NCBI GenBank assembly: GCA_030600555.1
Contig: JAUVLW010000004.1
Location: forward strand, 1 to 47,955
Length of the DNA: 47,955 bases
Source: Candidatus Aenigmatarchaeota archaeon
GTDB taxonomy: Archaea > Aenigmatarchaeota > Aenigmatarchaeia > QMZS01
Direction of reading: 5' to 3'
Shown: positions 1-47,955 of the stretch, piece after piece
Numbering within the stretch: the stretch's first letter is position 1
How the letters are laid out: every line of letters starts with the position of its first letter
Made by a program: the position numbers and the translations under genes
Notes under the pieces: generated by a model
Databases searched by the model: none
Seen by the model: only the letters and a program-made list of their open reading frames with translations
What the model was told of the DNA's origin: nothing

Positions 1-638
1 ACAGCCAGAATATTACACCCCCACTCGCTAGAGATATTTAACCTATACCTCTCCTCATTCCACTTCCCATCATGCCTCTGGCTTGTCCCGACTTCACTTG
101 AGTTGACAGGTGTATAAATCCTGATATAATTATCGACCCCGGTTGTCCACCCTTCAATTGTTACAGCTGTTGTATCAGCCCCATCTCCATAGCACGCAAT
201 ATTCAGAGTATAATTTCCCTCGGTTAAATTAGAAGTATTAAGATGTTCGGAATCATTTGCGCAAACACCCCCGTCTACCGCATCAACTGCATCATTAAGT
301 GAATTAAACGCCCGTGTAATATTATACACAACCAAATCAGAAACATCCGAAGGAACCGCGCCCCTGGCAGTCGTGACATTATAAGCAGAAGAATTAATCC
401 TTCCTGAAATAAAACTGATATTTTCTGCGTAGGTTATTTTGTCCCCGACCCCAATCTTGTCCGGCTGGGACACATTAAACACAGCCACTCCGCCATCAAT
501 ACTAACACTGGCAGGACCGTTCTTCAAATCAGAAATGTTGGTGCCAACAGAATAATAGACATCAGTCACAGCAAACGAAACCGAAGGCATCAAAAGAAAG
601 ACTAATATCAGAACTGCAATGAGGTTCTTCCTTGTCAT
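1..638 (-). CDS. Secreted/surface protein, N-terminal part (truncated by window start)
   Basis: Not in the ORF track. ATG at 638 opens MTRKNLIAVLILVFLLMPSVSFA (signal peptide) followed by VTDVYYSVG...; the frame stays open to position 1 and is rich in N-x-S/T sequons. Confidence 0.8.
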   Translation of the reverse strand, partial: MTRKNLIAVLILVFLLMPSVSFAVTDVYYSVGTNISDLKNGPASVSIDGGVAVFNVSQPDKIGVGDKITYAENISFISGRINSSAYNVTTARGAVPSDVSDLVVYNITRAFNSLNDAVDAVDGGVCANDSEHLNTSNLTEGNYTLNIACYGDGADTTAVTIEGWTTGVDNYIRIYTPVNSSEVGTSQRHDGKWNEERYRLNISSEWGCNILA

Positions 639-760
639 AATATTATTGTTAAATATCATTACCTTATTTTGGTTGATGTGGAACACTATGCAAAATTTTA
701 TTGCTATAACTATTTTTAAGGAACTTCAAAGAATTAAGATAAATTTAGATTTTAAATAAT

Positions 761-1453
761 CTACTTCTTTTTCTTACCAGTCCTTCTTGGAGCAATTGAA
801 CCAACTTTCTGTCCAGGTGGAGCGTTTCTTGCCACAGATGTTGATCTACCAGGATGCGTTTTACCTCCGTAAGGGTGGTCAACAGGGTTCATTTTACTTC
901 CTGAAGTTGTTGGGAAGTGATGTCCTCTTGATTTCATAAATCTCCATTTATTTCCAGCTTTTAAGAAAGGTTTTGTTGTTCTTGCAAAACCAGAAGGTTT
1001 TCCAATAATTGCCCTGCAATTTCCGCTTAATTTCTTCATTTTCTTTGATGGGAATTCAACAAAACAATAATCTTTTTCATGGGATTTTATAATTGCGAAA
1101 GAACCGGAAGATCTGCAGAATTTTCCACCATCTTTAAAAACTGATTCTATGCAATAAACTGAACTTCCATCAGGTATTTTTGATATTGGGACAATATTTC
1201 CAGCCACAATTTCAGCTTTTTCTGAAACTTCTATAATTTTATTAGTATATGTCCCAATTGGGGCAATAATCTGGCATCTTGTGCCATCCTCAAATTCTAA
1301 ATCAGCCACAGGGGAGTTGCATCCTGATATGTGCTGAATGTCCGTAACTTTAGCAGTTCCCTCTGTTTTTGGGAGTTTTAATTCTACTTTTCTTTGAGCA
1401 CGGTAAGTCATACTTCCCTTACCTCTCCTCCTAGCAATTATTCTCTTACCCAT
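761..1453 (-). CDS. rpl2: 50S ribosomal protein uL2 (archaeal)
   Basis: MGKRIIARRRGKG start, GGKFCRSSGS, MNPVDHPYGG and PPGQKVGSIAPRRTG motifs. Confidence 0.97.
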   Translation of the reverse strand: MGKRIIARRRGKGSMTYRAQRKVELKLPKTEGTAKVTDIQHISGCNSPVADLEFEDGTRCQIIAPIGTYTNKIIEVSEKAEIVAGNIVPISKIPDGSSVYCIESVFKDGGKFCRSSGSFAIIKSHEKDYCFVEFPSKKMKKLSGNCRAIIGKPSGFARTTKPFLKAGNKWRFMKSRGHHFPTTSGSKMNPVDHPYGGKTHPGRSTSVARNAPPGQKVGSIAPRRTGKKKK

Positions 1454-1566
1454 AAGCCTTTTATAAATTAAATAATTAAAAGGAACTCTTTAAAAGTTTT
1501 CGAAAAAAATGATGATTTATTCGAAAAACTAGCAGAGAGGATTATTTTTTTTATTAAATTCATATT

Positions 1567-2280
1567 ATGGAGGAAAAACTCACAATTTATCCCGTAGCAG
1601 CTTTGTTCAATGGCAGAGAAGCTCATTTTAATTCTCAAGTGGTTGAAAAGTTGGAGGGACTTGGATATACCACAAATTTCCCGCAGAGAGATGGGTTTGA
1701 GTTTGGCAATCTATCTGAAGCTCTTGCGGATTATCTTAATCCAGACCAGATTGGTCCTGCTGTGCAAAATGTTATTTATTTTCTTGACATGGGTGTTTTT
1801 GTGCCAAATAGCGATGTAATATTGGCGAATTTAGATGAACCTCTTGATGAAGGAGTTGTTGTTGAATTGTCTTACGCAAAAATGATGGATAAATTTACAA
1901 TTGGTTTGAGGACTGATGTGAGAGCTCCTTATGGTTCTCTGGAAAATAATTTAAAAGGTATGCATTTTTTCCCGGCTTATCAGTGCGATGAATTTATTTC
2001 GCATTATATGCCATCAAAAACTCCTGAAGAAAGAGAGCAACAAATGGAATCTCTTATTGAGAAAATACACCAGACAATTAAAGAAGCGGAGATTATTCCT
2101 AAGAAAGAATTGCCTGATTATGTAATCTCAAATCCAAATATAAATTCACTTCTGGAAGGGGCTGAATTATTATTCCAGGGAGTTCCGGATATTCATTCAC
2201 GGGAAGGTCTTAAAGAAATTGCTTCAAGATATTTGAATTATGAAACTGAATTAGGGGAGCTTGGACCTAAAATAAGATAA
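1567..2280 (+). CDS. Nucleoside 2-deoxyribosyltransferase / nucleotide N-hydrolase family protein
   Basis: IYPVAALFN...FPQRDG...D...SDVILANLDEPLDEGVVVELSYA matches the NDT/RCL fold, with the catalytic Glu present. Confidence 0.8.
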   Translation: MEEKLTIYPVAALFNGREAHFNSQVVEKLEGLGYTTNFPQRDGFEFGNLSEALADYLNPDQIGPAVQNVIYFLDMGVFVPNSDVILANLDEPLDEGVVVELSYAKMMDKFTIGLRTDVRAPYGSLENNLKGMHFFPAYQCDEFISHYMPSKTPEEREQQMESLIEKIHQTIKEAEIIPKKELPDYVISNPNINSLLEGAELLFQGVPDIHSREGLKEIASRYLNYETELGELGPKIR

Positions 2281-2285
2281 AAGAA

Positions 2286-2573
2286 TTATTCCAAACCAGT
2301 GCAAAATTTCTTTGCATCTTCTGCATCATTATGAAATTTATTTAGTTCAGGATAATCTTCAGCATTATAAGTTGTTGTATCATATTTATTATTTGAGATT
2401 CTTCCCCAGTTATTGCATTCAGTTCTTAGTTGTCCTTCAAGAATTATATCTTTTGCTGGAGGATTAAATCCTTCTCTCCAAAACAAGATAGTTGTTATAA
2501 GCACTAAAAGACACACTGCGATTATAATAACTGTTTCTATTGATAATGAAAGACCTTTTAACTTTACTTCCAT
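2286..2573 (-). CDS. Small class III signal-peptide (pilin-like) protein, paralog 1
   Basis: MEVKLKG/LSLSIETVIIIAV hydrophobic helix; start moved to ATG 2573; strong similarity to the adjacent gene. Confidence 0.75.
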   Translation of the reverse strand: MEVKLKGLSLSIETVIIIAVCLLVLITTILFWREGFNPPAKDIILEGQLRTECNNWGRISNNKYDTTTYNAEDYPELNKFHNDAEDAKKFCTGLE

Positions 2574-2747
2574 ATTTATCATTAATACCCAATGCAGAAT
2601 TTTCTTGCAGATATAACTCCTTCGTCTGTTGCTGGGTATTTAGTCTGTAAAGCAGGATAAACATTATTTTCATAGGTAGTAGCATCATGCTGGTATCCTG
2701 AATCCCTTCCCCATTCATTGCATTCAGTTCTTAGTTGTCCTTCAAGA
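2412..2747. repeat. 31-nt exact direct repeat shared by the tandem pilin paralogs
   Basis: attgcattcagttcttagttgtccttcaaga at 2412-2442 and 2717-2747. Confidence 0.9.
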
Positions 2748-2878
2748 GTTATCTCGCCGGCAGGACGATTAAAACCTCCACCGAAAAATAAGATTACTAT
2801 TATAAGAATCAAGATGCAAACAACAATAACCACAATTGTTTCTATTGGAAGTGACATACCTTTTAATTTGTTGTCCAT
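2582..2878 (-). CDS. Small class III signal-peptide (pilin-like) protein, paralog 2
   Basis: MDNKLKG/MSLPIETIVVIVV; shares LEGQLRTECN.WGR and A.KFC.G with paralog 1. Confidence 0.8.
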   Translation of the reverse strand: MDNKLKGMSLPIETIVVIVVCILILIIVILFFGGGFNRPAGEITLEGQLRTECNEWGRDSGYQHDATTYENNVYPALQTKYPATDEGVISARKFCIGY

Positions 2879-2906
2879 AATTACTTACTGTATCTAACTA
2901 TTTATT

Positions 2907-3551
2907 ATGAAGTTGAAAGGAATTAGTTTACCCGTAAATACTGTTGTTATACTTACTACGGCTATTTTAGTTCTTGTTCTGATAATTTATATGATTATTC
3001 AAGGTACTGATACAAGTGTGATTACTAACCAGGATGCTTTTAATAGAGGTTGCAGGGTTTATGTTGAAACAGGTCAGTTACCTTCAACTATTTTGCTTGG
3101 TGATGTAACTAAGGATGGCAAGGAAGATAATTTGTTAACTGTTTGCAGGTTGCATTACGCAGTTTCTGATATGGATGATGAAGGTTGTATGGAAAAATGC
3201 CAAAAAATATTTCCTTATGGTGAAATAGGCGGAACCGGCGGTAGTGGAGGAGGAACTTCAACAACTTGTCCTACTGGAGATGAAGCCAGAGATTATTGTT
3301 TTACTTCGGGAGTGGGGTCTTCATGTGGCGGTAACTGTTATTGCAGCAGCACAACTGCTTGTTCTCCATTTAAAAATGATGGAGCTACTTGCAATCATGA
3401 TTATGAATGCAAATCACCTTGTTGTAACATAGGGAGAGCTTGTAGTGCTGGTAAATCCAATGGAGTTGCTTGCACTACGCATTATGAATGCAAATCCAAT
3501 GAGTGCAATAGTGCAGGTGTATGTGAAGGCACTGAAACCTGTCGCCCATAG
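2907..3551 (+). CDS. Class III signal-peptide protein with Gly/Thr linker and Cys-rich repeats (minor pilin/adhesin-like)
   Basis: MKLKG/ISLPVNTVV; GDVTKDGKED Ca-loop-like segment; GGTGGSGGG linker; two G..C...YECKS..C repeats. Confidence 0.75.
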   Translation: MKLKGISLPVNTVVILTTAILVLVLIIYMIIQGTDTSVITNQDAFNRGCRVYVETGQLPSTILLGDVTKDGKEDNLLTVCRLHYAVSDMDDEGCMEKCQKIFPYGEIGGTGGSGGGTSTTCPTGDEARDYCFTSGVGSSCGGNCYCSSTTACSPFKNDGATCNHDYECKSPCCNIGRACSAGKSNGVACTTHYECKSNECNSAGVCEGTETCRP

Positions 3552-3579
3552 ATATTAAGTATCTTTTTTAAATTGATTT

Positions 3580-5457
3580 ATGAGACTCTTATTACTTCAC
3601 TCAAATAAACTTGAATATAAAGCCACAAAAAAGGCATTAAAAGATATTGAGATTTCTGGGGAAATGGAGAGGAAAGTCGGGCAATGTCTTGTGGTTTTCT
3701 GGACTGCTGAGGAGACTGATACAAATGCTGAAAAAATTGCGGAGAATTCTTTTCAGGAGATAAAAAAAGTTGCTGAGCAGGTAAATGAGAAAACAATAGT
3801 TCTTTATCCTTATGTTCATCTATTATTCGGGAGCAAACCGGCTTCGAAAGGAACAGCCCTTGAGATTGAAAAGAAACTCGAGGAAAAGTTAAAAAAAGAA
3901 TTTGAATTCTATAAAGCCCCTTTTGGTTATTACAAAAGTTTCGGAATTGAATGCAAAGGACATCCATTGGCAGAACTTAGCAGAGTTGTAACAGCCGAAA
4001 AAGAAGTTGAAAAAAAGGAAAAGAAGGGAAGCGAATTTACAAGATTTGTTCTTGCGGATGCTGACGGAAAAACTTATGAAATCACAGAAAAGAACTGGAA
4101 AGACTGCGATATTTTTAAATCCGAGGATAACAAAATAAAAATACTTCGGCAGTTTGTAAAAAATGAACTTGAAGGGAAAGAGAAGAAAGGAGAGCCAAAA
4201 CATATTGAGTTAATGAGGAAATTAGAGCTTGTTGATTACTGCGATGTTTCTGACTCAGGGCATTTTAAGTGGTACCCAAAAGGTTGTTTGATTCAGGATT
4301 TAATTTTGGATTACGCTTACCAACTTGCGAGAGAATGGGGCGCAGTTAAAATGAAAAATCCTCTGTTGATAAGAAGCGACCATAATGAAGTTGGTCAGTT
4401 GATGAATGAATTTCATGAAAGAGATTATTGGGTGATGGGAGGAAAGGATAAATTCTTATTAAGATACGCATCTGACCCACTGGGATTCCCGTTTATGCAA
4501 AAAATTAATTTTAGCTATAAGCAATCGCCGTTGAAAGTTTATGAAGAGGCAACCTGCTTTCGAAGGGAACAGAAAGGCGAACTTTCAGGATTGCAGAGGG
4601 TGAGAAATTTCCTGATGACTGATATGCACGCGGCATGTTCTTCTGTTGAAGAAGCAAAAAAGGAATTTGTTTACCTGTGCGATAAATTTGCTGGTCTTAT
4701 GGATGATGTTATTGCAAATGGCCGGTGGGTGCTTGGATGGGAAGGCACAGTTGATTTTTATGAAGAAAACAAAGAATGGTTAATTGATATAAACAAGAAA
4801 ATGAAGGTCCCCGCATTTTTCAAATTGATGCCGGAAATGAGCCACTATTATGCGATTAAAAATGAATACCAGACAATTTCAGAGCAGGGCGCAAATATAC
4901 AGGTTTCAACAGTGCAGTGGGATGTTAAAGATGGGGAACGATTTGGAATCGGTTATATTGATGAGAAAGGAACCAAGAAAAACTGTCCTGTAATTCTCCA
5001 CGCTTCTTCATTCGGAAGCATAGAACGGACTATTGCAAGTCTGCTTGAAAATTGCGTTATAACTCAAAAAGAAGAATGTAAGAATCCAATTCTTCCTTTA
5101 TGGCTTTCGCCATCGCAGGTAAGACTATGTCCTGTTTCTGACCAGTATATTGATTTTGCAAATGAACTTGCGGATAAATTAGAGAAAGATAATATCCGGG
5201 TTGAAGTTGATGACAGAACAGAAAGCGTTCAGAAAAAAGTAAGGGATGCGGAAGTTGACTGGGTGCCTATGAGCATTGTTTTGGGGGAAAAAGAAATGAA
5301 CGGTGAATTGCCCGTAAGATTTAGGGAATCTAGAGAAGTTAAGAAAATGAACTATGAGGATTTAATTGCTTATGTTAGAAAAGAAACAGAAGGAATGCCT
5401 TTCAGACCATTGCCGATTCAAAGAGAAGTTTCAAAGCAGATAACTTTTGTTGGATAG
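3580..5457 (+). CDS. thrS: Threonyl-tRNA synthetase, archaeal type with N-terminal editing domain
   Basis: MRLLLLHS, LYPYVHL, APFGYYKSF.I.CKGHPLAELSR, FRREQKGEL.GL.RVR.F, GSIER, LPLWLSPSQVR. Confidence 0.97.
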   Translation: MRLLLLHSNKLEYKATKKALKDIEISGEMERKVGQCLVVFWTAEETDTNAEKIAENSFQEIKKVAEQVNEKTIVLYPYVHLLFGSKPASKGTALEIEKKLEEKLKKEFEFYKAPFGYYKSFGIECKGHPLAELSRVVTAEKEVEKKEKKGSEFTRFVLADADGKTYEITEKNWKDCDIFKSEDNKIKILRQFVKNELEGKEKKGEPKHIELMRKLELVDYCDVSDSGHFKWYPKGCLIQDLILDYAYQLAREWGAVKMKNPLLIRSDHNEVGQLMNEFHERDYWVMGGKDKFLLRYASDPLGFPFMQKINFSYKQSPLKVYEEATCFRREQKGELSGLQRVRNFLMTDMHAACSSVEEAKKEFVYLCDKFAGLMDDVIANGRWVLGWEGTVDFYEENKEWLIDINKKMKVPAFFKLMPEMSHYYAIKNEYQTISEQGANIQVSTVQWDVKDGERFGIGYIDEKGTKKNCPVILHASSFGSIERTIASLLENCVITQKEECKNPILPLWLSPSQVRLCPVSDQYIDFANELADKLEKDNIRVEVDDRTESVQKKVRDAEVDWVPMSIVLGEKEMNGELPVRFRESREVKKMNYEDLIAYVRKETEGMPFRPLPIQREVSKQITFVG

Positions 5458-5540
5458 ATTGAATTAAGAGTGATTAAATTAATATTAAATATATGCCAGA
5501 ATAACAAATTAAACCAAATAATTTTATAAATTATAATCAA

Positions 5541-8500
5541 TTATTTATCAGGATGTCCTGGTGGTTTATTTAGAGGAACCTTTTCTTTAATTGTTTGAGT
5601 TGCTTTTCTTAGTCTTCCTTCAATGGATTCCAGTCTTGTTTTTGCCATCTCAATTAAACCCATATTTGCGTCTTGCTTTGCAAGACCAATTTCTTTTTCT
5701 GAACGGGCTGTATTGATTCCCTGTATTTTCAGTTCTTTTATTTTGTCTTTAATGTCCTCAAATTTCTTGGTTAAGTCATCGGTCTCAGGTTCTCTGGTTG
5801 ATTTAAAATACATAAATATCGCCGCTCCCCCAATCACAAAAACAAGAGCAACAACCAACATAATTATTAAGGACATATCCACAGGATTTTTTGAACTGTT
5901 GCAATCCAGCAAAGTGCTGTTGCATCCAAGGTCGCATATTTTGGATGTTTTCCAGGAATTATTTGCGCATATTTGCAGATTATCCCCACTGCATCTTTTT
6001 TCTTCTCCTTCGCAGTCAAGTGGCCTTGATATACATTCAAAGTTAACCGGGCTGCAGGCATAATCACAGGTTTCACTGGTAATCCACGCATTGTTAACGC
6101 ATGCTTGCGATTGCTTTCCCATGCATCTTTTTTGATATTCTTCGCATATAAGAGCAATTATTGTATAACTTCTGGATTCCAATGCATAATTACCAGCATC
6201 GTCTGTTGCTGTGCATGTTGCTGTTTGTTCCCCGGCGGTTAATGAATCCCATCCTGAAACAAAACCATTAAATGAACCTTTTAGATTATCATTTGCAATG
6301 CAGAGGGGAAGAAAATTACTTCCAAAATCATATTCTCCCAGCATTTCAAAAGAAGTTATAACCGGCGGAACTGTATCCATTATAAGATTTTCTGAGACAT
6401 ACTCGTTTTTGAACCCATTTTTATCATAAAAAGTTGCGGAAATTGTATAGATTCCATCTTCATAAGCCGATAAATTTACAAGAAAAGTTCCGTTTTTGGT
6501 GATGGTTATATTTTCTATTGTGTCTGTTAAATTGCTCAGGATTATCCTAACATAATCCATAGTTTTGTTATCCAGTACGCTTATACTTGAGGTAATATTA
6601 TAATTGTTCAAATAAGAATTGCTTAAAGGATAATTAATTAATATTTTATAGGTGCTGGATAATAGATTAATTGTTCTTGTGTTTATTAATTCTTTATTCT
6701 CTGATTTATCCGTGCTATAATATCTTATATAACTTGTTCCTTCAGATCCTATAAAAATTGATTCTGAATATACTGAATCCGGCACGCACGTGTTATTTAA
6801 ATCCAGGCAGTAAAAAGTTTTGTTGCAATTTAAACGCAAGTCAGAACAACTTAAATTTATTTCCACATAATCTGCATTTGTCCAGTCCCCAAAATTATAA
6901 GAATTTCCTGAATCTTCTGTTCCGCTTATGTTCGTATTCGGAGCTTCCAAATCAGGAACAAATTTATTGCTTAGTGGAAGGTTATCTTCATTATTTTTGT
7001 CTTCGGTAATTTCATATTCCTCATCGCAAAACCCATCCATATCAGAATCCTCGCAATAATCTGAATATCCTTGTCCGGTTAGATTTGCCCAGTAATTCCC
7101 GCTTATACAGGTCCCTGTAGAATATATTCTAACCCCTTCCTGCTTATTTATGTTCCAGGTATTAGGGTGGATAGTTCCGTAAAATTCCAGATTATTTGTG
7201 TTATTGAACATATTGTTATAAATATTATTATCTGATGATGCGCTGAAAAACATACCTATAATATTATTAAAAAATGTTGAATTTGTGATTTCGCTTTTTG
7301 AAGCTGATTCCAGCAACAGACCATAGTCCCATCCATTAACAATGCAATTTCTTATATTTGTGTTATCAATCCCGTTTAAATAAATTCCTGAGGTGTAACT
7401 TCCCCCTGAACAATAAATTGTGTGTTTCATGCAGTCAAAGGTTATGTTGTCTGCCTGAATATTTATGCAACTTGCTGTTTCTGAATTGGTTATATCTCTT
7501 GTTAGATAATATTTTCCTCCAGGTAAATCCAGATTGGAACACTCAGTCACCCCAATTGGAGTTAAGATTTGGAATACTGTTGTTGAATTTGAATTATCGC
7601 TCAAATCATAGGCGATGGCTGTAATATTATAATACCCCCCGACAGAAACACTTAAATTAACCGTAACTGTTCCGCTATCATAGGTGATTGTGTAATTTTC
7701 CGCCTGACTATTTTTTCCTATTGATATGTTTGTGTAATGCAGGGTTGAATCCTGAACCTCAATTGTAATTTCTAAAATGAATTTATGGAAAATTTGATTG
7801 TCAGAAGGTGAAATTATTTTTAGTTCCGGCGATACAGTATCAGGAACATATTCATCGCTTAGTGGAATGGAATCTATATTGGAAGGATTATCTCCAAAAA
7901 AATTGTCGAGATTATAACCCACATCGCAAAATCCATCTTTATTGTTGTCTGCGCAGGTTTCTGAGTACCCGGTTCTGGCTGGAGTTGCCCAGTAATTTCC
8001 TCCCATATAATTTCCTTCAGAACAGATTCTAGCGCCTTTTTGTTTTGTGGTGTTCCAAAAATTGTTTGAGCCCGTCCCATAAAAGTTTATATTGTTTGTG
8101 TTGTTGAGTAAATTGTTATAAATTTTGTTGTTGTTGGAATACCCAATTTTAATTCCATAATAATTGTTGCTTAGGATATTGTTTTTAAGAATGTTATTTG
8201 AAGATACTGAGAAATGAATTCCCGCTTCGCCGCAGGAGGATATTGTTGTGTTTTCTATACCCCCGTTGTTGGAACCTTCATAATGAATTCCTTTTCCCCA
8301 TCCCTCCAAAACACAGTCTTTTATAATTGTGTTGTATTTGTTTGAATAAATCCCTGTTGTTCCGTTTCCTGAAATTTTGTATCCCTGACAATTAATTGTT
8401 ATTCCGGTTGCAGTGACTTTTAGGCATATATCAGAACTCATATCTGTAATGTCGCCGGTTAAATTATATTCCCCATTTGTATCTCCGAGAAGCGAACAGG

Positions 8501-8594
8501 AGGTTACATTAATTGCAAATACTGGAGAACCTAAGAATAAAATCCCTATAAATAAGAGAAAAGTTTTAAGTAAATTGCCAAATACCCGACTCAT
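5541..8594 (-). CDS. Large membrane-anchored surface protein with two NosD/CASH parallel beta-helix modules, Ig-like and Cys-rich repeats
   Basis: Signal peptide; duplicated module (VT.CS.L...Y.LT.DIT...GNYWA...GYS..C.D...DGFCD); C-terminal TM helix and coiled tail. Confidence 0.8.
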   Translation of the reverse strand: MSRVFGNLLKTFLLFIGILFLGSPVFAINVTSCSLLGDTNGEYNLTGDITDMSSDICLKVTATGITINCQGYKISGNGTTGIYSNKYNTIIKDCVLEGWGKGIHYEGSNNGGIENTTISSCGEAGIHFSVSSNNILKNNILSNNYYGIKIGYSNNNKIYNNLLNNTNNINFYGTGSNNFWNTTKQKGARICSEGNYMGGNYWATPARTGYSETCADNNKDGFCDVGYNLDNFFGDNPSNIDSIPLSDEYVPDTVSPELKIISPSDNQIFHKFILEITIEVQDSTLHYTNISIGKNSQAENYTITYDSGTVTVNLSVSVGGYYNITAIAYDLSDNSNSTTVFQILTPIGVTECSNLDLPGGKYYLTRDITNSETASCINIQADNITFDCMKHTIYCSGGSYTSGIYLNGIDNTNIRNCIVNGWDYGLLLESASKSEITNSTFFNNIIGMFFSASSDNNIYNNMFNNTNNLEFYGTIHPNTWNINKQEGVRIYSTGTCISGNYWANLTGQGYSDYCEDSDMDGFCDEEYEITEDKNNEDNLPLSNKFVPDLEAPNTNISGTEDSGNSYNFGDWTNADYVEINLSCSDLRLNCNKTFYCLDLNNTCVPDSVYSESIFIGSEGTSYIRYYSTDKSENKELINTRTINLLSSTYKILINYPLSNSYLNNYNITSSISVLDNKTMDYVRIILSNLTDTIENITITKNGTFLVNLSAYEDGIYTISATFYDKNGFKNEYVSENLIMDTVPPVITSFEMLGEYDFGSNFLPLCIANDNLKGSFNGFVSGWDSLTAGEQTATCTATDDAGNYALESRSYTIIALICEEYQKRCMGKQSQACVNNAWITSETCDYACSPVNFECISRPLDCEGEEKRCSGDNLQICANNSWKTSKICDLGCNSTLLDCNSSKNPVDMSLIIMLVVALVFVIGGAAIFMYFKSTREPETDDLTKKFEDIKDKIKELKIQGINTARSEKEIGLAKQDANMGLIEMAKTRLESIEGRLRKATQTIKEKVPLNKPPGHPDK

Positions 8595-8646
8595 ATATAC
8601 ATTACATTAGATAAATAGGGTTTCTTTAAAAAATTTATTATTATTT

Positions 8647-8880
8647 ATGGCAACAAAGAAAGCAAATGCGGCAGGAAAATTTGGAGCAAGATACGGGAAA
8701 AAACTGAGAGTAATTTACAACAAAGTATTTGAAACCTCAAAAAAACAGCATAACTGTCCGATTTGCGCAAGAGAAGAAACTGTGAGAAGAACCTCTTTCG
8801 GAATCTGGGAATGCAAAAACTGCAAAACTAAATTTGCGAGCGGGGCTTATGAATTCAAAAAAGCTGATTTTAAGAAATAA
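8647..8880 (+). CDS. rpl37ae: 50S ribosomal protein eL43 (L37Ae)
   Basis: AGKFGARYG..LR, CPIC...GIWECKNC...FASGAY. Confidence 0.96.
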   Translation: MATKKANAAGKFGARYGKKLRVIYNKVFETSKKQHNCPICAREETVRRTSFGIWECKNCKTKFASGAYEFKKADFKK

Positions 8881-8942
8881 TAGTTTTAATAATGCGGATT
8901 TTGATAAACCAAAAATTAATCTATAATTATACTTAATAAATT

Positions 8943-9128
8943 ATGGAAAAAAATGATTTTGTTTTAGAAAGATTACTTGCAAGTTTATTTGGTGTTTGTG
9001 TAACACTGGCAATTCTTCCAGTTTTTCAGGAACTTAATGAGATTATCCCTTTGCAGGAAATAGGTTTTGTTGCTGGAATTATTATTCTTGTTGGGATGTG
9101 CGTTGTTTCCGGGAAGAAAAATAAGTGA
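8943..9128 (+). CDS. Small two-TM membrane protein
   Basis: Two hydrophobic segments; AT-rich promoter-like upstream region. Confidence 0.6.
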   Translation: MEKNDFVLERLLASLFGVCVTLAILPVFQELNEIIPLQEIGFVAGIIILVGMCVVSGKKNK

Positions 9129-9135
9129 TTTGGTT

Positions 9136-9375
9136 TTAGGAATATATTCTTTGAGTACAATTTGTTTTTAAATTAATAATCCATGATTCATATTCTTCAG
9201 AAGAAAACATAGTTCTTTCACATTTCCCAATTCCAACCCCATATTCTTCACCTACACTATTTTTTATTTTATAGAAATCCATTTTATGAATCTTTTCATT
9301 CTCTGGTGAAGCAAATATATTTGGTGAAATTAAAATCTCTTGTCCGGTTTTCAAAGTTGATATTACATCTTCCAT
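9136..9375 (-). CDS. Hypothetical protein (possibly extends to an ATT at 9480)
   Basis: ORF track; the frame stays open upstream to 9489. Confidence 0.5.
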   Translation of the reverse strand: MEDVISTLKTGQEILISPNIFASPENEKIHKMDFYKIKNSVGEEYGVGIGKCERTMFSSEEYESWIINLKTNCTQRIYS

Positions 9376-9528
9376 TTCCTTCAGAGTCTTATGACCTAAA
9401 TATTCTAATGCCGCAGATAAAGCAACATTATAATCGCCTAATTTTAATTTTTGTTCAATTGAAGATTCTTTGACCCCAATATTTTTAAATTAATAAATAA
9501 TTGAGATTCTTAATTAATAGTGAATTAA

Positions 9529-10602
9529 TCAAACATATCTCAAAATAGCCCCAATCCCCCCAAGGTTATTAAATTCAACTCCTTCCTGAGACGAAGTGGA
9601 TATTAATTCCATTTGAATTCCCATTTGCTCGCACAAATCTTCAATTTTATCCATATTTTTAAATTCTTCTGAAACAAGAACAATCTCTGCTTTTCCTTTT
9701 TCAATAACCATAAACGAATCCACTTCCCCGTAAACCACTTCACCTTTTCCCTGGCTCAGTTTAACGAAAAAGTCTTTTAGTAAATCCTGTTCTTTCACAA
9801 ACTCGGTTTCTTTTATTAATTCTCTCCCTCTTTCCAGAGTTTCCCTAATTCCGGGTTTGTCTGTGTCCGAAGTATCAACAATACCAATAACATTATCCGC
9901 AAGGGATTTAAGAAGATAATTTTCTTTTTGAAATTTTTCTTTTATTGGTCCTGGACCTGATAAAATTATTCCTTTGAGATCTTCTTTCTCAAGCAATTCT
10001 CTAGCTGTTGCAGCGATTTTCTGAAGGAATGAAACTAATAAATTTTCTCTTACTCTCGAATACCTTACGCTGCTTTGTCCACCAGCTCTTGTTTTTCCGG
10101 GAACAAGCGAGGTCATGTGTTTTAAAATAGTTACTCTTTTTCCGTAGATTACCGCAATATCAGCAGAGCTTTTGTCCATACAGATAACCCCGTAACTTGC
10201 TTTTTCTTTCATAAATTCTTTTAAAGGTTCGGTTTCAAATTTCTGGTCGCACCTGTATAATTTAATTCCTACTTTGTCTGGCGGGGTTATTATATAAAGT
10301 CTAAGATCTGTTTTGCCCTCATCTTTTGACACATTTCCGCAGAATATTGCAAAACCATTCTCTGGCAGAGTTTTGTATAACTTTAATTCCTGGGTGATTT
10401 TTTCAAGAGCCCCAAGAACATTTTTTCTTACTGTCTTATTTTTCACATTTCTTGTTAATGCTATTTCCTGACCGATAAACTCAGAGGCTTTGTTAAAATC
10501 GCTTCCTGCGGGGATATAATAGGTTACCAGTTCTGTATGCCGTCCTCTCACGCTTTCAAGCTCTCTTAGTATCTTTTTCAACTTAAGTTTGTCAACATCC
10601 AT
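9529..10602 (-). CDS. prf1: Peptide chain release factor aRF1
   Basis: RHTELVTYYIP, YRCDQKF (YxCxxxF), AGGQS, GPGP.KE, LGGIGAILRY. Confidence 0.96.
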   Translation of the reverse strand: MDVDKLKLKKILRELESVRGRHTELVTYYIPAGSDFNKASEFIGQEIALTRNVKNKTVRKNVLGALEKITQELKLYKTLPENGFAIFCGNVSKDEGKTDLRLYIITPPDKVGIKLYRCDQKFETEPLKEFMKEKASYGVICMDKSSADIAVIYGKRVTILKHMTSLVPGKTRAGGQSSVRYSRVRENLLVSFLQKIAATARELLEKEDLKGIILSGPGPIKEKFQKENYLLKSLADNVIGIVDTSDTDKPGIRETLERGRELIKETEFVKEQDLLKDFFVKLSQGKGEVVYGEVDSFMVIEKGKAEIVLVSEEFKNMDKIEDLCEQMGIQMELISTSSQEGVEFNNLGGIGAILRYV

Positions 10603-10711
10603 AAACCTTTTTATTTGTTAAGTTAAATAATGGGCATGTAGCTCAGTAGAATCGCAAACACTAAAAATTGCGGTTTTGAGCAATTGGATAGAGCACCGCC
10701 CTTCTAAGGAG

Positions 10712-10811
10712 AACCCTTTTCAACGTAATTGTTGAAAAGGATGTTCTACGGAAAGTAGAACATATGTTTTTTCTTTGAAAAAACAAGTTCTGCACCCCAA
10801 AAAAGGTAATT
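10712..10811 (+). repeat. tRNA intron family A, copy 1 (in the Arg 37/38 intron)
   Basis: 10734-10803 matches the reverse complement of 27887-27956 at 69/70 nt; multi-hairpin. Confidence 0.92.
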
Positions 10812-10873
10812 GGTCAACAATTAATCAATTATTAAAGTGGGTGAAGAAGTTAGGCGGGGGTCGCAGGTTCAAA

Positions 10874-10934
10874 TGAGGATTTTCTTTTTAAAAAAGAAAA
10901 TACCTCAACCCAAAAGAAAACACAAATTGGAAAA
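10874..10934 (+). repeat. tRNA intron family B, copy 1 (Arg T-loop intron)
   Basis: TGAGG.TTTTCTTT...AAAGAAA..ACCTCAA..CAAAAGAAA...AAATT is shared with the Glu 37/38 intron. Confidence 0.8.
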
Positions 10935-10976
10935 TCCTGTCATGCCCATATTTATATTTATTAAGTGATCATAATT

Positions 10977-12842
10977 TCATTTATGTTTTTTCCCATGATG
11001 TTCTCTTTTGTGTTTATTTCGTTTTTCTCTTTCCTTTGGAGGTATGGTTCTTTCATCAACTTCCCCAATATTTTCCAGGAATCCAGCATTATCCGCGTTG
11101 TATTGAGCAAAATAAGTTCCTATCTGTTTATAATCGCTAATTTGGTTTTTTGCCAGCCAGTTGAGAAATTTTATTTTATTTAAAATATCCGCATCCATAT
11201 CAACTTCGTTTATTCCTGTTCGGTCAACAATATTTTTTAGCACCACAGATTTATCCGCGATTATAAATTCATCGGATTTTGGGTCCCATTTCGCAAAGTT
11301 ATTTACTAAAGGTCTTTTTGTTTTGTAATCCATTCCAGCAATTTCTTCTATAGCAGTTATTCTTCTGAATATTCTATCTCCTATTTTAACTCTCGAAATA
11401 AAAACAATAACATCCAGAATTTCAAGCAAAGTTGAAGGAAGGTTTATTGGTTCTGTTATTAAACGGTCAATCAAAGTATCAATACTCTCGGCGTGGATGG
11501 TTGCGAGTCCGGGGTGTCCCGTAGCCATTGCCTGAAATAAAACAAAAGCTTCTTTACCCCTAACCTCACCAACAATAATCCGGTCAGGTCTTTGCCTTAA
11601 ACTTTCTCTTAGCAAATCAAATAAAGTTACTGAACCCCGACCTCCTGTGGTAAGCGCTGACCTCGCAACTTCTGGTATCCAGTTTGGATGAGGCAATTGA
11701 AGCTCACCAGTATCTTCAATACTCACAATCTTTTCTTCTGGTTTCGCAAGCATTGAAATTGAGTTTAAAAAAGAAGTTTTACCTGAACCCGTCCCTCCTG
11801 AAATTAAGATAGAACGACCATTTTCCATTGCAAACCAAAGATAGGCCATTATATTAATGTCGCATGTGTGAGACAATACTTGTTTTGATGGGGTGAAAGG
11901 TTCTTTGCTAAATCTACGAATTGTAAAGTTTGAACCTCTTCTTGCAATATCTGTTGCTAAAGTTGCCTGGACCCTGCTGTTATCAGGCAGGATACCATCA
12001 AGCAAAGGGTGAGCAACAGAAAGATCCCTTCCGCATCTCTGAGCCAGTTTCATCACAAAAGAATCCAGTTTTTCAGCATTATCAAAAGCAACATTTGTTT
12101 TTATCGAACCAAATCTTGAATCCCTATGCACGATGTAAAACGGAATATTTGTTCCATCGCATGAAATATCTTCTATATTCTCATCCTGCAATAAAGGTTC
12201 CACCATATCAAAACCAAGGAAATCCCTGTAAACATAATACCTGAAAATTTTTATCATTGATTCTGGAAGATCTAATTTGAAATAATCAATAGCATCATCA
12301 ATTTTTTTAAAGATGTAATTTCTTGCCTCAAACTTTTTTATTGCCGCAAAATCAATATCAATTTTTTCCCTGATGTAATCTTTCAGAACATTCAAAACCT
12401 GCTTATCATATTCGCTTATTTCCGGCTCCACAATTTGATAGATTAGTTCATTACCTGCGTCATTCCAATGTATATGAGTATAAGCGTATATTTCTTCCCC
12501 TCTTTTTGGTTGACTTGGAATTAAAGGATATTTTATTGATATTGTGCGCAAGTCCTGTTTTTTGAAAGATTTTTCGATTGGTTTTATATTTGATTCTACA
12601 TATGGAAAAGGCAAACCTTCCCATTTAACGGCTTTCTTTTTATCTTTGTTCATCCATTCAAAATTTGGAGGAAATTGCCATTGAGGTGGTTTATCTTTTT
12701 TTGGTTCTTCCTTAGGTCTTTCTAATTTAGGCGGTATGTAATTTATTACAATAGGCCTCTTTTTTAAAACATAGTTTATACTTTTCTTTAGTTTTATTGG
12801 TTTCCTTTTCTTAACCCTCTTTCTAATAATTACTTTTACCAT
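10977..12842 (-). CDS. Type II/IV secretion (T4P/archaellum-family) ATPase
   Basis: IEDISCDG, GSNFTIRRF, Walker A GGTGSGKT, SIEDT.EL, LRQRPDRIIVGEVRG, TGH...TIHA. Confidence 0.93.
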   Translation of the reverse strand: MVKVIIRKRVKKRKPIKLKKSINYVLKKRPIVINYIPPKLERPKEEPKKDKPPQWQFPPNFEWMNKDKKKAVKWEGLPFPYVESNIKPIEKSFKKQDLRTISIKYPLIPSQPKRGEEIYAYTHIHWNDAGNELIYQIVEPEISEYDKQVLNVLKDYIREKIDIDFAAIKKFEARNYIFKKIDDAIDYFKLDLPESMIKIFRYYVYRDFLGFDMVEPLLQDENIEDISCDGTNIPFYIVHRDSRFGSIKTNVAFDNAEKLDSFVMKLAQRCGRDLSVAHPLLDGILPDNSRVQATLATDIARRGSNFTIRRFSKEPFTPSKQVLSHTCDINIMAYLWFAMENGRSILISGGTGSGKTSFLNSISMLAKPEEKIVSIEDTGELQLPHPNWIPEVARSALTTGGRGSVTLFDLLRESLRQRPDRIIVGEVRGKEAFVLFQAMATGHPGLATIHAESIDTLIDRLITEPINLPSTLLEILDVIVFISRVKIGDRIFRRITAIEEIAGMDYKTKRPLVNNFAKWDPKSDEFIIADKSVVLKNIVDRTGINEVDMDADILNKIKFLNWLAKNQISDYKQIGTYFAQYNADNAGFLENIGEVDERTIPPKEREKRNKHKREHHGKKHK

Positions 12843-13258
12843 TATCTTGAAATTATTACGCTGTCTTCAGTTGAATGCAATACAAAATATCCCGCTGAAC
12901 TTGTTGCCAACCCATTTGTTAAGATGTCTTCGAAGTTGGATAATTTTCTGGTTATCCCTCCATCGCTTCTAAAGTTGCGAACATTAATATAATTCTTGCT
13001 TAATGAAATTGTGTATCTTGCATCAGATAATTTTTTAGGGATTTCCACGGTGATGCTGCAATCTGCTGATTTTCCGCATAGATACGCTTTTGTTGTTGCC
13101 ATTGAAACAAGGTTGGACATTATATAATATTGTTCTGTCTGAGCCTGTTTTTGAAGTGAAGTGACAAAAGAAGCGACGGTTCCCGCAAGAGATAAGGTTA
13201 TTAATGCACCTATGCCAAATAACAATAATTCATTAATCGCCTTATGCTGTCCCTTCAT
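12842..13258 (-). CDS. Class III signal-peptide pilin-like protein
   Basis: MKG/QHKAINELLLFGIG hydrophobic helix; stop overlaps the ATPase start. Confidence 0.75.
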   Translation of the reverse strand: MKGQHKAINELLLFGIGALITLSLAGTVASFVTSLQKQAQTEQYYIMSNLVSMATTKAYLCGKSADCSITVEIPKKLSDARYTISLSKNYINVRNFRSDGGITRKLSNFEDILTNGLATSSAGYFVLHSTEDSVIISR

Positions 13259-13272
13259 AAAAATATAGATTT

Positions 13273-13875
13273 TTATCTAATATCTACTAATACAAGTGTT
13301 TTTGTGAAAGGTCCTCTTTCCTCACCCATTTTGCTTATCACTATCTTTGAACCTTCAGAGCCTATAATGGTTGCGTTGTATGGGGTTATAATATCCAAAA
13401 GGTAAACACTCCCGTCGCTTTTCGTGAGATTCCTGTAGATTATTTTGTAAGTTGTGAGAGAAGCGTAATTATCGAGCATGTGAACATAAACTCCGGTAAC
13501 AGAATAAGAATCTTTTCCAAACTCGCCTCCTGTTGTGTTGCAACTTTTGCTGAAACATATAAATTGTCCTCCTCCGTAGATAGCAGTTTCTGTTTGCACC
13601 GAGAATTCTATTGTGTTGTTTTTTGCGTTTATCTTTATTTCCCCGGGAATATTAAAAACAAGTTCTTCTATTGAACCTAATTTTGCGACCTCATCAACTT
13701 TTTTATCAAGTTTGAAAAGGAAATTTTCCGCTTTGTACAAAGTTGGTTTATCCATATTTCTCTGAATCATTGGCATCCCCCAGGTGTAAGCAACTGAAGT
13801 AACCACAAGTAGAACACCTATAAGCATAATTGAACTTATTACCACAGAAGCTCCTTTAAATTTTCTGGAATTCAT
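13273..13875 (-). CDS. Archaeal pilin-like protein
   Basis: MNSRKFKG/ASVVISSIMLIGV...WGMPMI. The start is placed at ATG 13875 because the ORF-track extension runs into tRNA-Gly. Confidence 0.8.
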   Translation of the reverse strand: MNSRKFKGASVVISSIMLIGVLLVVTSVAYTWGMPMIQRNMDKPTLYKAENFLFKLDKKVDEVAKLGSIEELVFNIPGEIKINAKNNTIEFSVQTETAIYGGGQFICFSKSCNTTGGEFGKDSYSVTGVYVHMLDNYASLTTYKIIYRNLTKSDGSVYLLDIITPYNATIIGSEGSKIVISKMGEERGPFTKTLVLVDIR

Positions 13876-13899
13876 AATTATCACTATAAATAGATTAAA

Positions 13900-14046
13900 T
13901 GCGGCCGCCGGGATTTGATTACGGCATTGTTTAAACAAAGTCAAACGAATGTACCCGGGTTACTGGCTGTTACCGAAACTTGACCTGGTTTATAATATCA
14001 AAATTTTCGTGGGAAGCCAGGATCCTAACCACTAGACTACAGCCGC
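13900..14046 (-). tRNA. tRNA-Gly(CCC) with two introns (37/38: 13969-14009; 54/55: 13919-13952)
   Basis: Exons join to GCGGCTG-TA-GTCT-AGTGGTTA-GGAT-C-CTGGC-TTCCCAA-GCCAG-TAAC-CCGGG-TTCAAAT-CCCGG-CGGCCGC-A. Both BHBs have one mismatch in the central helix (TTCC/GGTA, CCGG/CCGT), with intron helices GAAA/TTTC and CATT/AATG. Confidence 0.9.
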
Positions 14047-14089
14047 ATAAAAATAGTATTTAGATAAATTATTTAGGGATATTTATAAT

Positions 14090-14611
14090 ATGAAACTGGA
14101 AAAAATTAATATAATTTTAGTAATTATTTTAACTATTTTCTTAATTATCGGTATTCCTCCAATAATAGATTGGGATTTATCTGAGATTTTACCTTCTGAA
14201 GAAAAGATTCATATTATAATTGAACCTGATTATATTAGTGAGGGTCAGTATCCTGAAGGAAGATCAATTAAAGTGATAATCCCAAATATTGCTAAAAATA
14301 ATATTACTTATTTAAAATTATATAAAAATAATGTAAAAGTTGCTCGTCTAAACAAAAATAAAGATACTAAAGTATCTGAACTTTATTGGGATGGCGGTTC
14401 TAGTTATGACAAACCATTAGTGATAGATTATGAGATATCTGGTTTCTCCAAAGATAATTTAACTGCTTCTGGAGAACTACAAGGATGCCCAAATTGTTTT
14501 GAAGGAGAATATTCACCATATCAATTTACTTTTATAATTGATTACAAAATAGGGGGCAGTGATATAATAATTACCACCAAACCTATAAAAGTGAAACTTC
14601 CAATAATCTAG
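14090..14611 (+). CDS. Hypothetical membrane-anchored/secreted protein
   Basis: N-terminal hydrophobic helix; beta-rich body with CPNC. Confidence 0.65.
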   Translation: MKLEKINIILVIILTIFLIIGIPPIIDWDLSEILPSEEKIHIIIEPDYISEGQYPEGRSIKVIIPNIAKNNITYLKLYKNNVKVARLNKNKDTKVSELYWDGGSSYDKPLVIDYEISGFSKDNLTASGELQGCPNCFEGEYSPYQFTFIIDYKIGGSDIIITTKPIKVKLPII

Positions 14612-14650
14612 TTAGTAACCGAGTATTTAATCAAAAAATGAAAGAATTTT

Positions 14651-15661
14651 ATGATGGAGATTGATGGAAATTACCTTGAGGGGGGAGGTCAGATACTAAG
14701 GACTTCTGTGGCTTTATCCTGTTTAACCGGGAAGCCAGTTCATATATTCAATATAAGGGCTGGGAGACCCACACCAGGGCTAAAAGCTCAGCATCTGGCG
14801 GCGATATCCGCTGTTGCTGAACTGTGCAATGCAAAGCTTGAAGGGGGCGAAATTGGCTCAGAAGAGATTTCTTTTCATCCTGGGGAAATTAACAAGGAAA
14901 AACTGACAATTAATATTTCAACCGCGGGTTCTGTGGGTCTGGTTTTGCAGGCTATTTTTCCCGCATGCGTTAATTTAATTAAACCTCTTAAAATTGAGAT
15001 TATTGGGGGAGGGACTTTTGGGAAATGGGCTCCTTCAGTTGTTTATCTCCAGAAAGTATTTTTGCCGATTCTGGAAAGATTTGGTTTTAAAGCGGATGTG
15101 AAAATTCTCAAACACGGGTTTTATCCGAGAGGCGGAGCTAAAGTTGTTGCGGATATTTTCCCATCAAAATTGAAAGGTTTTTCTATCGATGGCGGAGTTG
15201 ATAAAATTGAAGGAATCTCAATTGTTTCTGAAAAACTGAAAAACGCAAAAGTTGCGGAAAGGCAGGTTGATGGGGCAAAGAAAATTCTTGAGAAATTAAA
15301 TCTACCCGTTGAAATAAAAACCGAATATGTTGATTCAACTTCGGTCGGAACAGGAATTGAACTCTGGACAGATAAAACTATTTTGGGGGCGGGAACTCTC
15401 GGAGAAATTAGAAAAAAAGCTGAGAAAGTTGGGAGCGAATGCGCTGAGATCTTGAGTAAGGAAATTAATTCGGGGGCGACAGTTGACAAACATCTTGCAG
15501 ACCAGTTGATTCCTTTTATGGGTCTTGCGGAGGGAAATTCTGGTTGCAAAATTTCTGAACTAACCAACCACACAAAAACCAATATTTGGGTTATAGAGAA
15601 ATTCTTGGATAGAAAGTTTGAGATTAAGACTATGGGGGGTTTGTATGAGGTTTGTGTTTGA
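14651..15661 (+). CDS. rtcA: RNA 3'-terminal phosphate cyclase
   Basis: IDG.YLEGGGQILRT, IRAGRP.PGLKAQH, TAGSVGLVLQ, GFYPRGG, VDKHLADQLIP, T.HTKTN (adenylated His). Confidence 0.96.
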   Translation: MMEIDGNYLEGGGQILRTSVALSCLTGKPVHIFNIRAGRPTPGLKAQHLAAISAVAELCNAKLEGGEIGSEEISFHPGEINKEKLTINISTAGSVGLVLQAIFPACVNLIKPLKIEIIGGGTFGKWAPSVVYLQKVFLPILERFGFKADVKILKHGFYPRGGAKVVADIFPSKLKGFSIDGGVDKIEGISIVSEKLKNAKVAERQVDGAKKILEKLNLPVEIKTEYVDSTSVGTGIELWTDKTILGAGTLGEIRKKAEKVGSECAEILSKEINSGATVDKHLADQLIPFMGLAEGNSGCKISELTNHTKTNIWVIEKFLDRKFEIKTMGGLYEVCV

Positions 15662-15712
15662 ATTGTAATTGTTTCTTCAATTTTTTATTATTCTTTAAGT
15701 CAATAGATAAGT

Positions 15713-16429
15713 ATGAGGAGTAAGGATAAGTTAAATTATCCTCACCAAACCGACTCTGATTTTTTTGGATTTACAAGTGATTGGCATATTGGCAATAAGC
15801 ATGCAAATGAAAATTATATTTTAGATTATCTGGATTTATTAAAAGAACGCGGGGTAAAACAGATATTTCACGGGGGTGATTTGTTTGAAGGTTATAAAAT
15901 ACACCGCCGTCAAACAAATGAACTGCTTCTTGATTGTTTTGGAATGGAAGAACAGATAAAACATTTTAATAATTTAATCCCAAAACAAAAAGATTTAAAT
16001 ATGAAATTAATTTCAGGCAATCATTTGATTAAGAATCATAAAGGCAAGAATGTTGTTGAAAAATTATGCTATGAAAGAAGTGACATAGATTATCTTAGTA
16101 AGTATGATGGTCTTGTTAAACTGAAAGATGGAGTTGCTATGGAAATAATCCATCCGAGCAGAGGGTCTCTGTATAAAGGATTATCTGAATTTAATGAATA
16201 TCTAAATTTATGCCAAACCAACCCGGACATTCTTGGCGTGGGTCATAAACACATATCCAATTGCCATTTATATAATAATGTTGTTTGTTATCATTTGGGA
16301 ACTTTTCTTAGCGAATCAAATAAGAGAAACAACAAATTTTCACCGGATATCGGAGCGTGGATAGTTGAGTTGGATATTGATAATGGGGAGATACTTTCTA
16401 ATAAGAGTGATTGGATTAGTTATGAGTGA
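15713..16429 (+). CDS. Calcineurin-like metallophosphoesterase
   Basis: SDWH, HGGD, SGNH, IIHP and GHKH motifs. Confidence 0.88.
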   Translation: MRSKDKLNYPHQTDSDFFGFTSDWHIGNKHANENYILDYLDLLKERGVKQIFHGGDLFEGYKIHRRQTNELLLDCFGMEEQIKHFNNLIPKQKDLNMKLISGNHLIKNHKGKNVVEKLCYERSDIDYLSKYDGLVKLKDGVAMEIIHPSRGSLYKGLSEFNEYLNLCQTNPDILGVGHKHISNCHLYNNVVCYHLGTFLSESNKRNNKFSPDIGAWIVELDIDNGEILSNKSDWISYE

Positions 16430-16509
16430 ATATTTTTTATCCCTCTCATTATCTCTACAAGGTCTTTTAATTTACTCAATTCCATATCTCTGGCAAAAGA
16501 TTAAATTAT

Positions 16510-17925
16510 TTAATTAACCCCCTCTTCAATAATTGTCTCTTTGGTAACTTCTTTTGTTAGTTTAATATCTTCGGTTAATTGTTTTTGTTTCCAGGTCCCT
16601 TTTGCGAACCAAGCAATTGTTATAACTGCGGCAATAACATTAGCCACTGGAAACGCTATCCAGATACCGAGTTCTGCAAGAACTGTGTGTTTTGATAATA
16701 GATAAGCTAAAGGAAATCTTAGAACCCACAGGGAAACTATGGATAAAACCAAAGGAATCATTGTGTTCCCTGAACCCCTAAAAGCCCCGTTCAAAGACAT
16801 TTGCACTCCAATGAATCCAAAAGTTAAAGCCATTATTTTAATAAACAAAGCGGTTGCTTTAATGGTTTCCAATTCCCCTGGAATAAAGATTGCGGAAATC
16901 TGCTCAGCAAATAGAAAAAATAAAATTCCCACTAGAGTTAAAATAATGAATCCTGTTAAAGAACTTAATTTTGCTATTTTTTCCGCTCTTTCCATTTTCC
17001 CTGCGCCAATGTTCTGACCAACTAAAGTTGAAGTTGCCATAGACAATCCTATTGCAGGAAGAACAATGAAACTTAATATTCTGCCCCCAATACCATAAGC
17101 GGCTAAGGTAAGAGTTCCAAAACCCGCAACTAAAAATGTCATGACAAGTATACCTAACGCTCTTGTTGATTGTTCAATGGAAGCTGGAACTCCCAACTTA
17201 AACATTTTTTTGAGCAAAGGAACATCAGGTTTTAAATCACTTAATCGCAAATGTATTTGATGTTTCCCTCTCAGCAATATTATTATGCCAATTACTGCGG
17301 CTATTCCCTGAGTAATTATTGTGGCAACAGCAGCCCCACCCACGCCAAGAGCTGGAATAAACCAATACCCAAAAATAAATAAAGGGTCAAGAATAAGATT
17401 TAAAAGAACAGTTCCAAAAACAATATACAAAGGGGTTTTAACATCCCCAACACCCCTCATCAATGATTGAAAGACCATGTAGGTAAACATAAAAATCATT
17501 CCAATAAAAGAAATTCTCATATACGAAACTGCTCCTGAAAAAACGCTGGATTCAACTCCCATCAAACTAATAAGTTGAGGAGATAAAAAATAACCTAAAC
17601 CAGAAAGGATGATTGAGACAATAACCATCATCAACAAAGTTTGACACGCAATATGATTTATTGCTTTTTTGTTCTTTTTACCTTTGTATTGAGCAACAAG
17701 AATTGTGCCTGCTATTGATAATCCGCCCCCTAAAGAAATAATCAGAAAAATAAGAGGGAAACTAATGGAAACTGCGGCGATTGCATCTGTGCCAAGCCGC
17801 CCAACCCAAAAAGTATCTATTAATTGATAAGCTGATTGCAATATACTCGCAAAGATAATGGGTACTGATAGAGTTATCAGGGATTTTAAAATAGATCCTT
17901 CAGTCAAGTTATTTCGCTCTCCCAT
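16510..17925 (-). CDS. MATE family efflux transporter
   Basis: NLTEGSILKSL..LSVP, IDTFWVGRLG, RG.GD.KTPL, NLILDPLFI; about 12 TM helices. Confidence 0.95.
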   Translation of the reverse strand: MGERNNLTEGSILKSLITLSVPIIFASILQSAYQLIDTFWVGRLGTDAIAAVSISFPLIFLIISLGGGLSIAGTILVAQYKGKKNKKAINHIACQTLLMMVIVSIILSGLGYFLSPQLISLMGVESSVFSGAVSYMRISFIGMIFMFTYMVFQSLMRGVGDVKTPLYIVFGTVLLNLILDPLFIFGYWFIPALGVGGAAVATIITQGIAAVIGIIILLRGKHQIHLRLSDLKPDVPLLKKMFKLGVPASIEQSTRALGILVMTFLVAGFGTLTLAAYGIGGRILSFIVLPAIGLSMATSTLVGQNIGAGKMERAEKIAKLSSLTGFIILTLVGILFFLFAEQISAIFIPGELETIKATALFIKIMALTFGFIGVQMSLNGAFRGSGNTMIPLVLSIVSLWVLRFPLAYLLSKHTVLAELGIWIAFPVANVIAAVITIAWFAKGTWKQKQLTEDIKLTKEVTKETIIEEGVN

Positions 17926-17964
17926 TTATGTATAATCAATTTAAAATCTTATCAGATTGTTCGC

Positions 17965-19491
17965 TTAAACAACAACCTTCCTCGCAATCCCAACAATCTT
18001 GTCAAAGTCTTTCCGGTTTGGTTTATACTTTGCGAATTCAACAAGACTGCACATACCCAGACATTTCTGCACATCCAGATATTTTCCATTTTTTTTCTTC
18101 CTCATCAGTTTTAGCAAATCTGTGTTTGTGATTTCTTTTTTAGTTCCTAATTTGTAAGAGAAATAAAATCTTACTCCCCGAGAAACTTTCTCATAGGCAT
18201 CTTTTTCTTTCTTATCCCCAAACAATTTTTCAGCCTCAACAATCATTTTTTTTGCTTCTTTTTTGTAATCAACGGGTTTGTTTAGGTTTATTTCAGCAAT
18301 TTCTGTTTGCGGGTTAACAACTCTAAAATATTTATTGTAAATAACCCAACCAACAATGCAAGCCAACAAAATCAGCAACACCCACCACAGATTATTTGAA
18401 CTTTCTTCGTCCTTTTTTTCTGATAAACTTACTTTTTCAATTTCCCCGTCAATATATTCAGCAGTGATATTCATGGATTTTCCTTCGCTGTTATTGTAAG
18501 GAATGGTTATTTCCGTGTGGTTCTGGGTTAATTGATTAAATTGAGGTTGCGTGTTATTAAATCTTTTTAACTGTTCTTCATTGAATTTCTGAAACTCTTT
18601 GTTCTCCCCAAGTTTTTGCATCATTTCCTGTTTATCTTCTTCAGTCAGAGACCTGAGATTCTCCATAGTCCCGTTCTTCATCTCGCCTTTCAAAGAAGCT
18701 TTTTCACCTCCAGGCTTGCTGTAATTAAATTCAAATTTACCTGAATCATTTGCTGAGGGGTCAAGAGAAGTTTCTTCAGGAGTGTACCCTTTATCCATCA
18801 TTTCCTGATGTTTTTCCTGAAGTTCAGAATTATTCTCAAGATTCTTTTTGAATTCTTCCTCCATTTGTTTTTGTTCCTGAACCTGTTTATCCATCTGTTG
18901 TTTCAGGGCCTTTGTGTCCTGATTCATCTGGTTGTTCTGAATTTTACTGCTCGCGGGATGTTGTTGAGGTTCCTGGGGTTCTTGTTGTGGTTGTTCCTGA
19001 GATTGTTGCTCTGATTTCTCAGAAGAACTTTGCATAGGATCTTCCTCATTTTTTTGCTGATTCTGATTTTCCACAAAATAGATTAAAAATTCATCAAGTT
19101 CAATTGTCACAGGAACTTTTTCATTGTAATTAAATTCCAGTTTTACCCTTAAAGTTGTTGGTTGATCAGAAGTTCCAAAAGCAAAATTTGCTTTACTATA
19201 TCCATTTTCCACAACGAATGATTTTGATTGTGAATGAACTTTTGAACTATAGAAACCGCCCTGATTAATTTCCTGCGTAATTGTATAAGTTAATTGTCCT
19301 TTAATTCGTTTCCCGTAAGTGTTGTTTTCATCCATTTCAATTATCGCATCCTGACCAATAAGAAAATAATATTCTGTTTGGTTTAATGAAAAAACAATAT
19401 CTTCCGCAAAAACAATATTTGTTCCGGTAAACATTAAACTAAGTGCCAAGGCAAAAATCAATCTTCCCAGTAACCCGCAATTTATATTCAT
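17965..19491 (-). CDS. Secreted/membrane protein with Gln-rich linker (last gene of the MoxR-vWA operon)
   Basis: Signal peptide, Q/E/P-rich region, TM helix (NLWWVLLIL), C-terminal LVEFAKY.P motif. Confidence 0.75.
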   Translation of the reverse strand: MNINCGLLGRLIFALALSLMFTGTNIVFAEDIVFSLNQTEYYFLIGQDAIIEMDENNTYGKRIKGQLTYTITQEINQGGFYSSKVHSQSKSFVVENGYSKANFAFGTSDQPTTLRVKLEFNYNEKVPVTIELDEFLIYFVENQNQQKNEEDPMQSSSEKSEQQSQEQPQQEPQEPQQHPASSKIQNNQMNQDTKALKQQMDKQVQEQKQMEEEFKKNLENNSELQEKHQEMMDKGYTPEETSLDPSANDSGKFEFNYSKPGGEKASLKGEMKNGTMENLRSLTEEDKQEMMQKLGENKEFQKFNEEQLKRFNNTQPQFNQLTQNHTEITIPYNNSEGKSMNITAEYIDGEIEKVSLSEKKDEESSNNLWWVLLILLACIVGWVIYNKYFRVVNPQTEIAEINLNKPVDYKKEAKKMIVEAEKLFGDKKEKDAYEKVSRGVRFYFSYKLGTKKEITNTDLLKLMRKKKNGKYLDVQKCLGMCSLVEFAKYKPNRKDFDKIVGIARKVVV

Positions 19492-19497
19492 TTTAAT

Positions 19498-20448
19498 TTA
19501 AACAACAATCCGATACCTCCCGTAAATAATATAAATATTTATCAGCAACACAATCAAAGCAAACACAAAAAACCAATCCTTAATGCTTGTGTTCTCCCAC
19601 TCCCTTTTTATATTCTCGCTGATATTTTCATAAACTTCATCCAGGGTATTTTGGTCAACGGATTTGTAATATTTCCCTCCGGTTTCAGAAGCAATATTTT
19701 TCAGGGTTCCTTCATCAAGTTCAGCGTACTGAGGTCTTCCAAAATAATCATAACCAAGTATTGTTGGTTCTTCAGAACCCATTCCAATGGTGTGGACCTG
19801 AATATCGTTTACTTTCGCAAATTCAATTGCTTCCGCAGGACTCACAACCCCTGCATTATTCACTCCATCGCTTAATAAGATTACAACTTTTTTCTTGTTT
19901 GGTATGGAAATCGCCATATCAATCCCCAAACCCAAACCATCGCCTATTGCGGTTTTACCCTGTCTCTGTTCAATTAATTTTAATTTTTCAACTGCAAGGT
20001 CTTTGAAAGGAGTTAAATAAGCCGCGGTAGTGGCTCCTGATTCAAATATTATAATACCAATATTATCTTTTGGTTCAAGACTGTTTATCAAAATTTCCGA
20101 AGCTTTTTTAGCGGCTTCCAGTCTTGTTGGTTTATAATCTGCTGCCGCCATGCTTCCTGAGTCATCAATAACAAGGACCACATTCACCCCTTCTTTTTCG
20201 GTTTTCAGAGGGATTGTTGGGTCTGCCAAACCAATAATTATTGAAGCTACTGCAATCAGGAGAAGAATAAATGGCAGGTGCGCACGCAGGTTTATTTTTT
20301 TATAACCTGCATTTTTTATAATTCCCAGAGAACTAAATTTGATTGAACTTCTTTTTTTCTTTTCGTTGTAGATTTTGTAAAAGTAAATAATCAAAGGGAC
20401 AACTAATAAAAAAATTAATATCCAGGGTTCTCCAAATTCAAATCCCAT
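19498..20448 (-). CDS. BatA-like von Willebrand factor A domain membrane protein
   Basis: F.EPW.L..L N-terminus, MIDAS DDSGS, TAIGD, LLSDG.NN, ASETGGKYY. Confidence 0.92.
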   Translation of the reverse strand: MGFEFGEPWILIFLLVVPLIIYFYKIYNEKKKRSSIKFSSLGIIKNAGYKKINLRAHLPFILLLIAVASIIIGLADPTIPLKTEKEGVNVVLVIDDSGSMAAADYKPTRLEAAKKASEILINSLEPKDNIGIIIFESGATTAAYLTPFKDLAVEKLKLIEQRQGKTAIGDGLGLGIDMAISIPNKKKVVILLSDGVNNAGVVSPAEAIEFAKVNDIQVHTIGMGSEEPTILGYDYFGRPQYAELDEGTLKNIASETGGKYYKSVDQNTLDEVYENISENIKREWENTSIKDWFFVFALIVLLINIYIIYGRYRIVV

Positions 20449-20449
20449 T

Positions 20450-21331
20450 TTATCTCACCATCCTCTTTTTCCTTAACGCGAAGAATTTTCTAAGAGGAGC
20501 ATAAAAAGAATCATCAGTATTTAATTGAATAATATCTATCTTTAACTTTTTCATTTTTCTTAATAATTCATTGTTTATTTTACTGGCTTGAGCTTTGTAA
20601 GTATTCCTGAAATTTTCGTCTGCGGTATTCACAAGAACCTGTTCCCCGGTTTCCTCGTCTTCAAGGAAAATATATCCCAAATTAGGAATCTCTTTTTCTA
20701 TTGAATCAGATAATTTCACAAGTATTACATCATGCCTTTTCTTTAGAAATTTTATGGGTTTCTCAAATGACCCGGAAACATAATCGGATATTATAAAAAT
20801 CACGCTTCTCTTTTTTATTATTTTGCTTAGATGGACTAAAGAATTATTTACGTCAGTTTCCCTGTGTTTTGGTTCATAATAAATTAATTCCCTTAGCATT
20901 GCAAGCAAGTGTTTCTTGCCCTTTCTTGGTCTGAAGAATCTCTCGATTCTATCGGTAAATAAACACATACCCACATTATCATGGTTCTTCAACGCTGAAA
21001 ACATCAATGCCGCGGAGATTTCAAACCCAATTTCTTTCTTTGCTTTTCTGTGACCGAAATTACCGCTTGCCGAGATGTCTGAGACAATATAAATATCAAG
21101 GTCTCTCTCCTCTATAAACTCTTTTACAAAAGGCGAATTATATCTTGCTGTAACTTTCCAGTCAATTGTCCGGATATCATCGCCCGGGATATATTCCCTT
21201 ACTTCGGAAAATTCAATTCCTCTTCCCTTAAAAACTGAATGATAGTTTCCGCACATGAGACCCTCAACCAATTTATTTGTTTTTATTTCGAGTTTTTTTA
21301 CCTTTCCAATTATCTCTTTTACTTTAGGCAT
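20450..21331 (-). CDS. DUF58 family protein
   Basis: G.YHS.FKGRG.EF.EVREY.PGDD.R.IDW.VTAR. Confidence 0.93.
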   Translation of the reverse strand: MPKVKEIIGKVKKLEIKTNKLVEGLMCGNYHSVFKGRGIEFSEVREYIPGDDIRTIDWKVTARYNSPFVKEFIEERDLDIYIVSDISASGNFGHRKAKKEIGFEISAALMFSALKNHDNVGMCLFTDRIERFFRPRKGKKHLLAMLRELIYYEPKHRETDVNNSLVHLSKIIKKRSVIFIISDYVSGSFEKPIKFLKKRHDVILVKLSDSIEKEIPNLGYIFLEDEETGEQVLVNTADENFRNTYKAQASKINNELLRKMKKLKIDIIQLNTDDSFYAPLRKFFALRKKRMVR

Positions 21332-21336
21332 TTTAT

Positions 21337-22323
21337 CTAAGGGGTTTCTATTTTTGAAAGAATATCATCGATTATTTTATCTGCCATTATATCTTCTGCC
21401 TCTGCTTCGTAGGTTAATATTATTCTGTGCCTTAAAACATCGTGAGCTATTTCTTTTATATCTTCTGGGATTACATAACCGCGACCGTTTAATAAAGCAT
21501 GAGCTTTTCCCGCTAAAATGAGCCATATTGAGGCTCTTGGAGAAGCCCCATAATCAATCAGTTCTCTTATCTTCAAGCCGTAATCTTCAGGATGTCTTGT
21601 TGCGTCAACAATGCATGCAACATATTCTTCAATTTTCTCATCAACATAAATTTTCCTGTTGAATTCCTGAATCTTGATTAGTTCTTTTGAGTTCATGATG
21701 GGTTTTGTTTTGATTTCAATTCCCTGCGTATTTCTTTGGATAATAATTTTTTCTTCATCTTTCTTTGGGTATTCGATTATTAACTTAAATGTAAATCTAT
21801 CAACCTGAGCTTCAGGAAGTTTGTAAGTTCCTTCGGTTTCAATTGGATTCTGTGTTGCCAAAACAAGGAATGGTTTATCAAGTTTAAAAGTGTTTCCCTG
21901 AATGCTTACCTGTTTTTCCTGCATTGCCTCAAGCAAAGCTGACTGTACTTTTGGAGGAGCTCTGTTAATTTCATCCGCGAGAATAAAGTTGCTGAATATT
22001 GGTCCTTTTTGCGTGTAGAAATTTCCTTTTTTATTGTCATAAATCTGGGTTCCTGTTATGTCCGCGGGGAGCAAATCCGGGGTGAATTGTATCCTGCAAA
22101 AGTTTACATTAAAGGTTTCTGACAAAGTATTTACCATCAGAGTTTTTGCCAGTCCGGGAACTCCTTCAAGAAGAACATGACCGTCCGCTATTAAACAAAT
22201 AATAAGTTTATCAAGAATCTCTTCCTGCCCCACAATAACTTTTTTTACTTCGTCCAACACTGAATTTAATTTCTCTGAGTGAATTTGAGCCTGCGAGTTT
22301 AATTTTTTAATTTCCGAGTTCAT
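21337..22323 (-). CDS. moxR: MoxR family AAA+ ATPase
   Basis: GHVLLEGVPGLAKT, RIQFTPDLLPADITG, LADEINRAPPKVQSALLE, ATQNPIE.EGTY.LPEAQ.DRF. Confidence 0.95.
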   Translation of the reverse strand: MNSEIKKLNSQAQIHSEKLNSVLDEVKKVIVGQEEILDKLIICLIADGHVLLEGVPGLAKTLMVNTLSETFNVNFCRIQFTPDLLPADITGTQIYDNKKGNFYTQKGPIFSNFILADEINRAPPKVQSALLEAMQEKQVSIQGNTFKLDKPFLVLATQNPIETEGTYKLPEAQVDRFTFKLIIEYPKKDEEKIIIQRNTQGIEIKTKPIMNSKELIKIQEFNRKIYVDEKIEEYVACIVDATRHPEDYGLKIRELIDYGASPRASIWLILAGKAHALLNGRGYVIPEDIKEIAHDVLRHRIILTYEAEAEDIMADKIIDDILSKIETP

Positions 22324-23369
22324 AATTATAGGTGTAAAATAATAAATCTATTTCTTTAAGAATAAGTTGCCGGATACAAAACCAATTTACTAAAAATAAA
22401 TAATTAATGTTATGTCTATTTCAAATCCATTGATTTCTATAATTATCCCTACTTTGAACGAAGAAAAGTACATTCTTAATCTGCTTGACTCGATAAAAAA
22501 GCAGACATATAATAATTATGAGATTATCGTCTGCGATTCGCATTCAGAGGATAAAACACCTCAAATAGCAAAATCTTTCGGCTCTGAATTTATTTTGGTA
22601 GATAAAAAAGGTCCGGGACCTGCTAGGAATCAGGGCAGGAAAAAAGCAAAAGGAGAATATTTATTGTTTCTTGACGCAGATGTAATAATTCCGGATGAAG
22701 ATTTTCTTGCAAGACTCATAAAGCATGTAGAGAAAGAGAATCTCGGTCTCGCGAATGTTTTCCAGTTTCTTCATCCGTTTAGTGTAAAAGATATTCCCGC
22801 TAACATTGTAGTGAATATTTATTTCAAACTTTCTTCTTATTTTAGTCCAATAGGCGGCGGGTTTTTCATTCTTGTAAAAAAAGATGTTTTTGATGAAGCC
22901 AATGGTTTTGATGAATCAATAAATGTGGGTGAAGATTCAGATTTCATAAGAAGAACCAGCAAAATATCAAATTACAGCATGCTTAATCAATATATATTTT
23001 ATTCAAATAGAAGATTTGAACTGGAAGGGCGACTGAATCTGTATTCAAAATATATTTATCTGCATTTTGATGAACTGCTTGAACCTGTCCTTGGAAAAAT
23101 TGAATTAGACTATAAATTCGGGCATTATAATCTGAGCAATGAAACCAAAAAATACAATTTTCTTATGGATAGAATAAATTTTATATTTCATGAAAATAAA
23201 AATGACCTTCTTGAGCTTTACCGAAAAAATATTATAAAAATCAAAAACAGTCAGGAAATAACTAAAATTAAAAAACTAAGCAAAAAACTAAAGACTAAAA
23301 TAAAGTTTCCTTCATCGCAATAACTTTTTTCACTTCATCTAACACTGAATTTAATTTCTCTGAATAAAT
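22233..23369. repeat. 52-nt imperfect direct repeat (22233-22284 and 23318-23369); the second copy is a moxR 5' remnant
   Basis: 47/52 identical by manual alignment; the copies encode IHSEKLNSVLDEVKKVI and IYSEKLNSVLDEVKKVI. Confidence 0.85.
22412..23323 (+). CDS. Glycosyltransferase family 2
   Basis: ISIIIPTLNEE, ARNQG, LLFLDAD, GFDE...GED.DF. Confidence 0.92.
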   Translation: MSISNPLISIIIPTLNEEKYILNLLDSIKKQTYNNYEIIVCDSHSEDKTPQIAKSFGSEFILVDKKGPGPARNQGRKKAKGEYLLFLDADVIIPDEDFLARLIKHVEKENLGLANVFQFLHPFSVKDIPANIVVNIYFKLSSYFSPIGGGFFILVKKDVFDEANGFDESINVGEDSDFIRRTSKISNYSMLNQYIFYSNRRFELEGRLNLYSKYIYLHFDELLEPVLGKIELDYKFGHYNLSNETKKYNFLMDRINFIFHENKNDLLELYRKNIIKIKNSQEITKIKKLSKKLKTKIKFPSSQ

Positions 23370-24838
23370 CATTCCAAATAATCACTATCAACTCTTCGAC
23401 CTTTAAATGTCTTTTTTCCATGATAGTTTGCATAAACATCCCCGATAATTTCTTTACTCTGACCAATATATTGAATAGGATCTGTAATATTTCTTAAAGT
23501 ATCTTCAGGTAATAGGTCAGTGATTTCTTTATTTTCCAGCACTATTTCAACAAAAGGTCTTTTGGCATCGTATGCTTCGGTGGCAAGTTTCGCAACTAAA
23601 TCATGAGCGTATTCCCTCGTCATTGGATTTTCGGTTCTTGTCCTGTCTGTCAAATAAGTCATGACTTGTTGGGAAGTCGGGACCCCATAAGAACGTTCTA
23701 CTCTTTCCCTGCATCTGTCTTCAACAGCTTCAAGAACATACAATACTTTTGCAAGATTTCTTATAACATAATCTCCCCATTTGAAAGATTCTTCCAGAGT
23801 TATTCTATCTGTTGCCGAAGCTCTTAAGTCCCTTCCATAATCTAAACCGCAGGAACCCAAAGTTGTCTGCATAACCCCTCTCATGTAATTTGTAAAACCT
23901 TCAGTTTGTTCTTCTCTTCTCGGATTTCCGCCTTTGGCATCTTTGTGAGGCATTGCTGAGGAACCTTTATCTCCCATAGGGAATTTAAAAATACCAACAT
24001 CATCGCTTCTTCCCATCCTGATATAATGAGCAAGGTTTCCTAAAGTTTCTGAACTTCTTGCCAAAGCATAAACGCAATCCGCAATAAATTCTCTCCCCGG
24101 TATCTGAGCCGGAGCCATCATATGACCAACTTCACAAAATCCTTCGCAGTAGAGTTTCTCAAGTTTCTTTCCATTCATTTTTAAAGCAGTTGCGGAATGA
24201 TGATTTCCTGTTGCATCGCCCCATTTTCCTTTTATTGAATTGTTGTAAACATAATCCAAAAATTCCAAATCTGATTGGAGCATTTCCCCATAATGCGCAA
24301 AAGGTCTTCCAAGAACTGTTGGCAAAGCATCGTAAAGATGGGTCGTGTCCATGTGGGGAATGTTCATCCAGTCAACGCTTCTTTCAAGAGTAATATCCCT
24401 TAAATTTTCAAGTGAATCCGCAATCACCTCAATTGATTTTTTGAGTTGCATTGCTTTTGCGGTTTCGGTGGTGTCCGCGCTTGTTCTTCCCTTGTTAATA
24501 TGAGCCGCAGCATTATCACTTACCTGTTCGCCCAAAGCAGTATTTATTGCAATAACATCATGTCCTGTGAGTTCTTCAAGTTCTCTTATCCTGTTTGGGT
24601 TTATTTCTTTAAGATTTGCTTTTAATTTAATTTCTCTTGCATCATTTTCAGGGACACTTTCAGGGTATAAATAACTCATAGCGCCAACAGCATCTGATTG
24701 AGCTCTTAAACAATATTCAAAAGTTTTTTCAGGACCCCAGATATTTATCATTTCTTTGGTCCCGTATCTTCCCGCAACAAGAGTGCAGGGATTGGTGTGT
24801 GAATCTATTCCTGTGGGTTTTGGCTTGGTTTTTACCAT
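23369..24838 (-). CDS. purB: Adenylosuccinate lyase (fumarase/ASL superfamily)
   Basis: RYG..EM..IW, E..T.HDV.A, H..A.PT..G, GATG, GSSAMPHK(DAKGG)NP. Start placed at ATG 24838. Confidence 0.85.
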   Translation of the reverse strand: MVKTKPKPTGIDSHTNPCTLVAGRYGTKEMINIWGPEKTFEYCLRAQSDAVGAMSYLYPESVPENDAREIKLKANLKEINPNRIRELEELTGHDVIAINTALGEQVSDNAAAHINKGRTSADTTETAKAMQLKKSIEVIADSLENLRDITLERSVDWMNIPHMDTTHLYDALPTVLGRPFAHYGEMLQSDLEFLDYVYNNSIKGKWGDATGNHHSATALKMNGKKLEKLYCEGFCEVGHMMAPAQIPGREFIADCVYALARSSETLGNLAHYIRMGRSDDVGIFKFPMGDKGSSAMPHKDAKGGNPRREEQTEGFTNYMRGVMQTTLGSCGLDYGRDLRASATDRITLEESFKWGDYVIRNLAKVLYVLEAVEDRCRERVERSYGVPTSQQVMTYLTDRTRTENPMTREYAHDLVAKLATEAYDAKRPFVEIVLENKEITDLLPEDTLRNITDPIQYIGQSKEIIGDVYANYHGKKTFKGRRVDSDYLE

Positions 24839-24877
24839 AAAATAGTTTAAACAGAAATTTAAGTATTGCAATGAAAA

Positions 24878-25606
24878 TTATTCATAAGATAAAGGAACAG
24901 CCCGATTTTTAAATACATACCTGTCATCTATATAACCACTTCCAGAATTACAACGAATCATCCAAGTAAGTGTATGATTTCCTTCAGGATAACTTATTAT
25001 ATTAATCATGTTTGTAAAAGTCTCTTCAAAACCATATGCATTTCCATATGTTTTCATATCCCAAATTAAATTTCCGTCCAAAAATACATTCAAATAAATA
25101 TAATGGTTAGTCCCTCCAGTATATCCTTTTAAATCAGCCTGAAGTTTTATATCTTTTATATTCTTATTCTTGTCTGCCGGGTCGGTTCTATCAATAATGA
25201 AACTATTATTTCCAACGAATACCCATGCACCGCCAGATATAGCATTAATTCTATTGGAATCATAAAATATTTGTTTATCTATATTATCTCTATCAACAAT
25301 ATAAAAATCAGCGCCTCCAAAACCAGATTCATTTATATTTTTGCAATTATTTCCATTTTCATCACAATATTGAGAAGCCATTATTTTATCATTTACATTC
25401 AAATCACCGGGAATATTCCACTGAGGATTTGCTAAGCCTGAATCATTAAAAGTTCCTGGACCAATCATCCCCGGATGCATTCCAGGGTTTGGATAATTTC
25501 CATAAGGTCCTGTTGAATAAGTTGCGAGAATTGCAGAGCCAATGCAAATTATAAAAGTTAATAAGATTCCGAGAGTAAGTTTCTTGTTTTGTTTGGATTC
25601 TATCAT
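24878..25606 (-). CDS. Secreted surface/fibre-like protein
   Basis: Signal peptide; NPGMHP..IGPGTF and GDLNV...YCDENGNNC motifs; beta-rich C-terminal domain. Start placed at 25606. Confidence 0.65.
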   Translation of the reverse strand: MIESKQNKKLTLGILLTFIICIGSAILATYSTGPYGNYPNPGMHPGMIGPGTFNDSGLANPQWNIPGDLNVNDKIMASQYCDENGNNCKNINESGFGGADFYIVDRDNIDKQIFYDSNRINAISGGAWVFVGNNSFIIDRTDPADKNKNIKDIKLQADLKGYTGGTNHYIYLNVFLDGNLIWDMKTYGNAYGFEETFTNMINIISYPEGNHTLTWMIRCNSGSGYIDDRYVFKNRAVPLSYE

Positions 25607-25652
25607 AATATATATATATAAGTAAAATATAACCAAAACCAGTTTAATATAT

Positions 25653-26570
25653 TCAATCCTCCCACTTATGCTCAGGATTTCTTGGGATTATTATCCACGC
25701 AATTATATACATTAAGATTCCAGCACCCCAGGCAAGACTTCCGAGCACCCAGAGGAGTCTGATTAGCACAGGGTCAACATTTAAGTGTTCTGCAATTCCC
25801 CCGCATACTCCCCCTAAAATTCTTTCTTCTCCAGACCTGTAAATTCTTGGGATTTCTTTTTTGGAGGTTTTTGTTTTAGATATCCTTTTTACCATAATCT
25901 TATTCTTTGTGTTTTTTATTGATTCTTTTGAAAGTATCTTGATTAATAAAATAAAATATCCGAACAGGATAACAAACCAGAATATCCAAAAAAGGTTCTT
26001 CTCTGCATAAAAAGCAAGAGTATAGATTGTTGAAATATTTTCATAAATCCCGATGATTCCAATTATTCGCAGAACAACCCAGGCCCCTATTACAAAACCC
26101 AAGGCATTAAGGATTGGGGAAAATAGTAAATAGATTCTTCTGTGATTCCTCGAAAAATATGAAGTGTATGAAAAGAAAATGAATATAAGAAAAAACAAAC
26201 CTAAATTTGCAAGAAAAAATAAATGTATTCCTGAGAGAATATTATTCTTCATATAAAAATTCATAAATCCCAATGTCCAGACACATAAAACAAGGAATAA
26301 TAACCCAAATATTCCTGAGATTAAAGGACCTGCCCACCCAAGAGTTTTATTAAACCAGCATTCTGTTCTTTCGCATTTTCTGTCTGCGTTTTTTTCAAAT
26401 TTTCTTCCAAGTGTATGAATTTCCTTACCAAAGTGTTTTATGTTGCGTTCTAAAGGTTGTGTTTTCTTTTTGGGAATATTATTATTCTTAATGTTTTTTG
26501 TTTTCTTATTTGAGATTTTTTTCTCAGGGGATTTTTTGGTTTTCACATTAACTGATTTTTTCTTAGGCAT
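25653..26570 (-). CDS. Membrane protein with C-terminal PspC domain
   Basis: RIYRSGEERILGGVCGGIAEHLNVDPVLIRLLWV...YIIAWIIIP; four upstream TM helices. Confidence 0.88.
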   Translation of the reverse strand: MPKKKSVNVKTKKSPEKKISNKKTKNIKNNNIPKKKTQPLERNIKHFGKEIHTLGRKFEKNADRKCERTECWFNKTLGWAGPLISGIFGLLFLVLCVWTLGFMNFYMKNNILSGIHLFFLANLGLFFLIFIFFSYTSYFSRNHRRIYLLFSPILNALGFVIGAWVVLRIIGIIGIYENISTIYTLAFYAEKNLFWIFWFVILFGYFILLIKILSKESIKNTKNKIMVKRISKTKTSKKEIPRIYRSGEERILGGVCGGIAEHLNVDPVLIRLLWVLGSLAWGAGILMYIIAWIIIPRNPEHKWED

Positions 26571-26593
26571 AATATATTAAATATATTCGTTTA

Positions 26594-27169
26594 TTATTCT
26601 ATAACCCCTCTATTTTTTAATTCAAAAAAACATTCAGCGCAGGCAGTTGTGTCTATCATGGCATCGTGTCCGTTCAATAATGGTTTGTGGAATAACACGC
26701 TGTGAAGTTCTGATAAATTAGGCCATTTATATTTCCGGTATCTGCAGGGTATTTTGCAATAATCCATTGAAGATTTCATAGTGCAGATTTTAGGGATTTC
26801 CAAAAGATTGGTTGCGATATTGTTTCTCAATAATTCAGCCCCGACAATTTTTTCATCAAAACTAATATTGTGGGCAACCAAAGTTTTTGAGCTATTCAGA
26901 GCTTCTGAAAATTCCAGCAATACTTCTTTTAAATCAGACCCTTCATTAACAGCCATCTCATGAGTTATTCCGTGAATTTTTGAGACTCTTTCAGGTATCA
27001 TAAATCCCTGCGGTTTTATTACGTAAGTCTTTCCCAGCAATTTCTCTCCTGAATTATTATATTGCAACCAGGCAATTTGCACCATTCTTGGCCAGTTATC
27101 CAGTTCTGAAATTGGGGCTTTATAATCTTTTGGCAAGCCCGTGGTCTCTGTATCAAAAAATAAGTACAT
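26594..27169 (-). CDS. DnaQ-like (DEDDh) 3'-5' exonuclease
   Basis: FFDTETTG, IHGIT, VAHN.SFD, HDA..D. Confidence 0.92.
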   Translation of the reverse strand: MYLFFDTETTGLPKDYKAPISELDNWPRMVQIAWLQYNNSGEKLLGKTYVIKPQGFMIPERVSKIHGITHEMAVNEGSDLKEVLLEFSEALNSSKTLVAHNISFDEKIVGAELLRNNIATNLLEIPKICTMKSSMDYCKIPCRYRKYKWPNLSELHSVLFHKPLLNGHDAMIDTTACAECFFELKNRGVIE

Positions 27170-27239
27170 AATCTACCATCAATTATTTTTATTAAGTCAG
27201 GTATTAATTTTTTATTAAACCAATTTTAACAATTATAAA

Positions 27240-27818
27240 TCACCACCGGTTTATCTTAATTATGTTTGTCTCAACCGCTCTTTTGTACAACCCATCAACA
27301 ACTTCTAGATTGTTTGAAAGATGTGATTTTATTTTATCAAGGTCTTTGTTATAGTATAATTTTGCAATATCTTTTCCTTCGATTTCTGTGGTTTCGAGTT
27401 TTAGCAGGGAAGCGTATTCTTTAAGTTTCCCCCGGGTTTTTCCATATCTGTAAGCGTTTATTTTATCTCTCAAATCAATTATTTGTTTCAGGGAAAAAGG
27501 CGATATAATATTTCCATTAATGAAACTTCTTGTTGCGATAAAAGGTATGTCAAAATTTGAAATGTTGAATCCGATTATTGAATTATAGGAATTTCCTTTT
27601 GTAATTAAATTCCATTCAAACCAGAATTTATCAATAATCTCTTTTTCATTTTCCCCGCAGAATATTTTATTTTCCCCCTGACACCGCATCCCAAGAGCGA
27701 TTATTTTCGAGTCAATTGGGTTTAATAATTCCTTTTTTGAATCCTCGTCCAAATTTATATATTTCTCAATTTCGATTGGGACGGTTTCTATTGATACGAT
27801 AATATAAGGGTTTGCCAT
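27240..27818 (-). CDS. PolB-type/RNase H-like exonuclease-fold protein with a degenerate active site
   Basis: VSIET (ExoI, D to S), GFN..NFDIPF (ExoII), H...N in place of Y...D (ExoIII). Confidence 0.75.
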   Translation of the reverse strand: MANPYIIVSIETVPIEIEKYINLDEDSKKELLNPIDSKIIALGMRCQGENKIFCGENEKEIIDKFWFEWNLITKGNSYNSIIGFNISNFDIPFIATRSFINGNIISPFSLKQIIDLRDKINAYRYGKTRGKLKEYASLLKLETTEIEGKDIAKLYYNKDLDKIKSHLSNNLEVVDGLYKRAVETNIIKINRW

Positions 27819-27880
27819 AATTAATTATAAAACTATTTGGGTTATTAATATGCCCCTGCCGGGAATTTCATATACCCCAA

Positions 27881-27978
27881 AATTACTTTTTGGGGTGCAG
27901 AACTTGTTTTTTCAAAGAAAAAACATATGTTTTACTTTCCGTAGAACATCCTTTTCGACAATTGTATCGAAAAGGGTT
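27881..27978 (-). repeat. tRNA intron family A, copy 2 (in the Glu 59/60 intron)
   Basis: Same element as 10712-10811 in the transcript sense. Confidence 0.92.
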
Positions 27979-28001
27979 GCTTTGAACCCGGGTCACCGGC
28001 T

Positions 28002-28071
28002 GTCTCCTTAGGTTATTTTTGAATTTTCCTTTCTTTTGCTTGAGGTGTTTCTTTCGAGAAAGAAAACCTCA
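28002..28071 (-). repeat. tRNA intron family B, copy 2 (Glu anticodon intron)
   Basis: TGAGGTTTTCTTTCTCGAAAGAAACACCTCAAGCAAAAGAAAGGAAAATT. Confidence 0.8.
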
Positions 28072-28188
28072 CGAGAGGCCGGTATCCATGGTCCCTTTAT
28101 TTTATTGAAATTTGTTTCTTTTCTAAAAAGAAAGGGTTTAACCGAGCTAGACTACAGGGGCATAAATGTAAATAAAAATAATCTAATT

Positions 28189-28671
28189 ATGGTGTTGTTC
28201 TCTTCAGGGATGCTCTCTGGATATATCTATTATATAATTCCCCTAATATTCACATTTGCCCTTGTTTTCGGGGTTCTTTCAATTTCAAAGATATTTAACA
28301 AAAAAGAGGTAAATGTTCTGATTGCACTGTCAATGGCTATGTTTTCCTTGATTTCCGAGGCTTATGTAAACCTCCTGTATTCATGGCTTCCTTATCTCTG
28401 CATTTTGTTTATTCTCCTTTTTGTGTTTGTTTTGCTCAAAAATCTGCTTTTTGAAAAAAATGACCAAAATAAATCTGCCGCAACCTGGGAGATGTTAATT
28501 GCAATAGGAATCCTGTTCCTTGTGTTCATGACGGTTTATCAGTCAATTCCATTGCCCTCAGGCTCGATGATATCCTCTGATGATATTTTATTGATTGTGG
28601 GTATTGTTTTTGTGATTCTGATTTTGAGTGTTGGCGCAAAATTAAATAATGACGGCTTTAAAAATACTTAA
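28189..28671 (+). CDS. Multi-pass membrane protein
   Basis: Start placed at ATG 28189 because the ORF-track extension overlaps tRNA-Glu; YIIP.IF.FALVFGVL...N.LIAL pattern; five TM helices. Confidence 0.8.
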   Translation: MVLFSSGMLSGYIYYIIPLIFTFALVFGVLSISKIFNKKEVNVLIALSMAMFSLISEAYVNLLYSWLPYLCILFILLFVFVLLKNLLFEKNDQNKSAATWEMLIAIGILFLVFMTVYQSIPLPSGSMISSDDILLIVGIVFVILILSVGAKLNNDGFKNT

Positions 28672-28785
28672 GATTCAAGACACCTCAAGGATAAAAAATA
28701 CTTAAAGTTTTATTACTTAATTATAATATGGCAAAAGAATTAAGAATAGGTAGTTGCCCTCACGGGGATTGGATAAAAGAATAAT

Positions 28786-29049
28786 ATGGAAACAGATGAA
28801 CTTTATCAAAGTGAATGTCCTTTTGGAGGTCAGATTGATGTAATTTATGCAATTGGAGAAGATAAAAAAGTTTATGGGAGATGTACTTTGGCTTCAGCCA
28901 TTCCCAATTTAAGTAATAACTCTGATTTAAATGACGAAGAATTAAATGAATTAAGAATCACTATGGAATATGCTGGTTGTCCACATCCAATCAAAGATAA
29001 TGAACCATTAAACTGTAAATATGCTTGTAATGATTGGGTGGAAATATAA
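28786..29049 (+). CDS. Small Cys-containing hypothetical protein (possible frameshifted N-terminus from 28728)
   Basis: ORF with CPFG, C, CPHP and C...C; the upstream out-of-frame mini-ORF contains CPHG. Confidence 0.55.
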   Translation: METDELYQSECPFGGQIDVIYAIGEDKKVYGRCTLASAIPNLSNNSDLNDEELNELRITMEYAGCPHPIKDNEPLNCKYACNDWVEI

Positions 29050-29071
29050 AAGTATCAAATAATTCGTGACA

Positions 29072-30196
29072 CTAAAACAACAAAAACTGCCACCCAACCA
29101 AAGCTGTAGCAAACACGAAGAACAGTGTAATTGTCCACAAAGACCAGTCAGGAATTTTTAACTCATACTCAGGTTTTCTCTCCCCCTTTTCCCGGGTTTT
29201 TATAAACAGATACACAATCGACACCATTAACGGGGCAATAAACAAGCATCCTGTGAGAGATAATATCTCAGTAAAGCCCGAAAGCCCGAAAAAAGCAATT
29301 GATGCGGGGAGAATCGCGGCAAAGAAAGATATATTTTTATTAATCCCATAATCCTGATTATAAGTCTCCACAAGCGAATTGCCAATAGAAACAAAACAGG
29401 TTGCCATTGCTACAAATGCAAATAAATTGCCGAAAATAAGAAAGAAAATTCCGTATTGCTCACCTAAACTGATTGTTGCAACTTCTGAGATATTACTGCC
29501 ACCCAGAGCTCCTATGCAAATCATTGTAAAAATAATATAAACAAAGAACGGGATTGAGAACCCAATCAAAATACTTTTCCTTAATTTCTTCTTTTCTTTC
29601 CACAGAATTTCTTTCATCTGCGGGATTGCGGACATTCCTGCAAGAGCAAACATTATTATACCTACAGGAGCAAGATAATTTGACATTTCCATTTTTAATA
29701 TATTCGAAGGCTCAAAATAAAAAAGAGCCGCGATTGATAAAATTAATGTGCTAAAGATTATTATCGGAGTCATAAAATATTCAGTTTTCTCAACGCCTTT
29801 AACCCCAAAATAAACAATTATTGAGAATGGGATGAAAAAGATTAATTTTGCCATAAAAGGAGGAATTCCAAACAAAGAATTTATTAACTCCCCGCTTCCC
29901 TGCACATAAGCAATCAGGGAACCATACATCCAGGACACAGAAAGGAATGCAATAAAGTGTTTCATCTTTTTACCAACATATTTTTCAGCCAGACCTGGAA
30001 GTTGATGAGGTTTTTTTGTCCTGAGAGTTATTTCCCCGAGCATCAGATAAACCAGAAGAGTAAGAAAACCTATTATAATCATCCAACCCAGACCAATTAA
30101 AAAACCTGACTGCCCGATAACATAAGGCAGACCAAGAACTCCCGCACCGATAATTGTTCCTGCAAGAGTGAAACTTGCGGAAAATAGTTTGTTCAT
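29072..30196 (-). CDS. Aromatic amino acid permease (HAAAP/Trp-Tyr family)
   Basis: GTIIGAGVLGLPY; about 11 TM helices. Confidence 0.9.
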   Translation of the reverse strand: MNKLFSASFTLAGTIIGAGVLGLPYVIGQSGFLIGLGWMIIIGFLTLLVYLMLGEITLRTKKPHQLPGLAEKYVGKKMKHFIAFLSVSWMYGSLIAYVQGSGELINSLFGIPPFMAKLIFFIPFSIIVYFGVKGVEKTEYFMTPIIIFSTLILSIAALFYFEPSNILKMEMSNYLAPVGIIMFALAGMSAIPQMKEILWKEKKKLRKSILIGFSIPFFVYIIFTMICIGALGGSNISEVATISLGEQYGIFFLIFGNLFAFVAMATCFVSIGNSLVETYNQDYGINKNISFFAAILPASIAFFGLSGFTEILSLTGCLFIAPLMVSIVYLFIKTREKGERKPEYELKIPDWSLWTITLFFVFATALVGWQFLLF

Positions 30197-30271
30197 AACA
30201 CAATTTAATTGAATTTAATTAAATCAATTCTCTAGTATATTTTTTTATTTAATGAAACAAATCAAAAGATC

Positions 30272-33200
30272 TTACGGACTGGTTCCGCATAATCTAACAG
30301 CATCGGTTGAGGTCCAACCCCACCCGCAGGTCTCAAGAATTATGGTATCTGCAAAGAAAGTTCCATCAAGATTTTTTGTGATTTCACAGGCGTAATCATT
30401 ACCTTCATATATCAACATCTGTTCTCCGCTGCCTTTATTTTTTACCCACATTTTATTCCAGCAGATTCCGTAGTCTCCAAATATTGTTAAATTATTTGCA
30501 TAAACCAGATTATTATATTCTAAAGTTATATTTGCTTTAACATTCCAGTTTGTTGGGTTCCATGACTTAAACTGTCCGCTCCAAACATTACAATCATTAT
30601 TTGCATCAGGGGCTCCGGTTGCGTAAACAGGTTCTGAGCCCGTGTTGCTTGATGTCACAGTTGCCGAGGTTGCGTACTGGCAGATATCCCCTTCAATACA
30701 ATTTTCATCCACATCACCATCGCAATCATCATCAATACCATCGCAGGTTGAATCATCTGTCGCGGGTATTCCCGGCACGCAGGTATCCAATTCATAACCA
30801 ATACATTCTAAAAATCCTGTTGATTGGCAGGCTCCAATTCCGCAAGTAGTTGGTGTTGGAATATATTCATCATCATCAATACCATCGCAATCATCATCCA
30901 CCCCATTGCAAAAATCTTCAGATATTCCTGTTGGCGTGCAGATAGTATGCCTCATATTCCAGACTTGATTTGGAGTTAAAAAAGTTACCTCAGGATTCTC
31001 AATTAAGCTTGTTATTGTCTCATCATAAATCGCCCATTTAACATTGTCCATTTGATAATTTATAGTTGCATGTTCAAAATCAGGTTGATGCGTATACAAA
31101 AGCACTACTTTTTTCCCATTTATTTTTGTTATGGGCACATCCATTCGGTTGTAAGATAATACTTCATCAATTACTTGATCTGATCCTTTAAAAATGGTTC
31201 CTCTTCCTGCTCCGCCACTAACTGTAAAACTTACTCCATACTGAAACATATCCAAAGTTGCAGTAGGATTCACAGGTCCAAGGTCATCTGGATAATATAC
31301 GCCAAAATTAGTTCTGAAACCAAGTTCTTCAAGAACATGCCTTATGGATATTGTGAATCTTCCAAATGGAGCAACATAAGTATCAGGGACATTCAGGTTT
31401 GTTGTGCCTAAAATTTCCTTCATTTTATTAAGATAAAAATATCGCCCATCTTTTATTATCTGTTTTTGTTCTTCAAAAGATAATTCATCTAAATGTTGTT
31501 CCGCATCATCCATTCTAAATCCTTTTTGCATCAATTCAATATTTCCCGCCAGATACATCCTCTCAAAAATATCTGAAAAATAATCATCATCTGAATTAAT
31601 CGTTAATGGGAAAAAACTAAAAGCCACAGGAAGATTATTGTCTTCGTAATATTGCGTAATTTTATCAAAGAAATAATACCATTGCGGATTGGCGCTGCCA
31701 TCAATATTCCCAACATAAGAAATCATATAGATACTCTCTGAAGACTCTGATTTGCATTCGCTGCTGCAACCATCTCCATTTATTAAATTACCATCATCGC
31801 ATTCTTCACTGCCTTGATTTACTTCGCCATCGCCGCAATAAGGGATTTCCATATCAAGACCAATAATTTCTATTTCACTAAATTCTGAAGAAGGAACATT
31901 AAATTTAATATATGATTGTCCTCCATATGTGAACGGAATAAATTCAATATTAATGCCATTTATCTTAACATTGGTAACTTCATCACCACCGAGATATATT
32001 TTTAAAGTTAAATATTCGTTAAAAACATCTGTGTTTAAATCATTGACTAAATCAAATTTTACACCTGTTGGTGTGCCAACAATATTTTGCATTTTTACTG
32101 TGTTTCTTTCAGTTATATATTTTGATACTGTTCCAATTGTTTCAACCCATAAATCTTTTGTTAATAGATAATCAAATAATTCCGGATTATCGCAAGTGTC
32201 ATGATAAACATAATTTATCCAATCCTGATAATTTTCAGTAACATCCGCAAGTAAATAATAATCCAGAGGATTAACCCCAAAACCAATGGAATTAATGCTA
32301 AGGTAATTCAGATCATTTTCAGGGTTTTTTGATTCTATTGAATTTACATGATACCCTCTTGCAAATAAATAATAATCAGAAATCCATTCCTGATATTGCG
32401 ATGAGGCAACTCCGCAAGGCCATGCAAAAGTGATTAATTCATCTCGCGGTATGCCAATGTTATTTACAATATCATCCACATTTTCCTGTTTGTCATTTTT
32501 AAAATAAAGTTCACTTTGAGAATAACTGCAATCATGGTGAATTGTATGACCTCCGATTTCATGTCCGTAATTATAAACATCTTTCCAGATATCCCAATCA
32601 GATGAACTGTAAGTGTCAGTGAAAGCTAGGAAATAAGTTCCTTTCAAATCTCTTTCCTCCAATTCTTCACTGCATACTGCTTTAACTTTACCCAAAGAAT
32701 TGTGATAACCATCATCATCTGATATTGACACTGCGCCTTCCAGACAATCCTGCCAGTTGCAGATTTCAATAAACGGCTCATCAATATCCCTGAAATTAAA
32801 CCTATGCATCAAACCATAAGGATTTATCTTTCCATTATCAATCCCTTTACATTTGTAATAAATTTCTACTGAGTCTATTGAAGATGGTTTATTCAAATAA
32901 TATGAGTGCGTTAATCCATTTTGGGTTGACAACTCAATACCCTCGCCAAAATTAAAATCTTTATTATAACTGTATTCACATCCAGAAATTATATTTGTGG
33001 TTATTTCGAGATTTGTTCCGCTAAAAGAATCATCAATTATCCTGTCCTGTAGAGGACCGATTATATTTATTTTTGGAAAATAATCTTTTGAACCGCAGAG
33101 CTTTACTGCATCCACCGCAGACCATGACCAACTACAGGTTTCCAGTTTAATTTTGTTTGTTTTAAAATTGAATGTGTTAATAAGATATTCTATTTCACAG

Positions 33201-34114
33201 ACTTCGCCAGTGCTTTTGTCAATGGCTCCTTTTTGCGCAAGATACCATGCATTATCTTTCCATACCCAAACCCGATTGATGCATAAATCATAGTCTCCGA
33301 ATATGGTTAAATTATCAGGATAAATTTTATTTGGAAATGTCAAGGTCAGGTTTGCAATCACATCCCAATTTGTTTTTTGCCATGAATTATATTGGAGAGG
33401 TTCAGTGTTGCATTTTCCATCTGAATCAGGAATTCCTATTGAATACTTGGCTTCGTAATCTAGTAATTCGTCTGTTGCCTCCGCAAATTGCGCATATTGG
33501 CATAAATAAACAGGAAATTCTTCGAGTTTACATTCATTACTGCAACCATCCTCATTAATTAAATTCCCGTCATCGCATTCTTCACCTTCATCAATAATAT
33601 TGTTCCCGCAGTCAAGATTTAATTCAGTATCTCCGCACAGTTCAACTGAATCAGTGCAACTCCAGGACCATCCACAGGTTTCAAGGATTATGGTATCTAT
33701 TAAAAAATTACCATCTAGAAAATGAATTGATTTGCAGGTTTCATCAAATCCGTCAAATATCAATTTCTCTTCTCCGGTATTGCTATTTTTCACCCACATC
33801 TTATTCCAGCAAATATCATAATCGCCAAATATTGTAAAATTATTTGCGTAAACAGGAGTGTTGTAATTAAGAGTAATCTTTGATTTAATATTCCATAATG
33901 CGGGATTCCAGACTTTGTATTGTCCGCTCCATACACCGCAATTTCCGTTTGCATCAGGGGCTCCGGTTGCATAAACAGGCTCTGAGCTAAGGCTACTTGA
34001 TGTCGCAGCTGCTGAAGTCGCATACTGGCAAATATCTTCCCCTAAAACCGGAGTTAACAGAAATAAAACTACTAAAATTAAGCTTAATAATCCTTTTTTA
34101 ATCCATAGATTCAT
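30272..34114 (-). CDS. Large secreted multidomain protein: three beta-sandwich repeats, two Myxococcus-type Cys-rich repeats, two polysaccharide-deacetylase-like domains, MopE-like repeats
   Basis: CQYA..A.A.. three times; EECDDGN...DGCS..C twice; SDDDG...GHEIGGHT.HH...FAWPCG; second NodB-like barrel (YVAPFG); C.G.DDDCDG twice. Confidence 0.8.
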   Translation of the reverse strand: MNLWIKKGLLSLILVVLFLLTPVLGEDICQYATSAAATSSSLSSEPVYATGAPDANGNCGVWSGQYKVWNPALWNIKSKITLNYNTPVYANNFTIFGDYDICWNKMWVKNSNTGEEKLIFDGFDETCKSIHFLDGNFLIDTIILETCGWSWSCTDSVELCGDTELNLDCGNNIIDEGEECDDGNLINEDGCSNECKLEEFPVYLCQYAQFAEATDELLDYEAKYSIGIPDSDGKCNTEPLQYNSWQKTNWDVIANLTLTFPNKIYPDNLTIFGDYDLCINRVWVWKDNAWYLAQKGAIDKSTGEVCEIEYLINTFNFKTNKIKLETCSWSWSAVDAVKLCGSKDYFPKINIIGPLQDRIIDDSFSGTNLEITTNIISGCEYSYNKDFNFGEGIELSTQNGLTHSYYLNKPSSIDSVEIYYKCKGIDNGKINPYGLMHRFNFRDIDEPFIEICNWQDCLEGAVSISDDDGYHNSLGKVKAVCSEELEERDLKGTYFLAFTDTYSSSDWDIWKDVYNYGHEIGGHTIHHDCSYSQSELYFKNDKQENVDDIVNNIGIPRDELITFAWPCGVASSQYQEWISDYYLFARGYHVNSIESKNPENDLNYLSINSIGFGVNPLDYYLLADVTENYQDWINYVYHDTCDNPELFDYLLTKDLWVETIGTVSKYITERNTVKMQNIVGTPTGVKFDLVNDLNTDVFNEYLTLKIYLGGDEVTNVKINGINIEFIPFTYGGQSYIKFNVPSSEFSEIEIIGLDMEIPYCGDGEVNQGSEECDDGNLINGDGCSSECKSESSESIYMISYVGNIDGSANPQWYYFFDKITQYYEDNNLPVAFSFFPLTINSDDDYFSDIFERMYLAGNIELMQKGFRMDDAEQHLDELSFEEQKQIIKDGRYFYLNKMKEILGTTNLNVPDTYVAPFGRFTISIRHVLEELGFRTNFGVYYPDDLGPVNPTATLDMFQYGVSFTVSGGAGRGTIFKGSDQVIDEVLSYNRMDVPITKINGKKVVLLYTHQPDFEHATINYQMDNVKWAIYDETITSLIENPEVTFLTPNQVWNMRHTICTPTGISEDFCNGVDDDCDGIDDDEYIPTPTTCGIGACQSTGFLECIGYELDTCVPGIPATDDSTCDGIDDDCDGDVDENCIEGDICQYATSATVTSSNTGSEPVYATGAPDANNDCNVWSGQFKSWNPTNWNVKANITLEYNNLVYANNLTIFGDYGICWNKMWVKNKGSGEQMLIYEGNDYACEITKNLDGTFFADTIILETCGWGWTSTDAVRLCGTSP

Positions 34115-34253
34115 AATTATTGTTAATAAATAAACTTAGTTATCACTTAATACTCATATTAAATGTTATTTTTCAGGATATTTAATACTTCAAGAAGATT
34201 TGACCTGTATTGTCAGAATTTGCTCCTTAAATACTTTAAATATCTACTTATAA

Positions 34254-35438
34254 ATGGTAAAAGAATGTAACCATGACTTAAGTCCTGGAAATAACTTAAA
34301 TGAAGTTGACAGTCAAATAGCAGAAACAAACAGATATTTAATAGAATTGGAAGAAAATCCTGTATCCGATCCAAGAGCAATTGAAATGGTGAAAAGAACA
34401 GGACAGTACGCAAAAAGCAGAGGCGCACCAGTTCCAGATTATGTTCTTTCAGGTTATGATACAAACCAATTAACAAAATTACTTGCAAAAGGTGCTTCAG
34501 AAGAAGAGTTAACAAAATTTTATGAAGATCCAATAAAAAGTAAGATGGATTTAGATGTAAAGGATTACAATTCTTTAGGAATGGTCGAGTTAAATAATTA
34601 TAACATCAACCTAAAAAAATTCTTTGAATTACCAACAGAAAAAAAAGTTAGTTATCTCAGCAAACTTAAAAACTTTGGAAAGAAAGCAATCCCTGTTGCT
34701 CTTGCAGCATCTTTATTGGCAGCGCCTGTTGCAGCATTCTACGATCAACCTCAAATCAATAATTTATTTTTTCTCCAGAAGTATAATAAAACTAACTATA
34801 TTTATGATTTTGATGATATTTTAAATAGATATGATGATTTTAATGAAATATATAAATCTTTAGATGAACCAATAATACCCCCTGATGAAATAATTAAAAT
34901 GTTGGAGGACGATAATAAAATGATTGATATTTCTAAACCTGATTTAGCCATTTTGTTAGCGATCTGCTCAGAAGAAACCTCAGCAGTTTCTCCTTATGTA
35001 ATTTGTGTGGACACAAATGGAAATAAAAAACCAGACACTTTATTTGCTATGTACTCCAGCCAAAGGAAGGGTGGTGAATTAACCTCTGCTGTAGAGGTAC
35101 CAGAAAAATACTATGGCTTAAATGGAAAAAGAATTCTTTTTATATCCAATCCAGATTATTTAATAAATCCATTTGATACTCTAGGTCCCGATGATTCTAA
35201 TATTGTAAATCTATTACATTTCAATAATCCCTCAATGATAAACTTTGGGGATAAACCTACAATAATCCATTGGGAAGATGCAGTCGGAAAAACTTTAGAC
35301 GAACTTGGACTGGATGAATATGAAGTTAAGAATAGGGGCTTAGATATAAAAGAAGAAACTCCCGGATTTGGAAGTATTGCTGTTTTAGGGGCAGGCGCAG
35401 CTGCTTATCTTGGCAAAAAATATAGAAAAAGAAATTAA
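34254..35438 (+). CDS. PGF-CTERM sorting-signal protein with an internal signal peptide
   Basis: C-terminus ETPGFGSIAVLGAGAAAYLGKKYRKRN; internal KKAIPVALAASLLAAPVAA. Confidence 0.75.
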   Translation: MVKECNHDLSPGNNLNEVDSQIAETNRYLIELEENPVSDPRAIEMVKRTGQYAKSRGAPVPDYVLSGYDTNQLTKLLAKGASEEELTKFYEDPIKSKMDLDVKDYNSLGMVELNNYNINLKKFFELPTEKKVSYLSKLKNFGKKAIPVALAASLLAAPVAAFYDQPQINNLFFLQKYNKTNYIYDFDDILNRYDDFNEIYKSLDEPIIPPDEIIKMLEDDNKMIDISKPDLAILLAICSEETSAVSPYVICVDTNGNKKPDTLFAMYSSQRKGGELTSAVEVPEKYYGLNGKRILFISNPDYLINPFDTLGPDDSNIVNLLHFNNPSMINFGDKPTIIHWEDAVGKTLDELGLDEYEVKNRGLDIKEETPGFGSIAVLGAGAAAYLGKKYRKRN

Positions 35439-35463
35439 CTGAATCAAAATAAAATACTCTTTA

Positions 35464-36549
35464 TTAATCAGGATATTTAATACCCAAAGTAACATTACGC
35501 ATTAACAAGGATTCTGGTCCATAATCTCTTGATTTCTGCAGACCCACATAAACATCAATATTTTTTTCATCTTTTGCAAAACCATAAAATTTATCATCTG
35601 CGTAAAAGGTTTTTGTTTTAAGAAGTTCGTTCACCCATTCAGGATTATGCTCTGAATCGAGACCTAAATTTATAAATTTTATCTGAGTTCCCTGCGGCAA
35701 CGGCGGATTAACGGCTAAACTTGGGTTATTATCAATCCAAGGCACGAGTTTATTATTATATGCTCCCAATGATTTATTAACCAAATAACAGGTTTCTCCA
35801 TCATCAATTCCATAATCATAATGCAGATATTGCCCGGAATTATCTATATTATCCCCTTTCCCGGAACCATCTATTTTAATTTGCTTAATAAAATCAGATT
35901 TGTAACTTCCAAGCGAGTTTCCATAGGAATCAAAAACTTCAATCTTTGGGTCCTCATAGAGGTTTTCATTAATATCCTGATAAGAAGTTATTGTCCACCC
36001 TGATGAAATATCATATTCACTTAAATCAGCTGCAAGAGAATCATTCTCAATATAATTTTCCACAGATTTTTCAAGTAAATCATCATTTGATTCAATGCAA
36101 CCTGAACCCATTATAGCAACGCTGGCAATTAATCCAATCAATATATAACTTCCTAATTTTTTCATATTGTTCATTATTCTCTTCTTTCCTTCACCCATAT
36201 TATTAGTTATTGGAGAAAATATACTTCTGGGAAAATATCCTTTATCTTTCTCCGTAAGTTTTATTTTGTTGGTATCTGCATAATTTGTTAAATTATTTAA
36301 GACTTCTTTTTTGTATTCTTCCAATTCAGATTCCATATTTACTTCAGCATAAATCATCCCTTTAGAAGTCCTAACAGGTATTCTATAATTTGTTTTTGAA
36401 TGAAGATAACTATTTAAAAAATTGACCGGGTCAAAATCAATAAGTTCATAAATATTTTCAATTGTTTCATTTTTATCTTTTGCCGCAACTTCTACCATTG
36501 CGTCTATTTCTGTGAGAGAATCTATTGCGTCCTCAAATAATTGTGTCAT
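35464..36549 (-). CDS. Protein with an internal lipoprotein signal and a C-terminal 3D-domain-like region
   Basis: ATG 36549 overlaps the upstream TGA; internal MKKLGSYILIGLIASVAIMGSGC; SLAVNPPLPQGT...ADD...IDVYVG. Confidence 0.65.
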   Translation of the reverse strand: MTQLFEDAIDSLTEIDAMVEVAAKDKNETIENIYELIDFDPVNFLNSYLHSKTNYRIPVRTSKGMIYAEVNMESELEEYKKEVLNNLTNYADTNKIKLTEKDKGYFPRSIFSPITNNMGEGKKRIMNNMKKLGSYILIGLIASVAIMGSGCIESNDDLLEKSVENYIENDSLAADLSEYDISSGWTITSYQDINENLYEDPKIEVFDSYGNSLGSYKSDFIKQIKIDGSGKGDNIDNSGQYLHYDYGIDDGETCYLVNKSLGAYNNKLVPWIDNNPSLAVNPPLPQGTQIKFINLGLDSEHNPEWVNELLKTKTFYADDKFYGFAKDEKNIDVYVGLQKSRDYGPESLLMRNVTLGIKYPD

Positions 36550-37592
36550 TTTATAGAATCCCAAACCTTCCTAATAGCCCCGCAAACCTGTTGAATTTCT
36601 CCATTTTTCATGGATGGATAAATTGGTATTGAAATTGCTCTATTGTGGGCTTTTTCAGTGTTTAGAAACTCATCACTTTCCAAATCAAAATACTGGTGAA
36701 GTGGTTTGAAAACAGGTTTTGCGCAGTCTACCCCAAGTTTTCCCATTTCTTCAATATACTTGTCTGGATTATCCACTTCAATAACATACCTGAAGAATAT
36801 ACTATTTTCTGTGTTTGGAATAACCTGACCCACTTCTTCAAAAACCTCAGTATACACTCCAGCAATATTCTTTCTTTTATCAACAAAAGAATCCAATTTC
36901 TTCAACTGGCTCCTTCCCATAGCTGCCTGAAAATCAGTCAGGGAATAATTATGAGCAGTGTTATAATTTTCTCTTTGATTATATTTTGTTAAATCATTTA
37001 ATTTTTCAATAATTTCTTCTGAATCAGTTAAGACCATTCCACCCTGACCTGTGGTAAGAACCTTTGTGGCATAAAATGAATATATGGATAAATCTGTAAA
37101 ACTCCCAACCTTTTTTCCGTTGTATTCAGCTCCAACAGACTGGGCGCAATCTTCAATAACTGGAATTTCGAGTTTTGTAATTTTATTAAGGTCTGCGGGG
37201 ATTCCAAACAAGTGCGGAACTATCACGCATTTTGTATTCTCTGATTTTTTTTCTTCGATTGAATTATAATCAATATTATAACCATCGGGTTCGATATCCA
37301 CAAATATTGGGGTTGCCCCTGTGTAATCAACCGCATTTAGAACTGAAGAACAAACATAACTTGGCAATATTACTTCGTCCCCGGTCTTTGCATCAAGACC
37401 CATCAACGCAAGGTGCAAGGCATTGGTTCCTGAATTTACAGCAACGCCTCCCCGCACCCCAATATAATTGCTTAAATCATTTACGAAAAGATTTGTTTCT
37501 TCGCCGGAAGCAATATATTTGCTTCGTAAATTAGAAACAATCACTTCAAGATCAGTTTCATTAATTGATGGTCTTGAATGCGACACTCTCAT
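36546..37592 (-). CDS. DegT/DnrJ/EryC1/StrS PLP-dependent sugar aminotransferase
   Basis: NSGT.ALHLAL, GDEVILP, VIEDCAQS.GA, SFYATK.LTTG.GGM. Confidence 0.95.
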   Translation of the reverse strand: MRVSHSRPSINETDLEVIVSNLRSKYIASGEETNLFVNDLSNYIGVRGGVAVNSGTNALHLALMGLDAKTGDEVILPSYVCSSVLNAVDYTGATPIFVDIEPDGYNIDYNSIEEKKSENTKCVIVPHLFGIPADLNKITKLEIPVIEDCAQSVGAEYNGKKVGSFTDLSIYSFYATKVLTTGQGGMVLTDSEEIIEKLNDLTKYNQRENYNTAHNYSLTDFQAAMGRSQLKKLDSFVDKRKNIAGVYTEVFEEVGQVIPNTENSIFFRYVIEVDNPDKYIEEMGKLGVDCAKPVFKPLHQYFDLESDEFLNTEKAHNRAISIPIYPSMKNGEIQQVCGAIRKVWDSIK

Positions 37593-38092
37593 ATTAATTT
37601 TTTCTCATAAACATTTCTTAATTTATCATCTCTTCCCCTAACAACATTAAATTTTTCGTAACCCAAATTCATATAAAATTTATTTGCGGGTTCATTGTCA
37701 GGTAATGCTTTTAACTGAGAATATATTATATCCCGGTCGCGACATGCATCAAAATATTTATTCATCAATTGCTTTCCAACCCCATTTCCGCGATGAGGGG
37801 AATCTATAATTATTTTATTGACTCTGGATAAAACAGGATTGTATTTTGAACCAATAAGGTATCCAATTATTGAATCTTCTGTTTCAGCGGAAAAACTTAA
37901 TTCTTTTTTCATAGGCAACTCAAAAAAGAAATTTTCCAAAGTCCAGGGTTCTTCTCCAAGCTCAGTCCAGTTTGATTCTATTGCCAATAATTTATTGAAA
38001 TTGTCTGTTATATATTCCGGGGTTAAATTAACAATCTCAAATTCACTTTCAGGTTTATTTGTTGTTTCCAGATGATATCTATTACCACTCAT
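37589..38092 (-). CDS. GNAT family N-acetyltransferase
   Basis: HRGNGVGKQL (motif A), N.PA.KFY..LGY; start placed at ATG 38092. Confidence 0.88.
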   Translation of the reverse strand: MSGNRYHLETTNKPESEFEIVNLTPEYITDNFNKLLAIESNWTELGEEPWTLENFFFELPMKKELSFSAETEDSIIGYLIGSKYNPVLSRVNKIIIDSPHRGNGVGKQLMNKYFDACRDRDIIYSQLKALPDNEPANKFYMNLGYEKFNVVRGRDDKLRNVYEKKLI

Positions 38093-39884
38093 TTTTCCAC
38101 TTCCCGGTTTTGCCTGTAAGAATATCAAAACTCACTTTAGCCCCGGATCCAAGCCATAATGCAGATGACAAAGCTTTGTATGCTGTTATGTGATGATAAT
38201 GTTTTAGGGTATGGGCAAGCTCTTTAGGTATCTTTTTTGATTCTCCTGAAAGCGCTGGGAATACTGCGGGTGTTGCAAATGACAATAAAGTATCTCCAAT
38301 TAAGAAATATTTTGCAAGATCTGGATCAAAACAAGCTATTACCGGCAATGAAACTACTGTCCCTGCGTATAATAAAGACTCAACAACACCAGGAGCAACT
38401 GTGGAATAAGCCAAAGAATTACCTTTGGATCTTGGCGCAAATATTTTTTTATGATTCCATATATTTTGCCAGGTTCCTTTATTCCAACGATAAGTTTGTT
38501 TAAGTTGATCTTTTAAAGTTGGCACATCTTCAGCAGTTACTTCGGCTTCAGGAGCAAATCCCACTTTATACCCTTCTTCCTGCAATCTCCAGGTGTAAGC
38601 CGCATCTTCTGTTTGTGAATTGGTTGGCAGTTCGATCTCCTGCAATACATCAGATTTTACCATAAATGAAGCACCGCAAACTGTTGGCATTGCTCTCCTG
38701 TATTCCTGCGCAACTTTTCTAAACTTACTCAATCTATTTGTCCATTCTTTTCCATAATAAAAATATTCCGCCAGTTTGGTTTCTGGTTTAGTAACATAAC
38801 CATAAGATGTTACTGCCGCAATATTATCTTCAGTAAATCCTTCGACCATTTTTTCTATTGTATCCAGAAATAATTCCACATCTCCATCCATAAAATAAAC
38901 ATAATCCCCAAGATCAACTTCCGGATCCCTTACCAATTCATTAATTTTCTTGCCTTTTGAAATCACACCGCTTTTTGACCAGTAATGAACATCCGGAAAC
39001 TCTTCACTTAATTTATTTATTACGTCTCTCGCATGGTCCTGCGGCAAATCAGAATCTGAAATATAAATATTTTTTAGATTATAATTTTGACTGAGCACAT
39101 TTCTTATAGTTTTTTCAATGTTTAGTTCATGTTTATGGGTTGAGATTACAACAGTAACTTCGTTGCCTGATTTTTTGGTCTGATTAAGTTCATCCACAGA
39201 ATCATATAAATCATCTGAATCAGGGTATTCTTCTTTATCGGGTTTAATTTGCAGATAATTCTCTGCGACTTGTTTTTCTTTTTTATTCAAAAAAGAAGGC
39301 AGATATTTCATAACACTTTCTTTAAAATTTGTTTTTTCTGTTTCCTGCAAATATTCAATTATTTCTGTTTCCAAATTAGGATTTTCTGTTAGTTTTCCAA
39401 CTTTCTTTAAAACAGATTTTTTATAATTCTGGTCTTTCATGTTTTCAACAAAATTACTTACAATTTCTTTTCCTTCGTCTGTCTCAAAATTTTCATCCAA
39501 TTCATCCAGAATTCCCAGAGCTTTTTGCGAGGTCTTTATATCTTTGTAACATAATCCTGCGGTAATACCCATTAAACCCACCAGTCCTGCCTGCACATAA
39601 GGCATAAAAGAATTATCATATGTGTTCCCAAGAATTGTTTCCCCCAATTCATGCAAAGGTATTCCAACAGATTCATATAAAGCTCCGCTGTCGCCATATA
39701 ATCCCCCATTACCCGGATAAGTCGTAAACAAAGCTGCGCCTTCTCCAGATTCTACTTTAAGATAATTTTTTAATTTGTTGGAATATTCGTTTAATTTTTT
39801 CTTTGAGGTTTTTTCTCTTAATTTTTTATATCCTAAAGTTGCAACATCTATTGAGAATGTTAAAGGCACTGGAACTGCTACCAT
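38082..39884 (-). CDS. Processive GT2 (PgaC/cellulose-synthase-like) with an N-terminal extension
   Basis: SDSD, MDGD, QTED and QTYRW (D,D,D,QxxRW) motifs; C-terminal TM helices. Confidence 0.85.
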   Translation of the reverse strand: MVAVPVPLTFSIDVATLGYKKLREKTSKKKLNEYSNKLKNYLKVESGEGAALFTTYPGNGGLYGDSGALYESVGIPLHELGETILGNTYDNSFMPYVQAGLVGLMGITAGLCYKDIKTSQKALGILDELDENFETDEGKEIVSNFVENMKDQNYKKSVLKKVGKLTENPNLETEIIEYLQETEKTNFKESVMKYLPSFLNKKEKQVAENYLQIKPDKEEYPDSDDLYDSVDELNQTKKSGNEVTVVISTHKHELNIEKTIRNVLSQNYNLKNIYISDSDLPQDHARDVINKLSEEFPDVHYWSKSGVISKGKKINELVRDPEVDLGDYVYFMDGDVELFLDTIEKMVEGFTEDNIAAVTSYGYVTKPETKLAEYFYYGKEWTNRLSKFRKVAQEYRRAMPTVCGASFMVKSDVLQEIELPTNSQTEDAAYTWRLQEEGYKVGFAPEAEVTAEDVPTLKDQLKQTYRWNKGTWQNIWNHKKIFAPRSKGNSLAYSTVAPGVVESLLYAGTVVSLPVIACFDPDLAKYFLIGDTLLSFATPAVFPALSGESKKIPKELAHTLKHYHHITAYKALSSALWLGSGAKVSFDILTGKTGKWKNEW

Positions 39885-40621
39885 GATAATTCCTTCGTCA
39901 CTCCCGCAACTTCTCCTGAACGCGGAAGATAACCTATATTAAAAAGAGCATCTATAGAGCTCATATAAGGTTCAAAATTTTTAAATCGTTGTTTATATAT
40001 TGGATGTTCATATTCCTGAAACTCAAGTTTTAAATTATTGTTAAAATAAGAAGTATCCAGATAACCTTTTCCGCCCGCGCCTGATAAATAAATATCCGCG
40101 CCAACTTCTTTTGCGGCATTTGCCAGAGTCTCGCTTGCGTTGTTTCCATTTACTTCTTCACCAAAGTCACTGAATAAAATAATTTCTGTATCTAAACCAA
40201 AACATTCTGAAATATACTTAATAAGGTCCATATTGAAATCAACCAAACTGCTTTTTGGTTCCTGATAAATTTCTTTTAATTCCGGAGAAAATTTCTCGAA
40301 AAACGGGGTCTTTTTATAATTTGCATCTATTTGCCTAATATGATAATCCGCCCAAGGAACATTATTAATTCTGCCATCCTCTTTTATTTCAATTGTGTTT
40401 AACGGAGCCATTTTTTTTTCAACAGGTATTTTCAACCATTTTCCGCCCTCATTAACTCTTATTTTATTCCGGTCATGGAATTCTTTTTTAACATATTGGG
40501 CATCGTCTCTGATAATAAACATTCCAGGTTCTGTTCCAAGTTCATCAACAGCTCTCAGCTTATCAAAAAATCCAAGATAAGGCAAATAATTGGGTTGATG
40601 CGCCGCCATTATTTTAGTCAT
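39878..40621 (-). CDS. WbqC family protein
   Basis: AHQPNYLPYLGFFDK, DDAQY...RN.I, WL.IPV, YLSG.GG..Y, S.IDALFN.G. Confidence 0.92.
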   Translation of the reverse strand: MTKIMAAHQPNYLPYLGFFDKLRAVDELGTEPGMFIIRDDAQYVKKEFHDRNKIRVNEGGKWLKIPVEKKMAPLNTIEIKEDGRINNVPWADYHIRQIDANYKKTPFFEKFSPELKEIYQEPKSSLVDFNMDLIKYISECFGLDTEIILFSDFGEEVNGNNASETLANAAKEVGADIYLSGAGGKGYLDTSYFNNNLKLEFQEYEHPIYKQRFKNFEPYMSSIDALFNIGYLPRSGEVAGVTKELSW

Positions 40622-41282
40622 TGTGACCCACTAATTTATTTAAAATAATGTGATTTGCGCAGAAAGCTTCTGCATAATAACCTGGAGCCTGCAGATGCTG
40701 AGCATAAAATAAAGAATCAATCTCTACTTGTCTTATATCAAAAATACCATCCCGATTTTTCTGAGAATCATAAACTTCCAATAATTCTTTTTTTTTTAAA
40801 AAATCTTCTTCTGAACCCATATGAAACACATGTGGATGAAACTCATTAATTATAGTGGAAGGAGATTTATATCTTAAAATATTTGGCACTTTCCTGCATG
40901 CAATTGCTGAGGCCTCAGATACTTTTTTATGGTCCTGATGCCGGTCGCCTTCAAAATGAATATAAACTGTAGAAGGCTCTTCTTTATCAACAACTTCTTC
41001 AATATAATCTTTTATTGTCACTAAATCAGGAAATTTGGTATCATCAAAATGGAGCATATGCAATTTATCGATTCCTATTAGTTCTGCTGCGTATTTTGCT
41101 TCTTCTAATCTTACTTTTCTGTCACCGCCTTTCTCTCCATCAGATCCGATTATGCCTATAACTCTATTGCCATTCTCAGTATGATACATAAGTCTCATAC
41201 CAGCCCCAATTTCAAAATCATCGGGGTGGGCACCTATTGCCAGAATTGTTGAACAATCTGGATTATAATTATCTTTTACCAT
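40614..41282 (-). CDS. LmbE/PIG-L family de-N-acetylase
   Basis: GAHPDD.E.G, S.GE.GG...R..E, D.HQDH. Confidence 0.92.
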   Translation of the reverse strand: MVKDNYNPDCSTILAIGAHPDDFEIGAGMRLMYHTENGNRVIGIIGSDGEKGGDRKVRLEEAKYAAELIGIDKLHMLHFDDTKFPDLVTIKDYIEEVVDKEEPSTVYIHFEGDRHQDHKKVSEASAIACRKVPNILRYKSPSTIINEFHPHVFHMGSEEDFLKKKELLEVYDSQKNRDGIFDIRQVEIDSLFYAQHLQAPGYYAEAFCANHIILNKLVGHND

Positions 41283-41487
41283 CTTTTAATAAACAAATAA
41301 ATTATATATGCAGAATGAATTCTTTATAATATCTAAATCCATACTTTAATTAATTATTCTTTATAAAATTGAATAACTGTATTTAATTATTAATAAAATC
41401 AAAATTCTATTTATTTATAGGGTTAATATCCCTAAATTATAACCAAATATCTGAATTATTACCCTATTTTTAAATTTTTAATTATTA

Positions 41488-41973
41488 ATGGAGAAGAGAA
41501 GGATAATAAGACTAGCAAGAAAAGATTTAGACGCAACTCTATCAATTGAGAGAGCTTTATGGAAGATTAAAGGCGTTGGAAAGAATTTTAGTCACGCTTT
41601 AAGAGTTTCTCTTGGATTTGGCGCAGAAATGAAATTAAACGAGCTTTCAGAGGATGAAATCAAAAAACTCGAGGATGCGGTCTACAACCCGGACAAATAC
41701 AAAATACCTTCTTGGATGCACAATCACCAGAAAGACATGGAAACCGGTGAAGACAAACATTATATTGAATCAAACCTTATTTTGAAAAATAAGAATGAAA
41801 TTTCTTTTTTAAGGAAAATCAGGTGTTATATTGGAATCAGACATCAGTTTGGTCTTCCTGTAAGAGGTCAGAGAACTAAGAGCCACTTCAGGAAAGGAAA
41901 GACTGTTGGTGTAAGCAGGAAGAAATCAAATCCTGCTTCCAAAGGAGGAGCTGGTTCTAAAGGAGGTAAATAA
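41488..41973 (+). CDS. rps13: 30S ribosomal protein uS13
   Basis: IKGVG, IP.W..N...D.ETG, Y.GIRH..GLPVRGQRTKS.FR.G. Confidence 0.97.
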   Translation: MEKRRIIRLARKDLDATLSIERALWKIKGVGKNFSHALRVSLGFGAEMKLNELSEDEIKKLEDAVYNPDKYKIPSWMHNHQKDMETGEDKHYIESNLILKNKNEISFLRKIRCYIGIRHQFGLPVRGQRTKSHFRKGKTVGVSRKKSNPASKGGAGSKGGK

Positions 41974-41975
41974 TT

Positions 41976-42782
41976 ATGGGAGATCCAAAAAAATTAAGGC
42001 GGAAATGGAAAAGACCAAGGAAAACATTTAACACAGCTCGTATTGCCGCAGACAAAGAATTAAAGAGAGATCATGGTTTCAGGCGAAAAAAGGAAATCTG
42101 GAGACTTGATTATGCTTTTAAACACCTTATGAGAAGAGCAAGGAAGATTCTTGCCACAAAAGACAAAGAAGCTGAAGAAATATTGATGAATAAACTTATA
42201 AAAATGGGTTTGATTGAGAAAAAAGTTCATATTGATGAAATACTTAGCATGAGTTTTGAGGATTTATGCGAAAGAAGACTTCAGACAATCCTTTTCAAAA
42301 AAGATCTTGCAACTACTTTGAAACAAGCAAGACAATTCATAGCGCATAAAAAAGTGAGAGTTGGAGATAAAATGGTAAATCAGCCAAATTATATTGTGCT
42401 TAAGGACGAAGAAGATAAAATTAAATTAAAAGAGAAAATCAAGAAACCTGAAGTTGTTGAAAAACCCGCAGAAGAAACAACCGAAACTGTCTCTGAAGGA
42501 GAAAACACTGAAAAAGGAACAGAAACTCAGGAGGCTCCTGCAACAGAGAATCCTGTTGAAGAGAAAAAAAAGGGCGAAGAAGTGAAAGAGAAACCAAAAA
42601 CAGAAGAAGACAAAGAAGAAGAAGAAGTGAAAGAGGAACCAAAAATTGAAGAAGTAAAGGAAAACACGGAAAAGAAAGAGGAACCAAAAATTGAAGAAGT
42701 AAAGAAAGACACGGAAAAGAAAGAAGAAGTTAAAGAATCTGAGGAAAATCCAAAAGAAGGAGTTGAAGAAAAGAAAGAATAA
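41976..42782 (+). CDS. rps4: 30S ribosomal protein uS4 with a long acidic C-terminal tail
   Basis: MGDPKK.R..W..P, KKEIW, ERRLQT...K.LA.T.KQARQFI.H. Confidence 0.96.
   Translation: MGDPKKLRRKWKRPRKTFNTARIAADKELKRDHGFRRKKEIWRLDYAFKHLMRRARKILATKDKEAEEILMNKLIKMGLIEKKVHIDEILSMSFEDLCERRLQTILFKKDLATTLKQARQFIAHKKVRVGDKMVNQPNYIVLKDEEDKIKLKEKIKKPEVVEKPAEETTETVSEGENTEKGTETQEAPATENPVEEKKKGEEVKEKPKTEEDKEEEEVKEEPKIEEVKENTEKKEEPKIEEVKKDTEKKEEVKESEENPKEGVEEKKE
42629..42718 (+). repeat. 45-nt tandem repeat (two copies) in the uS4 tail
   Basis: gaaagaggaaccaaaaattgaagaagtaaag...cacggaaaa twice with 2 mismatches (KEEPKIEEVK..TEK). Confidence 0.9.
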
Positions 42783-42814
42783 ATCAGAAATTAAAAATAA
42801 TTCTTAAGAATATT

Positions 42815-43597
42815 TTAATCATTGCCAAATCCAAAATCCTGATTATAATTATTTATATTTGATACGAAACCCAACCTTTCATCAGAACACATTTTATTTA
42901 TTTTCGCTGGAGGATAAGGATATATTTCTAAAGCTAAGTCAAATATTCTCAATGAGTCTTTATACAAATCTTCAGCAATTAGTAAATTTTTATTTTCGCC
43001 AAATTTCGTCTTGGAATTTGCATCACCCAATATATTAGTGGCTTTATTATAAAGAATATTTGCAAGTATAGCTTTTTTTGGCAAGCTCTCCGGAATTTGG
43101 TTAAATTCTTCTAAATAGTCTTCATTGGGTCTTACCTCACCCATATCTATATTCTTATAGTCTCCTTTGAACTTTAATCTTACAATTGAATGACCTTTTA
43201 AATTTCCAAGATAACATCTTTCATATAATTCATAATCCAGCATTTCCGCCAAACCCATAAACAATCCGCTTGCACATACACAGTTTATTTTACCAAAATC
43301 CAGGAAATTAGTTAAATAAGTTCCTTTATATTTTTCTGAATAACTTACTAAATCACGAAAACTCAGTTTATCAACTGATTTAACTATAAATTCTCCAATA
43401 ATCTCCTCTACATCTCTTCCATTATTCATATCTCTTTTTAACCCGTCCGCAATTTCATAAAATTTATCCAGATAATATTTGGGTTCTTTCAATTCCCTGC
43501 CTTCAGTTTCCTGTTCACACATCCAGGAAGTATTTATTATTTGCTCAGCTAAAGAGAAATCTGAAGTCAAAGCTCCTTCTGGTAACTTGTTTACCAT
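42815..43597 (-). CDS. Transglutaminase-like (Cys-His-Asp) domain plus TPR protein
   Basis: GKINCVCAS, GHSIVRL, NID; C-terminal TPR-like helices. Confidence 0.65.
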   Translation of the reverse strand: MVNKLPEGALTSDFSLAEQIINTSWMCEQETEGRELKEPKYYLDKFYEIADGLKRDMNNGRDVEEIIGEFIVKSVDKLSFRDLVSYSEKYKGTYLTNFLDFGKINCVCASGLFMGLAEMLDYELYERCYLGNLKGHSIVRLKFKGDYKNIDMGEVRPNEDYLEEFNQIPESLPKKAILANILYNKATNILGDANSKTKFGENKNLLIAEDLYKDSLRIFDLALEIYPYPPAKINKMCSDERLGFVSNINNYNQDFGFGND

Positions 43598-43634
43598 TAA
43601 TTAGTAAGTTAAATATAAATAATTTACTTAATAT

Positions 43635-44237
43635 ATGGGTAAAAGAAGCAGTGGCAGGAAATATAAATGGAGACCGATTGAAAAAACAAAGGTCCATTAT
43701 ATACCAACTAAAAAAAATCAGAGAAACTCAGAAGAATATCGCAGTAAAGCATTTAATCATCTTAGATCAGGAGATTTCAGAAAAGCAATGTTATCCGTGC
43801 AAAAAGCAATAGAATTAGACCCTAATAATCCAGAAGGTTATTGGTGCAGGGGAAATATTTATATAAACTTAAATGCTTTGGAAAAAACAAAAGAAGATTA
43901 TCTAAGAATTATTAATGATTTGGAGGGGACTATAAACTCAGGGATTAAAATTCCTGATAAAATGAAAGAACTATTAGGAAAAGTCTACAACGATTTAGGG
44001 CTTGTTTATGCTAAACAAAAAAATCCAAAGCAAAAAATTTGTTTTAAGAACTCATTAAAATATTTCGACAGTTCTGAAGCCAATAACAATCTGGCTACTC
44101 TTTATGAAGAGGAAAATAATCCAGAAGAAGCATTAAAATATTATGAAAAAACCCTTGGTTTAGAATATTCATTCGATATTGAGCTTAGAATGGCCCAAAT
44201 TAAGATGGAATTGTACCCTGAGAAATATCAGAAATAA
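43635..44237 (+). CDS. Tetratricopeptide repeat protein
   Basis: KAIELDPNNPEGYWCRG, VYNDLG, ANNNLA...EEALKYYEK.L. Confidence 0.85.
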   Translation: MGKRSSGRKYKWRPIEKTKVHYIPTKKNQRNSEEYRSKAFNHLRSGDFRKAMLSVQKAIELDPNNPEGYWCRGNIYINLNALEKTKEDYLRIINDLEGTINSGIKIPDKMKELLGKVYNDLGLVYAKQKNPKQKICFKNSLKYFDSSEANNNLATLYEEENNPEEALKYYEKTLGLEYSFDIELRMAQIKMELYPEKYQK

Positions 44238-44276
44238 TTTTTATGAAACGCAAATAACTTTTATTTTTAGTTAATT

Positions 44277-44477
44277 ATGGTATTTACAAAAGATACAAAA
44301 CTTAGGGAAATTCTTGATAATGAAAAATCAAAAGGTGTTTTAACTGAACATGGAGTGCCTTGTGCTTCCTGCCCTTTTGCAAGAATGGAACTTGATATTC
44401 TGACTATCGGGGAAATCTGCGAGAGTTATGATATTGACTTAGAAAAATTGCTTGAGAATCTGAATAAAGTTAAATGA
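44277..44477 (+). CDS. DUF1858 / hybrid-cluster-associated redox domain protein
   Basis: TKDT.L.EIL...L..HG.PC..CP.A..E..T..E.C..Y.ID.E.LL..LN. Confidence 0.85.
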   Translation: MVFTKDTKLREILDNEKSKGVLTEHGVPCASCPFARMELDILTIGEICESYDIDLEKLLENLNKVK

Positions 44478-44491
44478 AATTAGTTTTACAT

Positions 44492-45120
44492 TTATTGGTG
44501 AAAATATTTCCAATTTTCTGAATCTTTAACTTCTTTGTTATCTGAATTTTTATCAGGCCTTCTCTTTATCATTTGAACACCATTATAATATTCTAACAGT
44601 TCAGAATGTTTATCATCATTTATTATTTTTACTGCGTTTATTTCTTCAGGAAATATTGCTCCTAAAATTAAAAATTCTTTTGACTGTCCGCATTTTCCAA
44701 CATCATAATAATCAACAATGCACCGATTAGTTTTGATTTTAAGTTGGTATATTGTTTTATTGTCTTTGCTGTATAATGAATTGGTTGGCGCAAATACCTG
44801 AGCCATTTGCGGATTAAATGTTGCGGATTTAAATGAACGATTATAAGGATTTAATGTGTATTTATCAAGCAATTTATAAATCAAGTCCTCAGACCCATTT
44901 TCAATTATTTCTTTATCTTCAGTTATTTTTTCCGGAATCTCGCATAGAATAGCATTGGATAAAAAACCAATATTTTCAAAACCGCTCGTGCCGCCTTGTA
45001 TAATTTGATAATCTCTTCCGGGTTTTCATCTGCATGATATTTTTCAGGAACTTTTGAATAATCAAAAGTAAATTCTTCCTTCTTGAAAGGAATTTCTATA
45101 TTGCTTAATCTGAATGACAT
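44492..45120 (-). pseudogene. Frameshifted ADP-ribosyltransferase-like gene (joins ORFs 44923-45120 and 44492-44884)
   Basis: A -1 shift near 44996 gives a continuous protein of about 209 aa: LY[K/R]G...FKSATFNPQMAQVFA...IYQLKI...KEFLILGAIFPEEI. Confidence 0.55.
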
Positions 45121-45220
45121 ATAATTACTTAATATTAATTAAAAGTTACTCCTTGTTTAGGGTTATAATCGCGGTAAATAATAAATTCAGAGTTAACTAA
45201 AAAAAATTAGAAAATATTTT

Positions 45221-45940
45221 ATGGTTCTTGAAATTAGAGATTTAAAAGTAAAATCAGGCGAAAAGGATATACTGAAGGGAATAAATTTAAAAATAAATCA
45301 GGGTGAAACCCATGCTCTTTTTGGTCCAAATGCTTCAGGAAAAAGCACACTTGTCCAGACCCTTGCAGGAAATCCCCGATATGAAGTTACTGGAGGTAAG
45401 ATTCTGTTTAATGGGGTTGATATCACTAAACTGCCAACTGAAGAGAGAATCAAGATGGGTCTTGCAATAACCTGGCAGAATCCCCCAACAATAAAAGGAG
45501 TAAAATTGTCCAAATTGCTTGATAAAATATCAAAAAGAGACCTAAAACCTGAAGAACTCGAAGTCAACTCCGGAATACTTAACAGAAATATTAACCAAAA
45601 TTTTTCCGGCGGAGAGAAGAAAATATCTGAGTTATTGCAGGTAATTTCTTTAAATCCAAAACTGGTAATCTTTGATGAAATTGATTCCGGGCTTGATATA
45701 AAAAAACTTGAGAAAGTGAGTAAAATTATAAAAAAAGAATTGATTGATAAAAATGTTTCAGTTCTTGTGATTACGCATAACGGGGAAATCCTGAATTTCC
45801 TGAAACCAAAAATAATAAATGTGTTGGTGGATGGAAAAATTATATGCGAGGAAACTGATTACGGGAAAGTTTTAAAAACTATAAAAGAATATGGATATGA
45901 AAAATGCAGAAAATGCGAATTACACGCAGAAAGACCATGA
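45221..45940 (+). CDS. sufC: Fe-S cluster assembly ABC ATPase SufC
   Basis: ILKGINL, GPNASGKST, NFSGGEKK.SE.LQ, FDEIDSGLD. Confidence 0.92.
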   Translation: MVLEIRDLKVKSGEKDILKGINLKINQGETHALFGPNASGKSTLVQTLAGNPRYEVTGGKILFNGVDITKLPTEERIKMGLAITWQNPPTIKGVKLSKLLDKISKRDLKPEELEVNSGILNRNINQNFSGGEKKISELLQVISLNPKLVIFDEIDSGLDIKKLEKVSKIIKKELIDKNVSVLVITHNGEILNFLKPKIINVLVDGKIICEETDYGKVLKTIKEYGYEKCRKCELHAERP

Positions 45941-46799
45941 AATAAATATAACAAAAATTGAAGGTGTGGAAATTCTGCCGAGTAAGAAGGCAATGGAAAA
46001 ATATGAGTGGACCCAAGAATATTTTAAAGGCGAACCAAAAGAAGGATATTTTATCTGGATTAAGGAACAAATTGATTTTCCTGTTACTACCTGCATGAGC
46101 ATTGCTTCCAAATCCGTGAGCCAGAATCTTCAGAATCTGATAATTATTGAAAAAGGTCTTAAAGTAAAATTGCAGGGAATGTGCAATTCAATTAAAAAAG
46201 ATCTTTGCGGAGGGCACACAGCTTCAGGAAAAATTATATTGAAAGAAAATGCTGTTTTGGAATATAATCACTTCCACACTTGGGGAAAGGAAGATATTGT
46301 TAACACAGATTATGAATTTATTCTTGAGAAAAATTCGAAACTTATTTACAATTATAAAATTCATTCAACCCCAAAAAAAATGAAACTAAATGCTGAGATT
46401 ATTTGTCTTGAAAACTCGAGCGCAAAAATAAAAATTATTGGGGACTGCGAAAACACTGACCTGGAAATCAATGATAATATAACTCTGAAAGGGAAAAATT
46501 CTTCTGGAATTCTTAAACTAAGACTTGTTGGGAAAGAAAACGCAAAAATTCTTTCCCGGTCGCGAATTACAACTGAAGCCGAATGCAAAGGGCATCTTGA
46601 CTGTCAGGGACTCCCAATCCACAAAACCGCTGAGATGATATTAATCCCTGAACTTGTGTGCAAGGATAATCAGTCCCAGATAACTCATGAAGCTTCAATC
46701 GGCAAAATTTCCGAAGAAGAACTGAATTATTTAAAAACCCGGGGTTTAAATGAATCCGAAGCAATTGAATTGATTGTTAATGGTTTTCTTGAGGATTAA
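45891..46799 (+). CDS. sufB: SufB/SufD family Fe-S scaffold protein
   Basis: GYFIW, GHLDCQGL, IPEL, THEASIGKI...L.YL.TRGL.E.EA..LIV.GF; exact start uncertain. Confidence 0.88.
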   Translation: MDMKNAENANYTQKDHEINITKIEGVEILPSKKAMEKYEWTQEYFKGEPKEGYFIWIKEQIDFPVTTCMSIASKSVSQNLQNLIIIEKGLKVKLQGMCNSIKKDLCGGHTASGKIILKENAVLEYNHFHTWGKEDIVNTDYEFILEKNSKLIYNYKIHSTPKKMKLNAEIICLENSSAKIKIIGDCENTDLEINDNITLKGKNSSGILKLRLVGKENAKILSRSRITTEAECKGHLDCQGLPIHKTAEMILIPELVCKDNQSQITHEASIGKISEEELNYLKTRGLNESEAIELIVNGFLED

Positions 46800-46818
46800 A
46801 AGTTCCAGTTCTTATTTA

Positions 46819-47955
46819 TTAACTATTCAATACCCCTCCACCAAACCAGATATTTCTTGCATCTTCTACTTCTGCTTTTGTAATATTGTCATTGGCTTTC
46901 CATCTTGCTATGAATGCCATTAATTCGGGCATGTCAATTAGGTTATCATTATTGGTGTCTGCTTTGTGGGTTTCACTGGCTGAGCCGAATGTAATTTCGT
47001 AGCCATCACTCACAGTCCCGTTTTCGTCTACTACAAATAAGTAAACAGTTGAACTGTTTGCAAAAGAGCCTTGGTTTATTGTTATATTAATTTCATCATC
47101 TGACCATGCTGTGGGTATTTGAATTTCACGATGAGTACAGTCGAACCATGATGAGTTGTCACCTATTTCGATTCGGGCTTGGGTATGGGCGATATATACA
47201 TTATCAAAATAAACTAAAGTTGGCTCAATTGATGATCCTGTTGTTTCTGCATATGTCCCAAGCATAACAGACTCCCACTCTTCATTTTCCCCTGCTTTAT
47301 GTGTAATAACACTATTGGCAGACCACATTAAAACATTTTCATTATTACCTATTCTACGCTCCCAATATGTCCCATCTGCGGCATCATCTCCTGTATTTCT
47401 CTGCATATAGGTTTCTATTCTTACCCATGTGCCTTGAGGGATCCAATTGGCTCCAGCCACATAAGCACTTCCAGCATCGCCAATCTCCTCAACATCGGCC
47501 ACCTCACAGGAAACTTGCATATTCTTCCATGCATCGGTCGTAGAGTCCCAGCGATTGCAATGTCTCCAACCATAGCTACCAACGTTGCCAGACGTGTCCT
47601 CTGAAATTCTCCAACCTTTATACTGAGCGTAATTATATGTCCCTACACCAAGATCTAAGTAAAACCAGAATGACACATATACATTTGTAAGTGTACCTGA
47701 AGGATTGTAGGCGAAAGAGCCAGCCCAAATATCTTCATTAAACTCATTGATAACAGATTGACCTGTGTGCTTTTCAACGTCTGTGTACTTTGGCTCGCTC
47801 ACGCTATCACCAACAATAAACCAGTCAGTCTTTGAAAAAGTATCTCCATTTATAGCATTATCTATATGGTCACCTAACCATTCATGCGTTAAGGGATTTA
47901 CCCCAAACCCACTTCCTCCCACAACAACATTTTCTCCATCAGAAACGATCTCACT
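46819..47955 (-). CDS. Surface protein, C-terminal part (truncated by window end): beta-jelly-roll/polysaccharide-lyase-like region, IPT-like segments, dockerin/EF-hand-like tail
   Basis: Frame open to the window end; GSGFG; W.RIE.Y...DG...YFDNVYI; W.D.EI.IT; HKADTNNDNLIDMPELMAFI.RWK. Confidence 0.75.
   Translation of the reverse strand, partial: SEIVSDGENVVVGGSGFGVNPLTHEWLGDHIDNAINGDTFSKTDWFIVGDSVSEPKYTDVEKHTGQSVINEFNEDIWAGSFAYNPSGTLTNVYVSFWFYLDLGVGTYNYAQYKGWRISEDTSGNVGSYGWRHCNRWDSTTDAWKNMQVSCEVADVEEIGDAGSAYVAGANWIPQGTWVRIETYMQRNTGDDAADGTYWERRIGNNENVLMWSANSVITHKAGENEEWESVMLGTYAETTGSSIEPTLVYFDNVYIAHTQARIEIGDNSSWFDCTHREIQIPTAWSDDEINITINQGSFANSSTVYLFVVDENGTVSDGYEITFGSASETHKADTNNDNLIDMPELMAFIARWKANDNITKAEVEDARNIWFGGGVLNS

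What the first reader, a model, noticed from the sequence alone, without database searches (positions are those of the whole stretch)
10707..27980. The same ~100-nt structured intron (family A) sits at different positions of two different tRNAs: a candidate mobile, ORF-less tRNA intron module
Seen: the 145-nt anticodon intron of tRNA-Arg(UCU) (10707-10851) and the 116-nt T-loop intron of tRNA-Glu(CUC) (27865-27980, minus strand) share a core that is 69/70 nt identical (10734-10803 vs 27887-27956). The genes are 17 kb apart, the exons differ and the insertion sites differ (37/38 vs 59/60). Only the 3' termini are site-specific (GAAG-TT vs TGAA-AT), which is what each host exon needs to form the BHB central helix. 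Known: intron transposition among tRNAs has been described in Thermoproteales, and multi-intron tRNAs occur in ARMAN archaea, but typical archaeal tRNA introns are short simple hairpins. Inference: this is a recently spread, long, multi-helix element that uses tRNA splicing to remain harmless, either as a selfish RNA or as a stable ncRNA released by splicing.
Basis: partly seen in the sequence, partly recalled or inferred. Interest (0 to 1): 0.9.

Follow-up and report, generated by a model that had tools for sequence, protein, structure and literature searches.

The report
Copied introns riddling archaeal tRNA genes
Two tRNA genes of a tiny DPANN archaeon carry near-identical structured introns at different sites, part of a large intron family that interrupts almost every tRNA gene of this genome and comes and goes between sister species.

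Summary
In detail: 69 of 70 and 86 of 92 bases are identical between window 10712-10803 (+) and 27887-27978 (-).

The hosts are tRNA-Arg(UCU), with the intron at 37/38, and tRNA-Glu(CUC), at 59/60. Each gene has three introns.

The pair is the tip of a larger pattern. The 815-kb genome (Aenigmatarchaeota by its relatives' labels) has at least 32 tRNA genes with about 62 introns, and 31 of 32 are cut in the T-arm.

Family A occurs at 16 places: 13 at 59/60, 2 at 37/38 and 1 intergenic. Its ends are nearly invariant across three genera and its middle is variable.

In 21 of 24 T-loop introns and 10 of 13 anticodon-loop introns, four bases near the 3' end pair with the first four loop bases. With the stem, this forms the 3' half of a bulge-helix-bulge splice motif.

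In congeners, the orthologous Arg and Glu genes lack these introns or carry other families at the same sites.

Best reading: protein-spliced introns copied between sites, as described for Thermoproteales, here in a DPANN lineage with one alpha-type endonuclease. Splicing and the copying route are not shown; no RNA data were found.

The parts
10632..10947 (+). tRNA-Arg(UCU) gene with three introns, preceded by TTAT-type upstream bases
   Evidence: 7-bp acceptor and 5-bp T stem found by script. Cloverleaf parse. ARAGORN calls tRNA-Arg(tct) after in-silico intron removal.
10647..10680 (+). D-loop intron of tRNA-Arg(UCU); boundaries approximate
   Evidence: The D region is 46 nt instead of 8-11. 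The same intron is present in the orthologues of G005, G006 and G008.
10707..10851 (+). Family A intron, long form, at anticodon-loop position 37/38. It has a closing helix, three hairpins and a second domain. The 3' end GAAG+TT pairs with loop bases 32-35.
   Evidence: Absent from the orthologous gene in G006 and G008; a family B-like intron sits there in G005.
10727..10803 (+). 77-nt tract 97.4% identical to 27887-27963 (-): 3' arm of hairpin 1, hairpins 2 and 3, and the conserved 3' core motif
10874..10934 (+). Family B intron at T-loop position 59/60 of tRNA-Arg(UCU)
   Evidence: Orthologues carry family B (G005), family A short form (G008) or a further family (G006) at this site.
27852..28161 (-). 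tRNA-Glu(CUC) gene with three introns
27865..27980 (-). Family A intron, long form, at T-loop position 59/60. The 3' end TGAA+AT pairs with T-loop bases 54-57.
   Evidence: In the lowest-energy fold, the T stem plus a 4-bp helix flank a 3-nt bulge at the 3' splice site. Orthologues: family A with a different insert (G008), family B (G001), a short intron at 54/55 (G005), none (G006).
28002..28071 (-). Family B intron at 37/38 of tRNA-Glu(CUC)
   Evidence: Present in G008 and G005, absent in G006 and G001.
28088..28148 (-). D region of tRNA-Glu(CUC) holding a D-loop intron of about 50 nt; boundaries not fixed
   Evidence: Present in all five orthologues seen.
13901..14046 (-). tRNA-Gly(CCC), the third tRNA gene of the window. 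It has introns at 37/38 (13969-14009) and at T-loop position 54/55 (13919-13952, family C).
   Evidence: Rfam tRNA match at 34.6 bits. Parse. ARAGORN calls tRNA-Gly(ccc) after removal of both introns.
14651..15661 (+). RNA 3'-terminal phosphate cyclase (RtcA) gene, context only
   Evidence: Pfam RTC, E = 8.7e-82

Best explanation
The two sequences are protein-spliced (bulge-helix-bulge type) tRNA introns. They belong to a modular, ORF-less repeat family, family A, of an Aenigmatarchaeota (DPANN) lineage.

Anatomy. After the 5' splice site comes an almost invariant 10-nt segment. It pairs with part of an almost invariant 19-nt segment to close a first domain, whose middle is variable and holds one to three or more hairpins. 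A second hairpin follows. A single-stranded tail then ends in four bases complementary to the first four bases of the host loop, plus two unpaired bases.

This 'address' sits with the 5-bp anticodon or T stem. Together they form the helix-bulge-helix that places the 3' cut one base before the stem. The 5' cut falls after loop base 6. Positions 37/38 and 59/60 are therefore structurally the same site.

Inferred steps. The single alpha-type endonuclease cuts, and RtcB joins the exons. Because the T-loop starts TTCR in every tRNA, one address (YGAA-type) fits all tRNA genes. This would explain why 31 of 32 genes are interrupted in the T-arm while anticodon-loop copies need a tailored address.

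Copies or inner modules are transferred between sites often enough that congeners differ at orthologous genes. The transfer route is not shown. With no reverse transcriptase or transposase found, I favour DNA-level copying: template switching or gene conversion primed by the invariant ends, with selection keeping only spliceable insertions.
For: The genes are real and single-copy.
- 32 tRNA genes carry 32 different anticodons.
- 29 of 29 script-parsed genes give a full-length ARAGORN tRNA after in-silico intron removal. Three more were parsed by eye.
- Before removal, ARAGORN finds 1 gene without its intron option and 2 with it, and 0 in the window.

Family size. An nhmmer profile of 9 short copies finds 16 places at E <= 0.001. 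Fifteen lie in 14 tRNA genes (13 at 59/60, 2 at 37/38) and 1 is intergenic.

Splice geometry.
- 21 of 24 introns at 59/60 and 10 of 13 at 37/38 pair 4/4 in the canonical register. The other eight registers score 0-2.
- Addresses of anticodon-loop introns fit other genes' loops in only 25 of 148 cross pairings.
- In the lowest-energy folds, the stem plus a 4-5-bp helix flank a 3-nt bulge at the 3' site.

Enzymes. There is one EndA. Its best solved relative is M. jannaschii 1a79, and it has a Lys-rich insert like N. equitans 3iey. RtcB is present.

Copying.
- 97.4% identity over 77 nt at non-homologous sites.
- Two more such pairs: Val-CAC 59/60 with His 37/38, and Val-UAC 59/60 with an intergenic copy.
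- 9 of 42 introns fall in families of >=80% identity that span different genes, and 23 of 42 at 70%. Shuffles give 0 and 0-2.

Turnover at orthologous, syntenic genes.
- Arg-UCU 37/38: family A in G000, family B-like in G005, none in G006 and G008.
- Arg-UCU 59/60: family B, B, another family, and A respectively.
- Glu-CUC T-loop: A in G000, A with another insert in G008, B in G001, a 54/55 intron in G005, none in G006.
- The same long-form module sits in a Gly-UCC T-loop and a Ser D-loop in G010, and at intergenic places in G007, G009 and G010.

Constraint. In 31 short copies from at least 10 genomes, the 5' 10 nt and the 3' 19 nt are invariant or >=90% conserved, while the middle varies.
Against: - No RNA data: no spliced junction, circular intron or mature tRNA was seen. 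No RNA holder was listed.
- The 5' half of the motif is not canonical in the two window copies. After the 5' bulge there is a multi-helix junction rather than a plain inner helix. The motif is therefore a relaxed form, and the only EndA found is of the alpha (alpha4-like) kind, which was once thought to be strict.
- Gain and loss are not polarised by a species tree. The differences among congeners could be losses.
- Several family A introns are inherited vertically at the same site: Lys-UUU in G000, G005 and G008; initiator Met in G000 and G008; Tyr in G000 and G005. Much of the family is therefore not moving on this time scale.
- The invariance of the ends across genera is more than a neutral selfish element needs.
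- D-loop intron boundaries were found by trying many removals, so recognition of those 15 genes is partly circular.
- The genome is 82% complete, so absences of enzymes are provisional.
Confidence: 0.78

Rival explanations
1. Old, fixed introns with concerted evolution only. Family A introns entered the T-loops once, long ago. Likeness between copies reflects gene conversion among resident introns, not insertion at new sites.
For: - The 97% tract is an inner module bounded by the family-wide conserved segments. The Glu-CUC intron keeps a 3' tail like that of its paralogue Glu-UUC.
- Orthologous Lys-UUU introns in three species keep identical tails while the hairpin apex is replaced or expanded by 44 nt.
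- 13 of 15 intronic copies share one site.
Against: - Conversion needs a resident intron. The Arg-UCU 37/38 site is empty in G006 and G008, and the Glu-CUC T-loop and 37/38 sites are empty in G006.
- Different families (A, B, another) occupy the same site in congeners.
- The module is also found in D-loops and in intergenic DNA.
Confidence: 0.2
2. The intron is the precursor of a useful RNA. The invariant ends are kept because the excised, probably circular, RNA has a job of its own, for example binding a protein or pairing with a target, as with box C/D RNAs in tRNA-Trp introns.
For: - Invariant 10-nt and 19-nt segments flank a variable middle across at least 10 genomes and three genera. This holds in intronic and non-intronic copies alike.
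- The fold is strong.
- A double compensatory change keeps the closing helix in one copy.
Against: - No match to any of 4227 Rfam families other than tRNA.
- Copy number ranges from 0 to 16 among congeners, which is odd for a needed RNA.
- Family B and other families replace family A at the same sites.
- No target for the conserved single-stranded stretch was found in the genome beyond the copies themselves.
Confidence: 0.15
3. A small DNA transposon (MITE-like palindromic repeat) that lands anywhere. It survives in intergenic DNA and in tRNA loops because only there is it harmless.
For: - There are copies outside tRNA genes. G000 has 1 family A place, 2 clear family B places, and weaker family A- or B-like ones.
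- 17 of 41 sampled elements in five relatives are not in a recognisable tRNA loop, and 2 abut tRNA 3' ends (classed by eye).
- There are tandem arrays in G016.
- One copy lies in a tailed-virus contig, upstream of the small terminase gene.
- The ends form an imperfect inverted repeat.
Against: - No Y1 transposase, and no TnpB-type domain over cut-off, was found in the 82%-complete genome.
- No target-site duplication was noted.
- Several non-tRNA copies in G013 (the LH_S6 record, L030) are parts of larger duplicated gene cassettes, not separate insertions.
- Exact placement at loop base 6|7 in 37 of 37 scored introns needs either targeting or very strong selection.
Confidence: 0.2
4. Assembly artefact or dead genes.
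For: Public short-read contigs of runs X1 and X2 end inside the shared tract, as happens at any repeat.
Against: - The two copies differ at 6 of 92 positions and have different, site-matched ends and unique flanks.
- Syntenic orthologues exist in independent genomes.
- These are the only genes for their anticodons, and 31 of 32 tRNA genes are interrupted in the T-arm, so they cannot all be dead.
Confidence: 0.03

Closest known systems
[quoted passage not shown] 2010). I saw it only as cited and summarised in the review PMC4090602 (passages read) and in section 2.5 of the preprint 10.64898/2026.10.13.758758.
   Same: [quoted passage not shown]
- Multi-intron genes.
- The mechanism is unknown and thought to act at the DNA level.
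- The share of introns in cross-gene families is of the same order: 9 of 42 at 80% here, against 28.3% reported for Thermoproteales. The methods differ.
   Different: - The lineage here is DPANN (Aenigmatarchaeota labels), not Crenarchaeota.
- One alpha-type EndA with a Lys-rich insert and a 113-aa Lys-rich N-terminal extension, rather than an (alpha-beta)2 enzyme.
- The T-arm is near saturation (31 of 32 genes).
- The introns are long and modular, with ends that are invariant across genera.
- Copies also occur in intergenic DNA and in a virus contig.
Multi-intron tRNA genes of ARMAN-2 / Micrarchaeota with the epsilon2 endonuclease (PMC3239211: search listing and abstract only), and DPANN alpha4 enzymes with the L3 loop (PMC5829648: passages read)
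   Same: - Small DPANN genomes with non-canonical and multiple tRNA introns.
- The paper links an insert near the C-terminus of alpha-type EndA with increased tRNA gene disruption, and notes incomplete tRNA sets in DPANN.
   Different: - No three-unit enzyme here.
- The insert is present in all 30 EndA sequences of the class that I aligned, whatever their tRNA detection count (4-38 hits). It does not by itself explain the load.
- Intron families and their turnover were not described there.
[quoted passage not shown]
   Same: - About two intervening sequences per gene.
- Standard finders miss many introns.
- Introns sit at splice-motif sites.
- Repeated gains.
   Different: That study found almost no copying between tRNA genes (1.5% at 80% identity) and left the route of arrival open. 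Here copying between genes is plain.
Bacterial REP/MITE-type palindromic repeats
   Same: Short, ORF-less, hairpin-forming, dispersed repeats with conserved ends and variable interiors.
   Different: Most copies here lie inside tRNA loops at a splice-competent site. No cognate transposase was found.

Membership tests
Archaeal protein-spliced (BHB) tRNA intron | Removal restores a cloverleaf tRNA | tested here: met
   29 of 29 parsed genes, both window hosts included, are called as full-length tRNAs by ARAGORN after removal. For 15 genes, the D-loop cut was searched over many positions.
Archaeal protein-spliced (BHB) tRNA intron | 3' splice site in a 3-nt bulge between the host stem and a 4-bp helix formed with the intron | tested here: met
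   4/4 pairs in 21 of 24 (59/60) and 10 of 13 (37/38) introns, specific to the register. Lowest-energy folds.
Archaeal protein-spliced (BHB) tRNA intron | Strict hBHBh' form: second 3-nt bulge followed by a plain inner helix | tested here: not met
   In both window copies, the 5' bulge leads into a multi-helix junction. This makes it a relaxed motif. By eye, some other family members (Ile-GAU, Tyr) can form a near-canonical inner helix.
Archaeal protein-spliced (BHB) tRNA intron | Splicing endonuclease and RtcB ligase encoded | tested here: met
   EndA at 90.5 bits. RtcB at E = 1e-173.
Archaeal protein-spliced (BHB) tRNA intron | Excision observed in RNA | not testable with these tools
   No RNA holder listed.
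Transposed tRNA introns as in Thermoproteales | Near-identical introns at different positions of different tRNAs in one genome | tested here: met
Transposed tRNA introns as in Thermoproteales | State differs between close relatives at orthologous genes | tested here: met
   The direction (gain or loss) was not polarised.
Transposed tRNA introns as in Thermoproteales | Host is a member of Thermoproteales with an (alpha-beta)2 endonuclease | tested here: not met
   Relatives are labelled Aenigmatarchaeota. One alpha-type EndA, and no second copy by tblastn.
Self-splicing group I / II intron | Ribozyme core or intron-encoded protein | tested here: not met
   No Rfam match. No RVT_1. 116-145 nt with no ORF.
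MITE / IS200-IS605-dependent repeat | Cognate transposase in the genome; terminal inverted repeats; target duplication | tested here: inconclusive
   No Y1_Tnp, and no TnpB domain over cut-off, in an 82%-complete genome. The ends pair imperfectly. Target duplications were not examined systematically.
Intron-borne box C/D RNA | Match to a C/D family or C and D boxes | tested here: not met
   No Rfam match at E <= 1 on 16 loci.

The most novel reading that the evidence does not exclude
Family A is a self-propagating RNA or DNA element without any gene of its own. It uses the host's tRNA splicing enzymes both as its shield and as its means of spread. The excised intron, carrying a 4-nt address, would be put back by reversal of endonuclease and ligase action into any 7-nt loop closed by a 5-bp stem. 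Alternatively, it would be copied at the DNA level through its invariant ends. The universal T-loop would make every tRNA gene a target, and viruses would carry it between hosts. This would be the first tractable system showing how BHB introns arrive.
Probability: 0.22. Interest if true: 0.88.

Novelty: new variant of a known kind. Interest (0 to 1): 0.68.

Why it matters
How archaeal tRNA introns arrive is an open question. The review PMC4090602 calls the mechanism unknown, and the 2026 Asgard preprint found no route.

This lineage offers very young events: 97% identical tracts, and filled versus empty sites among genomes whose EndA is 92-96% identical. It also offers a defined cassette with invariant ends, copies outside tRNA genes, and one copy in a virus. 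That is the kind of material in which the route could be worked out.

It also explains in practice why tRNA finders report almost no tRNAs in these genomes: ARAGORN found 0 in this window and at most 2 in 815 kb. So tRNA counts understate completeness here.

Finally, it shows an alpha-type endonuclease coexisting with dozens of relaxed-motif introns.

Tried and rejected
- ARAGORN with default settings finds nothing in the window and almost nothing in the genome. I therefore wrote my own finder. Its first version gave 813 mostly false candidates and was tightened. Brute-force removal with ARAGORN gave many ambiguous calls and was replaced by a rule-based parse.
- Rfam at gathering threshold on the window, and at E <= 1 on 16 loci, matched only tRNA fragments.
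- No RNA holder was listed for the stretch, so expression and splicing could not be examined.
- I laid public contigs of four DNA runs. Contigs of X1 and X2 end inside the shared tract (at 10788 and 27916). A low-depth joint in X2 (27905 to 27969, with 16 other letters between) looks like a short-form copy, but it may come from another family A locus. Neither settles the misassembly question.
- No match was found for reverse transcriptase or Y1 transposase, and the TnpB-type domain scored below cut-off, in an 82%-complete genome.
- Covariation: the short-form alignment is too invariant in its paired parts to test structure. Of 8 predicted pairs, 2 show a double change, both in one sequence. 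The long-form alignment of 8 copies is 73% identical and was not scored.
- Idea tested and dropped: that the Lys-rich EndA insert explains the intron load. The insert is in all 30 enzymes aligned, whatever the tRNA count.
- Idea not followed: that the hairpin loops of non-tRNA copies act as TATA boxes.
- I did not scan metagenome contigs. I made no structure prediction and no complex prediction.
- Literature: searches found no paper on tRNA introns of Aenigmatarchaeota. Subscription papers, including Fujishima 2010, were not readable, and supplements were not seen.
- Failed calls: scripts (my errors, then fixed); a bad search term (re-sent); an over-long item (re-sent).

Full report
**The observation**

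- Window 10734-10803 and the reverse complement of 27887-27956 agree at 69 of 70 bases. The wider 10712-10803 versus 27887-27978 agrees at 86 of 92.
- It is the strongest inverted repeat of the window.
- blastn gives 77 nt at 97.4%.
- Both introns fold far better than shuffled versions: z = -6.96 and -7.23, with 0 of 200 shuffles as stable. The fold is a closing helix around three hairpins, followed by a second hairpin domain and a free 3' tail.

**The hosts**

ARAGORN finds no tRNA in the window, and Rfam finds nothing at gathering threshold.

A search of my own looked for a T-arm start followed within 450 nt by a matching T-stem strand, plus a 7-bp acceptor pairing. Together with a rule-based cloverleaf parse, it gives three genes in the window.
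- tRNA-Arg(UCU) at 10632-10947 (+). Introns: D-loop (about 10647-10680), 37/38 (10707-10851, family A) and 59/60 (10874-10934, family B).
- tRNA-Glu(CUC) at 27852-28161 (-). Introns: D-loop, 37/38 (28002-28071, family B) and 59/60 (27865-27980, family A).
- tRNA-Gly(CCC) at 13901-14046 (-). Introns at 37/38 and at 54/55.

**The whole genome**

The window is contig C32 of an 815-kb, 34-contig assembly with 33% G+C, 82% complete.

ARAGORN finds one tRNA without its intron option and two with it. The Rfam tRNA model gives 8 matches over cut-off.

My catalogue has 32 genes with 32 different anticodons. Twenty-nine were parsed by script. Arg-CCU, Tyr and Ser-GCU were parsed by eye.

Where the introns lie:
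- T-arm: 31 of 32 genes (24 at 59/60, 6 at 54/55, 1 at 53/54).
- 37/38: 15 genes.
- D-loop: 16 genes.
- In all, about 62 introns, or 1.9 per gene.

After in-silico removal, 29 of 29 parsed genes are called as full-length tRNAs. For 14 of them this followed one defined removal. For the 15 with a D-loop intron, many cut positions were tried, which is partly circular.

More genes may have escaped my finder.

**Family A**

A profile of nine short copies finds 16 places at E <= 0.001. Fifteen lie in 14 tRNA genes (13 at 59/60, 2 at 37/38) and one lies between two convergent ORFs on C3. A more distant long-form copy sits at 37/38 of Leu-CAA on C30.

Family B occupies both kinds of site as well, and has two clear intergenic copies.

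Two further near-identical pairs lie at unlike places: Val-CAC 59/60 with His-GUG 37/38, and Val-UAC 59/60 with the intergenic C3 copy.

By full-length global identity, 9 of 42 T-loop and anticodon-loop introns fall in families of >=80% identity that span different genes, and 23 of 42 at 70%. Shuffled sequences give 0 and 0-2. The Asgard preprint reports 28.3% for Thermoproteales and 1.5% for Asgard at 80% by its own method (section 2.5).

**Splice geometry**

Count back from the 3' splice site: two bases, then four.
- Those four pair 4/4 with loop bases 54-57 in 21 of 24 introns at 59/60, and with loop bases 32-35 in 10 of 13 introns at 37/38.
- In the eight shifted registers, the count is 0-2.
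- Addresses of anticodon-loop introns fit the loops of other such genes in 25 of 148 cross pairings.
- In the lowest-energy folds of the two window arms, the host stem and a 4-5-bp helix flank a 3-nt bulge that holds the 3' cut.

Positions 37/38 and 59/60 are both 'after base 6 of a 7-nt loop on a 5-bp stem'.

The 5' cut is followed by a junction of helices, not a plain inner helix, so this is a relaxed motif.

**Enzymes**

There is one EndA gene (C30:30221-31093, 290 aa), and tblastn finds no second copy. Residues 117-285 match the M. jannaschii homotetramer subunit 1a79. A Lys-rich insert is shared with the N. equitans subunit 3iey.

The paper PMC5829648 (passages read) links such an insert in DPANN alpha4 enzymes with more disrupted tRNA genes. 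However, the insert is in all 30 enzymes of the class that I aligned, whatever their tRNA count.

What does vary is a Lys/Arg-rich N-terminal extension.
- It is 99-120 aa in eight genomes, all of this taxonomic family. Those genomes have 3-10 Rfam tRNA hits.
- It is 0-56 aa in the other 22, which have 3-38 hits.
- These genomes are kin, so this is a lead, not a test.

RtcB is present, and RtcA lies in the window.

**Relatives**

The 14-nt 3' core motif, with up to 1 mismatch, occurs in 12 of 16 other genomes of the same family, across three genera. Counts range from 0 to 16 per genome within the genus. In 24 genomes of other families, it occurs only as single one-mismatch hits in 3 of them. 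The reversed pattern gives 0-1 hits.

A 20-nt version scanned over 185,579 species' genomes gives 27 loci. Most are labelled Aenigmatarchaeota; two are bacterial and likely chance.

In 31 short copies from at least 10 genomes, the first 10 nt and a 19-nt 3' block are invariant or >=90% conserved, while the 15 nt between them vary freely. The consensus fold pairs the two blocks around a 2x2 internal loop. One copy keeps that helix through a double compensatory change.

**Turnover at orthologous genes**

The orthologous Arg-UCU gene has the same upstream gene and the same D-loop intron in all four genomes. Its other sites differ.

| Genome | 37/38 | 59/60 |
|---|---|---|
| G000 | family A, long form | family B |
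| G005 | family B-like, about 70 nt | family B |
| G006 | none | a further family |
| G008 | none | family A, short form |

The orthologous Glu-CUC gene keeps its D-loop intron in all five genomes seen.

| Genome | 37/38 | T-loop |
|---|---|---|
| G000 | family B | family A, long form (59/60) |
| G008 | family B | family A with a different insert |
| G005 | family B | short intron at 54/55 |
| G001 | none | family B |
| G006 | none | none |

By EndA identity, G006 and G008 (96%), G001 (94%) and G005 (92%) are the closest to G000.

Other family A introns are plainly vertical. Lys-UUU in G000, G005 and G008 shares an almost identical 3' tail, while the apex of the first hairpin is replaced or enlarged by 44 nt. 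Initiator Met and Tyr are similar.

The long-form module of the window pair recurs in G010 in a Gly-UCC T-loop and a Ser D-loop, and at non-tRNA places in G007, G009 and G010.

I sampled 41 elements at 40 loci of five relatives and classed them by eye from the upstream bases:
- 20 follow a T-loop start.
- 1 is in a D-loop.
- 1 is in an anticodon loop.
- 2 abut a tRNA 3' end.
- 17 are elsewhere or unresolved.

Several of the last group in G013 belong to larger duplicated cassettes and lie just upstream of ORF starts.

One copy lies in an IMG/VR contig that encodes small and large terminase and a portal protein.

**Reading**

These are BHB-type introns of a repeat family whose copies or inner modules have been transferred between sites recently. 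This resembles the intron transposition described for Thermoproteales (PMC4090602, passages read).

I infer, but have not shown, that the universal TTCR start of the T-loop lets one address serve all tRNA genes, which would account for the saturation of the T-arm.

For the Glu copy, an exchange of the inner module between resident family A introns is as likely as a new insertion. For the Arg copy, the empty sites in G006 and G008 favour a gain, but no rooted tree was made.

The route is open. No reverse transcriptase, Y1 transposase or clear TnpB was found, and the genome is incomplete.

The invariance of the ends, in introns and non-intronic copies alike, is not explained by a purely neutral element. 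It points either to recognition during copying or to a role of the RNA.

**Limits**

- No RNA data were available.
- The read laying was uninformative on misassembly. The differing ends and the six differences between the copies argue against an artefact.
- Supplements of papers were not seen.

Noticed in passing
G000:C30:30221-31093 (L007 928-1800): The only splicing endonuclease gene has a 113-aa Lys/Arg-rich N-terminal extension. It lies about 580 nt downstream of the three-intron tRNA-Leu(CAA) gene. Extensions of 99-120 aa occur only in eight genomes of this taxonomic family, all of which have few detectable tRNAs.
   Followed up: partly
L120 8828-8870 (IMG/VR contig, 33.5 kb) and L119: A minimal family A element, with both conserved ends, lies upstream of the small-terminase gene of a tailed-virus contig that also encodes a T7-type portal and a large terminase. 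The host is not known.
   Followed up: partly
L030 724-770 and 1194-1240; G013:C22 (L144, L145): Non-tRNA copies of the element sit 6 nt upstream of the start codons of small minus-strand ORFs. The hairpin loop there reads like a TATA box. The copies are part of a repeated cassette that also holds short Hint-like ORF fragments.
   Followed up: no
G016:C31:4400-4780 and G016:C16:8090-8160 (L151-L153): Tandem arrays of the element, separated by a repeated spacer of about 23 nt. The spacers are alike, so this is not CRISPR-like. One stretch is masked with N.
   Followed up: no
G000:C22:3703-3797 (-): A truncated, mispaired copy of the neighbouring tRNA-Val(CAC) gene, likely a pseudogene.
   Followed up: no
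window 13919-13952 (-) and five other genes of G000: A third intron class (family C) is inserted after the first T-loop base (54/55). It starts ACAT or AAAT and ends with TAA or CAA. One gene (Ser-GCU, C26:31693-31975) has its intron at 53/54.
   Followed up: partly
all 32 tRNA genes of G000: Nearly every tRNA gene is directly preceded by TTAT or a close variant. No CCA end is encoded.
   Followed up: no
window 14651-15661 (+): An RNA 3'-phosphate cyclase (RtcA) gene lies 600 nt from the two-intron tRNA-Gly(CCC) gene.
   Followed up: no
window 30284-30686 and 33632-34034: A 72-74% identical internal duplication, 3348 nt apart, within the 1280-aa ORF at 30272-34114 (-).
   Followed up: no
G000:C9:24850-25000: A run of several strong hairpins of the same T-rich/A-rich style as the introns, outside any recognised gene.
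   Followed up: no

Follow-up and report, generated by a model that had tools for sequence, protein, structure and literature searches.

The window (the whole stretch of 47,955 nucleotides analysed here) is AT-rich, with a G+C content of approximately 34%, and comes from an 815-kb assembly of 34 contigs that is 82% complete. We searched the window for tRNA genes, and none was reported by ARAGORN or by Rfam at the gathering score, although three are present, encoding tRNA-Arg(TCT), tRNA-Glu(CTC) and tRNA-Gly(TCC). A search of the genome with RF00005 likewise returned only 13 tRNA genes, partial or whole. The unspliced tRNA-Arg(TCT) gene was missed by both programs; removal of three stretches in silico restored the tRNA, and 10707-10851 is therefore an intron at the canonical 37/38 site. 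The features of the locus are as follows (a slash within a bulge marks the splice site).

10632-10948, + strand: tRNA-Arg(TCT) gene with three introns; their removal in silico gives a canonical 76-nt cloverleaf, tRNA-Arg(tct) by ARAGORN
10648-10682, + strand: D-loop intron of tRNA-Arg, boundaries uncertain by about 2 nt
10701-10704, + strand: exon strand CTTC of the 4-bp central helix, tRNA positions 32-35, pairing with GAAG at 10846-10849 (fold of arm plus intron)
10707-10851, + strand: family-A intron of tRNA-Arg, canonical position 37/38, 145 nt (in-silico splicing)
10710-10791, + strand: junction domain, closing stem plus hairpins 1-3 (minimum-energy and centroid folds)
10710-10714 and 10787-10791, + strand: closing strands AGAAC and GTTCT (sequence and fold)
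10715-10740, + strand: hairpin 1, 11 bp
10741-10763, + strand: hairpin 2, 9 bp
10765-10785, + strand: hairpin 3, 9 bp
10793-10843, + strand: second helix P2, CACCC 10793-10797 with GGGTG 10839-10843 (minimum-energy fold)
10805-10833, + strand: extra hairpin GGTAATTGGT/ATCAATTATT, 10 bp, enclosed by P2 (sequence and fold)
10846-10852, + strand: intron strand GAAG, then the 3-nt bulge TT/A, which contains the 3' splice site and separates the central helix from the anticodon stem
10874-10934, + strand: T-loop (59/60) intron of tRNA-Arg, a 'family B' hairpin followed by AACCCAAAAG (sequence, in-silico splicing)
14046-13900, - strand: tRNA-Gly(TCC) gene, third in the window, with two inserts, unrelated
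27851-28161, - strand: tRNA-Glu(CTC) gene, interrupted by three introns (tRNA-Glu(ctc) by ARAGORN after in-silico splicing)
27865-27980, - strand: family-A intron of tRNA-Glu, T-loop position 59/60, 116 nt (splicing and folding)

Joining the exon ends 10706 and 10852 of tRNA-Arg rebuilds the anticodon arm, with the stem CCGCC/GGCGG and the loop CTTCTAA. The original prediction had placed this intron at 10710-10851; its end agrees with the in-silico splicing, and its start lies three bases earlier, at 10707. The strings quoted in that prediction are all present where it had placed them. For the D-loop intron, several adjacent cuts yield a valid tRNA-Arg, and a D stem of 4 bp results from the cut 10647/10683. 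The tRNA-Glu(CTC) was restored by cutting out a D-loop insert, 28071-28002 and 27980-27865 on the - strand. Both the Arg and the Glu genes are thus interrupted genes whose cloverleaf is canonical after removal of the inserts, as judged by ARAGORN. Near-identical sequence occupies position 37/38 of tRNA-Arg and position 59/60 of tRNA-Glu, which marks family A as an intron family shared across isoacceptors. In addition, family A and family B introns are built alike, with CCC(C)AAAA after a CCTTT...AAAGG hairpin.

The minimum-energy fold of the Arg intron (10706-10855) consists of a four-way junction, formed by the closing stem and three abutting hairpins, and a last helix; its energy is -48.4 kcal/mol (z -6.70), and 0 of 200 shuffles were as stable. 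The Glu copy (27985-27860, - strand) folds with -38.6 kcal/mol (z -5.73), again with 0 of 200 shuffles as stable, and contains the same three hairpins together with a 3-bp GCA/UGC closure and a 9-bp P2 hairpin, ACCCCAAAA/UUUUGGGGU; at its 3' end, the strand TGAA (27870-27867) is followed by the bulge AT/T. The four-way junction plus closing hairpin that had been proposed for these introns was therefore reproduced by minimum-energy folding in both copies (z -6.7 for Arg, -5.7 for Glu), and the additional hairpin that had been placed inside the last stem of the Arg copy was found at 10805-10833. The junction domain 10710-10791 is a copy of a family frame, ..AACCCTTT...AAG.TCTGCACCCCAAA, and the 5' strand of P2 is the family-conserved CACCCCAAA.

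The Arg and Glu copies are 93% identical across an 89-nt core. Five of their differences fall in hairpin 1, all of them pair-preserving, and include the changes from A-U to G-C, from C-G to U-G and from G-U to A-U that had been claimed to keep pairing in the Glu copy; a single difference falls in the next 63 columns, a stretch of approximately 64 nt that extends from hairpin 2 through hairpin 3 into the first part of P2. This uneven divergence (5 versus 1) suggests that copying between the two introns was recent. The C box RTGATGA has 20 matches in the window and none within 10707-10851 or 27865-27980, in agreement with the earlier statement that no C/D box is visible; the same holds for open reading frames, as those overlapping the intron are tiny, with at most 44 aa and GTG or TTG starts. 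Elsewhere among archaea, box C/D RNAs are carried in tRNA-Trp introns of Euryarchaeota. Two further suggestions, that the junction represents a new ncRNA class or a tRNA-shaped decoy, were not borne out: the former found no support, with no Rfam match even at E values up to 10, and for the latter the arm lengths and loops are unlike those of tRNA and no tRNA match appeared at E values up to 10. The check for a known Rfam family over the window likewise gave 0 matches at the gathering score, and the matches up to E 10 were at chance level.

The four-way junction is one variant of a repeat, the cassette, whose frame consists of the conserved GCAACCCTTT, a variable apex and the 17-mer AAGGTCTGCACCCCAAA; in the reading that we develop below, the frame is taken as GCAACCCTTT...AAGGTCTGC, followed by ACCCCAAA. 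A search of the genome with the core returned many partial matches in which hairpin 1 and the 3' flank are kept and hairpins 2 and 3 are missing. The one-hairpin frame, 43 nt long with a 23-nt apex, occurs in ten other tRNA introns of the genome, which upholds the proposal that the junction was inserted into a simpler intron. For example, a second, paralogous Glu tRNA on contig C12 has a one-hairpin T-loop intron with a nearly identical 3' part. Other cargoes of two or three hairpins are found on C17 and C22, on C3 and C25, and on C33, and the hairpin 1-2-3 form is present in three copies, those of Arg, Glu and Leu(CAA), the last on contig C30.

Allowing at most 2 mismatches, the 17-mer AAGGTCTGCACCCCAAA has 17 matches in its own genome versus 0 for a reversed control, and 16 of these 17, judged from their flanks, lie in tRNA genes. 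It is also found in 12 of the 16 other genomes of the family (8/10 in genus g1, 3/3 in g2, 1/1 in g4 and 0/2 in g3), and the single matches in 6 of 44 genomes outside the family were taken as chance. When the exact 17-mer was compared with all species genomes, the matches listed included many single bacterial chance ones, often in Streptococcus. A collection made with looser anchors comprised 111 frame copies from 13 genomes, of which 45 lie directly behind the T-loop TTCRA and 66 elsewhere; 99 were retained after filtering. In 42 of the 43 filtered T-loop copies, the frame starts one base past A58, that is, immediately after position 59, and the cassette is therefore phased with the 5' splice site.

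In metagenomes, a scan with the hairpin-3-plus-frame pattern gave 0 matches, and a gapped frame pattern gave one match, which was rejected as spurious because it lies in GC-rich coding DNA. Metagenome contigs from four cold-seep and marine-sediment runs that cover 10400-28300 end within the cassette (positions 10788 and 27916), as would be expected of a repeat. In a contig of low depth (X2, depth 2.8), 27906-27968 is replaced by 16 letters that match the one-hairpin cassette; this contig may represent a strain variant or a paralogous intron.

The architecture of the splice sites was read from predicted folds. In both copies, a 4-bp exon-intron helix and a 3-nt 3' bulge lie beside the tRNA stem, as in a BHB motif: the predicted central helices are CUUC/GAAG with the bulge UU/A in Arg and UUCA/UGAA with the bulge AU/U in Glu. 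The strict hBHBh' motif is not formed in these folds, since the 5' splice site sits in a multiloop and a second 3-nt bulge is lacking; two helices branch from the multiloop that faces this site, P1, which is the basal stem of the cassette, and P2, the CACCCC helix. The 5' cut of the Arg copy is separated from the closing stem by two additional bases (GG). As modelled, the splice motif would be at best of the relaxed hBH kind, or a three-way junction with P1 replacing h'. The Glu T-arm folded without the junction retains the UUCA/UGAA 4-bp helix and the 3-nt 3' bulge, while its 5' side has a 5-nt by 3-nt internal loop instead of a 3-nt bulge; thus, the original description of this shortened intron as a near-textbook BHB is right for the helix and the 3' bulge and generous for the 5' side.

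Genes for the enzymes of protein splicing are present in the genome. The EndA gene (PF01974 match at C30:30794-31066, 90.5 bits) encodes 290 aa, made up of one alpha unit and a lysine-rich N-terminus, and no second EndA gene was found in the 82% complete genome, in which this single gene is of the alpha type. The RtcB gene (PF01139 match at C30:22302-23606, 576 bits) is on the same contig, and both lie a few kb away from the Leu(CAA) tRNA gene. In the accessible part of one report, an endonuclease with a single alpha-type EndA is classically considered dependent on the strict motif (PMC3239211), and the accessible part of Kaneta et al. describes extra-loop alpha4 enzymes in DPANN lineages rich in disrupted tRNA genes (PMC5829648).

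The junction form turns over rapidly. A covariance model built from nine junction copies found clear copies in only four genomes (G000, G010, G007 and G009), nine in all, and weak matches in G008 and G002; all of the matching genomes belong to genus g1, and the search detected no junction form in 6 genomes of the other three genera. By their flanks, three of the nine copies are anticodon-loop introns, three are T-loop introns, one is a D-loop intron and two have no adjacent tRNA exon, and their loops vary (GGAAA, AAA, GAAAA and TGAA; TTT, TCT, GAA and TCC). At loci common to G010 and G007, hairpin 2 is either missing from the latter or fused with hairpin 3, and both forms are present in G010, in two paralogous tRNA genes. 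These differences accord with the earlier idea that the fold grows by accretion of hairpins.

At position 37/38 of tRNA-Arg(TCT), the junction is absent in 5/5 congeners examined. In G008 and G006, the anticodon loop is intact and has no intron, and in G005, G010 and G007, it contains unrelated hairpin introns of approximately 71, 100 and 38 nt, respectively. The common 5' leader and downstream sequence suggest that these genes represent the same locus. In the T-loop introns of the congener tRNA-Arg genes, the 5' hairpin has been exchanged and the 3' part retained. Among short T-loop copies, the identity of the 3' part is 0.71 between orthologues (8 pairs) versus 0.52 within a genome (63 pairs), and the identity of the apex is 0.72 within a genome (63 pairs), 0.70 between orthologues (8 pairs) and 0.65 between unrelated copies (307 pairs). 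The signal of within-genome concerted evolution is weak in this comparison, which includes 8 orthologous pairs.

The basal stem and hairpin 1 were compared across 17 one-hairpin copies, in which 94.1% of the cells are paired. Three copies have two-sided changes in the closing pairs 1-37 and 2-36, from GC to UA once and from CG to GC twice, and the observed score was reached by 0 of 500 shuffles; the closing pairs of the frame covary. For the nine junction copies in a model-fitted alignment, 92.4% of the cells are paired and 4 of 22 pairs have changed on both sides (matched by 6 of 500 shuffles), these being few events from four related genomes; pairing is broken in one or more cells of seven pairs. 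The hairpins still pair despite substitutions and paired indels of one base pair, and the closing stem and three hairpins form as a fold in 7 of the 9 copies. Selection on the fold, which the original prediction had advanced, is thus backed weakly by the pairing and the four covarying pairs, against which stand about as many broken pairs and the restriction to one genus. A divergent tenth copy (G009 C35, L191), with which covariation rises to 9/22 pairs, was dropped as an intergenic array of unrelated hairpins.

Folding of both strands was also compared. For the apex of T-loop copies, the tRNA strand gives the better fold in 28 of 42 cases, an equal one in 6 and a worse one in 8, and in other contexts the corresponding counts are 20, 17 and 14 of 51, with no bias. 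The bias of the T-loop apex points to an RNA-level constraint on the intron hairpins. For the whole cassette, the opposite strand folds better in 75 of 99 copies, because A.C and C.U oppositions in the conserved base on the tRNA strand become G.U; this result is at odds with reading the base simply as an RNA stem.

We consider it fairly probable that 10707-10851 is a relaxed BHB-type protein-spliced intron of an Aenigmatarchaeota-like DPANN host, with the base of a cassette at its 5' splice site and with apical hairpins as labile cargo. The 5' two-thirds of the Arg intron is one copy of the cassette that is common to many tRNA introns of the family. The tRNA stem and the 4-bp exon-intron helix would place the 3' splice site in a 3-nt bulge of the normal kind, and the 5' splice site would be located at a three-way junction, where P1 would substitute for the inner helix beside the cut. 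We infer that P1 stacks on the 4-bp helix and acts as the inner helix for the 5' cut; such stacking would account for both the phasing and the conserved base beneath a free apex. ACCCCAAA would pair with the 3' part of the intron (P2) and join both intron ends, and the single alpha-type EndA would cut the transcript and RtcB would ligate it. The apex of P1 would be free to vary, and in the Arg copy it would have expanded to three abutting hairpins, which form the four-way junction with the closing stem. Such hairpins would be gained, lost and copied among introns as units and removed with the intron; they probably have no function of their own, and the four-way junction itself is most likely cargo. 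Neutral cargo leaves unexplained the identical letters of ACCCCAAA and of the base across three genera. Moreover, covariation in hairpins 2 and 3 is thin yet above that of shuffles, so that some constraint on the cargo is conceivable.

The cassette could instead be a non-autonomous mobile element, palindromic and MITE-like or 'introner-like', that makes introns in tRNA loops in either orientation, the junction then being nested or tandem insertions. Different isoacceptors have the same frame at positions 59/60 and 37/38 and in the D-loop, and the frame also occurs beyond introns, beside gene starts and in tandem (G005 L171, G016 L092 and L093). Many copies have no recognisable tRNA exons and some are in the opposite orientation, so that in copy number, in the presence of both orientations and in intergenic as well as genic location the cassette resembles MITE or PATE elements. 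In genus g2, it stands reversed at the 3' end of T-loop introns (L087, L088), where TTTGGGGTG can pair with the CCCAAA of the forward cassette in the manner of inverted terminal repeats. The presence or absence of an intron at the orthologous tRNA-Arg 37/38 site and the slightly higher apical identity within a genome (0.72 versus 0.65 between different tRNAs of different genomes) also speak for mobility. However, the 82% complete genome yielded 0 matches to the IS200/IS605 Y1 transposase PF01797 and, for TnpB PF07282, one match of 18.2 bits, below the cut-off, and no consistent target-site duplication was seen when filled and empty Arg sites were compared by eye. In addition, the 3' parts of the introns track tRNA orthology (0.71) over genome (0.52), and thus whole introns are not fresh insertions; the strict phasing at position 59 is explained equally well by selection for splicing. 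We therefore regard such an element as a tentative and rather doubtful explanation.

It is quite improbable, in our judgement, that the junction RNA released by splicing, in linear or circular form, functions as an ncRNA that is stable and protein-binding or trans-acting, with the tRNA gene as its vehicle. The great stability of the fold, the pairing kept through substitutions and one-base-pair indels, and the near-identity of the block of approximately 64 nt (hairpins 2 and 3 and the start of P2) in two tRNA genes would suit such an RNA, but the junction is restricted to four genomes of one genus, hairpin 2 is deleted at the same loci in close relatives, the orthologous Arg site lacks the junction in every congener examined, two copies lie outside tRNA genes, and there is neither an Rfam family nor a C box. 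The loops also vary among copies, and therefore no conserved single-stranded motif is displayed. Even less credible is a role of the cassette as a DNA-level signal, such as a promoter or terminator module or a protein binding site, for which its location in introns would be incidental. A repeated gene family whose products begin with MAEIVVK... has the cassette on the opposite strand, 7 nt ahead of the ATG (G013 L103 and L106, G010 L134), and by our own count the TATA-like apex of the cassette, which reads TTTATATA, falls at -30 to -23 of the ATG; several copies abut divergent gene starts (G000 C22:28910, G003 L116, G016 L099), and the whole cassette has no preference for the tRNA strand. Nevertheless, divergent ORF starts within 15 nt were found for 8 of 56 non-T-loop copies versus 213 of 2000 random positions, and the promoter idea was rejected for this want of enrichment; a single repeated gene family accounts for five of the eight. 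The apex sequence is also highly divergent between copies, and its tRNA-strand bias and the splice-site phasing would be superfluous for a DNA signal.

The relaxed protein-spliced intron that we favour has one of its closest known counterparts in ARMAN-2 (Ca. Micrarchaeum). According to the accessible part of the report, pre-tRNA-Cys(GCA) of this organism carries at position 59/60 a 13-nt intron whose motif is of the relaxed hBH type (Fujishima et al. 2011, PMC3239211). Both cases involve a DPANN host, a T-loop 59/60 intron of the protein-spliced type with one normal bulge and one relaxed side, and numerous disrupted tRNA genes, which contain as many as three introns each. As far as that text extends, the ARMAN-2 intron has no internal domain, whereas the introns here are 116-145 nt long with a conserved cassette and multi-hairpin cargo; the ARMAN-2 EndA is a three-unit epsilon2 enzyme, whereas one alpha-type gene was found here; and cleavage was shown in vitro for ARMAN-2, whereas here it is predicted from sequence and fold.

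In Thermoproteales, intron sequences common to different isoacceptors have been described, with the term 'large-scale intron transposition' credited to Fujishima et al. 2010, in the accessible parts of two reports (PMC4090602; 10.64898/2026.10.13.758758). This order belongs to a different phylum with a different endonuclease type; in place of a Thermoproteales lineage with an (alpha-beta)2 EndA, we have an Aenigmatarchaeota genome, 82% complete, in which one EndA gene was found. The accounts of Thermoproteales, as far as available, concern whole introns, whereas the common unit here is a modular cassette with a conserved base and a variable apex, and unlike those introns, it is also extragenic, present in both orientations and phased with the 5' splice site. 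A multi-hairpin junction is not described for Thermoproteales in the accessible text of PMC4090602 or of 10.64898/2026.10.13.758758. The tRNA genes of Asgard archaea, in the accessible part of the latter report, have approximately 2 or more intervening sequences per gene that are missed by standard finders, and these were gained repeatedly along terminal branches; hardly any were copied from one tRNA gene to another (0.2% at 90% identity), and donor sequences were not found (10.64898/2026.10.13.758758). Judged against that part, the genes studied here are similar in having multiple inserts that standard finders overlook, and they differ in that sharing across isoacceptors is the rule and extragenic copies are present. 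Our literature search, judged by titles and the beginnings of abstracts, found no paper on Aenigmatarchaeota tRNA introns.

In eukaryotes, introners and MITEs are short repeats with inverted or hairpin ends, found in introns and between genes, and they provide a way for introns to multiply; introners give rise to spliceosomal introns through DNA transposons with known transposases. Here, unlike in those elements, neither a transposase nor a target duplication was found, and mobility is a candidate reading.

Multi-intron archaeal tRNA genes and the sharing of introns across tRNAs were already known; the origin and spread of the introns were not, and these are called 'the central open problem' in the accessible part of a recent report (10.64898/2026.10.13.758758). 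The four-way junction itself is of modest significance. For annotation, these interrupted tRNA genes are relevant in that the standard finders ARAGORN and Rfam overlook them. With some reserve, since we think it more doubtful than the reading of a relaxed intron with labile cargo, we also note that the cassette might be a short, palindromic intron-seeding repeat, comparable to the introners of eukaryotes, that brings its own splice-site helix, spreads in either orientation among tRNA loops and intergenic DNA, creates protein-spliced introns and accretes hairpins at its apex, a process of which the four-way junction would be one stage. If true, such a repeat would supply the donor sequences and the route of arrival that are missing from studies of archaeal tRNA introns. 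The useful features of the present family are a cassette locked to the 5' splice site, extragenic copies in both orientations, an intron that is present, absent or replaced at one orthologous site within a genus, and the unit-wise gain and loss of hairpins. With genomes of less than 1 Mb, these archaea offer a compact system in which to study how introns are gained and lost and how far endonuclease recognition extends.

The third tRNA gene of the window, tRNA-Gly(TCC), carries two inserts, one in the anticodon loop and one in the T-loop, and both are without the family-A frame, the conserved hairpin base that surrounds a variable apex in many tRNA introns of the related genomes. The gene reached an Rfam tRNA score of just 34.6 bits. 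Runs of six T act as archaeal transcription terminators; within introns, six-T runs were observed on the tRNA strand, at window positions 10765-10773 in tRNA-Arg(TCT) and in other hairpin arms. On contig C30 of the same genome (G000), RtcB, a three-intron tRNA-Leu(CAA) gene and EndA all lie inside 9 kb. A lysine-rich stretch of about 115 aa extends EndA at its N-terminus, and a pseudouridine-synthase-like ORF comes directly after the EndA gene.

Features of the window and of contig C30
Window 13900-14046, minus strand: tRNA-Gly(TCC) gene, two inserts (anticodon loop and T-loop)
C30 22302-23606: RtcB (RNA ligase)
C30 29434-29510: cassette of a tRNA-Leu(CAA) intron (three-intron gene, junction-type intron)
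C30 about 30220-31090: EndA (splicing endonuclease)

An apparently partial tRNA gene was observed in the related genome G005 (locus L175, contig C75, 290-510), where the 3' part of an Arg-like tRNA comprises the 3' strand of the anticodon stem, the T-arm, with a family-A intron inside it, and the acceptor end. This part is preceded by a cassette with different cargo and by a TATA-like ACTATAAATT, and no 5' exons for it were found in the 170 nt upstream. The same genome holds a whole tRNA-Arg(TCT) on a different contig (locus L331). Possible explanations for the Arg-like part are a split tRNA half, a pseudogene and an assembly error.

Family-A cassettes also accompany a repeated small gene family whose products start with MAEIVVKIPE... 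or MAEIESLLGR... (L103 and L106 in G013, L134 in G010, L145 and L149 in G007). The copies stand in tandem with a spacing of about 0.7-0.9 kb, and a cassette on the opposite strand lies 7 nt upstream of every one, with TTTATATA in its apex at -30 to -23 of the ATG. In addition, intergenic strings of at least five abutting hairpins of 20-25 nt were found in G009 (L191, contig C35, 1500-1640) and in G000 (contig C9, about 24850-24985). The 5' arm of each hairpin contains a T-run and the 3' arm an A-run, and the loop measures 3-5 nt. In style these hairpins match the intron cargo, but they differ from it in sequence.

At L093 (G016, contig C31, about 350-800), six cassette matches are clustered in 450 nt of sequence, and the assembly has a run of N there; this locus may represent either cassettes arrayed in tandem or a repeat that collapsed in the assembly. 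In genus g2 of the same family (G014 and G016; L087, L088, L090, L091 and L097), cassettes in reverse orientation lie at the 3' ends of T-loop introns, with the tRNA genes on the other strand. Each stands opposite a forward cassette of family B, the second cassette type, at the 5' end of the intron, and the intron therefore resembles an inverted-repeat element.

Follow-up and report, generated by a model that had tools for sequence, protein, structure and literature searches.

A dispersed repeat with a predicted three-stranded fold inside tRNA introns of an Aenigmatarchaeota archaeon

Transposition of tRNA introns in the Thermoproteales was reportedly described by Fujishima et al. in 2010. Similar intron sequences are found there at different positions of different tRNAs (PMC4033280, PMC4090602) and, as presented in the available text of these reviews, whole introns are shared and the sharing is confined to introns. 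How archaeal tRNA genes gain or exchange introns is described as unknown in the accessible part of one of them (PMC4090602). In ARMAN-2, introns interrupt pre-tRNA-Cys at 59/60 (hBH) and pre-tRNA-Pro at 53/54 and 59/60 (PMC3239211), and an L3 loop of the splicing endonuclease EndA has been tied to tRNA disruption in DPANN archaea (PMC5829648); the available portions of these two papers do not describe a repeat origin of the introns. A second line of work concerns the class II triplex repeats BoxC, PIT and TM_ECO (Holder et al. 2015, PMC4666352), which are short, dispersed and multi-copy, are built of a pyrimidine arm, a purine arm and a third purine strand, and vary in copy number and flanks between relatives. 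According to the accessible text of that paper, the TM repeats of E. coli are always intergenic and have no strand-orientation bias, and the mechanism by which BoxC-type repeats spread is unknown.

Here we describe a short repeat, termed B, in a genome of Candidatus Aenigmatarchaeota archaeon. It shares with the BoxC/PIT/TM_ECO repeats the order of arms and third strand and the dispersed, variable occurrence, and, by its predicted fold, appears to work like that class without being BoxC itself. Unlike these repeats as presented in PMC4666352, B is A/T-rich rather than G/C-rich, resides in DPANN archaea, sits in tRNA and rRNA introns and accepts stacked cargo hairpins; its run lengths vary and covary, it has a strong sense bias, and it begins sharply where a stop codon or splice site lies. 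The difference from the Thermoproteales introns, as the reviews present them, is that only a 5′ repeat is shared, that free copies occur outside RNA genes, and that all 36 tRNA genes found are interrupted, 35 of them in the T-arm, with 30 of 71 introns longer than 60 nt. The available text of two preprints (10.64898/2026.09.22.753630 and 10.64898/2026.05.13.725050) contains nothing on this repeat.

The window, the whole stretch of 47,955 nucleotides that was analysed, carries the following features.

10632..10948, + strand: tRNA-Arg(TCT) gene, predicted to contain BHB introns at 15/16, 37/38 and 59/60; orthologues in G005, G006 and G008
10647..10683, + strand: Arg 15/16 intron, kept in relatives and not of B type
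10707..10851, + strand: Arg 37/38 intron with an A-subtype repeat and cargo hairpins; intron-free in G006 and G008, B-type in G005
10874..10934, + strand: Arg 59/60 intron of 61 nt, a B repeat followed by a short 3′ part providing the splice helix
10874..10907, + strand: B hairpin of the Arg copy (outer stem, pyrimidine arm at 10880-10889, purine arm), a fold prediction
10912..10920, + strand: mirror purine tail of the Arg copy, the predicted third strand, a 9-nt parallel complement of the pyrimidine arm, from covariation
27851..28161, − strand: tRNA-Glu(CTC) gene, predicted to contain BHB introns at 21/22, 37/38 and 59/60; orthologues in 7 genomes of the genus
28088..28137, − strand: Glu 21/22 intron, old and stem-closed, with a B-like inner hairpin
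28002..28071, − strand: Glu 37/38 intron of 70 nt, a B repeat (hairpin 28071-28041) and a 3′ end; common to G005 and G008, intron-free in G001 and G006
28029..28037, − strand: mirror purine tail of the Glu copy, with one additional G as the mirror of the second C in that copy's pyrimidine arm
27865..27980, − strand: Glu 59/60 intron with an A-subtype repeat and cargo

The preliminary description had placed both genes, and the Arg 59/60, Glu 37/38 and Glu 21/22 introns, at the correct coordinates. Once the introns are removed, 21 of 21 cloverleaf stem pairs form in both the Arg(TCT) and the Glu(CTC) tRNA, and intron-free alleles of these genes occur in relatives. The junctions have the BHB form, a 4-bp central helix with cuts 2 nt 3′ of the helix on both strands; the central helix is fully paired (4/4) at Glu 21/22, at Glu 37/38 and in an Asn tRNA intron, and 3/4 paired at Arg 59/60, a non-independent test since the splice-motif score formed part of the boundary optimiser. 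In the source genome (G000), a purpose-built intron-aware scan gave 38 matches, of which 36 were counted after removal of a 532-nt false match (contig C23) and a degenerate fragment resembling Val(CAC) (C22); gene boundaries were set by hand for 16 of the 36. ARAGORN without its intron option recovered none of the three tRNA genes in the window and one in the whole genome, and Rfam returned a single match in the window, at chance level. Standard tools miss nearly all tRNAs in these genomes, and a repeat that fills introns would offer a reason. The Arg B intron is matched at 99% or better by DNA contigs from three sequencing runs of one study, which cover the Glu gene in part; the source sample may be among these runs.

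The Arg 59/60 and Glu 37/38 introns align with a score of 42, compared with a mean of 19.0 and a maximum of 34 in 2000 dinucleotide shuffles (z 7.0, 0/2000), which do not preserve homopolymer runs. Both open at the 5′ splice site with the TGAGG...CCTCA hairpin previously pointed out there (intron folded alone: z −4.8 for Arg, only −1.4 for Glu). What they have in common is this hairpin and an A-rich tail, in the order pyrimidine arm, loop, purine arm, linker and mirror-image purine tail, while the 3′ ends differ site by site. The Glu 21/22 intron, proposed earlier as a relative, does resemble Arg 59/60 (z 4.5, 4/2000) and Glu 37/38 (z 3.4, 15/2000), but the similarity is weak, the outer stem and mirror tail are missing, and this intron is absent among matches to the B skeleton pattern. 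That skeleton is present in 9 of the 71 introns of the genome against 0.1 in shuffles; eight matches are clean and one (His 17a/18) is probably a cargo hairpin. As the preliminary description had anticipated, B recurs elsewhere, at six more tRNA sites: 59/60 of Thr(TGT), Arg(TCG) and Leu(CAA), 37/38 of Ala(CGC), 15/16 of Ala(GGC) and 20a/20b of Ser(GCT). The element has no terminal inverted repeats of the MITE kind around its whole length, its tail lying outside the hairpin; in most copies it begins sharply at a T(A/G)A triplet, and the 5′ flanks are variable by eye.

The U-rich arm had been noted to have two possible A-rich partners. Both are in the sequence, but the second hardly pairs (ensemble probability 0.000 for Arg and 0.011 for Glu, folded as RNA), and an alternative Watson-Crick fold using the tail was rejected at these values (≤0.011). 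The second A-tract instead mirrors the stem and is not an alternative-fold partner. Across 91 copies, the first tail run equals the first pyrimidine run in 70 (permutation mean 30.7, maximum 46), against 24 for each of the direct-repeat and antiparallel models, with the qualification that most loci outside the source genome were picked by a pattern demanding a 7-nt tail core, so that only run lengths are free. The rule also holds in 68 of 79 copies from 7 genomes when tails are permuted within genomes only (permutation mean 30.0, maximum 47, 0/5000), although copies within one genome are related and the counts therefore overstate independent events; the direct (13) and antiparallel (12) models were at or below chance. 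The rule is weak in G051 (3/7). Among 12 discordant copies the tail follows the left arm in 5 and the right arm in 4, so these cases do not tell which strand would form the triplex. A column-wise pair count on alignment A1 was equalled or exceeded in 499 of 500 shuffles, its structure string being out of register and run-length variation staggering the columns. The mirror rule makes a triplex-shaped constraint on B quite likely, and B is predicted to fold into an intrastrand triplex, in which either the sense DNA strand adopts the class II purine type or the other strand the pyrimidine type.

B extends well beyond tRNA genes. Free copies lie on contigs C12, C22, C33 and C9 of the source genome, and no splice helix surrounds two free copies read by eye (C3 and C12). 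The B pattern is found in 110 of 301 genomes of the class, with up to 31 copies each, against 0–2 per genome for a backwards-pattern control. A stricter pattern has 21 matches in 185,579 species genomes, all titled as archaea; five are inside tRNA genes (three called, two read by eye) and 13 follow an in-frame same-strand stop codon by 3–7 nt, an uncontrolled raw count. Copies also occur in 16S rRNA (G217, and G041 with a 4/4 splice helix) and in 23S rRNA; the source assembly contains no 16S gene. One A and one B pattern gave no matches in viral contigs. All nine B-pattern introns of the source genome are sense-oriented, and the majority of the free copies stand in sense behind a stop codon. 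The two best matches of the Arg copy are both free, and the nearest relative is intergenic (score 69, compared with 42 for the Glu copy); the Glu copy is closest to that at Leu(CAA) 59/60 (98% over 48 nt). B is very probably a dispersed repeat and not an intron family. Of the proposal that intron families move among tRNA sites, what stands is that the similarity is non-random, recurs and turns over between relatives; the unit, however, is a 5′ repeat that is also free between genes and in rRNA.

A second repeat, A, fills Arg 37/38 and Glu 59/60 as previously described (z 49). The apparent reciprocal swap of A and B between the two tRNAs is a coincidence of many insertions, given the nearest relatives of the two B copies, and the contention that B is older because it is more diverged does not follow, as a near-identical B pair exists. 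The cores of A and B have no significant alignment (z 1.1–2.0), yet their independence is doubtful because hybrids in relatives join A ends to a B core plus tail, and because A and B take the same cargo at the same place. This cargo consists of double hairpins (a 42–87-bp module) nested inside both repeats in both orientations, antisense within two tRNA introns. In-frame copies lie in hmgA (42 bp, absent in 5/5 relatives), an AlbA_2 gene, uL15 and a TIM-barrel gene on C3, for which no orthologue was found in the 5 relatives searched. The hmgA junction fits a 4-bp duplication or microhomology; none is clear at other sites. Of 61 perfect-stem loops, 18 are C-G-closed triloops, none is cUUCGg and one is GNRA (uncontrolled raw counts). 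C-G-closed triloops suit DNA better than RNA. The Rickettsia palindromic elements are likewise palindromic in-frame inserts in unrelated housekeeping genes, but as described in the available part of PMC10969869 they are ∼150 bp long with a conserved peptide, whereas the cargo is shorter, lies either way round, encodes no conserved peptide and nests in repeats.

Within the genus, orthologous tRNA sites have gained inserts, lost them or gained new ones, and both filled and empty alleles of secY, tmk and the tRNA sites are found among relatives. The absence of the whole Glu 37/38 intron in G001 and G006 is precise. Elsewhere the alleles are less simple: at the C12 locus G001 has another sequence of about the same length, the 'empty' alleles of secY could be what a deletion left behind, and no clean near-identical filled/empty pair was found for B-core junctions among the alleles compared. 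G005 shares both B insertions (Arg 59/60 and Glu 37/38) and branches first on secY, and the A insertion at Arg 37/38 is seen only in the source genome among four g1 orthologues, which suggests that these B insertions are older than that A insertion; hmgA and tmk trees gave no resolution.

The genome encodes a single EndA (PF01974 and PF02778; best matches in Aenigmatarchaeota) with a 6-residue insertion relative to the M. jannaschii enzyme. This insertion aligns with the N. equitans loop and, by position, is likely the L3 loop of PMC5829648. T-loop intron positions, relaxed motifs and the EndA loop insertion are shared with ARMAN-2 and DPANN species having the L3-loop alpha4 enzyme, as far as PMC3239211 and PMC5829648 are available; this EndA differs in being a single unit with a long N-terminal extension and not epsilon2. 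All 18 D-arm introns have a closing helix of their own, and 20 of 25 T-loop 59/60 introns lack one. In the T- and anticodon loops the stem of the tRNA itself would close the splice motif, so that an insert would require no more than about four bases of complementarity close to its end.

We lean towards the view that B, a short dispersed repeat, probably spreads to new sites by copying of DNA and survives within tRNA and rRNA genes only at places from which the splicing endonuclease would excise it; that the copying is done by host repair rather than by a dedicated enzyme has about an even chance. The hairpin or triplex would stall or break replicating DNA, and repair that switches template to another copy, with a few homologous bases as guide, would insert the repeat so that its 5′ end is sharp and its 3′ end ragged. 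Such switching could also exchange A, B and hybrids at one site and add double-hairpin cargo either way round. Selection would then filter the landings, sparing those at or just past stop codons, those downstream of tRNA ends, those within introns already present and those in T- and anticodon loops, where an insert would become an intron for the broad-specificity EndA of this genome; landings in protein loops would be in frame and of cargo only. The sense-only introns and sense copies at stop codons are not predicted by a purely DNA-level process without extra selection. More tentatively, a selfish triplex-forming DNA repeat could be a factory of tRNA and rRNA introns in DPANN archaea, creating them de novo in T- and anticodon loops and having driven every tRNA gene of the lineage into dependence on a relaxed EndA, with A, B and cargo as one modular, enzyme-free mobile family that also writes loops into essential proteins. 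Some copies clearly invaded pre-existing introns (Ala(GGC) 15/16), so that creation de novo is a possibility rather than a result.

It is unlikely, although the best of the alternatives, that a dedicated enzyme recognising the hairpin or triplex, either a nuclease or a transposase (REP/RAYT-, PATE- or BoxC/DUF559-like), mobilises B in trans. The sharp 5′ end, the patchy distribution (8/8 genomes of family f11, 0/23 of f13), an inverted head-to-head pair in G114 and the frequency of Y1 transposases in the genus (7/10 genomes, against 28/151 in the class) would fit such an enzyme, but none tracking B was found among IS200/605 ends, TnpB (one weak 18-bit match), reverse transcriptase, GIY-YIG and DUF559 in these incomplete genomes. 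Y1 was rejected, as the 28 PF01797 loci inspected (20 + 8) terminate in distinct G/C-rich hairpins and are not flanked by B, and no Y1 transposase was found in the source genome or in the B-rich G023, G071, G110 and G114. GIY-YIG was rejected because it is in 9/9 genomes of the B-free family f2 and not in the source genome, and DUF559 because it is in 0/16 genomes of the family. The genes between close B copies are housekeeping genes.

The transposition of independent families as whole introns between tRNA sites, in line with the preliminary description and possibly via excised intron RNA as proposed for the Thermoproteales, is improbable. The near-identical 5′ parts at Glu 37/38 and Leu(CAA) 59/60, the start of the repeat exactly at the splice site, the exclusive sense orientation and the precise intron absences agree with it; it is weakened by the free copies and antisense cargo, by site-specific 3′ ends, by the A/B hybrids, and by the finding of no reverse transcriptase in 16/16 other genomes of the family. 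Equally poor are the prospects of B as a host-maintained RNA element, a terminator or 3′-end protector with an A-rich tail docked on the stem, selected to gene ends and only secondarily in introns. Sense bias, the stop-codon positions (also 11 of 15 copies in G114, an uncontrolled raw count and the only class counted from the within-genome mirror set, whose context labels under-call tRNA genes) and copies placed after tRNA 3′ ends speak for it. Against it are presence and absence at the same gene end in close relatives, the 191 genomes without the pattern, and locations between co-oriented ribosomal-protein genes and within pre-tRNA and pre-rRNA, in which a terminator would do damage; moreover, the accessible text of PMC4666352 states that purine-motif triplexes do not form in RNA and that E. 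coli PIT is without terminator activity. Convergent low-complexity A/T hairpins arising locally without common descent are very improbable, for despite the A/T-rich genome, shuffles that lose homopolymer runs and the marginal Glu 21/22 match, to which local origin could still apply, the 98% identity between sites, the near-zero backwards control, the skeleton excess, whole families without B and the mirror rule largely refute this for the full copies.

If B is indeed a DNA repeat kept where it can be spliced out, the questions of intron gain and of triplex-repeat spread would be joined, and intron sequence shared between tRNAs would be a genomic repeat with a testable three-stranded fold. The mirror rule would provide natural covariation evidence for intrastrand triplexes, with defined oligonucleotide and splicing substrates, and splicing by EndA would make RNA genes safe landing sites for the repeat. 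DNA-level copying of B into spliceable places may account for the origin and the rapid change of such introns.

All 36 tRNA genes found in the source genome (G000; assembly of 815 kb, completeness 82%, in which the window is contig C32) contain introns, 71 in total. Run without its intron option, ARAGORN detects none of the tRNA genes of the window and a single one in the whole genome; the set used here comes from scanning the non-coding DNA with an intron-aware profile (38 hits, 36 kept). Ten genes carry one intron, 17 carry two and nine carry three. The introns are 13–157 nt long (median 54) and are located at 59/60 (25), 37/38 (16), 54/55 (7), 53/54 (4), 38/39 (1) and in the D-arm (18). The central helix of the splice motif has four of four pairs in 57 introns, three in 12 and two in 2, one of the latter due to an off-by-one gene boundary since corrected; these counts are descriptive and not an independent test, as the helix entered the boundary score or guided boundaries set by hand. 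The genome also encodes tRNA-Leu(AAG) as well as tRNA-Ile(TAT) (C1:2424-2634), which has three introns, the 53/54 and 59/60 pair leaving a 6-nt exon between them; both anticodons have been reported for ARMAN (PMC3239211). Several tRNAs that carry a 59/60 intron have C, T or G in place of A at position 59, as if the first base of the insert had taken its place. Position 33 of tRNA-Gln(CTG) (C26:25426-25140) is apparently C, a degenerate Val(CAC)-like fragment (C22:3797-3703) lies close to the intact gene, and the first part of tRNA-Ala(GGC) on C34 recurs at the end of C1 (3328-3419), probably through an assembly overlap. The third tRNA gene of the window has two introns that belong to neither of the repeat subtypes, A and B, considered below:

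14046-13900, minus strand, tRNA-Gly(CCC)
14009-13969, minus strand, its 37/38 intron, neither A nor B
13952-13919, minus strand, its 54/55 intron, neither A nor B

The three introns at issue lie where the preliminary description placed them, at 59/60 of tRNA-Arg(TCT) and at 37/38 and 21/22 of tRNA-Glu(CTC). The likeness between Arg 59/60 and Glu 37/38 is clear, with an alignment score of 42 that none of 2000 shuffles (mean 19.0) reached. That of Glu 21/22 to the B copies is weak (4/2000 and 15/2000 shuffles) and confined to the hairpin core; since the orthologous introns of four relatives (G001, G005, G006 and G008) have the same closing stem around a smaller inner hairpin, it is an old intron with an enlarged loop. 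The best matches of the Arg copy are B copies outside tRNA genes (free copies) on C12 (score 69) and C22 (48), both above Glu 37/38 (42), and the best match of the Glu 37/38 copy is the Leu(CAA) 59/60 intron (91; 98% over 48 nt). Because each has its best match elsewhere, the copies of the window do not form a sister pair, and the proposed swap of A and B between the two tRNAs reduces to two of many landings.

Further B-like copies were found at other sites, both inside and outside tRNA genes. Free copies on C12, C22 and C33 each lie just past an opposite-strand start codon and one on C9 directly follows the secY stop, while an A copy on C3 directly follows the tmk stop. In an all-against-all comparison of the 71 introns and 12 non-tRNA copies, 46 sequences form one network, held together partly by a common double-hairpin module, with a B community of 11 introns and three free copies. 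Of the 301 genomes of the class, 110 contain the B pattern, among them all 11 of the genus, with a maximum of 31 copies, and the pattern is absent from several families of the class; the reversed pattern gives 0–2 hits per genome in the same 301. A stricter pattern gives 21 hits among 185,579 species genomes, none of them bacterial (by title, 11 Aenigmatarchaeota, one Woesearchaeota, one Nanoarchaeia and eight unnamed archaea). An in-frame stop lies 3–7 nt before the pattern in 13 of the 21, a raw count in which the stop is often the first triplet of the repeat itself, and the remaining hits are inside tRNA genes (5) or elsewhere (3). B is also present in the 16S rRNA gene of G041 with a 4/4 splice helix, in the 16S of G217 and in the 23S of G041. 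Hence B, with copies outside tRNA genes and in rRNA genes, is not the intron family it was first taken to be. In G114, two copies (L206:9316 and 9414) are arranged head to head and many end with a common G/C-rich 3′ motif ∼20–35 nt past the tail. A tail-less B-like hairpin precedes each member of a uL15-type gene pair in G000 (C9:26913-26362 and C28:9457-9981).

The second A-tract of B had been considered an alternative pairing partner, but its Watson–Crick pairing probability is 0.000 (Arg) and 0.011 (Glu) in a folding program that models no triplexes. It instead mirrors the purine arm, being complementary to the pyrimidine arm in parallel orientation. In a set of 209 distinct hairpin views, for which no tail was required and run lengths were left free, the tail is downstream in 91 and upstream in 3, proportions biased by the many loci fetched with the tail core. 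In 70 of the 91 the tail begins with a run as long as the first T-run (permutation mean 30.7, maximum 46), compared with 24/91 for each of the rival models, a direct repeat and antiparallel pairing. With tails permuted only within genomes (seven genomes) the match is 68/79 (mean 30.0, maximum 47, 0/5000). Run classes 3–6 recur across several genomes; the rule is weak in G051 (3/7). A G occupies the matching tail place in 18/28 cases with a C after the second T-run and in 7/39 where the run continues. The skeleton is found in 9 of the 71 introns (0.1 in shuffles; one hit doubtful), in the sense orientation in every one. The layout is that of class II of the intrastrand triplexes, into which B is predicted to fold, and the 12 discordant cases (5 versus 4) do not separate which strand would do so. 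According to Holder et al. (PMC4666352), RNA does not form triplexes of the purine type, intrastrand triplexes can arrest polymerase, and BoxC/TM sites are unstable by a mechanism that is unknown.

Orthologous sites show rapid changes of occupancy. At Arg(TCT) 37/38, G000 has A, G005 a B-type intron and G006 and G008 none, and a contig from another study has 59 letters of different sequence; at Arg 59/60, G000 and G005 have B and G006 and G008 other subtypes. Glu(CTC) 37/38 is B in G000, G005 and G008, B with the double-hairpin module in G009, intron-free in G001 and G006, and occupied by other introns in G003 and G007. Glu 59/60 is A in G000 and G008, B in G001 and empty in G006 and G009; Leu(CAA) 59/60 is B in G000 and A in G006 and G008. 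Since G005 splits off before G000, G001, G006 and G008 (95/98) in a single gene tree, that of secY, both window B insertions probably predate A at Arg 37/38, and on the same tree whole introns were probably lost or replaced later. The site at the secY 3′ end is occupied in G000 and G008 and almost empty in G001 and G006, and the A copy after tmk is absent in 4/4 relatives. In sequence alignment A and B are not significantly alike (z 1.1–2.0). Hybrids in which A-type ends flank the core and tail of B (G016 and G010), together with an intermediate form in G008, nevertheless make it rather likely that they are subtypes of one skeleton. In G007 the anticodon intron of tRNA-Gly(TCC) (L009:1701-1251) is enlarged by nested and tandem repeat copies, and that of G010 is a short version of it. 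A G005 locus (L107) has a ∼620-nt insertion after the secY stop, with module hairpins at its start and a broken reading frame, read by eye, inside.

In A and B alike, the double-hairpin module (cargo) is attached at the base of the right arm. It also interrupts protein genes in frame: HMG-CoA reductase has a 42-bp antisense copy that is absent in 5/5 relatives, an AlbA_2-domain gene has one of 45 bp in G000 and 87 bp in G001 that is missing from G006 and G008, and of the two uL15 genes the C9 but not the C28 copy has one. Both orientations of the module are found within tRNA introns, the module being antisense in Glu(CTC) of G008 and in the 53/54 intron of G000 Gln(CTG), at 157 nt the longest of that genome; this two-way orientation points to copying at the DNA level. 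In G019 (L063, just upstream of 1501) an IS200 tnpA is apparently disrupted by an inserted double hairpin within a small stem.

How RNA genes tolerate such inserts may depend on the site. All 18 D-arm introns have their own closing helix beside the splice motif, which 20/25 introns at 59/60 and 8/16 at 37/38 lack; at these positions the tRNA stem would close the motif and the repeat could begin at the cut. The single gene for the tRNA splicing endonuclease, EndA (L001:928-1800), has Aenigmatarchaeota proteins as best named hits, which places the source among the DPANN archaea, and no second subunit was found in the 82% complete assembly. Compared with the M. jannaschii enzyme it has a six-residue insertion that aligns with the N. 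equitans loop and is inferred from sequence to be the L3 loop, tied in DPANN α4 EndA to heavy tRNA disruption (PMC5829648). The protein has a Lys/Glu-rich N-terminal extension of ∼110 residues, and its gene sits directly before a truB/cbf5-type gene. Repeats have inserted into existing introns, as at Ala(GGC) 15/16 in G000, and Glu(TTC) 37/38 has a related hairpin extension compared with G005. As some copies entered existing introns, de novo intron creation by repeat insertion is only possible.

No mobiliser for B was found in the incomplete assemblies searched, and we therefore prefer, with about even confidence, an account in which B would be copied at the DNA level by repair or template switching rather than by a dedicated enzyme. 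The strongest argument against copying at the DNA level alone is the sense bias, which would require selection, for example against additional U-tracts in transcripts. The main rival, a trans-acting nuclease that moves B, is unlikely: GIY-YIG proteins are present in all nine genomes of a B-free family and absent from G000, and DUF559 is found in none of 16 genomes of the family. Y1 transposases (28/151 class genomes, 7/10 of the genus, none in G000) have ends unlike B at the loci inspected and were rejected, and reverse transcriptase was found in none of the 16 other genomes of the family.

Elements of this system have precedents. Introns resembling one another but placed at different tRNA positions are known in Thermoproteales (PMC4033280, PMC4090602), T-loop introns in ARMAN-2 (PMC3239211), in-frame palindromes in Rickettsia (PMC10969869) and triplex repeats in bacteria (PMC4666352). 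No description of this repeat, or of the union of these systems, was found in searches of open-access papers, and A/T-rich motifs from archaea may be among those in the ITxF tables of Holder et al. The feature is real and its first reading was partly right. Like BoxC in form but A/T-rich, the B element is best seen as a repeat colonising splice-protected sites.
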